Assembly: GCA_044892525.1 (NCBI GenBank)
Contig: CM097885.1
Coordinates: forward strand, 80,538,001-80,602,000
DNA length: 64,000 nt
Source of the DNA: Schmidtea polychroa
Taxonomy: Eukaryota
Direction: 5' to 3'
Within the stretch, counting starts at the first letter, position 1. Each line of letters begins with the position of its first letter. The notes under the pieces were generated by a model. That model was not told the origin of the DNA, ran no database searches, and worked only from the letters and a program-made list of their open reading frames with translations. Position numbers and translations under genes: made by a program. Shown in pieces: positions 1 through 64,000 of this stretch.

Positions 1-142
1 TTTTTAAAACCGCTTTTCAGTTAACTTTTTTGAACTTGCAAAATATTTTTTTAAATCGATTTTCCGTTGTATTTTTTTAAATTTTAAAAGAAATAAGTAA
101 TCGGTATCGGACTAAAACAACGATGGAATTACATGTTTTACG

Positions 143-150
<8 letters not shown>

Positions 151-182
<32 letters not shown>
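151..182. repeat. (TA)n microsatellite
   Basis: Pure TA run. Confidence 0.95.
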
Positions 183-184
<2 letters not shown>

Positions 185-268
185 AATTCATACATATGTA
201 TATATCAATATAAAGATAGAAAGTTTATAAAATATTTAATTTACTTGATAAAAAAAGCAGAACTATTT

Positions 269-333
269 GGCGCCCGCTTGTAAATCGGCGCCCTAGGCTG
301 CTGCCGACGTCGCCTATGCCTAAAACCGGGCCT
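269..333 (-). mobile_element. terminus of a hAT-like non-autonomous element
   Basis: GC-rich island. The reverse complement begins CAGGCCGGTTTTAGGCATAGGCGAC, resembling CAGG(G)CCGG-type hAT ends. It abuts and truncates the following transposase. Confidence 0.4.
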
Positions 334-335
334 GG

Positions 336-1492
336 GACCAGAGATAGGTTTTGTTAATTTATTTCAAAACCTAGTTGGTCATCCAATAATAGGCTTTCAT
401 TGCATTATTCATCAGCAAGTTCTTTGTGCTAAATTCGGAACTAGCGATTTCAAAGAAATATCAGAACAAGTTAATAAAATAATAAATTTTGTAGTTGCAC
501 GCGACATGCATAAAAGACAATTTAAAAAACTTTTAAATGATATGGATTGCGAATACGATACTCTCTTAATGTGCAATAGTGTACGTTGGCTAAGTCGAGC
601 GACATCCTTAGAACGATTTGTGAATTGCTTGGAAGAAATTCGACTTTTTTTACACGAATTCGACAGTGATCGTTTTAAAGAATTATATGATACAGAATGG
701 TTAACAAAATTAATGTTTTTTACCGACGTAACATTACATTTAAACGTTCTTAATAAAAAATTGCAAGGACGAGGAAAAACAATTGAAGTTATGTTTGGAT
801 TGATAAAGGGGTTTGAAATTAAATTAGATATTTTTGCTAGAGATATCGCATCTGGAAAACATAATAATTTTCCGAAACTTAAAAGTTTTTTAAATGAATC
901 TACAATTTTCAAAAAAACTAATTGGAATTTTAATTACGAATTTTCTAAAGTTCTTGAAACTATAAAAGAACAATTTTCAAATCGATTTAAAGATTTTAAA
1001 AGAATTGATAGGCTGTTAAAAATTGTAAATTATCCGGACTTATTCGATATACAGGATTTCGATAACAACCTTATTAATTGGATGAAATTAGAAAATTTAG
1101 AAATGCAGACAGTAGATTTGCAATCTAATCCTATTTGGACACAAAAATTTGTGAATATGCGAAAAAATATAGAAGAATTGGAATATCATCGATTGTCACA
1201 GGATGGAGAGTCGGAATGCCGCATTGAAAACTTGATATTGGAAGTGTGGAATAGTATGCCAGAAGCATTTGCTTCTGTAAAAAAATTAGCAATCGCAATG
1301 TTAACCATTTTCGCATCCACTTATTACTGTGAGAGTCTTTTTTCTGTACTTAATCATGTACTATCAAAGACAAGAAACAGATTAACAGAAGAAGACTCAG
1401 CAGCTTGTATTACCTTACAATCGACAACATACCATCCTGATATTAAAAACCTTGCAAGTAATATGAAGCAAAAAACTTCTAACAAAATTTAA
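336..1492 (+). pseudogene. 5'-truncated hAT transposase (Buster/Charlie, GTF2IRD2-like), catalytic C-terminal half plus dimerisation domain
   Basis: Frame is open from ~336: FHCIIHQQVLC (CxxH), VRWLSR, WLTKLMFFTDVTLHLNVLNKKLQG, FASTYYCESLFS, RNRLT. The element ends TTTGCCATCCCTG at 1749 (CAGGGATGG-type TIR). Confidence 0.9.
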
Positions 1493-2072
1493 GAATTTTT
1501 TATTAAATTTATTATTAAACTTTATAATTTTTTTTACTATTTCTTTATATTGAATAAATATTATCACATGAACTCAAATATTGAAATTTATTTCTGTTTT
1601 CTTGTGAATAAAAAAATGAATAAAAAAATGAATAAAAAATGTATATATAGGTACATATAACAAATAAAAGTTACGAGGGCACGCGAAAAAAATTGAATTT
1701 AAATTTAGTTTATTTTGGCACTTTGATAAAAACCTATTTGCCATCCCTGATATAGCTTTATTTTATTTAAGTTATATCGTTTTCATCACTGCCGCTCTTC
1801 TACTTTATTTTTTTAAGTTTATTATATCCATTCAGTTTGTGTAAATCCACTTAAATTTGTGTAAGTTTACTTAATTTTGTGTAAGATTCTAGTTATATTA
1901 CTTAATTTTCTGTAAATCTACTTAATTTTGTGTAAACTTACTTAATTTTGCGTAAAAATATAATTAAATCTTTTCTTTTATTTGATTTGATTTAAGTTAA
2001 TGTAATAAAATAAGTTTGACTTTTCTAAATTTCTTTTTATTTTATTTTAGATTCAAATAAATTAACCCCATA

Positions 2073-2690
2073 ATGAGTGAAAAAAAGCAAATTATATTTT
2101 TCATTTCTTTAGTAGTGCAAAAGGTAATGAGAACGATAATAATAACGTTAATAATACAGAACCTAACCGTGAAATTATCAATAAATCAGCAATTCCACAG
2201 TCTTCATCAGGCATCATAAGGAAACACGTTGGATAGGAAGGTGAAAAGAAAAAACACAATTTATCAAGAAAATATCATTCCCACTACTTAAAATTTGGAT
2301 TCGTTGAAAAACCTGGCAGTGAGCTGGATCCACGGCCTCTCTGTGTTGTATGTTCTGAAAACCTATCTAACGATGCATTAAAACCTTCAAAACTAGAAAG
2401 ACACTTGAATTCAAAACACCCGGATTTAGCAGAAAAACCGCTAGAATATTTTAAAAGAATGCATGAAAATATGCAAAAGCAAGTATTTGCTTTAAGAAAA
2501 ATGATCACTAAAGGCTTCCTATCTCATAGCAAATCAGATCGCGAAATGCAAAAAGCCGTTCACGATTGGAGAAGAATTAATTAAGCCATGCATATTAAAA
2601 GCCTGTGAACAGATTTTAGGAATGCAGGCTATTCATAAATTGAAAGCAATTCCTATGTATAATAATACTATCAAGCGCAGAATCGAAGAT
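2073..2690 (+). pseudogene. N-terminal fragment of a Buster-type (ZBED5/SCAND3-like) hAT transposase
   Basis: RKYHSHYLKFGF...PLCVVCSENLSNDALKPSKLERHLNSKHPDLAEKPLEYF, then after a frameshift ASYLIANQIAKCKKPFTIGEELIKPC...NNTIKRRIED. Truncated at 2690. Confidence 0.88.
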
Positions 2691-2758
2691 TCATCTCCTC
2701 GATGATGTAACGGGAATACATTGGTCCCGTCCTTTATTGGATATTCACGCACCCTTCC

Positions 2759-3064
2759 TTAAATCTCGGTCTCACAGTAGATTTTATGTAAAGCTTCAGA
2801 CTGAGCTTTTATTGTTAATCGTTGGCATTGGCTTTCTTCTAGGAGGCTGTTTCGACAGTGCTCCAACCGTAATACCTTAGTCTTCTCCTTTATCTGGGAA
2901 GAGGAGAACCATGTACATTCATAATGTTCGATTCGTTTTCTCAATTGTCCCACATGTTCCTTTAATTTTCGGATGTCTTCATTCTTATCCGCGCAGGATA
3001 AACACGGGGGAAGGCCCTTTGGTGGTAGGCTGGGTTCGCACATTCTAGAAATGAATCGTCGCAT
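2759..3064 (-). CDS. unknown CxxC/coiled-coil 'TWFS' family protein, copy A (101 aa, probably C-terminally truncated)
   Basis: About half the residues are identical by hand alignment to 38904-39470 (PCxSCADKN, TWFS, EHCR, QSEALHK). Followed on the minus strand by AATAAA and a GTTACA end at 2706. Confidence 0.6.
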   Translation of the reverse strand: MRRFISRMCEPSLPPKGLPPCLSCADKNEDIRKLKEHVGQLRKRIEHYECTWFSSSQIKEKTKVLRLEHCRNSLLEESQCQRLTIKAQSEALHKIYCETEI

Positions 3065-3869
3065 CGCCGTAGATAAAACTGATCGCTGACCGCTCGGTGA
3101 ATTTCAACCTTATGGCTTTCCCCTTCCTCATACCGCATTTTTTAATTAAAAAAATTCATAATCATCATTGTTATTTTACTTGGTTTTCGATAAGGGTGAA
3201 ATTTAATCAGCAGCAATATCCACATAAGTCCTCCCTTTCAATCTACATTATTTGTTAGTTATTTTATTGGAAAAATCAGCTTTAACTTTGTATTAATTTC
3301 CTTATTAAGAGAAATAATTAGACCTAAATGGGAACAATTAAAAATAGATTCTACATGTGTGACTTAAATTTAAATATTTCAGTCGCAGAGTTATTATTCA
3401 CAGACAATTTTTATTGTTTATGCCAAGTGTTTTATTTTTGTCGGTTTGTCGTGGGTTGTCGATCGATTCATCTCAGTGCTTTATCTCTCGGTGTCGTGTA
3501 ATTATTTACGCTTTTCCAGTGGATTCACCTAATTCCAATTTATCGTTAATATTTACGTTGACGCATGATTACTTATAAACAAATCTGATGGATTTAGTCG
3601 AATCGAACGATCGTTGGCCTAAATTTATTTATCTTATCTTCCACTTTTGTTTAGAGAAAATCTAAATCACGCCGTGCGATAGAATACTACTAGCCGTATG
3701 TTTACCGAGTGAAGTTTAATCGTATTCGTTTACGAATGAAGCGTTGGCGATGATTCGCGCATTCAGAGATTCTATTACCGATCATGAGATAACTGCTGTT
3801 CCTAATCGACATCGAATCTTGACTATTACGGTAATCGTATTGTTACTAAACGTTGGAGTATTTCGATCT

Positions 3870-4906
3870 TAAATTATGCAGATTTTCCGGGTCGAATGGA
3901 AGATACTTGTCTGATCAAAGAAGTGAAGATGGAGAATTTACCGTAAATCAGTGGATACGAACTCTAAAAGCTACCTCGATAATACTCTCTCGAACGGAAC
4001 TTTCCTCGTTCAATTTGGAATTTTTCTATTAGAAAAGTCTGGAATCATATGAGATTTGACGATTTTTAGAGTTGCGGATTTCTCGCGAAAAAGACATCTA
4101 TTACTGCTCGATGAAAACACTTGTCATTGCACTCAATGGATGTTATATAGATAAGGCTTCTCCAATTACCAGGACCACCTAGACACCACCGGTATCGCTA
4201 CCGACCGTCTCTAGACCGTCCCGATAGACAGAGTTCACCACATTTATGCTATCAATAATAATAAAATGTTATGAAAAATGAATATTGTTACAAAAATAAA
4301 TATTGTGATAAATCGTCTACTTTTAATGACTGAAAAATAAATATAATTAATTTACCTGGTGACGATGTCCTTTGGAATCCGAGTATGATGTCACAAATGA
4401 TGTTCTCCGCCGTTTCCTGTGGCTACCCTGAGCGTGTGATTCTTATCATCTCCTTCAACTGCATAAATCTGGCAATTTGGAGTCATGGCATAATCGAAAT
4501 TCATATCATAGTGGTAAAATCTAATATATGCAGAGTTCATCATACCCGGGGTTTCCAGACAGCTTCGTCGCCGGTTCCATAAAGGAGAAAGGCAGGTTGT
4601 TCATTTAAATAATATTTTGATTATAACATTAGCGTTAGGGATGAAGTAAATTCGGGGGGAAAAATTAAATGTCATAAGTGTGGAAAATTTCGTCATATTA
4701 TGCGTTCATGTCCACAAAATCAGTTAACAAATAACAATGGTATTAGTAACAATGATAATAATCGATCGAAGCAGACAACGTTTGCAGTGAATTCAGATCT
4801 TAAATTAACGTATTTGCAGAAACTTGAATTAGAAATTCAAGAAGAGAGAAACAGGCTAACAACAAATGAAACTGATTGGTACGTCAAGATGGAGCTGTTT
4901 ATATGA
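3870..4906 (+). pseudogene. decayed retroelement gag-like region with CCHC zinc knuckle
   Basis: CHKCGKFRHIMRSC (CX2CX4HX4C) at 4670-4711, followed by an Asn-rich tract. The upstream FSGSNG...TVNQWIRTLK segment is a weak capsid-like hint. Confidence 0.6.
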
Positions 4907-4949
4907 TGTCAGCCAAAAAGAGGCGAAAATAAAATAATTATGTAGAACT

Positions 4950-6372
4950 TGAAGTGTTGATGCTTCAAGAAAGTCCACAGGAGGACAAAGAGGAAAAGAC
5001 TATGGTCATAGAACCAGAAGTCTGTAAGGGTTTACAGGTTTCACCCAAGAAAATTCTAGTGGCTATGGTCATGGAGCCAGAAGCCAACTGAGAAATTTTT
5101 ACCGGTTTCACCAGTTAAAAATCGAAAGGCTATGGACATGGATCCAGTAGCTAATGTAATTGCTCCAACAGAGGTTTTGGAAAAAAGATCCCATCGATGA
5201 CTGTAGAAAGCTATTATTACGCAAGTGCGTATGACAAAAAGAAGTGAGACAGAAATTAGAAAATATTCGTTTAAACCCAGTTAATGAGAATGAGGTTGAC
5301 AAAGTAATAGATATCATATCAGATTTAGACAGAAATGAGGAATATCATCCAGAATTGAGAGAAATTCTGAGAAATATTGGCTTTAATTTGAAACAAAGTG
5401 AGAATCTGGCGGATTCTACAATTTTTGTATCTCTCCCAAATGATTGTTTTTGTAGATATACAATTAACCCAAGCGAAAAGTGGAAGCATTGGCAAAGAAA
5501 GTTTCTGAGTTAAAACCTTGATTGAGATGCAAATTTTACTTATTGGGAGAAAGATTATTAGAGGAAGAAACCCTGTCAGATTGTTGTATACTACCAGGGA
5601 AACATATGATTATAAAAGCAAAGTTTCACAATCAGCCGTATATCAGCCGTATCACATAGATTGGGAATCGAGCTGATGAAAAACCAAAGAGATGGGGAAG
5701 CCATTAAGATGATAATGGATTGGATACTGGAGTTAGAGATAATGCCATTGGTGGTGCCTTTATTAAAAGAGATCACAATTTCAGACACAAGCACAGATGC
5801 TGCTGATTAACAATGGACATGCTATCAGGCATTTGGAAGGTAGACAAGGTCCAGTGATGTTAGATATATGGATACCCAGGAGAGGACACCTGATACAACA
5901 ATTCTCATGTTATCATAAAGTAAAGAAACTGAGAAAAAGATTATCATAAATAGTAAAAGAATCATTCATAATAATGATACATGGTTGTCAGGTGGATGAC
6001 TACGAATTTCTAGTAGAAGTTGGATGTTTCCCCAATGAGGAAACAGTTGTATTAATATTACTGGTAGACTTTCCAGAGGATCAATGTGCAACCTTGAGAT
6101 TGCCAGATAATGATGAAATGGAAGATGAAATTGTGGATCCCGAGCAAAATTAAGTAGATGCGGATACTCATCAGGAACCCGTAACTACAGCAGATTTAGA
6201 TGAAGAGATAGATAAATATCTAAAGAAATTCGATAACACTGAAGACGAATTAGTCGAAATATTTTCAGCAGAGGAAGTTGGAAACGTACAATTAAATCGA
6301 GATGAAACAAACATCGGAGCTAGTACTTCGTAAAAAAGGAGAGAAGGGGAAGACCGAGAAAAAGTCAAATGA
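4950..6372 (+). pseudogene. decayed unknown ORF(s) between the gag-like knuckle and the glycoprotein gene
   Basis: Coding-like, purine-rich sequence with long frames broken by stops. Acidic C-terminus (DNDEMEDE...DLDEEIDKYLKKFDNTEDELVE) ends in a basic tract. Its TGA overlaps the next ATG (AAATGA at 6367-6372). No DSG/DTG, YxDD or integrase motif seen. Confidence 0.45.
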
Positions 6373-8452
6373 ACCCACCTCTAAGAGAACTTCTAAAACC
6401 AGTTACAATACAAAATGTAACTAAGCAGGCCCTAGCAGGGATAGCTAGCCAAATCGATAAAAACGTTGGAGACGCTAGTGATAAAACTGAAACATGGAAA
6501 AGATTGAATCAAATATTACGACTGATTAAGCCCGAATGGCAAATCAACAAAGATAAAAATATTAATGTTTAGAAAATTGCAGAAAAGTCAAGAAAGAGAT
6601 GGAAAAGATTCCAGGAAGTACCAAGAAACAAGAGATGTTCGAAGTAGCAGGACAGTTCATAGATGAAGGCATGATGAAAGGGGAAATGATAACGATTTTA
6701 GCCCTAATGTTTAGAAATGCCTTGATTATAAGTAAAGATTATTCATCGAGGATCCCAGCAGCAATAGACAGGTTAACTGATATCATCGAAGTGAATTTTT
6801 GAATATGGATGGCTGAACACAAGTTTTGGGAGATAAAAGAGACGAAAGGAAAATATGAGTTAAATGAAGAATTGTTAACAGATAATATTTCAAGTAATCC
6901 ACGGGGAACAAGTGGATTTACTAGTTGGATGATGATGCTTTTGGTAGAGATGGGAATATTGCGACAGATAAATTCCTTAACGGCATATGATTGTAGTGAA
7001 CCAATACTATCGTGAATCTACTCATTAGTAGACACATTGGAATGCAAGGAAGCTAAAGTTGCGAAAAAGGAAGATGTGGAATATCATGTTTATCAGCAAA
7101 CAGAGTTTTACAGAACCAGAGTCAGGGAATGTCGAATACAGAGAGTGACGTTTGAATATTACTGTGGATCAAATAGTTATTCAGCATTTTTAGGAGCTAA
7201 ACTCATTCCTATATCTTTAATAATCCCACCAGAGGGTTGTGTAAATGCTTTTCGGTCAAAAACAGTTAAAATAGATGATGAGGTAACAATTACCGCGGAG
7301 GAAGGGAAAAAGTAGGGTATAACTATTACCCGGGGAGGACCGATAGCAGATGATAGTTCTTGTCATGGCAGAAAGGAAGTAAGAGGTTCTAATGTGGTAA
7401 GCTATGTAGTAACAGTTAAGGATTACACAGTAGAGCTGATCGAATACGAGGGGACTTTTGAAGTATCTATGCGAAAAATGATGTCCCATCCGGAATGCAA
7501 CGTGAAATTTGGTTATTGTAAAACTAGTCTAGCAGTACTAACGTACCAATCAATGAGAGACTTTTGTGATTTAGGATACCTGAAAAAGGTATTATTTTCA
7601 AGGTTAGATAGAAAACGTTTTACGTCTCAAGATGCACAACAAAGTGGTTGGGGAGACAAGATGGTTCACAAAACGAAAAAGAAAGAATTGCCGGAGAAAA
7701 GCACAGCAGTAGTATTAGTCTCAAGGAACCCAACAGATGCAATTCGCTTAGTCTGAAAGAAATAGACAACAAAATGTGGTGTACCAATATTCGAAACCAA
7801 TTATAAGGGAATATATTTAGCATACAAATATGTTCCAGCAGCAAAATCACTACATCTATCAGATATTAAGATAGCCAAGTATATCAATAATAAGATTGAT
7901 TTTTTTGTATCATGATTTACAGAAACAATTGTTAGATGTGTATCAGGAAGTGATCCTGAACGACTGTCGTTTAAACCGAGAAATAATACGAAATAGATTA
8001 GCAATATCTATAGTTAATCCTGATTTAATAATGCCAATGTTGACAGGAACATTTGGTAGAATCTTGGGCGAAGCAATCTATAGCTACCAATGTAAATCAA
8101 TAAAGGTAGAAATTACCAAATACGATCGATATACATTAGAGCTTCCTGTGAAATATAAAAGAAAATTGAGATTCATGATACCAGTATCACATCAGTTATT
8201 AAAGGAAGATGCCTCACCGTTGACAACAATTTGCAATCCAGCAATGTTACCATTATACAAAATTAACAATATTTGGATTTCGTTGCCAGACAGAAAGCCA
8301 CCTTCAAAACCATTTGAAGTGCTTCAAGCTACAAAATTAGAAACTAAAATGGAGTTTCAACTATTAAATGAGATGTCAAAAGGGGAGTATATACTCCGGA
8401 AGATATTGAAGAAGCTCGGAGAGCAATTGTATTTCCCCAAATTAGAGATTGA
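6369..8452 (+). pseudogene. chuvirus-like (class III, gB-like) envelope glycoprotein G1 with long N-terminal leader, C-terminally truncated
   Basis: Hydrophobic WMMMLLVEMGIL precedes AYDC (6983-6994). Then VYQQTEF..VREC..YYCG..S, C-x-GYC, YINNKIDFLY, DCRLNREIIRNRL, GRILGEAIYSYQC, ELPV, CNPAMLPLY and GVYTPEDIEEARRAIVF. Four in-frame stops, frameshifts in a T run (~7900) and a G run (~8382). No TM anchor retained. Confidence 0.82.
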
Positions 8453-8523
8453 CAGAGATAATAACAAGAATCAAAATTATTACGTAATTGATAATTAAAA
8501 CAAAAATTTTAATTTATAAAAAG

Positions 8524-8610
8524 TAGGGGGGTATTTTAAAAATTTTAAAAAATTAGGGGGGGGGGGTCTTTTTAAAAAATATTTAAAAAAATAGGGGGGG
8601 GGGCGGGGGT
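8524..8610 (+). repeat. three A-tract/G-tract units (polypurine-tract-like) at the G1/G2 junction
   Basis: AAAAAGTAGGGGGG, AAAAAATTAG(11G) and AAAAAAATAG(10G)CGGGGG separated by ~20-25 nt AT spacers. Confidence 0.7.
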
Positions 8611-8639
8611 ATTTGGATCTGGAGTACACATAACTATCT

Positions 8640-10670
8640 ACTGTGGAACAAATAATTTATTTTGTTATTAAAATAATTTGTTAATTTTATATCCGTAATA
8701 TGTATTTTAACTTGAGCTTTCTCAACTCTTTTCTTGGACACAGATAAAAAGTCTCATACACTGTTTGTCCACACTTATCCACTAATCGCTTTCGTATAAA
8801 TTTCATACCATCGTCCAATAAAGTTGACATCAAGACTACTGGAGTTTTTATCTTTCTCAGTTGAGTTATTTTTACTGCTATATCCAATTTCGCTTCAACC
8901 TTTAGGGTTTCTGGTGTATTTCTCAACTGTTTGCCACCCATTTCGTTGAAACTCATTGTTTTTAAATGTACCAAATTACACAAATTGGTCTTTACTTCAT
9001 GTACCAAAAATTGATTCTCCAGTTTTACCAATGGTCTGTTTCATATTACAGAATGAATGAGTTTCTAATTTACCTGTGTCATCGTTAAAAGCTCCCTTAA
9101 ATTCTCTCAATTCTGTTGAATATTCCTCTATCAAAGCAACTTCATCAATAATTTGTTCATTCATTTTATATGATTTTCCTTGACAATCACCATTGGTTCT
9201 TATCGTCCATTTTTCGAAAATCGTTTCTCGTATTGCATGATTTAGTTTTACCTTCAATTTCACTTCGGGGCTTATTTTCAATTCTTCCTTTGAAACACAG
9301 CTATGCAATTTTCTGAATTTATGTCAACTGGCCTCGGGATTGCATACATCTTAATTAATGATGTGTGAATCCATTTGCCACAATAGAATATAAAACTTGT
9401 TATTTTTCACAATACACTCTCTCACCGTGACATGTATTGAGGTCTCACTATTTGAGATTCTCAACTTACTGGCTCTAATATAAATGATCGAATTAAGACT
9501 GATTACTAAAATTTATTCAAAAATAAAATTCACCCTTTAAAAATTACAACTCAATATGTTTTTTTCTGAAATTTTGATACTAAATTTATTTAAAACCTAT
9601 GCTGGTTATGTTTCTGTTGTATGTTTTGAAGTGCGTGTTATATTGTGAATGCAAAAAGATTCTGTTAGGCTTTTCTGAACTGTCCTATTTTGAAATCTCA
9701 TAAAGATTACCTTTCCAAGATTCAGGTGCTAGATTTAATTTTTGGGCGAATAAACTGATTTTGGTGATCGTTTATATACTAAATTTTTCTACATGTTTAA
9801 CACTTAATAAATATTTATTTTATTTTCTTTATACCTAATTGTCTAACGTTTATTTTATTAATTCTAGAATATTTATTTTATTTCTATAATTGCTAATTCC
9901 ACTGCTGTTTATTCTACCAATCAGATTGAAATTAATTTAGAAAATTATTTAATGCTTAAATTATTCTTATAATATTTTTTTAGATTATTATACTGGGAAA
10001 ATTATTTAATTCAAGAATGCTTAAATTATTCTGACATTATTTTTTATTTCTTTTAAATAATTTACTCGTTATTTTTATTTGTGTTCACATAATAAAAATT
10101 AAAAATATCTAACTACAATAAAATAAATTATACAGATGACATAAAAATTCAATAAAAATAAATCATGTTCCAATTAAAGTTCGATAAATTGTATATTCAA
10201 TTCCATAAAAATGAATAATGATAAAAATAAAGTTTCTAACACCAAAGATAAGGAAATAGATGAAAGTTGTTGTTCAATCATTGGCTCTTGTTTGGGGAAT
10301 TGGATTGTTGAGTTGTCGATCCGGATAGCAGAGAAGACTTCGACTATTTATTGAAGTTCCTCGGTGTAGACGTTAATTCTGTACTTGTCTGGCCCTGTTC
10401 TAGAATATTTTTCTAAGATGAATGTAGTGATGGATCTACCCTCATCATCTGACACATGTCTAAATCCTGACTCTTGGTATACTTAATACTTTACATCATT
10501 TTCCACTGTCAAACTCATTGGGTGTGTCTCCTGGCATTCTGTCATGTCTACCATGGAATAAATTTTTCCAATTTTTTTTGAGAACAATCATAGATGATCA
10601 GACACGCGTTTGAGTTGTGATTGCACATAATATTATAACAAAAAACATTATAAATGGAAGTTTCATGGGT
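8640..10670 (-). pseudogene. second divergent chuvirus-like glycoprotein G2, interrupted by an insertion at 9435-10454
   Basis: Signal-like MKLPFIMFFVIILCAIT, then IYDC..IYSMVDMTEC..DVKY*VYQESGFRH|VTVREC..FYCG..IPRPVDINSENC, NGDCQG, PVVLMST..DKCGQTVYET and IHITDIKLTNYFNNKINYLFH. These blocks are collinear with G1. Multiple frameshifts. Confidence 0.8.
9435..10454 (+). mobile_element. solo-LTR-like insertion (1020 bp) with 4-bp TSD CATG
   Basis: CATG at 9431-9434 and 10455-10458. Ends are TATTGAGGTCT...TCTGACA, and the start matches the TGTTGAGGTCT LTR terminus at 59687. Removing it restores the G2 frame CAT GTC ACG GTG AGA GAG TGT (HVTVREC). Confidence 0.75.
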
Positions 10671-12099
10671 TTTTTTTCAAAGCCCCTTCATATATTTTAT
10701 CATTTTCAACACTGGCTCAGTTTTTTATTTAATCAGCTTCTCCCAATCTCCATTCATGTGCCCACATATTTATGTAATACTTTACTCGCCGTTTTAATGA
10801 TTTCCTCTTGTTTTTCCATATCTATGTAGTCATATGTTCAGATTTCTAACAAAATATAACTCATAATTGTTAGTCTCATATCTCTATCCATTTCTCTTGT
10901 CATAATCCCGGTTATAACCAATCATCACAAAACTCCATATTTTCTTTTACCTGTCTCAACACTACACAAAATCTCTTTTTAATTTTCTTTGCAATTTTTC
11001 TCACGTATTTTTCGTGAAAGGTTTTATGATAATGTTAAACGATATTGTAAAATTTTTATTTTCATTGATAATGACCATTTTTATAAGATATTACAATTAT
11101 TAAGTTTGTTTTTTTATTAAAATTGATTAATAATTGTTTAAATATTTGGGATTTCATATTTTTTTTGACATGATACTAAAATTGAAGTAATAATTTAATT
11201 ATCAATTTAAACATTATTAATAATCCATTTGTAATTTAGCTAAAATAAAGTTTGAAATTTTTAAAATGTTATTCAATTATCAGAGTTTAATTTATGTTCA
11301 TGTAAGTATTTTGCATTATATCTATTTTCACATTAGATTAATAATTTTTAATTAATTTAACTTTATAGTGAATTTAAAAATTGACTTATTGATAATAATT
11401 ATGTTTATGAATACATGTGATCCACGAAATTGATAAATTTCCATAACATGTTACGTCATTGCTAGAGTAAATTATCGATACTTTATTATTTATATATAAA
11501 ATCTACATTTCTATTTGTATATAAATATTAGAAAGAGACAATTATTGGCTAAATATTATTGGATCTCTGCCGATAAGCAAGGAAGAGTATTTTGGGACTA
11601 GACTTGTGCTTTGAAAGCAGTTCATATTAAGTACGATTTTACGTAATATTTACTATTTAGAATAGTGATATTTTAATTATGTTTAATTTTAAAAAGATAG
11701 TAAGCAGAATTTTATGAATATGACTAAAATAAATGTATTAAATGGCCGTTTACAGTATTTCGAAGAAATTTAAGTGCGTTTAATTTCTTGTGTAATCCAC
11801 ATAGTCTTTTTCATCTATTAGTATGACTTTTGCATTTAATAGTGTTAATATGTCATTTCATGATATTATATTTTCTATGGCTTTTCATATAATTATAGCT
11901 TAGTTGAAGTATAATATAAAATGACCCTAGTGAATATAAAGGGTCAAACAAGGGAGAATAAGAGACTATATTTATTATACTATAATTACTAACGAATTAC
12001 TCCCCCCCCCCCCCCCATGTATTAATATTTGCATTTTACTCCTTTGGATAATATAAATCTTTGATACAATCAATAAAAATATCAAATTGATCTAAATTG

Positions 12100-12720
12100 T
12101 TATTTGCGTGTCGACACCTGAGAAATTCACTTATATGGTTTTCTATATTATCGTGACGAATACCAGTTGTTAACTTTCTTTTCAGTGTTCTCCAAAGAGA
12201 TTCTATTGTTTGAGTATTTGCACCAGTTTCACTGGAACTTTAACTATCAACAAATTATTCAGAATGATTAACAGTAAAATGTTCAAAACCAAGTTCACTC
12301 AATCAATAATATGCTCGTCACTTAATGTATTTTGCTTCATCAATTTGTAATACAACTCCTTCACCACCAATTTTTCTCTTGGATTGATAATTAATACACC
12401 TCTGAACAGTAACATCTCTACATTAGCTTAACAAATCTGTAACTGTTTCACTTGATGTTTTTCCTGGAACTCATGTTTCTCAAATAATCACTTCATAATT
12501 AATTATTCCAAAGGGAAACAAATAAGTTATTAACATGACTCGATCAATTGTAATTTAGTATTGATGGAAACATTTTTATCGTGAGCAATTGATTTTTTTT
12601 CCCAGCATATATATTCAATTGAACCTCATTCATCTCTTAAACGAAATTTCATCTCATCATCACAAACAAGACAATTTGGCATTTCTTTATAAGCTCGCTC
12701 TTTTTCGATTAAAAAAGCAA
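12100..12720 (-). pseudogene. Merlin (IS1595-like) transposase remnant, internally deleted
   Basis: MPNCLVCDDEM zinc-ribbon start, KIGGEGVVLQIDE, GFEHFTVNHSE.FVD, GANTQTIESLWRTLKRK. Confidence 0.8.
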
Positions 12721-12953
12721 CTAATTTTTCTTCTCAAAATTTTTTATTAATAACCTAACCTAAACTAAAATAAAATAAAGTTTTAAATATTTTTTATAAC
12801 CATATGTGAAAAGAAGTCCTGCAATGTTATAAATATGTATTAACTTTCAAAGTAAATTATTAAAATCCTGAATTTCCAATATCTGTTAGAAAATTGTTAA
12901 TATTTCAAAATACTGAAATAAATGTAAAAATACTATATAACCTATTTACTATC

Positions 12954-13436
12954 TACCTTATATACTCCCATATAAGTTGAGAAATTTACGTCTAATTCCA
13001 CTTCGACTTATAGCTGGGTCAAAAAATGTACAACTTAAATTTTTAGGAAATTATTAAATTGGTTATAAATTGTAGTGTTAATTTTTTAATTATACAGTAA
13101 TTTTTTTCATTAAATATTGATTATTGTAATTTATCAATATTTTCAAGCATCATTAACGAACAAATAATAATCTTGACAACATATTATTTCCAATCAGTTT
13201 GTTTTAATCAAAAACTGAACAAAAAAGTGCAGAGGCTCAATTTGAGGATAATGATTACACAGAGGACCATGTTGGAAATGTTTCGGATTAGTTCTACAAT
13301 GAACGTATTGAAGAAGTCAATATTTTTAGCAATAAAATTTTTTTTTACTTTTCTGATTTATACACGAGTTTACAATTTATGACAAAAAAATTGAATCAAA
13401 AATGTCACTTAGACTTATACGCGAGTATATACGGAA
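12954..13436 (+). mobile_element. internally deleted pogo/Tigger-like element (MITE)
   Basis: Degenerate 5' TIR TACCTTATATACTCCCATATAAGTTGAG and 3' TIR GACTTATACGCGAGTATATACGG. Another 3' TIR copy lies at ~49658-49684. Confidence 0.6.
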
Positions 13437-13971
13437 TATATAATAGTACAATAGATGTTTTCTTTTTTCTCCATTATTTAACCATTTAAGTTCTTTCCAA
13501 TTAAAATTCATGTAAATAATTATGTTGAACATTTTCTGTACTTGGTTAGAACTACTTTCGTCTTTACCCCTCGTCGCAAAATATCATAATGTTCTTTCTA
13601 TCACTATGTATCCATCCCAAAGTGATGTTGTTTATGTACACTATTGAATGATCACCAGCTAAATATTAATTTTTGGGTCCATGGGATTATTATTGAAGGT
13701 AGTATCCTGATTTAACCCAGTTTTATATTCATATACTAATGCCCATGACCGCTTAAAGATAAATTAGGCCCACGACAACTCGTCTTCCATAAATAGTCAA
13801 GGCTTCAAACAAAGTTAAATCATAAAGATGATATTAAAAAACATCAAAATAATTCCTAACGTGTCATTTAACTAGTATTTTTTAAATTATTCAACACCGA
13901 AATAAGCAACCTTTATACTGATACCCTTTATTTAATTAACAATTTTTAATTGTTTTTCAAAACTAAGCAAC

Positions 13972-14342
13972 TGTTGGCGCTTACGAAAAAGACAATAAAA
14001 AATGAAAAGAGAATTGGAGTTGATAGCGAGCTTCCGTAAGTACCAACTAAGTACCCATGGTTGTGGTCCTTTTGGAACTTTACTAAGTTGTCGAAAGTAT
14101 AGAGTAGGTGAGCCTCTATGTTAAGACTACTCCGTAGACTTTCTTGGCAGGTTCGTGACTGCCGATAGGATATATTACGTCGATATCTATAATTCAGATA
14201 TCAAGGTCCTCTAACTTCCAAAAAGACCATTTCCTGGAGTGTAGTGAGTCGATGGCGCAACGAGAATATCTAATCTGCGTGATTAATAATTAATGTTGGG
14301 CTAGTACTGATTCCTAGACCCAAAAATCTTGTAAAGGTGACA
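13972..14342 (-). mobile_element. solo-LTR-like element carrying the conserved structured motif
   Basis: Minus strand reads TGTCACC...GCCAACA. Motif at 14044-14182. No matching TSD found. Confidence 0.5.
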
Positions 14343-17144
14343 AAATGTGGTGGTAAAGAACATGCACACATAGCAATAAGTTTAGTTAAATAAAAAACAA
14401 AACATCAAATAAACAATAATAACTAAGAAACTAACAGAAAATCAAAACATCTGAATTAAAAATAAAATCTAACAAATGCAAGAAGTATTACAAGAATATT
14501 GACTCAAACATAACAGAGAACAAACATAAAACAGACTCGAATAAAATCGAAAGATAGTAGAAATACTAAATTCTAGAAAAAATCCAGAACAATCCATAAA
14601 AAAATAACGACATGCTAAAATAAAAATTAACTTTAATTTAATATGGAATGTTCTGGAAATGCCCAAATCCATCATGGAGGCAAATTTAACAAAAAATAAT
14701 TAAAAAATAAAAATTATGGCACTAAAATTGCCATTAAAATCATCAAAATGCAAAATAGAATATTATAGAATTAAAAAGAATTCGAGTTTGTTTTACTTCA
14801 TCAACGCACACACACGTTTTTGCACACACAAAAATAGGTATATATACCGCCACGTTTTAGTCACAAAACACTCTTTATGCCAAAAATTTTTACCATTATT
14901 TCTTCAATTCGAATCGGAAACCATTAGTAAGGATGATATTTTGTTTGTTATAATATTAATGTACTATGATTATGAATATATGTATTCGCTGATAAATTTT
15001 TAAAATTTTCTTTGTTGTATGTAAGGGGGATCAAAATCGATCGAACAATCTTCGGGGTTGATCCGTCTTGAGGTATTCAGGGCACTGCCTGGTACGCATT
15101 TATTTATATTTATGATGCGGGGGCGTCGGACGTCCGACTCAGTGGTATATGCCACTGGGTTCGTCGATAAATACCCTTTGGTACGGCGGAGTTCCTAGAA
15201 CTCGTTGTTATTATTTATATTGCGGTAGTATATTACCGATTTACATAACACTAAGGCTTGTCGTAGTGGACACAGTGTGGCCACGAAGGCAAGCAATCTT
15301 TTGTAATTGACCCTTATTACATGCATAATTCACATACTAATGTCTACATTAAAAATCTACATTAAAAACTACCTTAGGACATTATAAACGGAATAAAACT
15401 CCAGACTCAAATTGATACAGTATTTAGCTAACAAAATGTAGTCGGCTATGCCTAAATTACTGTACACATCAATTCGTGTTTGGAATTCCCCATTGCACAT
15501 ATGCATTCCGAAATAAAAATTTGAATCTGGAAGAAAATTGAACGAGTTGCCAGATACTACAAAATGAGAAAGCTATTTGAATAAATATCGACTTTTCAAC
15601 GTTCAGAAATAATAATTTGGTGATTTATCTAATTACCACATTGAGGTTAAAGGAGCTAAATGTCGTAAATGAAAAATTCATATGAAAGAACAATCATAAC
15701 AATAATATTTCAGTAAAATTTCGAAATGCATATGCGTAACTCAGGATCCATAATTCATTCGGCTAATATCGATTAACTATTAACTCTCCAGTTACAAAAT
15801 TAATAAAGCTCATATTTAAACTTTATATAGTAAACCCCTTCCTATCCATTTATTAACATCTATAATTCTAAATTGCCAATGTCTATAATCGTATATCTGT
15901 TAAGATCGAAAAACGGGGACTACTGATCTCAACACAATGACTCCAATAATTGAATAAATAAATAGATAAATAAAAAATAAAAAATAAATATAAATATGTT
16001 ATATTTAATGTGGTTGCGCGTATAAGTTTAGATTACTGAATTAAGAACAAACTCTTCTCTTTTTTCAAAACTGTATTTGATAATTTACAAAATAATTTAC
16101 AATTATTGTACAAAGAAATAAGATAACGGATTTATTAATCCCTGCTGTTTATCTCAGCCTGCAAGAGATCGATGGCTCCTGTGTAGCACAACGATCGCTA
16201 AATAAATTGGAAAGATGACGGTGAAGTAAGAGGGCTGATTTTGGGGCTACCAGGAAACACCAAAGCCGCTATCTGTGCTTTGTGTTCGCTTTTTAATTCA
16301 ACTTCTCAAGGATAACAATTTATCCTTACACAAACCAAATAATGAATCTTTTTACCTTAACTAAATTAATAGCTTCCTTTTTGTCAAAAATCTGTTTCAA
16401 TTTTCCTCCAGAGATTTTCTTACTGAATCTCTTAAAAACGTTGCTCTCAATTTCTAGCTAAAATTTGCAACAGCTGTCTTTCAATTTCCACTTCTATTTC
16501 AATTGTAAGAACTCTTTTAATTCTGTCGCAAGCTGCTAATGATTAACTCCACGTTTCAATTTTGGCAATACACTTCTCGAGTACTTTGTACTTTTATTTA
16601 TTTATTTTCTTTGTTTTCTTTTCTCGTCCTACGCTTTTCCTTCTCTAAATATTTTCAACTGAAATTTGCGTCTCCAATTTATCCGTCCAAATTATTCTCT
16701 CCTGGTTCTGGTTTTGAACCAGTATTTATAATAAATATTATTTCTTTAATATATAATTAGTAATATTATAATAACTATTTATAGTTACAGTATAAATAAA
16801 TATTACTATATACATCTTATCTAATTATAGTAATTATTTAACTATATTTTATTTTCAGTAATTCTTTATTATTTTTATTTATACCATTTCTAATTATAGT
16901 AATTTTTATTTATTTTACAGTCAAGGCCCCAGGCCTATCCCTAACATATCTATAAATATTAATACTATCTATAAATTATAGATCAAGTAAAAATTTTGTT
17001 ATTTAAATTTTATTAATGAACACTATTGACATATATAATGATGATACTTCATAAATTTGAATCTTATAATTTTATAAATGATCCATATATATTACTCTAC
17101 TTATATTATTCCATATATATTATTCTACCTTTATATACTACTTA

Positions 17145-17311
17145 NNNNNNNNNNNNNNNNNNNNNNNNNNNNNNNNNNNNNNNNNNNNNNNNNNNNNNNN
17201 NNNNNNNNNNNNNNNNNNNNNNNNNNNNNNNNNNNNNNNNNNNNNNNNNNNNNNNNNNNNNNNNNNNNNNNNNNNNNNNNNNNNNNNNNNNNNNNNNNNN
17301 NNNNNNNNNNN
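17145..17311. other. assembly gap
   Basis: N run. Other gaps lie at 27175-27415 and 61279-61418. Confidence 1.
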
Positions 17312-19210
17312 CCCATGTAACCTCATGCGTATGGTAATGCTACTTATATATACTATCAATTCTAATTCATCCTCTTAAATCTTAAAATGTCATAAATGAC
17401 CCCCTCCCCCTCCCTTATAGCCCCATGTATATCTGTAATTATAGTAGTACTACTTATATATACTACTTATGAAACCCAACTTATAATCTTAAATTTTACT
17501 TGTAGATTTGAACTTATGGTTGTGCCCTACCATTCTAAGGATACTTATAATTATGTTAATAGATACCGCCCATATAAATTCAAATTTGCCGTTTTAGATT
17601 ATATACACGACCCCGGATGATGCTCTATATTGGTCATAACGGACACCATAAATTCCAATTTATAATTTTGGCCTATGAATTTCCCCCTTATAAGGTTATA
17701 TATACCTATAATTATTATTAATGACTACCTAGATATGATTTATGAATTTACAAATTTTATGAATAAGCCCTTTGATTCCATAGCAACTCGTGCTTATATC
17801 TACAATTTACTTATAATAATCGAAATTCGGATTTCTAAATTACAGAAGAATAATTGTACACTTTATGAGCCTTGTAATCTTTATTCCCTAAGTTATAACC
17901 ATCCAGAATCTCAGTATCATATTATTAGTACCCTTCGTCATTGTAACATTTATATAAATACTATTCATATAGCGAAATTATTAAACCTATAAAGTCATAA
18001 CATAACTGAGCGGTTAACTTAATAAATTTATAATCTTTATAAATCACCACCCCCCCCCCCCCCAACAGTAGGACAGACAACAATAATAATAACCTGTCAT
18101 ATACATATATGTATTCAACTTATAAGTTATAATTAAAATTGGCTACCCAGGAAATGAAGTACTAAAAATAACATTACCAGATCAAGTATTTAATTAAAGT
18201 CATTTAAATACCCAATACTTTGAATGTTAAAGAAAAATCCAGAAATCCAATTAAATTTATTCAATAACAAAATTGAACAGGGTTAAAATACAAATGTGCA
18301 GTTAACTTAATAGTTGTAATTAAAATTGACCACCCAGAAAATAAAAGTACTAAAAATCATATTAACAGATCACAGTATTTAATTAAAGTCATTCAAATTA
18401 CCAATTGCGTTGAAATGTCAAAGAAAAATCCAAAAATCCAACTAAATTTATTCAATAGTGTAATTGCACAGGGTTAAACATCCGATGAAACATAGTACAT
18501 TGAGAACACAGTGTATGCTGCATCGAGATACGAGAATCCAATGGATGTACAGCATTTGAGGAATTCCCCCGCGTTGTAGCGATATGGGATAAATTCATAA
18601 ATTAGCGCACTACTCCAACGTCAATTGGACATATTTTCCGGGGTGGCTGAGGGTTGTGGCAGAGCCCTGATTCCTAAATAACTTATTAGATCGAGGTTAG
18701 AAGAATAAAAGACCCACTTTAAGTTACACCCTCTTCCTAATATCGGCATCCCCCATCTCCAGGATGTCAATCATCCCTGAGGACTTGGATCTCTGTAGCG
18801 AACCTGGAACCTAAATTATAATTGTAATTATTTCAGAAAATGATTATTACCCTTTTGTTGTTCCTTTTACAACTATGAAAGGATATCAGAATTAAGAGCC
18901 AAAGGTAAATTGCCCATGATGCCGGTTATTGATGAGTTTCCTAATCACATTCCTGCTTCTAATAAATCTAAATCATGCAAATTTATAGAAAATCATAAAT
19001 TACGAGGAAAAGTTGAAAAATTAACATTTATAAATTGTTATATAAACAAACCTGTAATAATCGTAAATAGGTGATTTAATCACCGTGAATTAAATGTTTA
19101 CCCAATTTTTTTGTAAAGAGTAAAAGAATCTGACTAATTAACTTCCACATTAATTTAACTCGCCCGACTTGAGATTGAGTGATGATAACTAAAATTGAAA
19201 TAAGCGGAAT

Positions 19211-19709
19211 TGTAACCGGGAACAGGTCCAACAACAGGTCGAGTGTCTTCAAGCCAGCATCACTAAGTTCAAAGAGCGATGCAAAGATGGAACGGACTTA
19301 GTTTCGCCCCAAGGTCATGCACAAGCGCATGAAACAGATTGAACAATTGCAGCTTCAAAGTGCTCAGGACAAAACCGAAATCCGCACTCTGAAGTTGCAA
19401 ATGCGTGAAATAGAGAAACCTAAATCAGAGAACTATAGACGAGCATGTCACGGCAGCAGTTCGCCCAATGGCTACGGAGCTGGCCGAAATCCGTACGGCC
19501 AAAACCACCAAGTCCAAGCGCAAACGGCTAGGGCGAGACGGAAGAGAACAGTTAAAATGATTATGATTACGCAACCCAAACCACTTCATAAACAAGAAAT
19601 GAACGATATGATTAACTTGCAAATAAAATTGTATTGCTTTAATGCTAGTTTGATGCCTGTTAGTTTATTGAGGTTGAGTGAAAAATTGCGAGTTTTGGGA
19701 AAACAATAG
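19211..19709 (+). pseudogene. 'TWFS' family copy B (5'-truncated, frameshifted)
   Basis: LQASITKFKERCK/MERT*FRPKVMHKRMKQIEQLQLQSAQDKTEIRTLKLQ, where TAG replaces the W codon. Nucleotide homolog of the 28930-29690 copy. Confidence 0.6.
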
Positions 19710-19711
19710 AG

Positions 19712-19947
19712 TCAAGGGACCAAAGCAAAATCGGCCGTATATCTTCTACCGATAGTCTGTGGACCCAAAGAGTACCTGACAATTATAGTGCAAGTGGTGC
19801 GCTCACTTTTTGCGAGTACTCACCCAGTTGATACATTACCAACGATAATCACTCATTGGATATCAATTGGTAGGATCATCATTGTATTCTTGTTTACGCT
19901 GGAAACAACACGAAAGGGTAAGATGTTTGACTACCTGTAACCCACCA
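19712..19947 (+). mobile_element. short LTR-like end downstream of copy B with partial structured motif
   Basis: Colinear with 28930-29160 (inverted) and ends TAACCCACCA. Motif at 19743-19821. Confidence 0.5.
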
Positions 19948-20339
19948 TTAGTATTAAAATTATACTGAGAACTCAAAGCAAAAATCTATTGTTTGACAAC
20001 AAATCAAGTAAAAATACATTCACTTAGTCAGAAATAGATTCATTGCATAATAGTTTCCTATATATAACCTATTTTTTTGTGTGCGAGTTGGTGTGCATTC
20101 ATTAATAAAACAAATTCAAATTATTTATTTTTACTAATTGTGAATTTATGAAATTAACAAATTTTCTAGATTCTTTTATTTTTCTATTAAATTCATTTAA
20201 ATTATATATTCTCATTATTTTTAAATTTTTATATATATTCTCAATTTCATATTATCGCCTTGAATTTGAATATGCTTCAATTGTTATTTATTTTTGTTTA
20301 TTTCCTGTAATACTTCTTGAATTTTTCATTAACTTCATT

Positions 20340-20470
20340 TTGTATGTATGTTTGAATGTTTGTATGAGCCACGTAAATCTTGCGACGTGATTGGATCGAG
20401 CTGAAATTTGGCAGATAGATTCGTCGTCGAGAATAATGCATTCTTTCAAAATTTCAGATCGATGGAAGAT
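20340..20470. mobile_element. possible non-autonomous Helitron/DINE-like fragment
   Basis: TGTATGTATGTTT microsatellite followed by GATCGAGCTGAAATTTGGCAG, a pattern common in such elements. Confidence 0.3.
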
Positions 20471-21249
20471 ACTATAATTAATTTTTTTTTAAATTTTCAA
20501 TTTTATTAATATTTTCAAAATATTCAAATATTCAGAGAAATTTCGTAACTATGTGGTTTTACTCAATATTAAATATTTCATAGCATTGAGCACCCAAATA
20601 TGAAATTTTAATTTTGAGAGATTGTAAGAGTGAGATAGAGTTTTAAAAACTATGTTTACGGTAATTTTTTTCATTTATATGTTAATTTTTCGACACACTA
20701 GTCCAGAATCATTATTTATTTCTGACAAAGTTAGTTTTTACTCAGCATTAGGAATAATCCTAATAAAGACATCGCTTAAAATATTAATAACGAGTGCAAT
20801 TATTATAAAATAAATAATAAGATAAAAATTTACTATTTTATCCACGAATGATGGTTCTTGAAGATGTTGATAATTTTATTTTACGCTCGGTTAAATCGTC
20901 GTAAAATAGAAAAAAGTTAAAGTGAGAATTAAAAAGTGTTTTTGTATATTCCAGACGACTTTTTAGACCTCATTTTTCGTGAATCATAGTTTTTATTAGG
21001 GTAAGTCTACTCGTTTCCATCTTACCCTTGTTTGCAATAATTTCATAGAACCGTTAAAATTATTGGAAAATTGCTGACAAAAAATATAAGATTCAATTTT
21101 TTATTACATTTTATTCATTATCAATGTTATTATTATTATTATTCATCTTTAATGTCTTCAATATTTTTCCATATCATTTACATTTTCCGTATAAATGGCA
21201 TTTTACAATTTTCTCTCATATCATGGAATATTCTACAGCAGAGAGAGGA

Positions 21250-21780
21250 AATCAAGTATTAATTTATAATGGATACGAATCCGTATTATCGTCGTAATAA
21301 TGGTATTATCATGTGGAAATGTAGGTCAAATTGACTTACAAAGTGTTATTTTACTGTCTTAACGGAAGAGAAGAATAGGTTTAATGCCACGATACATGTC
21401 TTCAATAAACTGAAGATAATATTTTGAAAAGTAAAATGGAACAGGCTTTCGCTGAAATAAATACGACCCCAGGAACTTTCATTGGTGGGTTAATTTCGAA
21501 TGTCAGCAACAAAGTACAAGTATATATGCCTAATAAATCTAGTCAAGCGAAGAATTTTTCAAATCATAGGAGATATGGGTATGTCCAAGTTCTACATTTA
21601 TGGATTTTTCGATACCAGAAAAGTACTAAGAATTCTTACACTGGGAAATACAACACTTCAATGAATTGATGATAAAATGTTTGAATATGGAACTTATAAT
21701 AAAGCACCAAACATTTTTTATCAACTGTATACATTGCATGCGAAAATTGGTCAATCTTATCCCCCTGTGCTTATCCTTAT
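21250..21780 (+). pseudogene. Mutator/MULE transposase fragment
   Basis: FLYWCH-like IMWKCR..C, then YGTYNKAPNIFYQLYTLHAKIG (degenerate DGTF..P..FYQLYT.H). Confidence 0.7.
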
Positions 21781-22149
21781 TAACTTTTTCTAATATCTAA
21801 ACTATATATTTTAAATACAAATTCAGCAGCTTGAATATACAAGATATTGCTTATTGATTTCCGTATGCCTTGTTTACTATGACTAAAAAACATATTTGGT
21901 GTAGTTACATATTCTAAATTTTTAACGAAATTACTAATTTGTGATTCTTTATCCATATCGCGAACTTTAACTCATTTTAATTTTCTTTTAAATATTATTT
22001 TTTAATTCAAAAATTAAAACAATTAATTTACCAATCGTATCTTCTTCATTTATCTTATTTCGTAATAATTCGATATTTTATATTAATTTGCGATCACTTT
22101 AATATCGCGATATTGTGTCTTTAAAGCCGTACGGAATATCATTAATTAA

Positions 22150-22435
22150 CCCTTTAGATGCCATAGTCGTGTTAACACGCTCTGTATTTCTGTGCGCGCC
22201 ACGCCGCTCATACAAAATGAGCGTGTAAACTCGCTATACTTCTCATTTGTTTTACTAGCTAAGGTCAAGTATTTTACATAATGTAATATCTTAAACTCGA
22301 AGTGACATCTCTTGAAATGATAAAAAAATTTTTGACTGGACAAATTGTCACTATTATCGACATTATTAAGATCTAAATTGTATTTTTGCCCGAAAATTCT
22401 CGGCCTGTATCTAAAATCTAGCGGCATCTAAAGGG
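22150..22435. mobile_element. piggyBac-type MITE (286 bp)
   Basis: Perfect 13-bp TIR CCCTTTAGATGCC/GGCATCTAAAGGG flanked by TTAA on both sides. Confidence 0.92.
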
Positions 22436-24455
22436 TTAAACATAATTCATCAATTTTGTTAATTGTTTTACTAAAAGCTTTAGGATTTTTTTTCTCGTCC
22501 AATTTTATGTTTGTTCTAGTTCCAGGACCACAAGGTAGCCAGGGATATATATTTAAAATGATGCATTTATTTCAGATTTAACTTTATCTGATATGGAATT
22601 ATATATTCAAGAATTACACGAATATAATTTAATTCTCATTGGAGTCCACAGCCGATATATTTACAAAATGCACTATATTATTTCTCAATTAGAAGTTTCG
22701 TCATGGATCCGGAGGGAACACATCAAAATTGGTTATTCATAAGGGGTTTTTTAAATTAATGCATATGAGGTACCAAAGGCGTCTTTAGAAATTTGTCGCC
22801 CCTGTGCTATAAACTATAATGCACCCCTAAAAAAACAATTTTTACAAAAATATATTATGTTTATTAATAATATTACACATTATTGCATATACATATATTA
22901 AATAATAAATTGTAATAAAAAATATATTCTTTCCACCTTTTATTTCAAAATTAATTCGTAAATGTGGATAACTAGATTATTACAAAATTTTCTCAATTTT
23001 TTAAAGTTTTAAATCTTATAAACAAAAATGTCAAAAAATAATAATTATTTTTGCATATATTTAAAATTTTAATTTATATATTAAACAAATTTTTTTTTCG
23101 ATTTTCTTTAATTTTGTTTTGTTTATAATTTTTCAATTTTTTTTTCAATTTTATCAAATTTATGGCTTTTATAAAATTTACGGCGCCCCCTGTGCTTAGC
23201 ACAGTTAGCACAATGGAAGAGACAGCGTTGGTAGGTACTCTAAACTTACATAAACGATATAAAGACACATCCTCAAATAAAATATCAGAGCACGTAAAGC
23301 TTAAACCATCTCTGTCGATGTGTCAAATGGACAGATGCGCTACGTACATGTTATTAATAAACAGCCTTCACAAACATCAAATACAACAAAGAACGCTGAC
23401 GCTAGTGGTTAGTCAACTGGCGGAGAGTGCTTTAAGTTCAATTCCTATCGTCATTTTGATATTTGTCCTATGTACTACTGTAGTATTTTATTGATTTGTC
23501 CTACATTGAGCCTCTCAACATGTGGCAACTCTAATTATAACCGAGTTAATGTGCACGATATGAAAAGCCACATATATTTAGTCAAAACTGGTAAAGGAAA
23601 GACCAATTTTGCTCCAAGTCATTTCAAAAATCCAGTGCATGTAAAACATGTTCAAATGCTTGGTCGTATCAATACTAATCCTGAGAAGGCAGATGGAATC
23701 GATATTGACGATCTTTATTTTAATAAATTGACTGCGCATTCAAAAATTTAATGTTTGCCCCAAATATTTTGTTTAAATATATTACAAAATCTTTTTCCGG
23801 ATAATTTTTCTTCCGAGGTAATGGACGAATACAAAAAAGGATTATTATCCATAACTTTTATGATAACCTAAATAAATAATACATTAACGAAACAGAAATA
23901 TAAAATATAAGAGATTACACGAAGAGCTATCTATGCTCATGTAAAAAACATACAATGGAATAGAAGATTACTTAAGATATTCGAAAAGACCAGCTAATTT
24001 ACTACAAATAAAATATATACACTTTTGTAATTTTTTGTATTTGAATTTGTATCTTTTAATTCAGTTTTTAGACGTCTAGTTGGTTCTTTTATTTGGAGTT
24101 TTTGAGCAGTCGGAATAATCCAGCTCACTTTTGTCCATATATACCGCCACTGCTGCAACGACTTACGCGCCGACGATTGCCCGCAAGTAATTATTTGATA
24201 TATAGTAATTAAAACTCCAATAATACTAAATTAAAACTTTTATTTTTAAACATTAAAACGTAGTATATATATATAAATTTCAAATTTGCTTCGAATTATT
24301 GCTTCCAATCTTTCATTTAATTTTAAATATTTCGTTTTAGTGGTATTTCGACGTCTGAATCCAGGTTAGTACCTTTCAATGATTATTTCATGGTGATCTT
24401 GTTCTTTAATAAAGTATTCCGTATTCCGACAATCCGCCAAACGACAATTCAGCAA

Positions 24456-25396
24456 GTACGACAATCCACCAAATGACAATCCGCCAACACTAAAACTGAC
24501 ATTTATAAAAAAAAATATTTGTAGGTCATCATATTAAAATTAAAAGTCCTTTGTTGTGTATATCTCAATGGTAAAATTTATCTAATCAATTTTTGAAGAA
24601 AAAGATGATTAAAAAACCCAACAGAATTTGTTTTTATTAAAATTATTTATTTTATCCTTTAACATTTTTAAACACAAATTAATGAAATGAAAAACAAAAA
24701 CCTGTTCATCTAATAACTTATTCTGACAAATGCATAAATCCAGAAACTTCCTGAACATAGGCAAGTTTGTCACCCCATTGAGAATAGTTTTGACACAAAT
24801 GAAGACGTGTCAGTTTCTTCTTCGGTTAAAGTGATCTCCAATATAGAACTGACATCTTCATTCATTAACAAAGTTGGTGGTATCCTTTGGAGATCTTGGT
24901 CAACTTGTGTTGAATTTAAATGTAGATCAACTTGATTGATTTCACTGGACTGGTCCATGTAACCTTGAGCTCCTTTTCCTTTCTTTTGTCGCTTTTTTTT
25001 GCCGGAGATTGTTTTGGACTAAAGATCACTTTTGGTTTTCTTGTACGCTTAAAGGGAAGCGTATCATCCATCTTTTTTAAATGAAAATGTTTAAGTTTAA
25101 GTAAGTTAATTAAGTTTAAGTAATTTTAATATTAACTCGCAAAATGTTAATTAATTATTTGTTGCAATTAAATTGAAAATTAATATTTACCTCTCAGCCA
25201 GTTAAATTGTTTAAATATTTATTTTAAATTTTATATTAAACAATTACTAGTTGAATCTTATCTTTCAGCGGAGAATTTATTATTAAAATTTTAAAAATAT
25301 AATAAATTTAAAATGTATGTATGTTAAAACAAAAATTTATCGACTTTTGGCAGATTGTCGCTTTGGCGGATTGTCGCTTTGGTGGATTGTCGTACA
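24456..25396. mobile_element. non-autonomous MULE-like element with repeated-unit TIRs
   Basis: GTACGACAATCCACCAAA..GACAATCCGCCAA at the left and its inverted copy ending GGTGGATTGTCGTAC at the right. Confidence 0.7.
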
Positions 25397-25399
25397 ACC

Positions 25400-25610
25400 A
25401 AAGTATTCGCACAATTTATATACTGTTGGGTGCACTACATTCATAGTTTGCTGAAATGCGTGGTGCCACGCTTCCGCGGAATTGTTAGTTCGAGGAAGAT
25501 GGCTAATCACTCTATCTCTTATATTCCGAATTTTGATTGCAAACTTTGGTTCTGTTCGTCGGCCTCTTCGTTGTCGCCCGATATATGTATCTTCCCAATA
25601 TTTCATTATT
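25400..25610 (-). pseudogene. MULE transposase C-terminal fragment
   Basis: YWEDTYIG...PKF....LPRTNNSAEAWH..F....HPTVYKL. Confidence 0.8.
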
Positions 25611-26561
25611 GGATTTAACTAAGGATGACAGTTGTCGACCAAATCCTTAAATGCTCTAGGAACGTTGGCTACTGACACGAAACTGAGGGCGAGGATCATC
25701 ATGCTAAAGATAGATGAACAGGATGAATTATTTATTAAGCTAAACACTATTATTAAAATTATTAATTGGTTTTTATTTCTTAAATATTAAATTGTTCAAA
25801 ATTTAGATGTGGTCTCTAAGTTAAGTAGAAGTTGAGTTGACTATTCGTTTAAGTTATTTAATTATTAATTCGTCATTGTTCCAATTTCAAACTGATCCTA
25901 GAAATAATGGTATCCTTTGTTGGGTACATGTAATTATTTGGTTTGCTCTAATTCTATGTTAATCTTAATATTTAATCCCTATAGTACGTCAGATTACATC
26001 ACTAATCTGTATGGTGATTTAATTATGAAATTAATTGGAGTATCTTCAATGTAATTTTGGATTATGGTCCAAATTACTTTAACTAACTAGATCATATTGA
26101 TTAATTCTATTAGTAAAAATCAAGATTCAAGTATGTAAAATCAGTTAAGGAAAAGGCAAAATCTGTTATTGTACTTTATGCATGTGGTGTACTTACGATA
26201 TCCTATTAAACCTGGATTGGTCCCTCGAAACTCGACGTTCTTTATTGTTGTGTCCTAAATGGTTATCGTAAATCAATTTTAGTCATTGTTAGATAGTCTA
26301 CATGTGCCTACATACTGGTAAGTATTGCAACCATTTTACCTCTCACGAAAACAATCTGCTTGTTTAGATAGATTGTAAATATTTCGCTATCATAGAAAAT
26401 GTAGCCTATTAGAGCTATTACCTATCCTCATTCTGACATCGATGAACATACAGTGCCCTAATCATCGATTTCATATTCTATCCTAGCTGGTCTTTCCCGA
26501 GACAATTTTTTCCTACTCTACCTTCATTAACTACCGCTTACTAGAACTCTGATCACACTCT

Positions 26562-27170
26562 TGTCACGTAAGCCCTTGCAGGGTTAATCGCTGGGTATCC
26601 TCCGACCTGACAGTCATCCAATTTTTCTACATTCGCGGTCTTTCCATCTTTACGGTTCGGTCCTCAGAAGAACAGATCCGTCCATATATGTTACACTCGG
26701 ATTCCGAACCTTAATAGGCTTCGAATCATTCTGCATCCTCCAAATGAAGACCCAACTTGCGAGATTTATGGTGTATCAAGGGCCGCCCTACAATACACCA
26801 CTAAACTCGCACAAATCGCTCGCCCCACTCAGCTAATTTCCGAACCCGACCGAGGAGCTACGCTAGGCATTTCCGCGGGTTCTTCCATTAGCCAGTTCTC
26901 TACTTCTTATATAATTAGGACTTCCTCAAAATAAAACAAAAGAATTCATTTTAATATCTGAAAAGCATTTTATACATTATAAAAGAAACATCATTAAAAA
27001 ATAAAAATTTATTTCAATTAAACTAGAGCTGAAACAAAAATTGCATTTAAAATTATAACTTAAACATTCATAATACAATAAAAATAAAAATACCCTTTCA
27101 CAAAATTAATTAACCAAGTTGCATAAAAGTGATGAGATAATTGAAGTTAAGCTTAGGTTTAGTTTTAGTG
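26562..27170. mobile_element. LTR-like fragment
   Basis: Starts TGTCACG and has a GC-richer body. GGGTTCTTCCATTAGCCA resembles the repeats in the 58629-59687 LTR. Runs into a gap. Confidence 0.35.
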
Positions 27171-27999
27171 TTATNNNNNNNNNNNNNNNNNNNNNNNNNN
27201 NNNNNNNNNNNNNNNNNNNNNNNNNNNNNNNNNNNNNNNNNNNNNNNNNNNNNNNNNNNNNNNNNNNNNNNNNNNNNNNNNNNNNNNNNNNNNNNNNNNN
27301 NNNNNNNNNNNNNNNNNNNNNNNNNNNNNNNNNNNNNNNNNNNNNNNNNNNNNNNNNNNNNNNNNNNNNNNNNNNNNNNNNNNNNNNNNNNNNNNNNNNN
27401 NNNNNNNNNNNNNNNACTGGTTCTTATACAGATAGGAACAAATATAAGTCTTTGTTTTTTAAAATAACAAAATTTACCAATGATAATCAAATTTGACAAA
27501 TTGGTTCTTTTGCACTCTTTGACTAATTATCGATATTTTAAACAAAATGCGTGGCAAATATGTAACAGTATGTCATATAGTTCGTGCTGTGTTATATAAT
27601 TGCGATTGATTAAAGTTTATGTGTAACGTTTCTGTTTGTTCCAGGTTTTTGTTTCTTCTCAAGATTTACTTTTGAAGATGCTTTTTGGAATAATTTTGGG
27701 GTGAGTTAACTGATTTTTGCGCGCTTATTTATATTTGGTGTTTTATGGAAATAATTTAATTAATTTTTTTCACATTATTATTTTATTATTTTTTTTATAT
27801 GTATTATTATTATCTAAATCTCATTCTTATACAGATGCTATAAATAATATGTCATTTATCCATTATTTTATATACCCGTTTTTCTTGTATATTCCCACCT
27901 TAGAATAATCAATTAAAATTAATATTGTTATTATTTTCATTAGTTTTATATATTTATTTATATGAATCCTTAAAATACAAATTCCTTTTCGTTTTCTCT

Positions 28000-28920
28000 T
28001 CTTAACAATCGAACAAGAAATGATTTTCAACTTATTAATACTTTTCAGAAAATTATAGATATGATTTCATCTTCAGAGTTTCTTCTTTCATTACCGATAA
28101 AACTTTCAGTTGATGTATCAAATACTTTTGGTTTCGAGAATATCAAGCTCATTATCGAAGACCTATTTCCAGCAATTGACCATTATGGCGTATACCAAGT
28201 ATCAAATCTCGATTGCCCGGACTACATCACGATGGCCGGTAACTATTTATAGATTATGTATAGTTCTTTTATATATAAAAATTAAAATAAATAATTTAAA
28301 ACATGCCCAATTATCAGCAACATGTTTATATCATAGCACTATTTCAAACTGATCGAACGACAAGTCGATTTTGAACCAATTATGGTTTTAGACCTATCAA
28401 ACAATGACGTTGTAAAGAAGTGTCAATAGGAATAATAAATCTTTCATTTGTCGATTTCGATTTTTTTATTATATTTTTGATCACATTGATTTAAGAAACT
28501 CTAGAAATACAATCTTAAATAAAAATTTATCATTTTATATAGATATCATTGAGGCTTTTGATCATTTAAGAGTGCTTGACATAATTGATTTATTAGACAA
28601 CAAAATTGCCATTAACTTTGCTGATTTCGAGTTATTGAAAGATTTCAAAAAAATCTCTTCACTGCCAATGAAATGTAAAATTTGAAATGGCGTCGGAATC
28701 ACTCGAATCATTTAATGTAGCGTTTTTGAAAATGGTTTTACAAGAAGTTTCAGAATTGTTGGATAAAACTGCTATTATTGTGAATTAATACGACCAAATG
28801 CAATTGTCTATTGCAAATGGTTCATTTATGCAAAAAATTTCAAAATTAAAGCGAATTATCAAAATGAATTACAAAATTTTTATTTAAGTGAAATTAACTC
28901 TCAAGTTTTATCTGGTCATA
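28000..28920 (+). pseudogene. decayed possible leucine-rich-repeat gene
   Basis: Segments IMVLDLSNNDV and LRVLDIIDLLDNKI (LxxLDLxxN-like), with stops and putative short introns. Confidence 0.3.
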
Positions 28921-28929
28921 GAATATATG

Positions 28930-29160
28930 TGTTGGGTTAAAGGTAATCAAATATTTTACCTCGTCGTGCTGTTTCCAGCGTAACCCAAAATACAATTGAA
29001 ATGTAACCACTTGATACCCGTTGAAGGATCAACGTTGATAATGTATCAAGGGTTGGAGTACTAGCAAAAAAGTGAGCATACTCTGTATACTATAATTGTC
29101 TAGTACTCCCTTGGGTCCACGGACTGCCGATAGAAGGCCTGTGTCCTATTTCCCTGACCC
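28930..29160 (-). mobile_element. short LTR-like end downstream of copy C with structured motif
   Basis: Preceded on the minus strand by purine tract AAAAAGAGAAGGG and ends TAACCCAACA. A perfect 10-bp stem GGAGTACTAG/CTAGTACTCC lies at 29055-29109. Confidence 0.55.
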
Positions 29161-29418
29161 TTCTCTTTTTGATTGTGCTCCCTGATCTCATTTCCTCATC
29201 ATACCCTAATTCGAGGTTACTCTCGCAAACTAAATTCACCATTACACGCCGCATAAGAACAATTTAACAATGAAATCATCTAATTTAACCATGATTGTGC
29301 CCGTCACATAAAAAACAACGCAACATTGTAATCATCTAAACCAACAAAAAATGGATATTGTCACATCAAGCGTTCGGTTGTTAGTCGTTCAAAGGGGCTT
29401 GGCACTGCTTGTCTTGCC

Positions 29419-29690
29419 TTAGTCTTGCCCAAGCTGCATTGCCGGTGTGGTTATGATTTCTGCCATCGGTTGTATCTGGGCGATCACGTCTTGGTTCATC
29501 GCTTGTTGGTGCACCTGCGTTTCTAAATTTCTTATTTGTAGACGGAGAGCTCGGATCTCAGTTTGATCTTGGACGCTCTGAAGCTGTAGTTGTTGGATCA
29601 GCTTCAGGCGCTTTTGCATTTCGGTGGGACTAAACCAGGTCCCTTCTAATTCCCGGCACCGTCCCTTGAACTCTGCTGGTCTCGTTCCAT
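29419..29690 (-). pseudogene. 'TWFS' family copy C
   Basis: An in-frame extension upstream of the annotated Met gives EFKGRCRELEGTWFSPTEMQKRLKLIQQLQLQSVQDQTEIRALRLQ. Confidence 0.62.
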
Positions 29691-29729
29691 CATTCCAGTT
29701 TCCATCACCAATATAAAAAATTAGCGAGT

Positions 29730-30290
29730 GTGAAAGCGCAGTTAAAGACCGATCAAAATAGTGAAGAATCTTTGTGTGAATCGAAGGACAGAAATAATAG
29801 CAATAATGGCAATAATAATAATGACAGAAACGAGCAAAAGTATTTTAGAAAAGAAATAACGAAAATTGATGTAAAACCAAAGTCACATTATTTACTAGAA
29901 TCGATTCCAACACTTAGAGAAATTGACACTTTCAAAAATGGTATACACAAAATGCATTTGCAGTAGAACATATTAAACTCGAAGCAGAAAAGATGGAACC
30001 ACGAATGCTGAAATTGAACAGAAAAACATGCTCGAATTACCATATAATTATGCGTTAATGACAACATGAAACAGCCAAGCAACCTCAAATAAGTATACTA
30101 TTTAAAGAGGGAAAGGTCGAAGCCTTCATAGATTCAGGTTCCAGTCATACCATTGTGTCAGATAAATTGTTGAAAAGGGAAGAGAGAGCAAAGATGATAC
30201 CAACAAATAAAATTAACAAATCTCTTAATTCGACAAAATTCAAAATTCCATTTAAAAAAATATCGTTCTACTTTTGATAAATGTTCCTGA
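29730..30290 (+). pseudogene. Ty3/gypsy-like gag tail and retropepsin remnant
   Basis: Asn-rich tract, then ILFKEGKVEAFIDSGSSHTIVS (catalytic DSG at 30131-30139). Confidence 0.72.
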
Positions 30291-30949
30291 ATCAAAGAAA
30301 TTAAATTGAATAAAAGTAAAAAATGAATTCCAACCTGGGAGCTAGCGGTATATATGAATCCACCCTATAAAATTCCTCAACTGTTATCTTTTCCGAATTG
30401 TCGGATTCCAAATTATTAAAATCAATTAAAATTTTGAGTAAAGTTGGAAAGTATAATTCTGTTATCATTGACCATAATCGGTTTGGATTTTATTTTGTTG
30501 GAATTATATTGTTAAAAGTAAATTTTTTGGAAAAAATAATTGGTTTTTTAATCAATTATATCACTGGAAATGAACTATATATTATCTATATTATGAAAGC
30601 TAAATCGGTTATTTAAATATAAATTAAATTATTAATTAAAAAAAAAGATTCCTTTATAAAATAGATTTTTACTAGATTTAAACAATAGACTTGTAATTTA
30701 ATTGTTATAATTAGAAATTTTAACATTCGAAACTCAGAAATTGGTTAATTGCATTTTTAAAGCATAATAGATGTCACTAGAATGAAAATAAAATTAAATT
30801 AAAAAAAACCACGAGCTATAATAATTCATTAAATCAATAAATCATTCAATTTTTAGAATTTTTCTTTTTATTCTGTTTCTTCATTTGCTAAATGCAAATA
30901 TTGCTATAGTAATAGTAAAGTAAACCTAAATTTCAAATATTTTTTTCAA

Positions 30950-31260
30950 TTATAATTGCAATTTATCACCTGACTTTCCATCAATCGAAGAAACTGAACT
31001 TTATTATTCATCAAGCGAAGAAGATACTGGTTATAATGGGTTCAATTGGCAAAATATTATAGTGAAGCCAAGAATGTTGGATTATAATGAAGAATCTGGG
31101 TCAAGAAACATCGACAATGATTAATGCGAGATGTATTGTCTGCTAATCATATAACATAAGAAAAGGCACTAGATGTATGTATCAGTAGTGTGATGCTGCT
31201 CTCTATCAATTAGTGTTTCGAAAATTATACAAAGATGAATTATTGGACATAAAATTTAAT
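30950..31260 (+). pseudogene. internally deleted piggyBac transposase (acidic N-terminus fused to Cys-rich C-terminus)
   Basis: DFPSIEETELYYSSSEED followed by RCIVC..IRKGTRC....CDAAL....FR. Confidence 0.55.
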
Positions 31261-31374
31261 AAATTTTTGAAAAAAACGCGGTTGTCAGAGTTAAAACTTA
31301 CTAAAGATCAAAAATCAATATTGGATGGGGGTTTTTTGGTATGGTTGATCACCAATTTCTTCTAAAATTAACGT

Positions 31375-33179
31375 GACAAGTCGCTGACTGCAGTTATTTC
31401 AAGAATGACCGCCCTTGACGGAATGCCCTTTAGCGTATTTGTCGCATCTGTTGAACTGAGAATATCGCTAGAATTTCGTGGGTTTATTGTTCCGACATCA
31501 GCGACGACTATTCGAAATATGGTAGTCAAATACGCAAACACAATCAGAAAGACAGTCATATCTAAATTCACTCGTCTCTGATCGCAAAGGATGCGATTCA
31601 GTCTGACATTTGATGAGTGGGCATCAATAAAAAATAGCAGATATTTAAATGTAAACGTTCACCTCAAGGACGAATTTTAGAGCCTTGGATTAGCTAGAGT
31701 TGTTGGTTCACTGCCTGCTGAAAAAAGGTATTGAACTAGTTCAAAAAGTGTTGACGCTGTTAATTACGATGAAGACATTGTGTGCATTACTACTGATTGG
31801 GACGTTTGAGCAATTGTGATCAACAATTTTGCATTGTGCATGGTATTCAACTGGGTTTTCAAGACGTTTTGTACAAATACCGTCAACTTATGCCGAAACA
31901 ATCTTGAAAGAAATCTCCAAAGACGAGTATAGCAGTGAAAGTGACGATGACAATGACCAAGATACGACCGCTGATGCAAACATAACCAATGATGATGAAG
32001 AAGACTTTTCCGACGGTTTTCAAGTTGTGATACGTGAGAAGGACGACACTATTGAATGACTGATGATTTGCAGCCGTTAATCGCTAAGGTGATTACCGTT
32101 GTGAAATTGTTTTGCCGTAGTCCTACAAAAAATGATCAAACGCTTGAAAATATACAGTAGACGAATTTGGTAAAGTTCTTTCACTAATATGCGACTCCAA
32201 AAGTCGTTGGAATAGCTTGCTCACAATTCTCGAATGTTTCATAATATTGAATAAACTGCATTCGCAAGTCACTGATAGACCTAGAATCCAAAATAGAGAT
32301 AACTGTTAAGGAATTCGACACAATTATAGCTGTTATGGCATGTCTGGCGCCAGTGAAATTAGCCGTGGAAGCATTTTGCCGACATGATGCAACACTGTTG
32401 TCAACCGATATTGTTCATGCTAAATAACCTTGGAGACAGGGATTTAGCTGTCAAATTGAAAGCTGCGTTGGTGCGACGAATAAATGAGCGACGGACTCTA
32501 TTTTCTAGCTTGCTGCACTATTTGCACAATGGCCATCAACGATACGAAAATTTGAATCCAGCGCTGTCGTTTGAGCACCTTTAGCAAATCAGTCATTGTG
32601 AATGCTGTTGTTCGTCTGAATGAGCGGCTCAATCAACGAAAAGATGAACATCATCCTTCCACCAGCTTCTCATCGGACAAAGATTCTGTTGACAGCATTG
32701 CAAACTTGTCATTGAAAGAAGAGCTTGAGATGGCAATTTCGAATGATAAGAACTTTAAAAACAAGAGAAGATTGAACGTTTCGAAAGATTTATCAAAAAC
32801 AATCTGCAAGGAGATTGCAATTTTCGAAGAAGGAACTCGTGGAAAATATTTGCAAAGCTCTTTACGAATACTTGAGAACTTTAAAACCAACATTTGTTGA
32901 ATCGGAGCGTGGATTTTTGTCAATTGGCTGACACTGAATGCCTTTTGTTTCTTACGGGTATATTTTACAAAGGAAAAAAAAGGACAAATTGAAAAAAGTC
33001 TGTAATTTTGATATCAAATAAAAAAGTTTATTGAAGCAGTGTCAATTTTTAGTTTTCATTGAGATTTTAATTATATTTCAAGAAAATCAATAACGGTATT
33101 ATACCGGTATTACCGATATTGGAATTTGTCAGTACCCAAATACCGGTATTAAAAAATGATACCGGTTTTGGATACAGTG
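31375..33179 (+). pseudogene. hAT (Ac-like) transposase pseudogene with 3' end
   Basis: AVISRMTALDGMPF, FSLTFDEWASIKNSRYLNVNVH, LGLARVVGSLPAE, SRWNSL, PT.VESER. Subterminal ATACCGGT repeats. Same subfamily as 42398-44340. Confidence 0.85.
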
Positions 33180-34126
33180 TTTCGGCTGATCTGATTATTG
33201 CAATCTTCGGCGCGTGCTGTGTGTTGTGTTTATCTTTAAATGTCTGTGCGCGCTGTTCTGTTTTAGAAATTAATTATTTCGATTTACTGAGATACAATTA
33301 TAATATCGAAATGATTACTTTTGTCTTGTCGAGTCAATTGTGCTTTATTTTCCTTGTGTTTTTTTAATTATTTTTGATTTTGGATAATAAGTTGGAATCG
33401 AACTTTTTTTTGTGATTCATTAAAATTTTGTAACTCAAATTGTAGTATAAATTTCGGAATATATTTTTCTGTGGTTCTTGAATTTATTTTTGGAATTTAA
33501 AATGAAGATTTTGGATTTTATTAAAGATGAATCAATTTTGATACCAACACAGCAAAAACTAATGAATACAGAGAAGATTAAATGGGATATGAAAAGTTCT
33601 TTTAGTGATTGTATCATTGACTCGTTAAACGAAAATAATATCCATCGAAATTTACCGAGAAAGTGTGAGAAGCGGTTAGCGACAGGGTTTACTTGGCTAG
33701 AATTCTATTGGAAAGGTTCAATCTAGTGAACACAAATCTAATAATTTAATGAATTTCAACAGAACTAAGATATGTATTTCATATAATATCCTAAAATGTC
33801 TTGGAATTCCAGTTGAAGTTATAATCAACAGGATCAACCAGTCTTAGTGGGCAATTTCAACTATTCTATTCTGTAAGGATAGATGATGAAGATAAAATAA
33901 AAAAACCTAGTAGTGATATATAATTAATTTTATTGAGGATCCTATTTGATAGGATAGCAGCGCAATTCAAAAACGAGGGGGGACAACCGAGCCCAGTGAT
34001 GATGACAAATACCCTATCCATTGCTACTAGTTCTTATCATTCTATTCGTATCGTAATAAGTGTTTTTATTAAAATTGGGTATGAGGGTTATTTCACGGAG
34101 CATAGTGGGAGAGAAAGAAAAGTAAA

Positions 34127-34380
34127 TTAATGATTATTATAGGAATGTAGATATTGAATATACGTTTGGATTTTTGATACGTCGCTTTTGGAATTTCTGA
34201 AGCCAAACATAAGATACTGAGAATATACATCTTGGGGTATTCCAAGTGTCTTAGCTATCTGTGTTGCTTTAGTCTTCAGAATTGACGGTGTAATGATCAA
34301 GCCCGTCTTTCGGCTTGCAGATAACCATTCCTCGAGAACATTTTCCATTTCGGGAAATTTAGGATATGAGGCTTGATATG
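34127..34380 (-). pseudogene. pogo/Tigger CENP-B-type HTH fragment
   Basis: KFPEMENVLEEWLSASRKTGLIITPSILKTKATQIAKTLG. Confidence 0.75.
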
Positions 34381-35378
34381 TACTGGTATTTGCCGAGTTG
34401 GTGAAATTTTCAATACGTCTTTTTCATTATTTTTGATATTTCAAATTGACTTTTCACTAACATTGTAATCTCGGACTATTTTCCTCATCTTTGGAGGAGT
34501 TGAAGATGACAACAAACAAATTATTTCTAATATTTGTGTATCAGAAGGTCTCTTACCAGATCCATTCGTCATTTTGACTTTCAAAAATAATTAAATACCC
34601 TATTAAAATCAAATAATCAATTAATGGATCAATGAATGATCAAAAAGCCACTTTTTTCTAGACAATTGCCGAAGTCCGCAATTCAGTTAATTCCGCATTT
34701 TTTACTTAGATCCAGTATGCGGAATTAACCGAACGCCTACTGTAATACGAATAATGATATTAATTCTTATAGTCATGGCGGTAATAGTGGAAGTAATCAT
34801 AAAATTTAGATTAATAGTGATATCAATGATCATAATGGACCTCAAATTAATATTCAAAATGACGAAACTAATAATAAAGATTGAAAAAAGCAAAACTGAA
34901 TGATAATATTTTTCCTCATAAAATTACAGTTATTTAACAATATACATTAAACCTTTATGAAATCAAAATAAGCCCTTACTGAATCGTGTGAATTACAAAT
35001 TATTCGCTGATTTAGATTATAGGACTGGTTCAAATTTCCAAATATGAGTTTGAACTATTTAGATTTTTTAATAAAAAAGTGGTATGTCCAGATGTCGGCC
35101 TTTTATATATGTTTTGGTTTGTTCACTCGACCAATCAGTTGTGATCACGCCTTATGCGCTTTGATTATTTAATTTTATTATTTTGGTTTAAATTCCAATT
35201 GATTTGATTGGTCTATTTTATTTTTTGTTTTAATTATTCGTATTTTTACTTTGCTTTTCTTATATTTTCTCTTTTCCTGGTGCTATCGCCTTTTGTTTCA
35301 GTTTCACCTCTTGGGTCATCTAATTCTCTTTGTTAGTTTGTGTCTTTTTTCGGCGAGTTTCATGACTTTCTGTGTTAA

Positions 35379-37755
35379 TACGTTCGTTACATTTGTTTTT
35401 TAACATTTTTGCCATTTGGACATCGTGTACCACAGGTGGTACACTAGCGATTTGTTTTCTGATCGTGTGCGCCACCTGTGGTACACTATGTGTATGTTTA
35501 TAGTACTTTATGAAAATGCTAACATATTATATTAAAACTATGTTTTTAAACTTACGACTGTCATGAATATTCAAAAATTGATTATATTATGCATGTACCA
35601 GTGGTGGTACACAAAAATTTTATAGTAAACTCTATTTAAATAGTACTTAAAATTTCAAAAAACATTTTGTTGAAAGAAATTAAAAAATTCATATTTTATT
35701 CAGAAATAAAAAGAAATTCACTATAATGAAATATAACATTACGTATAACATATAATAAAATTAATATAAATAGTATTTAACGATATTTTGCATTGAAACA
35801 TTCCAAACACATTTTAGGTTTATCAATGCAATTATTGCAAAAAGTTTGTACTTTTTTGGCGTCACTGCGAACTACTTTAGCCCCTTTTAATTTCTGTATA
35901 TTTCTAGTGGTTGCTGCCTGACCATCGCGTTTAATTGATTAGTTGGATTTTTTAGGTTGACTGAAGGAGTGCTGGTACTAGGTTGGGTATTATCATTATT
36001 ATTATCATTATCCCTTAGTAGACCTTCTATTACTTTTTCTTTGAAATTAAGCATGGTAATGGTTTCATTTGGTGTTAGATAGTGGTTAGATATAACCCAT
36101 GCATTAACAATGCTTGTCCAAAGTATGAGCTCAAAATAAATATTTTATACCATCTAATGGATTTTCGTAATGGTGTATCATAAGACGACATTTGGTCAGA
36201 ATAATGACACCTTTTTTTATTTGGTTACACTGCAACGGGTTTAGTAACATTTTCTCCAAATTTAGTTTTTCCTGTTTCAGCTAGCTTGACGGTATACTCT
36301 GGATTACTGGACAGCATGACAACTTCTCTTTTGTCTGTCCATTTGAAGATGCGTATTCCATTTTTGTTTTTTTCCAAATATTTCACCCTTTTTTACTTTT
36401 TTCTTACATACTTCTTTGCAGTTGCTTCGTCTGTTTTTTCGCAAAGTTCTACAAACATAGGTCTTTTGTTGCAGCAATTCTTCAGGAAGCGGTACACTTG
36501 TATAAAAATTATCAACAAATAATGTTCTGTCTATCTATAAGTCCATCAAGTAAACCCATTGTTATGTCTTACGAATGGCCAAAACTGGATTTGGTACTTC
36601 CTGCGCTACTATATACCTTAATAGCGTATGTTTATCCATGGGAAGTGCATAGTTTATACAATTTTAAATACTTATGTGCTTTGCCTGGTAGATAATGCCT
36701 AAAATTTAGAAGGCCTCTCCATGGTGTCATTGTTTCATCTATAACAACATCCTCGCCACGGGTAACAGCTGATTTGGATGATTGTGATAGTTTTGCTAGT
36801 AATGGGTTTATTTTCACTAATTTTGTTTCTCCAACCAGGTTTTCATTATCACTAAAATGTGAACATTTTAAGAGCACTTCAAATCTATTACGTGACATAT
36901 TTTTGACAATAACAGGATTTCTGTATTAAGGATTTTTTGACCAATATAATCGCATTGTAGGAACAGTAGATGTACCCATAATCAAAATAATTGCCAAATA
37001 TTTTTGATTTCCGTTTCATTCGTATTCTACCAATTTGCTATTATTGAACGATGCCTAATAATATGTGTGGCAATGAATTGTAATGCATACCTATTTGTTT
37101 CTGTGACAATAAGATCTAAAATTTTATCAGTGATGAACAATTGTATAAACTAAACGGATCAGTATAATCAAGAATATAATTTAGACCGCTGTCATCATGA
37201 AAAAAGAATTGTTTGTCTCTAATTGTACATTCTCCCCATGTGTCAGTGCGTGATGTTACGTCTAAATCCTTCATTGAGCCAGTTTCGCTGATTATATCAT
37301 CTATTTCATTATTTGATTCGCTATCATTGTCAGATTCTGATGGTTCATATGACTCTTCAGATCCAGAAAAGTCAACATCTTCCATATCAGAAGAATCTCC
37401 TTTCGGGACAGCTAAAATCTCTTGCGGTTTCATTCTATATGCATAAATGTTAAATAAAATTTTATTTAAAATTTTTTAAATATGTGTGCCATATATGGTA
37501 CATGACGATTAAAATGCCGTATGTGTATTATATGGACGTAGTGTACCACAGATGGTCCATGACGTAAAAGTAACAAGAACTACTTATTGGACCCTGTTGT
37601 TTTTATTAAGCTTACCTTTGCCTACTCACAGACGAAATACTTTATAAATTTAAAAATAAAAATTTACACCCACAAATAATTTCCGTAATATTCACTCACG
37701 GCGTTTCAAAATACTGTGGAGTGTACCACTGGTGGTACACGATGTCACAAACGTG
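35379..37755 (-). mobile_element. decayed piggyBac (PGBD4-like) element
   Basis: TTAA-flanked ends (CACGTT-type) with GTGTACCAC..GGTACAC subterminal palindromes. Acidic N-terminus, MSRNRFEVLLKCSHF, VVIDETM.PWRG..FRHYLPGKAHKY.KLYKLC, DNFYTS and C-terminal CNNC..MCLECF. Confidence 0.88.
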
Positions 37756-38185
37756 TTAAATGTGTTTCATGTGCAACTTCTTATGCATTTTAGTTTATTA
37801 ATTTTGTGTTTACTTTTTATTTATTTGTGTTTTGGTGTTTTTTCCGTGCTTTTAAATGGCTGTAATGCGATTTCTATGTTGTATGGCTTCGTCTCTACTT
37901 ACTACTTATTATCTCTTTAAATTTACTTTACTACTTTTAGTTATTTTATTCGGGTTTTTGCTACTGGATTCTTTTCCATATTCGCACGATAATGGATGGA
38001 TGAATTTACAATCTCCATTAGAGAATGACACGGAAAAAGTTCAGGAGATTGTTTGTCAGATTGGATTAGGGAATCCATTTTTTAACGAAAACCGAATTCC
38101 GGAATTTTCGGATTTACGTAAGATGAAATTCGGAATTCCGGAATTATTCTGGAATTGAAAAATAAAAAATCAAGAGCAAAAAAAA

Positions 38186-38519
38186 TGTTAACCAGTGCTG
38201 GGGTACCACTCGGTTGACTAAGCTAATTCAAGGCTCTACCATAAGGGATGATTGTCCGACTACATCTACTAACTCTCAACTCGTCAACTCAGAGTAGGAC
38301 CTCACACGATCTGCATTCCAACATAGTGCCCGTGAATTGCTTCACGTTGGTACTGCACTATGCAGGCGAGACGCCAGTAAGCAGGTGAGCTTCTGCCTTT
38401 AAACTACTCCTTACTGAGGCCTCGACTTCCCACACCTGACTGCCGATAGAAGGACTTACGTCTAGCAACGCGATCCGATCTCTCGCTGGGTCTCACATCA
38501 AAGGCAAACTTGACTGATA
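38186..38519 (-). mobile_element. LTR-like end downstream of copy D with complete structured motif
   Basis: Minus strand reads GGGGGG tract (38520-38525), then TATCAG...GGTTAACA. Motif at 38322-38462. Confidence 0.55.
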
Positions 38520-38721
38520 CCCCCCAAAATGAGTACTTCTATACATTTAAATATCGATACTAATTCATCACAAAAGACATATAAGAATACCAAAGAGAAA
38601 TAAAAATTTATTGTCCTAATAACCACACAGAATACGACATAGTATTTACATAGGAAAAGAAGAGACAATGCAGGATGACGGGAGTTCATAACATTTTTCG
38701 AGAACGTTTCACCGTGGGGCC

Positions 38722-39470
38722 TCATTCCTTCCATTCCGTGGCGAGTAGCAACTCCTCTAAATCAAAGAACTCGGAGGCGTTCTCCTCCCAGGCTACACCG
38801 GCGGCTGATATAATTCGCGCGGGGGCCCCGATGGTCAAGTCTATCACCGCGGAACTGGTACTTCGGGTGGTCGGATCTTCCGCAGAGGCCTTATTCTGTC
38901 TGCTCAAGGTACGTTCGCGCTGTCTCCTTTTGCGCTCTGCACGAGATAATTGTTTGCGTTTAGGTTTGCCCGAAATTGCAGCTTGCTGAGGCGTGTGGAT
39001 GTGGATGTACTAGGAGTTGATGCCTTGCTAGTACCCGTGATGATAACATCTGGTCGCTTGGGCGACAGTTCTGTTTCGACGCAATCTCGACAGGATCTCT
39101 TGAGCGGCTGAGATGGATTTGAGGAGGTGTTATGATGATGCGGAAAGATATTATCGGCCTCTTTAATGGGGATCTGGACGATCTTTCGCGTGGTGGCTGC
39201 CTGTAGGTAGACCTTATGCAGCGCCTCGGACTGCTCTTTAATCAAGCTCCTTTGTGAACGACTCTCCGAGATGAGAGCGTCACGACAGTGTTCGCTGCGA
39301 TACAGCTTTTTCTGGGTCTCCTTCATCTGAGCGGGGCTGAACCAGGTGCCCTCCAACTCATCTATTTTCTTTTTGTAGCGCCCGATCTGGGCCTGCAGAT
39401 CCCTTATAATCGCATTTTTGTCCGCGCAGGAGAAGCATGGGCGTAAAACGGATTTGGCGGTTGGCAGCAT
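38722..39470 (-). pseudogene. 'TWFS' family copy D, restorable to ~248 aa by removing a 2-nt AC slip near 38995
   Basis: The 188-aa ORF continues in the adjacent frame as PQQAAISGKPKRKQLSRAERKRRQRER...AVIDLT...WEENASEFFDLEELLLATEWKE*. Confidence 0.62.
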
Positions 39471-42397
39471 GTTAGATGGCTATAAAAAGAAATTGAGATA
39501 ACTATATTTAAGAGATCGTTGATTGAGTACGGTATTCGTTCACCATCGCATATCTGGCAACAAGACGATTAGGATAGACGGGAAAAGAAAACTCCTCCCA
39601 GAACGATTTTATTACTACTACTAGGCTAATCATTTACCAAGACAATACCAATTCTACTACCTATATCACCGCATTGACGAATGCAAATAAATTACTAGCT
39701 TCAAAATTAAGAGGATTTATGAATTACTAAATTTATCTTTAAATGCTGGTTTTCAAAACGTGCCTAATTATTAAATATTACATTTGAGTGTCGTTTAAAA
39801 AATACCTTCAATTATTATTTAAAACGTTTTTCGTTATTATTTAAAATACTCTTATTTATTAATTCGAATGGCATTAACCATTACTTAAAAATTTCTTTTA
39901 ATTATCAGCGAGACTACTTTTGATTGTTATTTGCGATATTATTAGGATCCTTGGAAAATTGGGATCATTCTAGGTTTATATTCTCAATGTAAGAAATTTC
40001 GGACAATCTGTTCGTCACACTTTTATACTTATACTACATTCCTGCCATCACATAATACTATTGGCGGAAACGAGCGGAACGTGACTTAAAAATTCAAAAA
40101 TTAGTTAACCCTTACATTTTTAATAAAAATTGGGATGAGAAATCTTAAGTTAAATCGAAAAATTATCATATCTCGCAATAATTATTCCCACCTTTAATTA
40201 GTACCTGCACACCATCAAACTACTCTTTGTAACACTTTAAATGACTTGAATTTGGTTCACTTTGCAATCCTTATCTTGTAATTACCCATTTTCATGCATA
40301 TTCGACTATAAGAATTTTGCCATTGTCGATAACTAATTATCGAAATTTTTACTATCATATGTAGTGTTCGTCCACAATTTGTCTACTGTGTGAAAATTAT
40401 ACTGATGATAATCGTCTGATAGTGATCTGCTTCAACCTAGCTTGATGCTAAATTGCCACACAAACGCGTGTGAATTGGCGGCTTCCTACTGTGGTAAGTG
40501 AAGTGTGTTAGTGAATATTATCTCCGACGACGAGCATTCTAGTTAATCATGTGGTGGATTCTAATGCTATGCCTGGTGTTAGTTTGTGGGTGTTATCTCT
40601 TATCGATGTTCACAGATCGTGGCTCTCATCTACCATACTCCTCTACATGTGTGTTGTCTAGTGGAAATTCGGCTCTGCTTGTGCATATGATGTTGGAAAG
40701 ATATTTAGACTATTCTATCGTTTCTAATTATTTTTGGCTGGGCTGCGAAACTGGAATATTTTGTTTCGAATCGAAAATCCTTTACCTCCAGAGATCCACA
40801 AAACGCAAGATTCCCTTCTTACTACCTACTCAATCTCTGTAAGTCTTATTTCAGGACGGGAGGTACCCAATAAATCGCAGAAAATTGTTCTAGATCAGAT
40901 AATACAAATTGGTTTACGGGTATATTAAACAAGCCTTTTCCACACCTAGTCTTATGTTTTATTTGATTTTTATTTAATTATCGTCATTTAATGCTTGCAT
41001 GATTGTCACTAGGAAAACTATGGATTTCAATTTGCATCATGGTAATACAACTGGAGTTCGCACTCGGATTTTTAAGTCGTCATAACATTTCACCTAGCTT
41101 GAAGTTATCGATAGTGATAGTACGAAGATCTTGTAAGATAACGTTTAACCTCATAGAGTCATTGTGGAAACTTCCTCAGTCATTGTGAAGCATGTATCTC
41201 ACTTGTCTAAAATTCTCGGATATACTGATTCACCCTATATTCTGTCAATTTAGTAGAATTTGAGTCGCCTTGAGCGATAGGACCCGTGAGGAAGCCCCCA
41301 CTTTTCGGCCCAATACAGCTGCGTGATTGAAGAACCCCATGTCCACCGACTGAGCTCCCGAAGGCACCTCATACCATGACAGTAAGTTCCTCAACTCCAC
41401 GTTACTCGAAGATTTTAAAGTCATATCATACTTGTGCATATCATGAATCACAAAACATAAAAATATAAAACATAAAATTCCTAAAATGAAAATCATTTAT
41501 TGATGCCAATTTAATCCAAATCTACAAAATGTAATTTCATTCAGACATTACTTAAACGGAAATCAAATGAAGAAGAGACATTTTAATGTTAAATTAATTG
41601 TTTAATCATTAGGTAATACTTCATAATTACTTAATAAATCTTAAAAACCAATAAATCTCTCTTACTATGGTTCGAAAATTGATCGTGAGCTGAATCGAAA
41701 GTTATGATTTGAATTCCGGTAAAGTTTATCTATTAGTCCTTGATCCTGTTGTTTCTTTGAATATCGATGATTTTCTATTGAATAGTGTCCTTCGAATAGG
41801 TTCTATAGCAGTTTGAAGTTAAACAGTGAGTAATTTTAAACGTTACTTACCTATAGCAGTTTGAAGTTAAACCGTGAATATAATGAATTTCATGTCGGTT
41901 TATATAGTATTTTGTGCATGCCTGCGGACCAATCAGAGTTGAGTACCGCTTATTTTAATTAATATAATTTCCTTTTCTTATTTTCGATTATTTCTTCTTA
42001 CTTTCTTATTTTTTATTATATTTTTTTTATTTATTCCTTTAACTTCCTCTATTTATTAAATTTTTCATCATTTTGTTTGTTAATCTATTTTCCTATTTTA
42101 ATTTCTTATTTTATTATTTTGTTTTCATTCTTACTTTTTAATTATTGTTTTTCTTATTTCTTATTCTGTTTTTTATTTTTTAAATTGTTTATTTTATCTT
42201 AATATCTTATTTCTCTTACTTTCCCTATTTTCTGCGTTTAAGCTTTCGATTCAGTCCAACACCAGCATAAATTTATTTCAAAGTAAACAAAGAAAATTTT
42301 TATTTTTGTATTAATATTAATAAAAAAAACAAACAAAACAAATTCAATATTTAAAAAAAGATAATATAAAAATAAAAATTACTATATAAATAAAAAT

Positions 42398-44340
42398 TTA
42401 TGTTTGCTTTTTGAAGAAGCTTCTTAGCATACACAAATTGTCCAATGTAGTATCATTAAGTCTTGACCTAATTTTTGTTGAAAATGCTCCAGCGGCGGAA
42501 AAGGCTCTCTCTGCTTCAACACTTGTTGGGAGAATACACAACAAGTTTTTGTAAATTATTTCCAAAAATGGTCCACGAGATCCACCTTCGTCCCAAAATT
42601 TTAATTCATTTCGAATCGCAGATTGAATTGATGTTTTTTTTAAAATTCTTGTTGTCGGCTGTAAAAGTGACTGCTGGATTTTTTGCTGCAACAATTTCTG
42701 TAAGGAGGGCTGCGTTTCACTTTCAAAAAATTCGTTGGGTTCAAATACTAAATCAGAATCAGACTCGGAATCCGTTGAATCAACTTCAGCAGTAATTTCA
42801 TCATTAAGTCGCTGGGCCAGTAATAGAATAATTTTATTTATTTCTGTTTTCGAGTGACCGGAAATGCTCTTGTGAATTTTTGTTTTGCCACCATTATGCA
42901 AATATTGTAGCACATCAGATAAAATAGTTCTTCTCCGATTGAACTGGAGTTCTATCTCTTTTTTCAATTCAAGGGCAAATTCGTCATTCTCACTAAAATT
43001 TTGTAACATAAACGTAAATGTTGCATCCGCAGAAATTAAATTAGCATCTGCACGGCATAAGGCGTCTACGGCTAATTTTTCTGGCATTAAATTTTTAGAT
43101 ATTCGTGATACCGAATCCCATTCTGATTCATATAAAATTATGTCCGTTTTAATGTCAATTAGTGCTTTTTTAATGAAGTTTTCAAAATATTAAAACGCTC
43201 TAACATAGACAACATGCTATTCCATCTAGTTTTCGAATCTAACACAAGCTGTAATTCTTTTTTATGATCTTGCTTCACCTATTTTTGAAGCACTTCATTT
43301 TTCAAAGGAGAACGACGAAAAGTTTTAACAATTTTCCGAACTTTTGTGATTAATGCTCGTAGTTGAAAGTTTTCAGTGGTTTCCATAACATCAGTTTCAA
43401 TTCCCATATTTACCAGCATTCCATTGTCATCATCCTCATCATCAGTAAGATTTTCTTCATCTAACTCAAAGTTCGGTTCATTTTCATTATTGTCCTGCTC
43501 TACTTCGTTTTCTGTTGCATTATCTACTAAATCCAACGTTTGCTTTTTATAGAGCAAAAATTTTATATGAGCAAAACATAAAATTTGTTCGCAGGGTAAC
43601 AATCTACCAACTTTTTGCATCATGGAGGCACCATCTGTAACAATGCATAAAATATCATTTCCAATATTTAATTGGCATGATTCAAGCTTTTTTTCCAGCA
43701 ATTTTATACAATCTTCAGGCGCTAATCGGCCATTAATACGAGCCAATCCCAAATTCCAGACCCGATCTCCTGATCCATGCACGTTAATTCATAAAACGTC
43801 TGTTTCGAGAAGAAGTCCATTCGTCATGTGTCAGACTGAAACGTACGTTTCTGTTTTTTTAGGAAATAATTCCCGAAATTATCGACTGCCGAATTTTTCT
43901 GCTTTAATCCATCACGACTTTTTGTATACTGGTAGGTGATTTCGGAATATCGAAAAATCCCCGCGTTCGTAAACATTTTCTTAAATCGTCTGAACTACAA
44001 AATATGCGAAACTGTAATCCGTCTGAAGCTACCATTCGAGATATTACTGCAGCAAAACTTTCGTCTACTTTTGAAATATAAAAATCTTTAATCGTTTTGA
44101 TTTTTGTAGCTAAATCTCCGGTATTCGCACCAGCAGCATCCGTATCATCAATTTTTCGTTTATTTAAAATCTTGTTATGTTTAGTCCGCAAATGGGTTTG
44201 CATGGGTGTCGTACACCCACCCAATATCTTTAAAACCTGCCTACATTGTGTACATTTCGCCACTTGAGTTTTGACTCCACACCGAATTTGAAGTACTCTC
44301 TTTGGAGACATCTATAAAAATTTCGTCTTGCTTATCCGCC
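42398..44340 (-). pseudogene. hAT transposase with BED finger (frameshifted)
   Basis: AKCTQC...MQTHLRTKH, DEWTS, LGLARING, IVTDGASMM, SRWNSM, LPTSVEAERAFSAAG...RSRLNDTTLDNLCMLRSFF. Confidence 0.92.
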
Positions 44341-45029
44341 ATCCTTGGGATTAGAAATATTTACACAAGAAATATATGAAATTTTGAAACTAATAAAACC
44401 TACCTATATCAAATGCTACCGTGAAGAATTGAACTTGAATGGTTAATTAAATATTTATATTATTAAAATAAAATGTAATGATTTACTGATTACTAAATTT
44501 AATATTAAATATTAGACAGGAGGACGTTATTAAAATGATAATGATTTACTGTTTATTTATACTAAATTTACTATTACACTTAAATATAACATATAACACA
44601 ACACAACACAGGAAAAAACATTTCTATTATCATATGATTTCACAAAAAATTTAAATGTCAAAACGAATAACATTATTTTTATTTCTCATGGCAAACTGTT
44701 TGTATTTTTATTTAAAAATAAATCGTTACAATATAGTTTTTTTGTATATTTTTTTGTCAGTCGCTGGAGTTCCGTGTAATTTGTTAAAAAGCAAAAAAAA
44801 TATTTAAATGCGAATAATCCGGAATTCGATTCATTTCAATTCCGGAATTTCGAATTTTTAAAAAACAAGGCGGAATTTCGGAATTTCGAAATCCGGATTT
44901 GGATTCCCTAGATTGGATGATGAATTATTTATCGCAAATTCCTGGCGATTGGATATTTTGATTTTATTTTTATAACCTCTTTTCCGAACTCACTCATAAA
45001 ACCATTCAATTTGGCACAACTTTTTGATA

Positions 45030-45915
45030 CTCTCCCTCAAATGCTCATATCCTTCAGCGCTTTACATCTCGTCAAGACTAATTCTCTACGAAGCCAGCAT
45101 ATCATCCCCAATCACTAAACAATTTAATTAATTATTGTAAAGTGAGTTTTCACACATTTACAGAGCACTCAGTGATTACTAGATAAATCAAACCACATCA
45201 GATAAGTTTGCATGAATATCTCAAAATAATAAACATTATTTGTATGTTATTGTTTGTGAGTACCAGCACGAGTTTTAGGTGATTCTCATTCATTTCTGAT
45301 TCTGTGGGCCGTCCAATACTAATTAACTTTTCCGAACCATAAACTCCCTGTGCTCCTTGCCTCAATTTTTAAAATAAGACTCAATAAAAAACTTCATGAA
45401 ATATCAACAAGTTTCGAACAAATTTTTGAATACATATCTTTCGCTTTGCACTCTTAACATTTTCTATCTGAACATACAAATTTCGCCGAGAATACGTCAA
45501 TTTTGACTTTTCAAATTTTTATTAATTTGTAATTTTTATAGGCTTTGACATTTTATTGATTTGCAAATGTAAAATTTTGCACATTCACCTTTATTCGGAA
45601 CTATTTTATACGAAACTCAACATATCTCAACCTTTTTTGTAAGATTCGTCCTTGACTATTCTAATTTATTTTCTTATATATAATTATATGCTTACTTTTG
45701 GTGATTACTAATATTAATAATATTAATGTTAATAATGATAATAATATTAATAATTGGTGTTAATTATTGTACTGGGTTTTCAGCAATTTACAGAGCACAC
45801 AGTGATTACTAAATAAATCAAATAAGATGAGATAAGTTTGTATAAACATCTAAAAACAATAAACATTTTCTACAAGTTATTGTTGGTGAGTACCAGTACG
45901 AGTTTCGGGTGATTT
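45030..45915 (-). pseudogene. locally duplicated, decayed LRR-like segments
   Basis: ~45160-45290 and ~45790-45915 are direct duplicates. Minus-strand pieces read LVLTNNNIQ and LMWFDLSSNH. Confidence 0.28.
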
Positions 45916-48285
45916 TTTTTGTTTCTGATTCTGTGGGTCGTCAGGACAGAAGTAATTATTTCATCAGCCTTTGCTCATTATAAATAAATAGTCATGGCGA
46001 TGGCTCTTATTGAGCCTTTCTAATTTGATTTGAGCATTTGACTCGATATAGTTTAAAAAATTTTAATTTGTATTGGAATGTCAGTTCCCAACTAATGAGT
46101 TTGCGTATTTGTCTCGTTTGTTCCTTATCGTTTTTTCCATTTCTTTTTTGCAGGGAGATTTCTCTAATTTTTTATTTTTAAAAAATCATCCGGTATTTTA
46201 TTTAAAGTGCTCAAACCTTTAGATTGAATTGAACGATATGCTTTTAATTATTGAAGCACAATTGTGTGTTTAAGTAATACTATTTGAAAATGGTAAGAAA
46301 AAATGCATTTAAAGTTTCATTCAATTGAAAAAATCAAGTTAGTTGTTGTCTAACATGAATGAAATTAAATAATGAAACACTATAAATTGAATAATTAATA
46401 TTATTAAATGAAATATTAACACTATTCAATACAAAGGTTATACTAATAAATGAAAACTCCTATATTTACTCATTGACTAACTTAGATTTGCATTTTAAAA
46501 TAAATGAACTTATTTCGATTTCAAATCTCATAATTCAAAATTAAAACTAATTATTAATGTCCATATTTATCAATTATCGGAATCACAGTTATAAATCACA
46601 AATGTGATGTAACTGTTAAAATAATGTACATATCCTATAAAAAATAAAATTTTAATGTACTGTAAAATAAAAAAATCAATGAAAAAATTGATCTAAAGAT
46701 TGAAAAAATTGTTTTATCATTTAGAATTATAATCGAAAAATACAGAAAGTTTTAGCAAATATCAAAACCAAATAATTCTGTAAAGACTTATTTATCCCAA
46801 CATTAATTACTCAGTTGAAAAATGTACATTAGATATTTTATTTACTTTAATTTGTTTGGAGTATCTTTCAACACTTTCTCAGGCCAATTTACGACTGGAA
46901 TATAAATTCATTATTGAAAAAAATCATTATTGAGCCTAGATTCCAAAAAGGCTGAAAAATTTTTAATAACTCTGTTGTGATCTCAAAATATGAGATTATT
47001 TCATCGTGCGCTAGTTAACTATACAAATATATCACAATATAAAAACAAATGTGTATTTATTTATAAAACAAAATTACCAATTAAAAAATCAAAATCTACA
47101 AAATTTCTTTCGAATTTACAATTCACAAATTCAATATTTTCAAAATGAACTATATCCAAATTAATGCTTGCTATGTAAATGTGTGATTGTTATACTTGTG
47201 TTACTTGCCGAAGTTTTCGATATGTCTAATTCAAAGGTACAATATTGTGATTCCAACGATTGTGTATAAAGTGTTGGGCTGAAACTGAGAACTGAGAGTT
47301 TGTTTTAATCGATCGAAAATACCTAACACAAAAACCGCAAAGTTGAAAAAATTTATGATCAAGGTTTAATATAAAATAAATAAAATAAGTTACATCACAC
47401 ATTAAGAATCAATAAACCCCGTATAATAGAATAAAGAGATAAATAAATTTAACAGAAAAATTCAACACTTAAAAATTTCGATAGAAAAATAATAAAATGT
47501 AAAATAGAATTATTTGAAAATTATTTAAACGATATAAAAATTAAATCGTCAAAATAATAAAATTAGTTAGCATTATGTAAATTGTAAAGTTTATAGAATT
47601 AAATGGTTATGCAACTTATTAAATTTAAAGAATAAAAGTGTTTAAATTAATAAAAATTAAATAATTAATTAATGAAATTAATGAAATTAAAAATAAATAA
47701 ATAATTGCACACACTCATGCATGTATGCAAAATTAATTCAAGATTTCTCGCACTCTAATTGGATAGAGTGGCAGAGAATGCATGAATGCGCATTCAAAAT
47801 CAGTATAAATATTGATTACAAATTCATTTGAAAAAACTTTTTTTCAACACCACAACTTAATTTGCAGACAGTAAAGCTCTCATTTTTCGATTTTATGCCA
47901 TCGTGGATTTGGTAATTTATTTTTTTATTGTAATTTTTACGAAATGATTTAATTTAATAAATTTTACATGCAATTAATTTTTTTTAGTTAAATTTTCTTT
48001 TGTTGTCCTTTTTAATTGTTTAATTTCATTTAGTTTTAAGTTTTAAATAATAATTTTTATTCGGTTCAACTTTTACGTTAATTAATTTTGAATAGTAGTT
48101 ATAGTGGAACTGGAATCCAGTAGGCCACAGCATTAAGGGACACTAGTTGTTCCTATTGCGAGTAGGTCAGCTGGCTTTTCAGATTCACACGGATTGATCG
48201 GGCCATAACGAGGGGGTTTCTCCCCTGGTCTGTCTCCGTAAGTATTTTCTAGTCGGAAATAGGTTAGGACTAAGAATACAGGCAG

Positions 48286-48470
48286 ATCCCTGCTCAAATT
48301 TTTTGAAGGACAATTTAAATATTATGGGAAGTGTGGATTAACTTGGAAATAAGGGGTGATCCCTGCTCAAATTTTTTGCGAGATATGTTAAATATTCATA
48401 AATATCAAGAAAAATACCTAGCAACCTTTATTAATAGAAAAATAAGGGTGCATCCCTGCACAAAATTTTG
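48286..48470. repeat. three dispersed copies of ATCCCTGC(T/A)CAAA(A/T)TTTT
   Basis: Copies near 48286, 48359 and 48452, directly upstream of the motif-bearing segment. Confidence 0.7.
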
Positions 48471-48499
48471 AAAGGAAACAATAGAAAACATCTAGAAAT

Positions 48500-48760
48500 G
48501 AGGACCATAGCCGAATGAGATAGAAAAGTAGAAATAGAAAATGATCGATGACGTAAGACCTTCTATCGGCCGTCTAGAACCCGAAGAGAAAATACAATGG
48601 GGAGTAGTTTTAGCAATAGAGCTCACCTGCTCATTGTTTTTTCGCCTTTGTGTACAGTACCAACATGGTCGTCGCCATGGGCACACAAATGGTTTAAAGA
48701 ACAATAGTCGTGGAGGTGCTTAGGAAAGAGTCGAGTGAATACCTATGATTACCCCTAACG
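48500..48760 (+). mobile_element. LTR-like fragment with complete structured motif
   Basis: Motif at 48550-48687 is colinear with 38322-38462 (inverted). Ends ACCCCTAACG. Confidence 0.5.
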
Positions 48761-50349
48761 TATTTAAAATTTAAAATGACACACCCCTAAGTAACCAACA
48801 AAAGTAATATTTTTAATGTAATATAAATAATTTAATTTATGAAAAATTTATTTCTATTATAAATATATTATAATTGATAGACTACTTCTATTACATATTT
48901 ATTAAATATTTATTATCAATTTATTGATTTTCAAAATTATAATCAATAGAAATATAATAATATAATAATAATAAATCTTCAGTTTATTGTTTTACTCAAT
49001 TATCTGTTTATTTATTATAATGAAAACCTGTTCCTGTCTTCATATATTCAATTCACATATCAAGATAAAAATTAAGGATATCGATGATTTACAATTCATT
49101 CTAGATAAAACAAATGCTAAAATCTAATGTTAAATTGAATTGGAACTTTGGATTTGTATTGGTTGGGCTGTGAATTTGGATGTTCAATTGGTTCTCTACA
49201 TATGTATGGTTACGGTATTTATTGTGTCCCATTATTTAGTCCTTTGTCAATATGAATGTTTCAGTGGTTCTTACTCTGTCATTCAACATTCTTCCGATGG
49301 TCGTCGAGGTGATGTTTTCCTTATCTTTTCACTCAACACTAGTTCGATTTCGCAATTGTGAAGGTCTCACAATATACGATTGTTTCGATGTCCACTAGGT
49401 ATTTAAATAAATAAATGAAAAAAAATTATTGAAACAAATATTTAGCAGTAGTTTCTAATTTATTGATAATCGATAATGTAGATGAACTATTTAACTTGCG
49501 AGTGTCAACAATTTATATCAGTACTGTCCGAACAGTTATTTTGTTTGAACTTTTTGACGACTAATCAAACAATCACAATTTATTCATCCTATTAAAAATA
49601 TTTTATGTCATTATTTTTCAATAAAATTTTTCAATGTTTTTGTTTAATTTTTTACTTCGACTTATACGCGAGTATTTACGGTAAATATTCCGTTCATTTT
49701 GAGGCATAGTGAAAATTTTCTTAGGTTGTTTTCTTAGTTTTTAATTTTCTATATTGATTCTTTTTATTAATTTATTTTTTTGTAATTCTCTATAGTAATT
49801 ATTTAATATATAGAACTACGCTATATAGTTTTATTAATTATTTTTTTAGTAAAATTAACATAAAAAAATAATTATACATTGCAAATTCTATCTACAATTT
49901 CATAATTACAACAAAAGAAAATGTAACAATACACTACAATAATGCTTATAATTAAAATAATAATAACAATAATAATAACAATACCAATAATAATAATTTT
50001 GTTCATAATGACAATGATGTTAATGATTAAATATTAATAAAAATAATAATAATAATAATTAATCGGCAATTTTTTCCTTTAAAATAAATAAATTTTGATT
50101 CTGGGAATTTTTGCCAAAGCGACAATTAATTTTATTCATTATCATTACCAATATATGAAGAGTTAAACGTTTTCAGTGGACATGTTAAAGATATGGAGAT
50201 GGCTTGAGTTATAAATAATGTGATCAGAAAATTTATTTTTAGATGAAAAAACATTGAACATTAAGATCAAGATCGGAAGAGTTGACTAACATTGACTATT
50301 TTAATTATCGCTATTATCATGGATAATGCTAATGAATTTTATGGGTGGC

Positions 50350-52792
50350 GATCACTTTCCCGACAAAAGGTTTAAAAACTAAAAGAGAATTAATTCAGGT
50401 AAAAAATTCAGTAAGTAATTCAGAAATTATTTAAGTTAAAAAATTTAATAAATAAATAAAAAAATAAAAATTAGTTAAGTTAAAACTAGTTTAAAGAAAG
50501 AAAAAATTAATGTAAATTTTTTTTAATAAAAGTTAAAAAAATAATTAATAAATATAATTTAATTTTGAGTCATAAAATTAAATTAAAAAATTAGTCAATA
50601 ATCAATGAAAGCATTAAATTTAATTTTCAGACTTCTGTTTTGAAATTCATATTCATAAAGGTTTTTATGAATATTAAAGCTTGAGCTAAGCATTATAAAA
50701 AAATATCAAAAAAAAATTGTATGTTAAAAAACGTAAATAGAATATATTAGAAACCTAAAAATAAATTTAAAACATAAATAAATTAAAAATGTTTAATTTA
50801 AAGAGCTTATTCATAAAGAAACACTATGATCAATGCCACGAAGATAATCTAATAAAGTTAAATTTCTATGGTTATTAAAAACTGTTAAGATTCTTCTATC
50901 TCTTTCAATCACCTTTTTACTGTGCTTTGGACGTTCTTCGCCTCGAATAATACACTCAACTGAATTATCGACTTGTTTCTGCTCTTTTTGGAATTCTTTG
51001 ATAATATTATATAACCCAATGGGTGTTCCTGGGACACCCGATTCAATTGAATCATAAACTGACCACAATGAAGGAGGAAATAATGGCGGCGTTGGAACAT
51101 TTTCACTATTTCTTAAATTATGCCTGATTCTTTCATGCATGTAATTTTGCTCAAACCAATCAATCATTTCAATGGCATCAATTGAAATTTGAGGCGTGTT
51201 CCAAGGCATCAAAGGCATCTGGAATTTCACTCGCAGGAATAAAGGCTAGTGCAAAAAGATGACGAATAATAAGAGAAAATGATTCATCGCTTCCCTGTCT
51301 TGAAACCAAACCGCAAGATTGAATTTTTCGCCATCCACATTGCCCCAAATGAAAGAAAAACAAACTTTGTTAATTGCATTTAGAAATTCAAACTTTGATG
51401 CATTTATTGCTGCCAATTTCAAATCCGTAAATATTTTTGGTGGATTTAAATCAAATCCGTTTTCTTTACCACGATCAAATAAATCTTGAAATAATCTTTT
51501 GTAACACTCTTCATTTTTACTGGTCACAAGAGCATAAACTAGTGGCAATGTTCTGCTATTTGAATGGCCAACAGGCGCATGAATAGTGTATAATTTGTAG
51601 AAAATAGTGGGAACTGTTTTAAATTTACCATCCATCAGCCAATAAGATGCCTGAGATAGGCGCTTTAGATTTTCTTTAGATGTGAAGATCAAGATTCTTT
51701 CATTTATAACTCTTGAATCTCTTGCCAAAAATAAATCTCCATTCAAAGTATTGCATAAATGCGAAGGAATATTTATATCAATGAGTGATTGTGGTTCATT
51801 TGGTCTTTCCTCATGTCTTGTTCGCTTTATCTTTTGTCTTAAAGCGTTTTCGGATGGCAAATATGGTATTATATTTTTTTTATTGGACGCAATATTCGCC
51901 TGAATGATTTGGCATGGAAGGTCTCTTGTTTCTTTAGCCTGCATTTTTATCTCTCCAATTTTTCTCCCAACGCTAGCTGAACTTGCGTCAGGAGCGTTTA
52001 TTATGTTCACTTATTGTTCGAACATGATGCTTATCATCTAAGAATATTGTGGTTAGCCTGCTTTTGTAATTTCCAGACTTTTGTTTTCGCAAAACCAATA
52101 AAACAGATCATTTCGGTTCCTTTCCTTTACCATCAAATAACCTCTGAAGTTGAGTTTACCGTTTTTTTGGATTTAATTATTTCACAAATTTCACTCATCT
52201 TGTTGGACTAAATTTAATTAAAAACTTTAGCCATTTCAAAAATATAGTTTGATTTCAAAATAATTACTAAACTTAAATACTAAAAAAATTTATTAATAAA
52301 TGTAATCTAATCTATATCATATAAGAACTATATAAAATATTATATTATTGATTTGATAAGTATCAAATATCATTATACCCATTATTTATTTTAAGTAGTA
52401 TTATTTTTAACAAGTAAAATTATTTATTTTAAGTAATATTTTGATATTAAATTTTAATAGATTTGTACACAACATTAATGGTTCAAAATTCATATAACCA
52501 TTTTAAACAATCAATTTTATTTACACAAATTTTTTTAATGTCATTTTTGTTAAAAAATTTCTACTCTTTTATTTAAATCTTATCACTCAAAATTAAATTA
52601 TATTTATTTATTAAATGTTTTTACCTGAAATAATTTCTATTTATTTATTTATTAAATTTTTTAACTTAAATAATTTCTGTTTATTTAATAAACTTTTTTT
52701 ACCTGTATTAATTTTCTTTTAGTTTTTTTAACCGTTTGACGGGAAAGTAATCATGTCGGGCAAGTGATTGTCGGGAAATTGAACCAGACCCG
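50350..52792 (-). mobile_element. decayed Mutator/MULE element with long TIRs
   Basis: More than 100 bp of inverted terminal similarity (CACTTTCCCGACAAA..AAAACTAAAAGA..AATT..CAGGTAAAAAA). Transposase reads YWLMDGKFKTVPTIFYKLYTIH, LPLVYAL, FTDLKLAAINA, CFFHLGQC. Confidence 0.9.
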
Positions 52793-54029
52793 GTTTTTAT
52801 CACTATATTGACTATTATGGAGAAATGAATATTTTGTAAATGAATGTAATGTAGTAGTATTTTAGGAGAAATCTGTATTACCCAATTTTACATGCGATTG
52901 ACAAAACGAGTTCCTCACCTATCGTAAAGGGTTTTTAGCTTTGGCAATAAGATAACTTGCTTCATAAGAAGCTGTGAGAACTGGAATTTCAATTTTCTAA
53001 TGAGAAAACATTAGAAAATTTAAAAAATCATCTAATTCTAAAACCTTGAAAAAATAATTCAAAAAGCTTGCAAAGTTTGTTTATTTAATACTTATATATA
53101 GATAGAAATTTTAGCGTGTTGTTTTAAATTGGGAATTTTTCGCGACCTCATGAAAAAATCTAACGACCGCAGTTGTGGTCGTGACCCCTAGTTTAAGAAC
53201 CGTTGCTCTATAGTATTAATTTACTATAGCGAATTAGCTATATAGTTTTTAAATAATAATAATAATAAAATTAAAAAAAAAAATTAAAATTAACACATTG
53301 ACCATTAACTGATTCTTTCTGATTACCTTAAAAAAGAGCATCTGGTATACATAATTTTTTATGCAAATATATATTTTGTTATGTAATCATATTGTGATTT
53401 TTAAAAATTTTAAGTTAGAATTTTAGATATAAATTTGAATTGTTTTAATAATTTCGAAAAAATATTATTTCAATTATCATATATATCTAATGCCGTCAAC
53501 AGAATGGCAATAATCTAGTTAAATTTACTAGTTAGATTCACCGGCCAATCAAAGGGAATGTTGATACTGTATATGAATACGAGTATCAAGCATTTTGGCA
53601 ATTTAGTTATAATATTTTATAAAAAATTATTCAAAAACAAAGATTAGCATGAGCATACTAGGCCATCTGTTTATGGATGATATGGTGATGTACTGAGTTA
53701 TAATATTACCAAATAGCTTCGTTATTGAACTAAATAATTCGCTTTGATAATTCGTTCGTTGATCTGTAAGCAGTTTTTTGGTACTCATTATCGAAAGATA
53801 ACGTTTTATACAAATATTTTTGCAACTGTTTTTGTCTTTTGATTTTGCATCGCATATGCTTCTGGTCATTTAGTTAGAAAGTCACAAAAAAATTTCTTTT
53901 CTCATATTTGGCCATAAATATTTGTTGTGAATTATTTCGTATGTTGCTCTGTTTCCTGGGTGATTTATGTCATTTTTGAAATGCACCCGTTCCTGAATTC
54001 CTTTGGTAGGAGTATTCTTGGTGTGTTTT

Positions 54030-56010
54030 CATTACTGACGTTGTACCATATAAAACACAATTCTGTTCTTTCAGCAACACTTGAATATTCAAAATACAGC
54101 AAGAACTGTTCTTTGGAAATTGGTTGGCTCGATATCAAAGATGCGTTCGGGAGTGTTCCACATGTGTACATTTAGTCCTTACCTCGATTTGTTGCAGTGA
54201 TAAGAGAAATTTACATACATCATACAGATGCTGTATTCCGGCATTGGTTCTTTATAAATTTGTGGGCCTATTCTGACACCAAAAATTTCAATCAAACAGG
54301 GTGTCAGACAAGGATGCCATATTTCTATGATTTTGTTCGCCTTAGCGATTAACCCAGTGCTTGAAGCTGTCTCACGTTCACATATTTAGCCGTTTCTTAT
54401 TGGATGTTTCTCTGTTAAAGTTATTGCTTACGGTGATGACATCGCCTTGGTGGCAAAATCTGTTGATGATCTACAAACTCTGACCAATATAGCTGTTGAA
54501 ACTGCAAATGAAATTGGATTTGAATATCGTCCTGAAAAATGTGGATATCTCCAAATTCCTACAGTTCACATTGACAGCGAAATCTCGATCCACGGTATCA
54601 AAATCAAAAACCTATTGGTAAATGAATTTTAATAATTCCTTGGAGTACCTGTAGATGAGAAAACTGATCAGAGTCCATATGAGATTCTAAATAAAGCAGT
54701 TGACGATACATAGAAAATTGCAGATTCTGATTTGCTTCGATAGCAAATGTTGAAAGCCTACAAGATCTTTATACATTCACGTTTGATCTTTCCTTTTCGA
54801 ACACGGGAAATTAGAACTAGCGCACTTTCAACTTCTTATGCCAAAGAAAATCTTTCTATCAACATTACAAGCAAATTAAGAAGTCATTTTTGGGTAATGT
54901 TGTTTTTGCCAAATAACTTTGAAATAAGTTATTTCTATAACTCAACAGAAAACGGAGGTGCAAACTGTGTTGATCTTCTTAACTAATATCACACACAAAC
55001 ATTGACACACTTCTTTCGACCTTTCACATCAAAATGCACATATGCCAAAAAGATCAATATTGATTCCTTGAAATTTGTTACTGACCTCGAATTAGAGTCA
55101 AAGACCCTACACTCCAAGAGAGTTTCGATTTGAGCATTGACTACAAATCGTTTCACTCTGGTAAAAAAACTCATTTCCCCAAGAGTTAGAACTTCAGTTA
55201 AATATTTTGAAAAGACACACGACATTAAAATATCATTTGTTGTATTGAATAAGGAACCATCGCTTTACATAACAACTAGTGTGCGTGAAACATATGTTTT
55301 GATTCCTGACCCACGTAAAACAACTTCAAAGACCTTACACAACACACTTTCTGATGCATATCTTTTAACATGGGAGAATAGCAGCAATTTTAATCATATT
55401 GCTTCTGCTATCAAATTATCTCCGAAAATAAACAAAGCAATTTTCCGTAGTGACTTGCCTGAGTTTGCATGGAATTTTATTCATCCAGCTTATATAAATA
55501 CTCTTTTAGTCAATGCAAAACCTTACAAGAAAAGAAACGAGAGACTCTGCGGGAGATGCCATGCTGAAGAGGAGACAATGTCACATGCATTACAGTCTTG
55601 TAAAGTTCTTCAAACTTTAGCTTTACAGAGACACAATGACTGTCTTCAATTAATAACTAATCAATTAAAAAGACCTAATCTGATTGTTGTAGTCTATCAT
55701 ATCTGTTCCTTTGTCCCATAATCCAAAGAACGAGTTGATCTAATGATCACTGACTTGGAGAAAAAGAAAATTTATCTGGTCGACATGAAATGTCCAATCG
55801 ATACTGTTGCCAGCTTTGAACATGTCGATAAAAAGAACTTGGCGAAATATGAATCTCTTAGAATTGAAATACAGGCAGTTTAACAGGTTATTTTCCACTA
55901 GATACTCGTAAAGTACTTCTGAAATAGGAATAAGCACTTTAAAATTAAAAGGTCTATTGAAAGAATGTGTATAAATAATATAACACACTCCGCAAAACGT
56001 TGGTATTACC
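54030..56010 (+). pseudogene. 5'-truncated non-LTR retrotransposon, RLE clade (R2/R4/NeSL/HERO-like): RT + CCHC + restriction-like endonuclease
   Basis: GWLDIKDAFGSVPH, GVRQGC..S..LF.LAINP, AYGDDIAL, CGRCHAEEETMSHALQSC, RHNDC, RVDLMITD...IYLVDMKCP...KY. Confidence 0.88.
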
Positions 56011-56118
56011 ACACGACTGACGTACTTCTAGACACTGATAAACTAAGATATTTCTAAGATATATTTCAACTATCAATATTGCCATTATGACTTTGTGTGT
56101 GATATGTTTGTATAGATG

Positions 56119-56560
56119 TGTTGGGTTTTTAATGCAAGTCGGTACTACGATCTGACTCCTTTGTGTTCTTTTCCAAATAAATAAATAAATAAATAACCCA
56201 ACACAAAATCTTTATTGACACTGATGCAGTTACACCTTTACACTTGTATTAGTTTACTCACACTTGATACAATCAGGTTTTGTCTGCACTTTTCAATTTA
56301 TTACCAAATCTCACGCAGGGGTAGATCTTCCAACAGGAGATGTCCCTTTCTGGTACGTTCGATTTTTTTTAAATGGTTTAATTTCTACTAACTTTAATAT
56401 TTCCTTTTTCGCTCTCTTCAAACTTCTATTTTCTTTTCTTCGACCAACTGGCATTTTGTTTTCTTGCCAGTTGCTTTTATACTCGTTTGGTAATTGACTT
56501 CATTTTTGCCAATTATTTTTGGTTTTATTTATTATTTATTTATTTAATAAGAAAATCAGT
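56119..56560 (-). mobile_element. LTR end fragment related to 58629
   Basis: TGTTGGGTTTT..CAAGTCGGT..CTGACTCCT..TGTTCTT is shared with 58629-58690. Confidence 0.5.
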
Positions 56561-56629
56561 TTAGTTAGAAATCCGGAATTCCAACTATAGATTCAATTCA
56601 ATTATCTAATAATTCTATTTCAAAAAAAT

Positions 56630-56830
56630 TTTTTTTTTCAATCCACATTCTCAGAGAAATTTCAATAACTGACATAATTGAATTCCACATTCTCAGAGAA
56701 ATTTCAATAACTGACATAATTGAATTCTCTTTTAGAACGAAGGATAATTGATTCTCAATCCACATTCCCAGAGAAATTTCAATAACCGACATAATTGAAT
56801 TCTCTTTTAGAACAAGGATAATTGACGGCG
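56630..56830. repeat. imperfect tandem duplications of a ~40-75 bp unit
   Basis: ATCCACATTC(T/C)CAGAGAAATTTCAATAAC(T/C)GACATAATTGAATT occurs three times. Confidence 0.85.
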
Positions 56831-56965
56831 AAACTTCAATGAGTTTCCCCAAATTGCCTCTCAGATAGCCAATGATTTTAATGCATTAAATGGCTTCTGA
56901 TTGGCTGCTTTTTCTTCCATTAATAGGTAAGAAATTTTATTTTTTCTTCATATTTTTTAATTCAG

Positions 56966-57534
56966 GAACAAAATGAGAAAAAGATTATTACTGGAAATCA
57001 ATGTTCTGGGGGTGCATGCAATTCTAATACGTTTAACAAATTATGCTACTTCTCTGAGAAGCACCCAAAAATTACTTTGGAATCAACTAAGAAAACACGG
57101 CGAATTATGTGACGTAGCCTTGATTGTTGGTCAAAAAAAAATCTTAGCCCATAGAATTGTGTTATCTGCATGTAGTCCTTATTTTAAAGCTATGTTTACT
57201 GGCGAATTATCTGAATCACTACAAAATGAAGTAATTAAATATTTGGTTATCTTTATCAGACGATATTAGGTAACATTAAGGGATATCGATGAAAGTGCTG
57301 TTGAAGCATTGGTAGAATTTTGTTATACATCTCAAATTGTTATTGAAGAGTGGAATGTACAGTGTTTACTACCAGCTGCTTGTTTATTACAATTATCAGA
57401 AATTCAAGATGTTTGTTTGTGAATTTTTAAAACAGCAGCTTGATCCATCTAATTGCTTAGGTATCCGAGCTTTTGATGATGCTTGTAATGACTTATTAAC
57501 CATTGCTGCTAAATTTACACACCATAATTTTCAA
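56966..57534 (+). pseudogene. KLHL20: Kelch-like BTB-BACK gene fragment (KLHL20/diablo-like), frameshifted, no Kelch repeats seen
   Basis: [44 protein letters not shown], intron 57231-57269, [50 protein letters not shown]. Two frameshifts. A second 39-nt intron lies at 56927-56965. Confidence 0.8.
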
Positions 57535-58628
57535 GTACACTTTATTTATTATTACCTCAAGATCGTCCTCTTAAGCAGGTGGATAAATTTTGTGTTAATA
57601 TAAACTTATATTGATTATTTATTATATTGTGTAAAATAATTTCCAGATTCCTTGATGATTTAACACAATAAATTGAAACATTAATTATCGCAATTGTCAC
57701 TGTATTAACTGGAAATCGAAAATCTATTTCCAACTTAAAATGGTACGCAGAGACATGAATATTGTTGATTTCGAAGCGAATATGAAACCATAAAGTATGT
57801 AGATATTAGCCCCATAGACCACTATGAGTTATATAGATTCCATTTTTGAATTAGGATGAATTTTGTAGATTTTTAATTGATTTGCACTCGAAAATTTGGT
57901 GTTTAAATGGTCACAATGAACTCAAAGATCTATTCTCACCACTTCTATGATACAAGATGCTTTCAAGTCATTAACGTATAAATCGATCCTAAAAATTATT
58001 ATATATTTGTATTTAAAATTTCATTGAGATTTTCCAATTTTTTTTTCTCACTGTAACTGCAAACTCAGCCTTCAATAAATCAGGGTAAAATAAGTTGAAA
58101 ACGAATGCGCATTAAGGAACAAATTAGTGATTGCCTTCTGTTATCGTGGGAAAAGAAGTAAGCGCATTCCAATCTGTAAGAAAAGACTACGAAAAATGTG
58201 GAAAGATCTAGAATGATGATGATTCCAGATAATGATAAATTTTTGTTGAGTTTTCTGTTCTGGTTATTGCAAATTTTTTGCAGACAAATTAATTTGACAG
58301 AGTTTTTATTTGTTATTAACAAAGAAAAATTTATTATGAAATCCTCTTTCTGGCAGCAGGGATTATAAGAGTTTCCTTTTCAAACTCCAGGAGAAAGAAA
58401 ATTTGAATTTATATATTTCTATTTGGATTTTAGGAAGTAAGTTATTTAATCTTTATTAATTTCTATTTTTAATCATTTGAATAAATATTTTAATCCAATA
58501 AATTAATAATTTTCGTCTATACTCAAATTTTATGCATAGATATAGATAAATAGTTTTGGATAAATATAGATATAGAGACACCGAGATACATAGAGAAACT
58601 TATAAACAAATATAGATTTAGATAAAAA

Positions 58629-59700
58629 TGTTGGGTTTTGGATTATTTCAAGTCGGTTCTCTCTGACTCCTGGTGTTCTTCAAATTAAAACAATGAACGA
58701 CCCAACGTATATTGAAACAACAGGTTCACAATTTATTATCACGCTACAATTACCAATCAAAGTTTTATACGATTCTCCGCTCGGCGTTGATGCTTTGCCA
58801 ACAAACAATATTCACCTTTTGATCCTTTAGTTCTCTCGACTCTCTTTTTCCTCGGTTTCTCTTTGGTTTGATCCCTTTTTGCCTTTCCGTATTCTTAATT
58901 CTATTTCTTCTTTTCCCTACTTCCCTAAATTCGTTTTTACCTCTCGACTATTCTCGATTCTTCTTACCCTACCTGAGGCAAAATGCCGATTTTCTCTGAT
59001 TTTCCCTTTGCTTATATACTCCTCGAAATCAGGATGACAAATGGTTATTGCCGAGCCAATCTTTCGTTTGACATTTTCTCCTACGTGTTTGCTTCGGCTG
59101 TCATCTTTAATGGTCCAACGAATCCAGATAATTAATGGCCCTACCGGTCTTCCTACGCGCGTTATCTTCTCCTTACTCTTTTCCCATTAATCATTGTGTC
59201 AAGCTAATGGGCCCAAATCTTCCTTTTGTTTGCCTTTCTTCTTGTTTACCCAGCTCGGGTTTCCTTTATCTCTCGGGTTCTCCATTGGCTCGGGTTTCCC
59301 ATTAGCTCGGGTTTTTCATTAGCCAATTAATTAATTAATTAACGTTTTCTGTTTTCATACGTTTGAATGTTTTTCGACCCTTCCTAACCCTTTTCTGATA
59401 AATCCCTAACCATCATCTTGTTGACCATTAGCTAATCTATACCTGTCCCGTTTTTCCCATTCGATTTCGATGATTTTTCCATTTATTGATTTTTCTCGGA
59501 TTTCCGGATTCTCGCCTTTCGTAATTGCTTTTTGCATTTTCTAATACTGTTTCCATCGCACTTTCCTTTACTATTAATTCTGTGCACGATCCCGCTTTTA
59601 TTTGACATTTTTCCTCGCTTACTTTCCATTTGAATTATTATCCTAAATTTTATTTAAATTTTTTATTTTAATTTACAGACCTCAACATATCTCCCCCCTT
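58629..59700 (-). mobile_element. Ty3/gypsy-like 3' LTR (~1.06 kb) with polypurine tract
   Basis: Minus strand reads TTTCGAGGACGAAA..AAGGGGGGAG-ATA-TGTTGAGG...CCCAACA. Internal CTCGGGTTT repeats. Confidence 0.75.
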
Positions 59701-61469
59701 AAAAAATTTTTTCGTCCTCGAAATTTATGTTTTGCTGTGATTATGTCCTTGGACGTAATTTTACATGCATTTAAATATTATTAGATTGTACTTTATACTT
59801 TAACGAGTAATATTATTATTAATATTATTGTTACTATTATTAATATTATTCATTTCTATTCCTTACTAATTAAAGGGCAATCAAAATACAACTATTTTAG
59901 TTCAATACATCAGACCGAAAATCCGGTTCATTCCAAAAATTATTATTATTATAATTATTATTATAATTATTATTTATTCATTTTTGTTTTGCTGTTGTTG
60001 TTTTCGTTGTTGTTGTTATTGTTGTTCTTATCATCTAATAAAAATTTCACTTAATTATTTAACTTTGATAAATATTTTCTTTCATTTATATAGACTTTAT
60101 ATATAATTATTTTAACATGGATTAGTCGCAATATGTGACTAAATCTCTGATCTGTGCGAATATCATGACAATCTAAAATCCAATTTATTATCAAATTAAT
60201 TTTCGTTGAAAATTCGGACAGATAACTTTAGTTTTAATAAACTGGACTTTTAATAGTCTGGGTTTTTCATCAAATAATTTTGATATCGAATATAAGATAA
60301 ACGACAGTTCAAACAAACAATGGTAATTTATTTTCCCGGTGTTATCAAAATCTTTATCCATTTGTTGTCGCTAGACCTTTTTAAAGCGTAGGATAGGGAA
60401 ATTAATGATGATGGAGTTCTCCCCGGAAAACTGGCTTTCTCTGTTTCTCTGATATAAGAACATACATGCATCATTCGCTAGTTGTGATAGAAATTAACAA
60501 ACAGAGTGCATACCATTGGTGATCGATGTGTCAATTTGTACAAATGACGAATAATGAAAACAGAAATTATTGTCGTGTCTCTAATAATTTTTTACGATAT
60601 TTGATTGGTTTTAAAATAAAACACACAATCTCTTCAATTTGATTGGCCATTTGAAAGAGAGAAAATGTAGCCTACTGATTTGTATTTTAAAATCAAGTCG
60701 ATTTTCGCTAACGCATTATTTAAAAATATATTTATTTTTTTTTATATTAGAGTTTATTTCATTCACACTTATTTATGGTTGACGATTGGGTTATAAAACG
60801 ATGTATGCTACAAAACGTCGAAGAAGAAACACAAAATGGTTAGATTAATTTTTTTTTTTTTGTATAAAAATTCGAATTATTCTCAGTTATTGATTCTCTA
60901 TCAAAACCGATGATTGATAAGTTGGGGAAAAATCGATATGCACTGACAACATTGAATTATGAAAATTATAGCACAGGTTTGAGATATATATTTATAGTCT
61001 GTCGATCAAATCTCAGGATTCATGCTCAAATCGAAGGTTCAATAAAATAATGAAATTTTTTATATTCTGAAATATTTTTTACAAATGATTTTTTTTGGGT
61101 TTATTAATTTATATTTTTAAGATTGAAGTAAATTAGTATAATTTAAACAAATGAATTAAGAAATAAGTACGTAAATATAGCTTAAATATTCAGGTTAGGA
61201 CTTTTTTTTTTATATTAGGTTATAAATAATATTTTTAATATATTTTTATTATATTTAGCAATAAAGAGATATCAAAATNNNNNNNNNNNNNNNNNNNNNN
61301 NNNNNNNNNNNNNNNNNNNNNNNNNNNNNNNNNNNNNNNNNNNNNNNNNNNNNNNNNNNNNNNNNNNNNNNNNNNNNNNNNNNNNNNNNNNNNNNNNNNN
61401 NNNNNNNNNNNNNNNNNNCTGTTATTACCACTATCATCACCATTATTATTATCAATATTATTATTTTAT

Positions 61470-61481
61470 CAATATTATTAC

Positions 61482-61542
<61 letters not shown>

Positions 61543-61560
61543 ATTATTATTATTATTTAT
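61470..61560. repeat. (ATT)n microsatellite
   Basis: Near-pure ATT run next to a gap. Confidence 0.95.
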
Positions 61561-61587
61561 CACAATCCTACTCCAATTATCGCAATT

Positions 61588-61880
61588 ATCGGGACGTCTA
61601 TTGATTGAGGGAAATAATTTTTATCGGGACGTCTATTAATTGAGGGAAATAATTTTTATCTGGACGTCTATTAATTGAGGTAAATAATTTTTTATCGGGA
61701 CGTTTATTAAGGGAAACACTTTTTATCTGGACGTCTATTAATTGAGGGAAATAATTTTTATCTGGACGTCTATTAATTGAGGTAAATAATTTTTTATCGG
61801 GACGTTTATTAAGGGAAACACTTTTTATCTGGACGTCTATTAATTGAGGTAAATAATTTTTTATCGGGACGTCTATTAAA
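61588..61880. repeat. minisatellite, ~9 units of 30-36 bp
   Basis: ATC(G/T)GGACGT(C/T)TATTAATTGAGG(G/T)AAATAATTTTT, with a shorter variant recurring. Confidence 0.92.
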
Positions 61881-63189
61881 AATTAATAAATCAAGTAGAC
61901 TAACGACAGTCTGGTAAGGTTATTGTAGTTTCACAGTATTGAAATTAATTATTTTAGGATATTACAGAGTACATTTAGTTTATTATTTCAGGATATTAAA
62001 AAGATATTCCTGCCTTTTGAAAGTGAATATTGCTCCTATTTTGGTTATGTGGTGAGAATAAAAAGGAATTTTTTTAATAGTATCTGATTAAATTATATTT
62101 TGCATTTTTACAATTTTTGTGTGCGAGTTTATGAATTCATTAATTGATTAGACTGGCGACTTTGGTGGAAATCAACAGTATGTGTGTATTATTGATAATT
62201 AATTCATTTCCCATTCTATTTTATGCTAGCCATTCTCCGTTTTGTTGAACATCATCGATTTTGCCGTCAATTATTAACGATAACAAAACCCAATCTAACA
62301 CACACAAACTAATGATCGATGTTTTCAGTGTGAGTGTGTGCGTTTGCGTCTGTGTTTGTGCGCATGTGGGGTAGACTGAAGTGAAATAGATTAGTTGGAT
62401 TCCACGTTATTTACAACCCCAGTCAAAATTTGATATTTGCTGTGGTTGTTGTTATTGTTCAAGATGAATAAGGTTTACCAAAAATATGGATAAAATTGTG
62501 GTTAATAACAGAGTTGAGCAGTTGATGGGGTATGCTTGTGTGTCTGTCTGTGTGTGTGTCTTTACGATTAAGTAGTTCACGGTACTTGTACATTAATCGG
62601 GGTTCTTTGTGTGTATCTATAAATGAGTGCACTTGCGTGTATGTGTGTGTCAATTTTCTTCAAAATTCATCCCAATGGTGAATGTATTTCAATCTGATTG
62701 GTCAGTCATTCTACTTGTCAGACACAACCGCAAATTTTATTATCGACCCGGGAACAAAAATTAGTTCAACCCAATAACAGAATTGGTTGGTTTTAAATAT
62801 TTCTAGGGAGCGCATATTGAATTTTGGAAGCCATTGTGACTCGAATTTTCTGGGGCTTTTATTTTGATAAACCACTGATAAAATTTTTTTATTTTATTGA
62901 TTGCGGAAATCGATTTTTATGTGCAAAATATATGCCTAATTTATTCTCAGTTTCAAGGTAATTTATTTATTTTTTTTTCTTTCATCATTATTACTATTAT
63001 TATTAATATTATGATTTAAAAATAATTTTTTGTTATTAATGACTTGTTGGTTTATTTCGCTCGCAGCATGGTAAAAAGTTAATCTTCCCCGCACCGACCG
63101 ACTCATGATATCACTTGTTTACTCAGCCTGATAAGGTATCTGCGATGAACATTAATATTCCGAATTAATTTTTACTTATCCTGCGGTTT

Positions 63190-63320
63190 TTGACGTAGCC
63201 GATACCGATAGGCTCTATAATTAATTACCCTGTGGTTTCTTACGTAGCCGTGCTGATAAGCTTTCTAATTAATTACTCTGTAGTTTGTCAACGTAGTCTG
63301 TACTGATAAGCGTTCTATAT
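63190..63320. repeat. three diverged ~55 bp tandem units
   Basis: ACGTAG(C/T)C..(C/G)(C/T)GATA(A/G)GC..(C/T)TA(T/A)..TAATTAC repeats. Confidence 0.65.
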
Positions 63321-64000
63321 AAGTTTCTGCTTTACCACTTTTCGTTAGTTTTGTCTTGCCAATCTTGAAGTAAGCATTTTATATTTTATTTTTCTTTTTC
63401 ATATTTTTTTTTGAATTTTAGTAACGCCATCCCTCAATTACTATGGACGTAAGTGATTACTTATCTTTTGTTATTTTTTGTATTTGTGATTCTTTTTACC
63501 ATGCTGTCCTCAACTACCCTCATAGTAACCGAACACTTGCAATCGCTGTCCAGAGTAGCCAAACCCCGGTGATTGCAAGTTCTCGTGTTGCTTATTAAAT
63601 TAACTTATTGATGCTTATTAAATTAACTTATTTACTTTTTAATTTTAATTCGTTAATTTGTTTATGCAACTACCTACACTCATGTTTTGGGTCATATATT
63701 TTTGATTTTTGATTTTGTATTTATACTAAAAGCAAACCTCTAATTACAGCTACTCGTATTTTTCTGACAATTTTAGCCGTATTTATACTTATTAATTTAT
63801 TACGTAATTCTTAAAATCAATTACTTCCCTGCACTAATTATTTGTCGAGGGCGCCATGGTACGGAGTTTTACATAGTATTTATTTCGTTTTTTCTTTTCA
63901 ACCCTTACTATTTTAGGCTGTCTCAGAACCTAAGTTTGAGCATCTCGATGTTATGCAATGGTTATTTGACTGCTATACTAACAGGTTTTTTAATTTCTTT

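What the first reader, a model, noticed from the sequence alone, without database searches (positions are those of the whole stretch)
2759..39470. Unrecognised four-copy small-protein family (CxxC, coiled coil, EGTWFSP) tied to LTR-like 3' ends
Seen: four dispersed ORFs share a core. A (2759-3064, -) EHYECTWFSSSQ; B (19211-19709, +) MERT*FRP; C (29419-29690, -) ELEGTWFSPTEM; D (38722-39470, -) ELEGTWFSPAQM. A and D also share PCxSCADKN, EHCR and QSEALHK. B and C share a different downstream coil. In B, C and D the ORF is followed on the same strand by a purine tract and a 230-335 bp segment ending ...AACA/ACCA that holds a conserved structured motif. Known: gag, pol and env do not contain this motif as far as I recognise; extra 3' regulatory ORFs exist in complex retroviruses (foamy Tas, HTLV Tax). 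Inference: an LTR-retroelement lineage carries an accessory ORF just upstream of its PPT and 3' LTR, already split into two subfamilies.
Basis: partly seen in the sequence, partly recalled or inferred. Interest (0 to 1): 0.8.

Follow-up and report, generated by a model that had tools for sequence, protein, structure and literature searches.

The report
Mobile small-protein gene with structured RNA tail
The four small reading frames are real, mostly broken copies of an unannotated mobile-element protein that travels with a conserved, folded 3' RNA tail. Nothing supports the idea that it is an accessory gene of an LTR retrovirus-like element; it looks more like a reverse-transcriptase-less retroposon.

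Summary
A and D are clear homologues (50-54% identity, E 1e-26 to 1e-31). B and C form a second subfamily, linked to the first only moderately (E 1e-4; profile comparison 70% probability).

Codon position 3 is saturated while positions 1-2 are conserved, so the protein evolved under purifying selection.

An exhaustive search of 1.84 billion proteins found about 12 relatives. None is named. Most are fused in gene models to unrelated host domains, as expected for an unmasked mobile ORF. Pfam, PDB, Foldseek and Rfam gave no match.

The 3' tail is a real family with five copies, not three; two have no ORF upstream. It folds into two long hairpins with strong covariation (24 of 38 pairs compensatory, against 3-8 in controls).

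The LTR reading fails:
- no second tail lies within 8 kb upstream of any ORF;
- no gag, pol or env lies upstream on the same strand;
- there is no conserved TG start, and no target-site or inverted repeats;
- the purine tract is absent in D and E.

Best reading (about 0.5): a non-autonomous, single-ORF retroposon whose folded tail is the signal for a reverse transcriptase supplied in trans. Its element class is unproven because the host genome could not be searched.

The parts
2702..3064 (-). Copy A: coding remnant of the A/D subfamily. It is broken by one premature stop and cut short at its 3' side, with no basic region. No tail follows it.
   Evidence: ORF. tblastn with D covers 3013-2702 at 50% identity, E 5.6e-31. 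The family HMM scores 111 bits, though A was part of the profile. The covariance model finds no tail downstream. A BED-finger/hAT remnant lies next to it at 2237-2581.
19211..19709 (+). Copy B: coding remnant of the B/C subfamily, broken by at least one in-frame stop.
   Evidence: 67% identity to C over 33 aa. 58% identity to the outside relative P0002 over 43 aa, E 4e-10. HMM score 15.8 bits, E 0.0012; B was not in the profile.
19723..19948 (+). Tail of copy B: structured 3' module ending ...ACCA.
   Evidence: Covariance model 145.9 bits. 76% identical to the C tail. Purine-rich tract just upstream, 68%.
29419..29727 (-). Copy C: coding remnant of the B/C subfamily. The frame is open, but it has no start codon ahead of the conserved turn and ends early relative to its outside relative, so it has at least one break.
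   Evidence: 57.5% identity to P0002 over 73 aa, E 1.6e-18. 32% identity to D, E 1.4e-4.
28929..29156 (-). Tail of copy C: structured 3' module ending ...AACA.
   Evidence: Covariance model 157.2 bits. Upstream tract is 78% purine.
38725..39470 (-). Copy D: the best-kept gene of the A/D subfamily. It has a 188-aa intact frame. The GC-rich coding-like stretch continues beyond that frame, so D probably carries one frameshift relative to the longer relatives. That is suggestive, not shown.
   Evidence: 31-41% identity to 10 outside relatives, E 1e-7 to 4e-12. GC of 50-58% runs through this whole stretch. The match of the continuation to the relatives' basic region is weak, E 0.16-0.58.
38185..38472 (-). 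Tail of copy D: structured 3' module ending ...AACA. The whole D element is a GC-rich island of roughly 38185-39650 in 21-30% GC surroundings.
   Evidence: Covariance model 155.7 bits. GC profile, sequence. Upstream tract is only 53% purine.
14014..14191 (-). Copy E: tail only, with no family ORF upstream. Its 3' end is uncertain, near 13985.
   Evidence: Covariance model 134 bits. No HMM hit upstream. Sequence.
48540..48800 (+). Copy F: tail only, ending ...AACA after a short internal duplication. It is preceded by three loose copies of a 49-nt unit (48275-48489) and has no family ORF upstream.
   Evidence: Covariance model 158.3 bits. Pattern hit, repeats. No HMM hit upstream. Upstream tract is 72% purine.

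Best explanation
The window holds six dispersed, mostly decayed copies of one family of non-autonomous mobile elements of retroposon type, about 1.0-1.5 kb when complete.

Each complete unit is a short leader, one gene and a 3' tail.
- **The gene** encodes a protein of about 150-300 aa. It forms an alpha-helical hairpin whose turn holds the invariant Trp, followed by an arginine-rich segment.
- **The tail** is about 220-290 nt, folds into two long hairpins and ends in ...AACA or ...ACCA.

Inferred mechanism:
1. The unit is transcribed as one sense RNA.
2. The protein, by analogy with ORF1/Gag-type proteins, oligomerises through its helical hairpin and binds RNA through the arginine-rich part.
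3. The folded tail is the cis signal recognised by a reverse transcriptase supplied in trans by an unidentified autonomous partner of LINE type.
4. Incomplete copying from the 3' end leaves tail-only copies (E, F).

Shown here: homology of the copies, selection on the protein, the conserved RNA fold, the constant ORF-to-tail order and strand, dispersal next to unrelated genes in other genomes, and the absence of LTR and TIR features.

Inferred only: the RNA intermediate, the trans-acting reverse transcriptase and the protein's role.
For: **Real protein under selection.** Nucleotide identity at codon positions 1/2/3 is 67/74/33% (A-D), 68/85/35% (C-L001) and 71/87/42% (B-C).

**Family outside the window.** The exhaustive profile search gave 15 hits at E<=1e-3. 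Eleven of them are true relatives: P0002-P0006, P0008, P0009 and P0011-P0014. P0017 makes twelve. The relatives' gene models carry unrelated host domains (SNF, GDC-P, Peptidase_S8, Ribosomal_L21p, CRAL_TRIO, ABC_tran, Actin) on either side of the shared domain. That pattern fits a dispersed mobile ORF. None carries RT, integrase or gag.

**Tail.**
- Five copies score 134-158 bits; the next best hit scores 13.9 bits.
- 85% of cells are paired, against 30-42% when partners are slid.
- 24 pairs show compensatory changes, against 3-8 when slid, and 0 of 500 shuffles reach the observed values.
- The B-C tail is 76% identical while synonymous sites are saturated, so the tail itself is constrained.

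**Layout.**
- Order and strand are constant in the three ORF-plus-tail copies. Two copies are tail only.
- No paired repeats, TIRs or upstream tails were found.
- D is a 42-58% GC island of about 1.45 kb in AT-rich DNA.

**Protein fold.** AlphaFold2 gives helix 16-40, a turn, then helix 46-98, with block-mean pLDDT of about 85-98 over residues 11-100.

**Precedents.** ORF1-only LINE derivatives (HAL1) and tails whose structure LINE proteins recognise are established (PMC5753468, PMC5786205).
Against: - No partner element with a reverse transcriptase and the same tail was found. The one LINE-type RT remnant in the window (54390-55718) has no such tail.
- No poly(A) or microsatellite follows the 3' end, and no target-site duplication was found.
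- Only two tail-only copies exist. Their 5' limits could not be placed, so 5' truncation is an inference.
- The strand preference of the fold is weak: 85% against 81% paired, and 18 G-U cells against 10 A-C cells.
- The protein has no detectable likeness to any known ORF1p or Gag.
- The host genome could not be searched, so copy number and full-length structure are unknown.
Confidence: 0.5

Rival explanations
1. One reading: an LTR retroelement lineage carries this ORF as an accessory gene just upstream of its polypurine tract and 3' LTR. The tails are LTRs.
For: The tails end in CA. A purine-rich tract precedes the tail in B, C and F. The ORF always lies directly upstream on the same strand. 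Tail-only copies could be solo LTRs.
Against: - No second tail lies within 8 kb upstream of any ORF, and only five single tails occur in 64 kb.
- No gag, pol or env lies upstream on the same strand.
- There is no conserved TG start and no 4-6 bp target duplication.
- D and E lack the purine tract. F keeps it although it has no ORF, unlike a solo LTR.
- No relative is fused to retroviral domains.
- The tail shows covariation typical of a folded RNA signal along most of its length.
Confidence: 0.1
2. The ORF is the last gene of a longer autonomous retroelement (a non-LTR, Penelope-like or DIRS-like element with an extra 3' gene). All copies in this window are truncated at the 5' side.
For: Tail-only copies show that truncated forms exist. 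The 5' limits of B, C and D are not defined, and B-C similarity fades upstream of the gene.
Against: - D's GC-rich island stops about 200 nt upstream of its start codon.
- In three relatives the family domain lies at the very N-terminus of the gene model, and none is joined to an RT or endonuclease domain.
- No hammerhead or other Rfam family was found in or near the tails.
Confidence: 0.2
3. The copies are integrated pieces of an RNA virus or satellite (endogenous viral elements). The protein would be a matrix-, phospho- or capsid-like protein, and the tail a viral 3' untranslated region.
For: - The protein has a coiled-coil hairpin and an arginine-rich segment. One relative gives a weak hit to the Pfam REV arginine-rich family (E 0.0013).
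- Two relatives have a Pro-Pro-Pro-Tyr motif of the kind used as a late-budding motif.
- The 3' end is structured.
- A viral glycoprotein-like remnant lies in the same window at 7016-8495.
Against: - No relative was found in IMG/VR, by protein or by tail.
- There is no structural match in BFVD.
- Five diverged copies of two subfamilies within 64 kb, plus tail-only copies, point to repeated intragenomic spread rather than rare integrations.
- The glycoprotein remnant is on the other strand relative to A and has no tail.
Confidence: 0.08
4. A dispersed host gene family, or a domesticated gene, with a conserved regulatory 3' untranslated region. It would not be a mobile element.
For: Purifying selection acted on the protein. 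D has an intact 188-aa frame. The structured 3' region could regulate mRNA stability or localisation.
Against: - Three of the four copies are broken.
- Tails occur without genes.
- Relatives lie next to at least seven unrelated genes in other genomes.
- The copies sit in a transposon-rich, gene-poor stretch.
Confidence: 0.05
5. Cargo of a non-autonomous DNA transposon or Helitron that captured a gene fragment.
For: The window is full of DNA-transposon remnants. A hairpin near a 3' end is a Helitron feature.
Against: - No terminal inverted repeats surround B, C or D.
- The ends do not read as Helitron ends.
- The conserved fold spans about 100 nt in two long helices rather than one short terminal hairpin.
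Confidence: 0.05

Closest known systems
HAL1 (half-L1) elements of mammals
   Same: A non-autonomous retroposon that keeps a single ORF1-type gene and depends on a partner's reverse transcriptase (PMC5753468). The size class is similar, and there are no terminal repeats.
   Different: HAL1 is demonstrably derived from L1 and encodes L1 ORF1p. Here no partner is known and the protein matches no ORF1p family. HAL1 uses a poly(A) end, not a folded, sequence-specific tail.
HeT-A of Drosophila telomeres (own knowledge, not tested)
   Same: An insect non-LTR element with only a Gag-like gene and a long 3' untranslated region. The reverse transcriptase is thought to come from another element.
   Different: HeT-A Gag has CCHC knuckles, and the element is telomere-specific and polyadenylated. 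The present protein has no CCHC, and the copies are interspersed among transposon debris.
SINE/LINE pairs with 'stringent' 3' tail recognition, such as the eel UnaSINE1/UnaL2 type
   Same: A conserved 3' tail whose secondary structure is recognised by the partner LINE's protein (PMC5786205). Tail-only short copies and no need for poly(A) also fit.
   Different: Those tails are short stem-loops followed by short repeats. Here the module is about 220-290 nt with two long helices and a fixed ...AACA/ACCA end. No LINE with this tail has been seen.
L1 ORF1p and other coiled-coil ORF1 proteins
   Same: A long alpha-helical coiled-coil region followed by a basic, probably RNA-binding region.
   Different: There is no sequence, profile or fold match. 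The predicted unit is an antiparallel helical hairpin, not a parallel trimeric coil followed by RRM and C-terminal domains.
Accessory 3' genes of complex retroviruses
   Same: Only the position: a small gene close to the 3' end of an element.
   Different: There are no LTR pair, no gag/pol/env, no primer-binding site and no likeness of the protein to any viral protein. No named hit of that kind came back from any search.

Membership tests
LTR retrotransposon / endogenous retrovirus | Two same-strand long terminal repeats flanking the internal region | tested here: not met
   No tail-like sequence lies within 8 kb upstream of any ORF. The covariance model finds five single tails only. Self-comparison finds no such repeat. 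The search upstream of B crosses an assembly gap.
LTR retrotransposon / endogenous retrovirus | gag and pol (with or without env) upstream of the 3' LTR on the same strand | tested here: not met
   ORF lists and Pfam scans of the upstream regions show only hAT, piggyBac-type and Tc5 remnants or AT-rich DNA.
LTR retrotransposon / endogenous retrovirus | LTR termini TG...CA and a polypurine tract abutting the 3' LTR | tested here: inconclusive
   The CA end is present in B, C, D and F. There is no conserved TG start. The upstream 60 nt are purine-rich in B, C and F but not in D or E.
LTR retrotransposon / endogenous retrovirus | 4-6 bp target-site duplication | tested here: not met
   No flanking duplication was found. 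The 5' ends are not defined, so this is a weak test.
Non-autonomous non-LTR retroposon (ORF1-only or SINE-like) | No terminal repeats; copies share the 3' end and vary at the 5' end | tested here: met
   No LTR or TIR was found. Three copies have ORF plus tail and two have tail only. With only five copies, the 5' limits are imprecise.
Non-autonomous non-LTR retroposon (ORF1-only or SINE-like) | 3' tail shared with an autonomous partner LINE | not testable with these tools
   The host genome is not available. The RT remnant in the window lacks the tail. Metagenome and viral collections hold no copy.
Non-autonomous non-LTR retroposon (ORF1-only or SINE-like) | Conserved RNA secondary structure in the 3' tail | tested here: met
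   38 pairs, 85% of cells paired, 24 pairs with compensatory changes against 3-8 in slid controls, and 0 of 500 shuffles reaching the observed values.
Non-autonomous non-LTR retroposon (ORF1-only or SINE-like) | Poly(A) or short tandem repeat at the 3' end, and variable-length target duplications | tested here: not met
   The flanks after the ...AACA/ACCA ends are unrelated, with no A-run or microsatellite and no duplication.
Known ORF1p / Gag protein families (Pfam) | Significant profile match to an ORF1 or Gag family, including CCHC knuckle families | tested here: not met
   The four window proteins and all 15 alignment members give no such hit. A PDB profile search gave nothing below E 0.03. 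Foldseek gave nothing below E 0.3 against PDB or below 0.016 against BFVD.
Rfam RNA families (hammerhead, tRNA-like, known LINE/SINE or viral 3' elements) | Match at or near the gathering score | tested here: not met
   The whole window at gathering thresholds gave 0 matches. The D tail at E<=10 gave only two chance-level hits. No tRNA was found.
DNA transposon / Helitron | Terminal inverted repeats or Helitron termini | tested here: not met
   The inverted-repeat search around B, C and D shows no terminal pair.

The most novel reading that the evidence does not exclude
A previously undescribed class of protein-coding, reverse-transcriptase-less retroposon in arthropod-like genomes. Its own helical-hairpin, arginine-rich protein (with a Pro-Pro-x-Tyr motif in two relatives) would package its RNA. 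Its large two-hairpin 3' module would be a new kind of recognition signal that hijacks a partner's reverse transcriptase. On this reading the protein is a new, Gag-like RNA-packaging fold family with no link to known ORF1p or Gag.
Probability: 0.15. Interest if true: 0.65.

Novelty: new variant of a known kind. Interest (0 to 1): 0.4.

Why it matters
If the reading is right, this adds a new protein family and a new structured RNA signal to the known ways in which non-autonomous retroposons parasitise autonomous ones.

It also explains a set of wrong gene models in public databases, where host genes are fused to this ORF.

In practice the family is currently invisible to Pfam, Rfam and repeat-naive annotation. 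A profile and a covariance model for it would improve masking and gene prediction in the affected invertebrate genomes.

Tried and rejected
**Searches that gave nothing**
- The word-based protein search with D found nothing. With P0005 it found only three other relatives, and with P0002 only itself.
- Exact-product look-ups of D, a window hAT ORF, P0005, P0009, P0006 and P0011 were not on record. The host species and more genomic copies therefore could not be obtained.
- P0002 and P0016 sit on contigs of about 600 nt from ENA metagenome assemblies, with no room for a tail.
- The 15-nt tail block in IMG/VR gave 29 hits. None had the second block, so they are chance matches.
- The three-block tail pattern and the protein alignment in JGI metagenome contigs gave nothing. 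The protein alignment in IMG/VR gave nothing either.
- Rfam and tRNA searches gave nothing. PDB sequence and Foldseek searches returned only generic helical hairpins. A literature search for motif strings gave nothing.

**Hits and leads rejected**
- Four of the 15 exhaustive-search hits (P0001, P0007, P0010, P0015) are long repeat or coiled-coil proteins without the Thr-Trp turn. I rejected them as spurious.
- The Cys-x-x-Cys of A and D is not conserved in the relatives. A zinc-finger reading is rejected for the family as a whole.
- A 14-20 nt direct repeat flanking B's gene has no counterpart in C or D. I treated it as chance.
- A match of D's continuation to the relatives' basic region is weak (E 0.16-0.58). 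The frameshift in D is only probable.

Consensus lines printed by the alignment tools were not used.

Full report
**What is there**

The window is AT-rich (about 30% GC) and looks like invertebrate DNA packed with transposon debris. It holds hAT, MULE, piggyBac-type and Tc5/pogo remnants, a LINE-type RT remnant and a viral-glycoprotein-like remnant.

All four ORFs of the finding exist.
- A and D are unmistakable homologues: 50-54% identity over 82-105 aa, E 5e-26 to 6e-31 within the window.
- B and C are homologues of each other: 67% identity over 33 aa, plus 76% nucleotide identity over 209 nt of the downstream tail.
- The bridge between the pairs is weaker. D against C gives 32% identity and E 1.4e-4. 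A profile built only from outside relatives of the A/D type aligns colinearly with the outside relative of the B/C type at 70% probability, E 4e-5.

State of the copies:
- D has an intact 188-aa frame and probably one frameshift relative to longer relatives.
- A has one premature stop and has lost its 3' part.
- B has at least one in-frame stop.
- C lacks a start codon ahead of the conserved turn and ends early.

**Assembly gaps**

The N runs at 17145-17311 and 27175-27415 lie between copies. No ORF or tail is within 1.5 kb of them, and nothing in this analysis reads across them. Continuity could not be tested and the letters were not looked up. The only consequence is that the search upstream of B crosses the first gap.

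**The tail is a family of its own**

A 15-nt block found in C and D occurs five times with up to 3 mismatches, against 0.55 expected. A three-block pattern hits four copies against none expected.

Aligning the five copies shows several conserved blocks. A covariance model built on them, run without filters over both strands of the window, recovers exactly those five (134-158 bits). Nothing else scores above 13.9 bits.

A family HMM run against all six-frame pieces finds only A, B, C and D. Copies E and F are therefore tails without the gene, and A is a gene without a tail.

The tails end ...ACCA (B) or ...AACA (C, D, F). The 60 nt before the tail are purine-rich in B, C and F but not in D or E.

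**The tail is a folded RNA**

RNAalifold predicts two long hairpins. Counting on the alignment:

| Measure | Observed | Partners slid by 1-3 columns |
|---|---|---|
| Cells paired | 85% | 30-42% |
| Pairs with compensatory changes (of 38) | 24 | 3-8 |

None of 500 column shuffles reaches the observed values.

The strand preference is only slight: 85% against 81% paired, and 18 G-U cells against 10 A-C cells. The tail is better conserved between B and C (76%) than synonymous sites of the adjoining gene (42% identity at position 3). The tail itself is therefore under constraint. Rfam has no match and no tRNA was found.

**The protein is real and selected**

Nucleotide identity at codon positions 1/2/3 is 67/74/33% for A-D, 68/85/35% for C against an outside relative, and 71/87/42% for B-C. 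Position 3 is at the random level while position 2 is strongly kept. The copies therefore diverged under purifying selection, as lineages of an active element or gene do, and not by decay in place.

**Relatives elsewhere**

A profile of D, A and C was scored against 1.84 billion representative proteins and gave 15 hits at E<=1e-3. Four are spurious repeat or coil proteins.

The remaining eleven, plus one more from a later search, share the domain.
- The Trp of the turn is present in all 15 rows of the alignment. Five further columns (Thr42, Glu69, Arg71, Arg74 and Pro110 in D numbering) are kept in at least 90% of rows.
- D matches ten of the relatives at 31-41% identity. C matches the eleventh (P0002) at 57.5%.
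- None has a name.
- Seven carry unrelated host domains on one side or the other: a neurotransmitter symporter, glycine-cleavage P protein, subtilase, ribosomal L21, CRAL-TRIO, an ABC transporter and actin. This is the signature of an unmasked mobile ORF merged into neighbouring gene models.
- None is joined to a reverse transcriptase, integrase, protease or Gag domain.
- Most relatives have an arginine-rich stretch after the helical domain. Two have a Pro-Pro-Pro-Tyr motif.

**Fold**

AlphaFold2 with the 15-row alignment gives helix 16-40, a turn holding the invariant Trp, then helix 46-98. Block-mean pLDDT is about 85-98 over residues 11-100 and low elsewhere. Foldseek finds only generic helical hairpins in the PDB (best E 0.38) and in BFVD (best E 0.016). 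A profile search of PDB sequences gives nothing meaningful. The Cys-x-x-Cys of A and D is not kept in the relatives, so it does not define the family.

**Testing the LTR idea**
- Sensitive comparison of every tail with the 8 kb upstream (same strand) of every ORF finds nothing.
- The upstream regions hold AT-rich DNA or DNA-transposon remnants, not gag, pol or env.
- There are no terminal inverted repeats, no flanking duplications and no conserved TG start.
- D is a compact 42-58% GC island of about 1.45 kb whose 5' edge lies about 200 nt upstream of the start codon.
- F keeps the purine-rich stretch and some upstream spacer, partly triplicated, although it has no gene. A solo LTR would not look like this.

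**Interpretation**

It is well supported (about 0.85) that this is a mobile-element gene travelling with a cis-acting folded RNA tail. The class is less certain.
- **Best fit (about 0.5):** a non-autonomous retroposon, with one ORF1/Gag-like gene plus a tail that a partner's reverse transcriptase recognises. Tail-only copies would be products of incomplete copying. ORF1-only derivatives (HAL1) and structure-recognised 3' tails are established precedents (PMC5753468, PMC5786205).
- **Against it:** no partner, no poly(A) or microsatellite, no target duplications, and too few copies to see a 5' truncation series.

**Novelty and interest**

The protein and the RNA module are absent from Pfam, PDB, Rfam and the searched literature, and the family is almost absent from protein databases. 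New transposon families in invertebrate genomes are common, however. I could not check Dfam or Repbase. I rate it a new variant of a known kind, interest 0.4.

The host genome could not be reached: exact-product look-ups failed, and metagenome and viral collections held no copy. Everything about element structure therefore rests on six copies.

I declare these as slips.

Noticed in passing
window 4613-4903 (+) and 7016-8495 (+): There is a CCHC-knuckle-like ORF piece here. There are also three ORF pieces, two of which match Pfam Monjiviricetes_fusion, a viral fusion glycoprotein (E 7e-8 and 7.7e-22). The 4-8 kb stretch has strand-biased composition. It looks like a broken endogenous glycoprotein-bearing element or viral insertion. 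It is unrelated to the finding's family and lies on the opposite strand to copy A.
   Followed up: partly
window 284-1489 (+), 2237-2581 (+), 42401-44311 (-): hAT transposase remnants (dimerisation domain, BED-like fingers). The one at 2237-2581 abuts the truncated 3' side of copy A and may have caused the truncation.
   Followed up: partly
window 50814-52010 (-); 36307-36925 (-); 34130-34423 (-): Remnants of a MULE transposase, a piggyBac-type DDE_Tnp_1_7 and a Tc5/pogo HTH. The window is a transposon graveyard.
   Followed up: partly
window 54390-55718 (+): A non-LTR reverse-transcriptase remnant, with weak RVT_1 and zf-RVT hits. It carries no tail of the family, so it is not the missing partner, at least in this copy.
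   Followed up: partly
window 56961-57266 (+): A BTB/POZ domain exon (E 1.3e-16). It may be the only host gene in the window.
   Followed up: no
window 48275-48489 (+): Three loose copies of a 49-nt unit (spacing 73 and 93 nt) lie directly upstream of tail F. The last copy resembles the spacer between gene and tail in B.
   Followed up: partly
window 38185-39650: Copy D is a sharp 42-58% GC island in 21-30% GC surroundings, and the outside relative's contig is also GC-richer. This suggests a young insertion, or a composition foreign to this genome.
   Followed up: no
window 18101-18478; 45128-45942; 61586-61879: Tandem or near-tandem repeats: about 190 nt x2 at 83%; about 186 nt copies 630 nt apart at 82%; and units of about 106 nt at 90-94%. 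They are unrelated to the finding.
   Followed up: no
proteins P0003-P0006, P0008, P0013, P0014 (public gene models): Public gene models fuse this mobile ORF to unrelated host genes: a transporter, glycine-cleavage P protein, subtilase, ribosomal L21, CRAL-TRIO, an ABC transporter and actin. These are probably annotation errors worth flagging.
   Followed up: partly

Follow-up and report, generated by a model that had tools for sequence, protein, structure and literature searches.

The window analysed here, a stretch of 64,000 nucleotides from Schmidtea polychroa, is AT-rich, repeat-laden DNA within a 781-Mb genome. It carries five copies of a motif built of three domains which lie, where the surrounding repeat is still recognisable, at the ends of long terminal repeats (LTRs), together with two solo LTRs of the families here called A and B, an open reading frame (ORF) within the family A LTR, and remnants of other mobile elements (Table 1). 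The places, strands and stems given for the five copies in a first-pass annotation were all borne out on re-inspection; two copies it had described as partial (29055-29137 and 19743-19821) are in fact complete, with the third domain just beyond the ends given, and all three domains are present in 5/5 window copies. A genome-wide search (781 Mb) returned 3,243 exact matches to the domain-1 word CCTTCTATCGGCMGTC and 4,692 to the domain-3 pattern, against none for the reversed control in either case. With thousands of exact core matches and empty controls, the motif is therefore not a chance occurrence, and it is also carried by further old lineages beyond families A, B and C.

Table 1. Coordinates of the motif copies, LTR features and other repeats in the 64,000-nucleotide window
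Feature	Position in window	Strand	Details
Family A (Burro-type) solo LTR	38196..42261	-	TG...CA ends, 4-bp duplication CTGG; similar to 3,859-bp LTR
Predicted LTR promoter, family A	41899..41936	-	Reversed CCAAT box and TATA box; putative function
Splice-donor-like site, family A solo LTR	41845-41852	-	
LTR ORF, family A	38722..39470	-	CxxC, coiled coil, Arg-rich stretch, acidic tail; split over two frames here
AATAAA poly(A) signal, then U-rich sequence	38607..38612	-	Putative R/U5 border just 3'
Domain 1, family A copy	38438..38462	-	GAC/GUC stem, asymmetric loop, short stem, 7-nt loop UUCUAUC
Domain 2, family A copy	38367..38424	-	Long stem, covarying; its U x CAC internal loop is conserved
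Domain 3, family A copy	38318..38366	-	Outer stem, 8 x 1 internal loop (AGU(A/U)CCAA opposite G), inner hairpin
Terminal covarying hairpin, family A copy	38207..38296	-	Between motif and LTR end
Family B solo LTR	47272..48800	+	Gag-only family; 4-bp duplication AAAG; TATA-like box 47804-47811
Motif, family B copy	48550..48692	+	Domain 1 48550-48574, linker GAACCCG 48577-48583
Remaining domains, family B copy	48583-48643, 48645-48692	+	Domain 2 and domain 3, respectively
Family C LTR end	28930..29146	-	Domain 1 29121-29146, domain 2 29055-29109, domain 3 29007-29052; terminal hairpin 28933-28987; LTR-ORF remnant near 29626-29646
Family C LTR end, decayed	19732..19947	+	Domain 1 19732-19759, domain 2 19770-19821, domain 3 19824-19870; LTR-ORF remnant near 19294-19310
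Decayed motif copy, further lineage with B-like linker	14044..14181	-	Domain 1 14157-14181, domain 2 14093-14143, domain 3 14044-14090; LTR end not recognisable
Fusion glycoprotein fragment, Monjiviricetes-type	7875-8498	+	Pfam E 4.7e-22; probably derived from the internal region of a Burro-type element
Remnants similar to another LTR ORF and to integrase region	2778-3013 and 53663-53883		
hAT and MULE transposase fragments, piggyBac-like frames (by eye)	284-1492, 42398-43788, 51246-52010, 36208-36925		

The elements that carry the motif were identified from the spacing of its copies. In family B, motif pairs about 14 kb apart belong to the two LTRs of 15.5-kb elements, with LTRs of 1.55-1.66 kb that are 99.3-100% identical within pairs and end in TG...CA, and a 4-bp target duplication in six of seven elements, the seventh having a truncated 5' LTR. 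Their one long ORF codes for a Gag of 877 aa that carries zinc knuckles; they have neither pol nor the fusion gene nor the LTR ORF, and the motif is retained. Loci L031-L050 (C1, 5.7-23.2 Mb) hold young non-autonomous elements of this gag-only, 15.5-kb type, whose LTRs are near-identical and whose gag is preceded by a long non-coding leader and a tandem repeat. Family A motif pairs are 26 kb apart and mark the 3,859-bp LTRs of full elements, and Pfam comparison of nine ORFs of one such element identified RING, Gag, fusion glycoprotein, PR-RT-RH-IN, ankyrin and MATH/TRAF domains, the fusion glycoprotein being of Monjiviricetes type and in frame ahead of PR-RT-RH-IN. The internal region of family C is of the same kind (RT 67-72% and Gag 38% identical to family A by blastp), the family B Gag is 32% identical to the Gag of both A and C, and no match was found between the LTR DNA of families A and C.

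Burro, or GYPSM1, elements are giant gypsy-like LTR retrotransposons of planarians (PMC6431247), and the part of that account available to us describes elements of about 30 kb with LTRs, Gag CCHC knuckles, thousands of copies, a fusion glycoprotein in frame between gag and pol, and ankyrin, MATH and RING domains. The family A elements share these features, a layout that by itself points to a planarian host, and the carriers of the motif are, by domain layout, Burro-type giant Ty3/Gypsy elements together with gag-only derivatives. The same part of the Burro account covers proteins, and not LTR RNA structure, an LTR ORF or the primer tRNA (PMC6431247). Loci L043 and L044 hold head-to-tail solo LTRs of family A type, 3.7-4.3 kb apart and of different subfamilies (about 70% identical), suggesting adjacent insertions. 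At locus L047 (278-2932), an LTR copy 96-97% identical to the family A solo LTR of the window cleanly lacks 39861-41268, an absence that is a deletion or a lost intron.

At all twelve distinct LTR/internal junctions found beyond the motif, a primer site that matches host tRNA-Pro at its 3' end lies 7 nt past the LTR end, with the motif 85-150 nt ahead of it; at base 18, ten of the twelve sites fit the UGG-type T-loop and two the CGG type. Both tRNAs are encoded in tandem arrays, tRNA-Pro(UGG) in a 475-bp unit and tRNA-Pro(CGG) in a 442-bp unit (1,580 and 616 pattern matches), situated at C1:130.90-130.95 Mb and C3:142.53-142.58 Mb, and the one pattern tried for a tRNA-Pro(AGG) gene had no match. 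Reading along the family A LTR, CCAAT-like and TATA boxes about 350 nt from its start are followed by a donor-like site, a conserved block, an acceptor-like YAG, a 250-aa ORF, AATAAA, U-rich sequence, the motif, the terminal hairpin and the LTR end; the promoter layout is the same in three of three family A LTR starts inspected. In 17 of 22 rows of family A, with three misassigned rows excluded, the AATAAA lies at -145 to -183 from the domain-1 loop; its position varies in family B. Given that the motif is 3' of the TATA box, the Arg-rich ORF and AATAAA, and 5' of the tRNA-Pro primer site, and with the normal spacing of AATAAA to the cleavage site (taken from the available part of PMC12789967), we infer from sequence that in family A it lies in U5, between the poly(A) site and the primer site. 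Contigs from presumed RNA runs touched the motif and the LTR ORF and not the LTR further upstream, and are of a kind from which strand, start and ends are not readable.

Two other features of the LTR were seen alongside this layout. The conserved block (41257-41408, minus strand) is 82-88% identical to other family A and B LTRs, in which the surrounding DNA does not align. Just after the TATA box, in 41790-41870 (minus strand) and in the LTR starts of L072 and L043, a stretch of 24-26 nt ending in TAG is repeated on both sides of the donor-like GTAAG, with a sequence that differs from LTR to LTR.

Alignment of copies from the three families gives a common fold. Domain 1 has a GAC/GUC stem (5 bp in family C), an asymmetric loop and a stem of 2-3 bp closed by the loop UUCUAUC, the short stem showing a G-C to A-U double change in 6/23 family C rows; domain 2 has a U x CAC loop beside an AGU/GCU helix common to all three families; and domain 3 has a 9-12-bp stem, the loop AGU(A/U)CCAA facing a single G, and a 6-bp inner hairpin. 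The first-pass annotation had proposed a covariation search in a larger alignment, and covariation is indeed strong and seen within families A, B and C: 27 of 51 pairs have double changes in family A (22 of 31 representatives aligned), 12 of 33 in family B (10 of 17 representatives plus five B-like rows) and 15 of 49 in family C (23 of 26 representatives), counts that are inflated by the relatedness of the rows, although double changes occur inside each family. Across 65 of 82 distinct domain-3 stretches, the 17 left out being mostly near-duplicates, 90.9% of 951 cells are paired, compared with 31-42% in slid-partner controls, and 14 of 15 pairs have double changes, a figure matched by 0/500 shuffles. 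The helices are thus under selection for structure, and have been maintained by compensatory change in three lineages. In the loops, CCAA is conserved in 83-88 and UUCUA in 86-88 of 88 rows per position (the search anchors bias these values upward), and across lineages with Gag proteins only 32-38% identical the three asymmetric loops hardly vary.

Not every pairing proposed earlier is part of this fold. The GAGTAG/CTRCTY stem can pair in families A (128/132 cells) and B (85/90 cells), but without double change, and GAGTAG is absent from family C. The register common to A, B and C is AGU/GCU, with the U x CAC internal loop, within a longer covarying stem; the GAGTAG register is a possible second conformer in families A and B, where it does not covary. 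A pseudoknot of CCTT with AAGG had also been suggested; it shows no double change in family A, and its GG partner is missing in 23/23 family C rows. The CC of the domain-3 loop can pair in cis with the opposite GGG in 59 and 61 of 65 rows, with almost no double change and with the third pair broken in 20/65, and a pseudoknot of CCA with a downstream UGG was dropped because the UGG in question closes the outer stem.

This covariation and the consensus folds support the original proposal of a structured RNA that acts in cis and is read from the sense strand of the LTR ends. Consensus folds favour the sense strand in three families (-47.9 against -31.0, -36.4 against -14.0 and -11.3 against -6.9 kcal/mol for sense and antisense, respectively), the family B fold lacking the domain-3 inner hairpin. 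Single copies are less informative, with folding that beats shuffles in only 2/5 window copies, and in domain 3 the margin of G-U over A-C on the sense strand is small (37 to 24). Since the antisense strand folds as well as the sense in 2/5 window copies, a function at the level of DNA might be considered, as factor-binding sites or as hairpins of minus-strand strong-stop DNA, but the fixed G-U pairs on the sense strand, the much better sense consensus folds, and compensatory change of a kind not expected of factor sites together make this extremely unlikely.

No match to the motif was found with Rfam 15 covariance models at E 1 over the 64-kb window, and at E 10 over eight short loci nothing but one snoRNA hit (E 5.9) was returned, in agreement with the earlier remark that the motif does not fit hammerhead, twister, pistol, hatchet or hairpin ribozymes; the same holds for twister-sister. 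The first-pass annotation had nevertheless allowed for an unknown ribozyme, and a self-cleaving RNA, either new or HDV-derived, could yield retrozyme-like LTR-to-LTR monomers or circles. The P1 of HDV-like ribozymes is 6-7 bp long and starts with a paired G1, and a P1 of at least 6 bp is seen in only 1 of the 58 rows scored for HDV features (two rows were skipped). Domain 1 does resemble HDV-like folds such as CPEB3, as far as the available part of PMC4836649 describes them, in its helix order (P1-P2-P3-L3-P3-P1), 3-bp P3 and 7-nt pyrimidine-rich loop, and a G after P1 is able to pair with the loop C in 55/58 rows, with the offset chosen per family; likewise a UYRU conserved after domain 3 can pair with 3-4 bases of the 5' loop in 47/58 rows, with offsets set post hoc. 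However, G25, which forms the G25.U20 wobble in L3 of HDV-like ribozymes (same part of PMC4836649), is present in 0/58 rows, and the catalytic J4/2 position holds a C in 24/58 (6/22 in family A) and is not conserved. The putative P2, of at most 4 bp, is without double changes, and 7/22 rows have an A-C pair in it; the P1.1- and P2-like pairings of the double pseudoknot are pairable but invariant or one-sided. Cleavage within the motif would, in addition, part the primer site from the 5' end and so cut the first-strand template. Without an Rfam match or the HDV catalytic features, we consider self-cleavage very unlikely.

The proximity of the motif to the primer site invites comparison with the U5/PBS leaders of retroviruses, in which, according to the available part of PMC11251516, HIV-1 U5 contacts the primer at its anticodon-loop and T-arm regions. 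As in those leaders, with their A-rich loop and primer activation signal, structured RNA, here putatively in U5, stands just ahead of an 18-nt primer site and a terminal hairpin is found at the LTR end; here, by contrast, there is no sequence or Rfam likeness to the leaders described in that part of the source, and there are three invariant asymmetric loops (PMC11251516). Direct docking of the primer would have the domain-3 CCA read the tRNA-Pro UGG anticodon, as a counterpart of the HIV-1 A-rich loop, while the GAACCC linker paired with the T-arm in the manner of the primer activation signal. In host tRNA-Pro(UGG), the anticodon loop does have a complement in CCAA and the T-arm one in GAACC/TGAAC, and the UGG-type T-loop is that favoured by the primer sites. 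Complementarity of the unpaired segments to nt 1-58 of tRNA-Pro is, however, no better than to 500 shuffled tRNAs (P 0.16-1.0 per segment, 0.43-0.97 per family), and as contacts outside the primer site are thus at chance level, direct docking is unsupported. Furthermore, family A is without the GAACCC linker, which is confined to B and C; the CC of CCAA has its own cis partner in the opposite GGG; and every primer site observed is of the Pro type, with neither a different primer nor a different triplet found in any family. We consequently rate direct docking a slim prospect.

Variants at the first or second C of CCA, counted with patterns differing at one position, number 108 and 95 against about 4,700 CCA copies, and are scattered single changes rather than triplet-switch families. 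Two old low-copy CAAA lineages have mixed or very few copies and no primer site. An LTR derived from tRNA or 5S sequence, like Helenus/Ajax as presented in the available part of PMC10886601, was likewise set aside, there being no tRNA or 5S match over the motif. A more elaborate proposal is a new class of compact tertiary RNA, in which two short pseudoknots dock domain 1 into an HDV-like nested fold around domains 2 and 3. Within the LTR of an enveloped retroelement, it would act either as a ribozyme of new chemistry or as a T-box-like reader of the anticodon of the tRNA-Pro primer. This we regard as quite improbable.

The LTR ORF raises a different possibility. It sits 250-450 nt upstream of the motif, behind a splice-acceptor-like site, with a YAG within 10 nt of the ATG in 15/16 family A rows, and its product combines a coiled coil with a stretch rich in Arg/Lys and a tail that is acidic and leucine-rich. 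In the Rex/RxRE and Rev/RRE systems an Arg-rich accessory protein made from spliced RNA acts on a structured RNA target, and asymmetric internal loops are typical binding sites of Arg-rich motifs. The motif could thus be a response element for the LTR-encoded protein, which would recognise the asymmetric loops and so favour the export of unspliced RNA or its read-through, and the candidate spliced Arg-rich protein beside a structured LTR RNA is indeed reminiscent of HTLV-1 Rex/RxRE and HIV-1 Rev/RRE. Against this, the element is here 3' of the poly(A) signal, and no protein homology to those systems was found: the LTR ORF matches no Pfam family at cut-off, the searches run gave no homolog, and the Atlas hits are all below 0.9, and binding to the motif is a prediction. 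The basic stretch is not the same in families A and C, whose LTR ORF proteins are 24-26% identical, yet the loops are nearly invariant; the gag-only family B keeps the motif without the ORF; and the conserved block at 41257-41408, upstream of the ORF and common to family B, is a competing candidate site. A response element is therefore, in our judgement, rather unlikely.

Further roles are limited by where transcription would start and end. The predicted TATA box is about 3.4 kb from the motif in family A and 750 nt in family B, and with a predicted start some 3.4 kb upstream the TAR-like element suggested in the first-pass annotation is unlikely. A predicted start near the LTR 5' end also means that full-length RNA must read through the AATAAA of the 5' LTR, and a fold 3' of this hexamer could either make the 5' LTR less prone to 3'-end formation or carry the hexamer to a cleavage site far from it, for which the long structured R of HTLV-1 and BLV, and the HTLV-1 hexamer brought to a distant site, offer a precedent in the available part of PMC12789967. 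But some 145 nt separate the hexamer from the start of the motif, U-rich sequence is already present at the normal distance from the hexamer, and the motif is identical in both LTRs; poly(A) control is accordingly a distinctly improbable function.

We favour, at about an even chance, a reading in which the motif is a U5 leader scaffold for RNA packaging and for the start of tRNA-Pro-primed reverse transcription. Transcription would start near the LTR 5' end and the poly(A) site would fall about 130 nt upstream of the motif, so that the motif would be present only in RNA reading from the 5' LTR into the element. Its fold could then be the handle by which Gag picks up full-length RNA and would set that RNA up for tRNA-Pro-primed reverse transcription, with the invariant loops either read by a candidate partner, such as Gag nucleocapsid, RT or a host protein, or engaged in a tertiary contact. 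What is observed is the position before the primer site, the compensatory change, and the retention of the motif in elements without pol. That 15.5-kb gag-only elements with 99.3-100% identical LTR pairs keep it argues that the motif is needed in cis, although such retention would fit any signal served in trans. Retroviral packaging signals lie mostly 3' of the primer site, which weakens the leader-scaffold reading. A parallel is the Ty1 5' domain, which serves translation, packaging and the start of reverse transcription (available part of PMC5454406), and both the Ty1 5' TIPIRT domain and the Ty3 5' leader (PMC5454406 and PMC11381356, in the parts available) are cis structures of the 5' leader tied to packaging and initiation. 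These leaders, as described there, differ from the motif in having a palindromic dimerisation site or a split primer site (PMC5454406, PMC11381356), neither of which was seen here. The dimerisation signal proposed earlier likewise lacks a conserved palindromic loop in the alignments of families A, B and C.

Outside this genome, 14 matches to the 16-mer in viral contigs were judged from their flanks to be chance, metagenome contigs gave 0 matches to the two-domain pattern, and six metagenome matches to domain 3 lacked the hairpin and the other domains. The literature searched gave no description of RNA structure in Burro LTRs, on whose annotation the supplements of the primary Burro paper could bear. 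That U5 should be structured next to the primer site is to be expected, and the host family is already described. To our knowledge, however, leader structures have been mapped for few retroviruses and for yeast Ty elements, and hardly for animal Ty3/Gypsy, and the thousands of copies in several lineages make the motif an unusually rich natural covariation set. Its loops have outlasted the proteins encoded beside them, remaining fixed while Gag has drifted until only about one-third of it is identical; such constancy suggests either that a partner is conserved or that the fold is compact.
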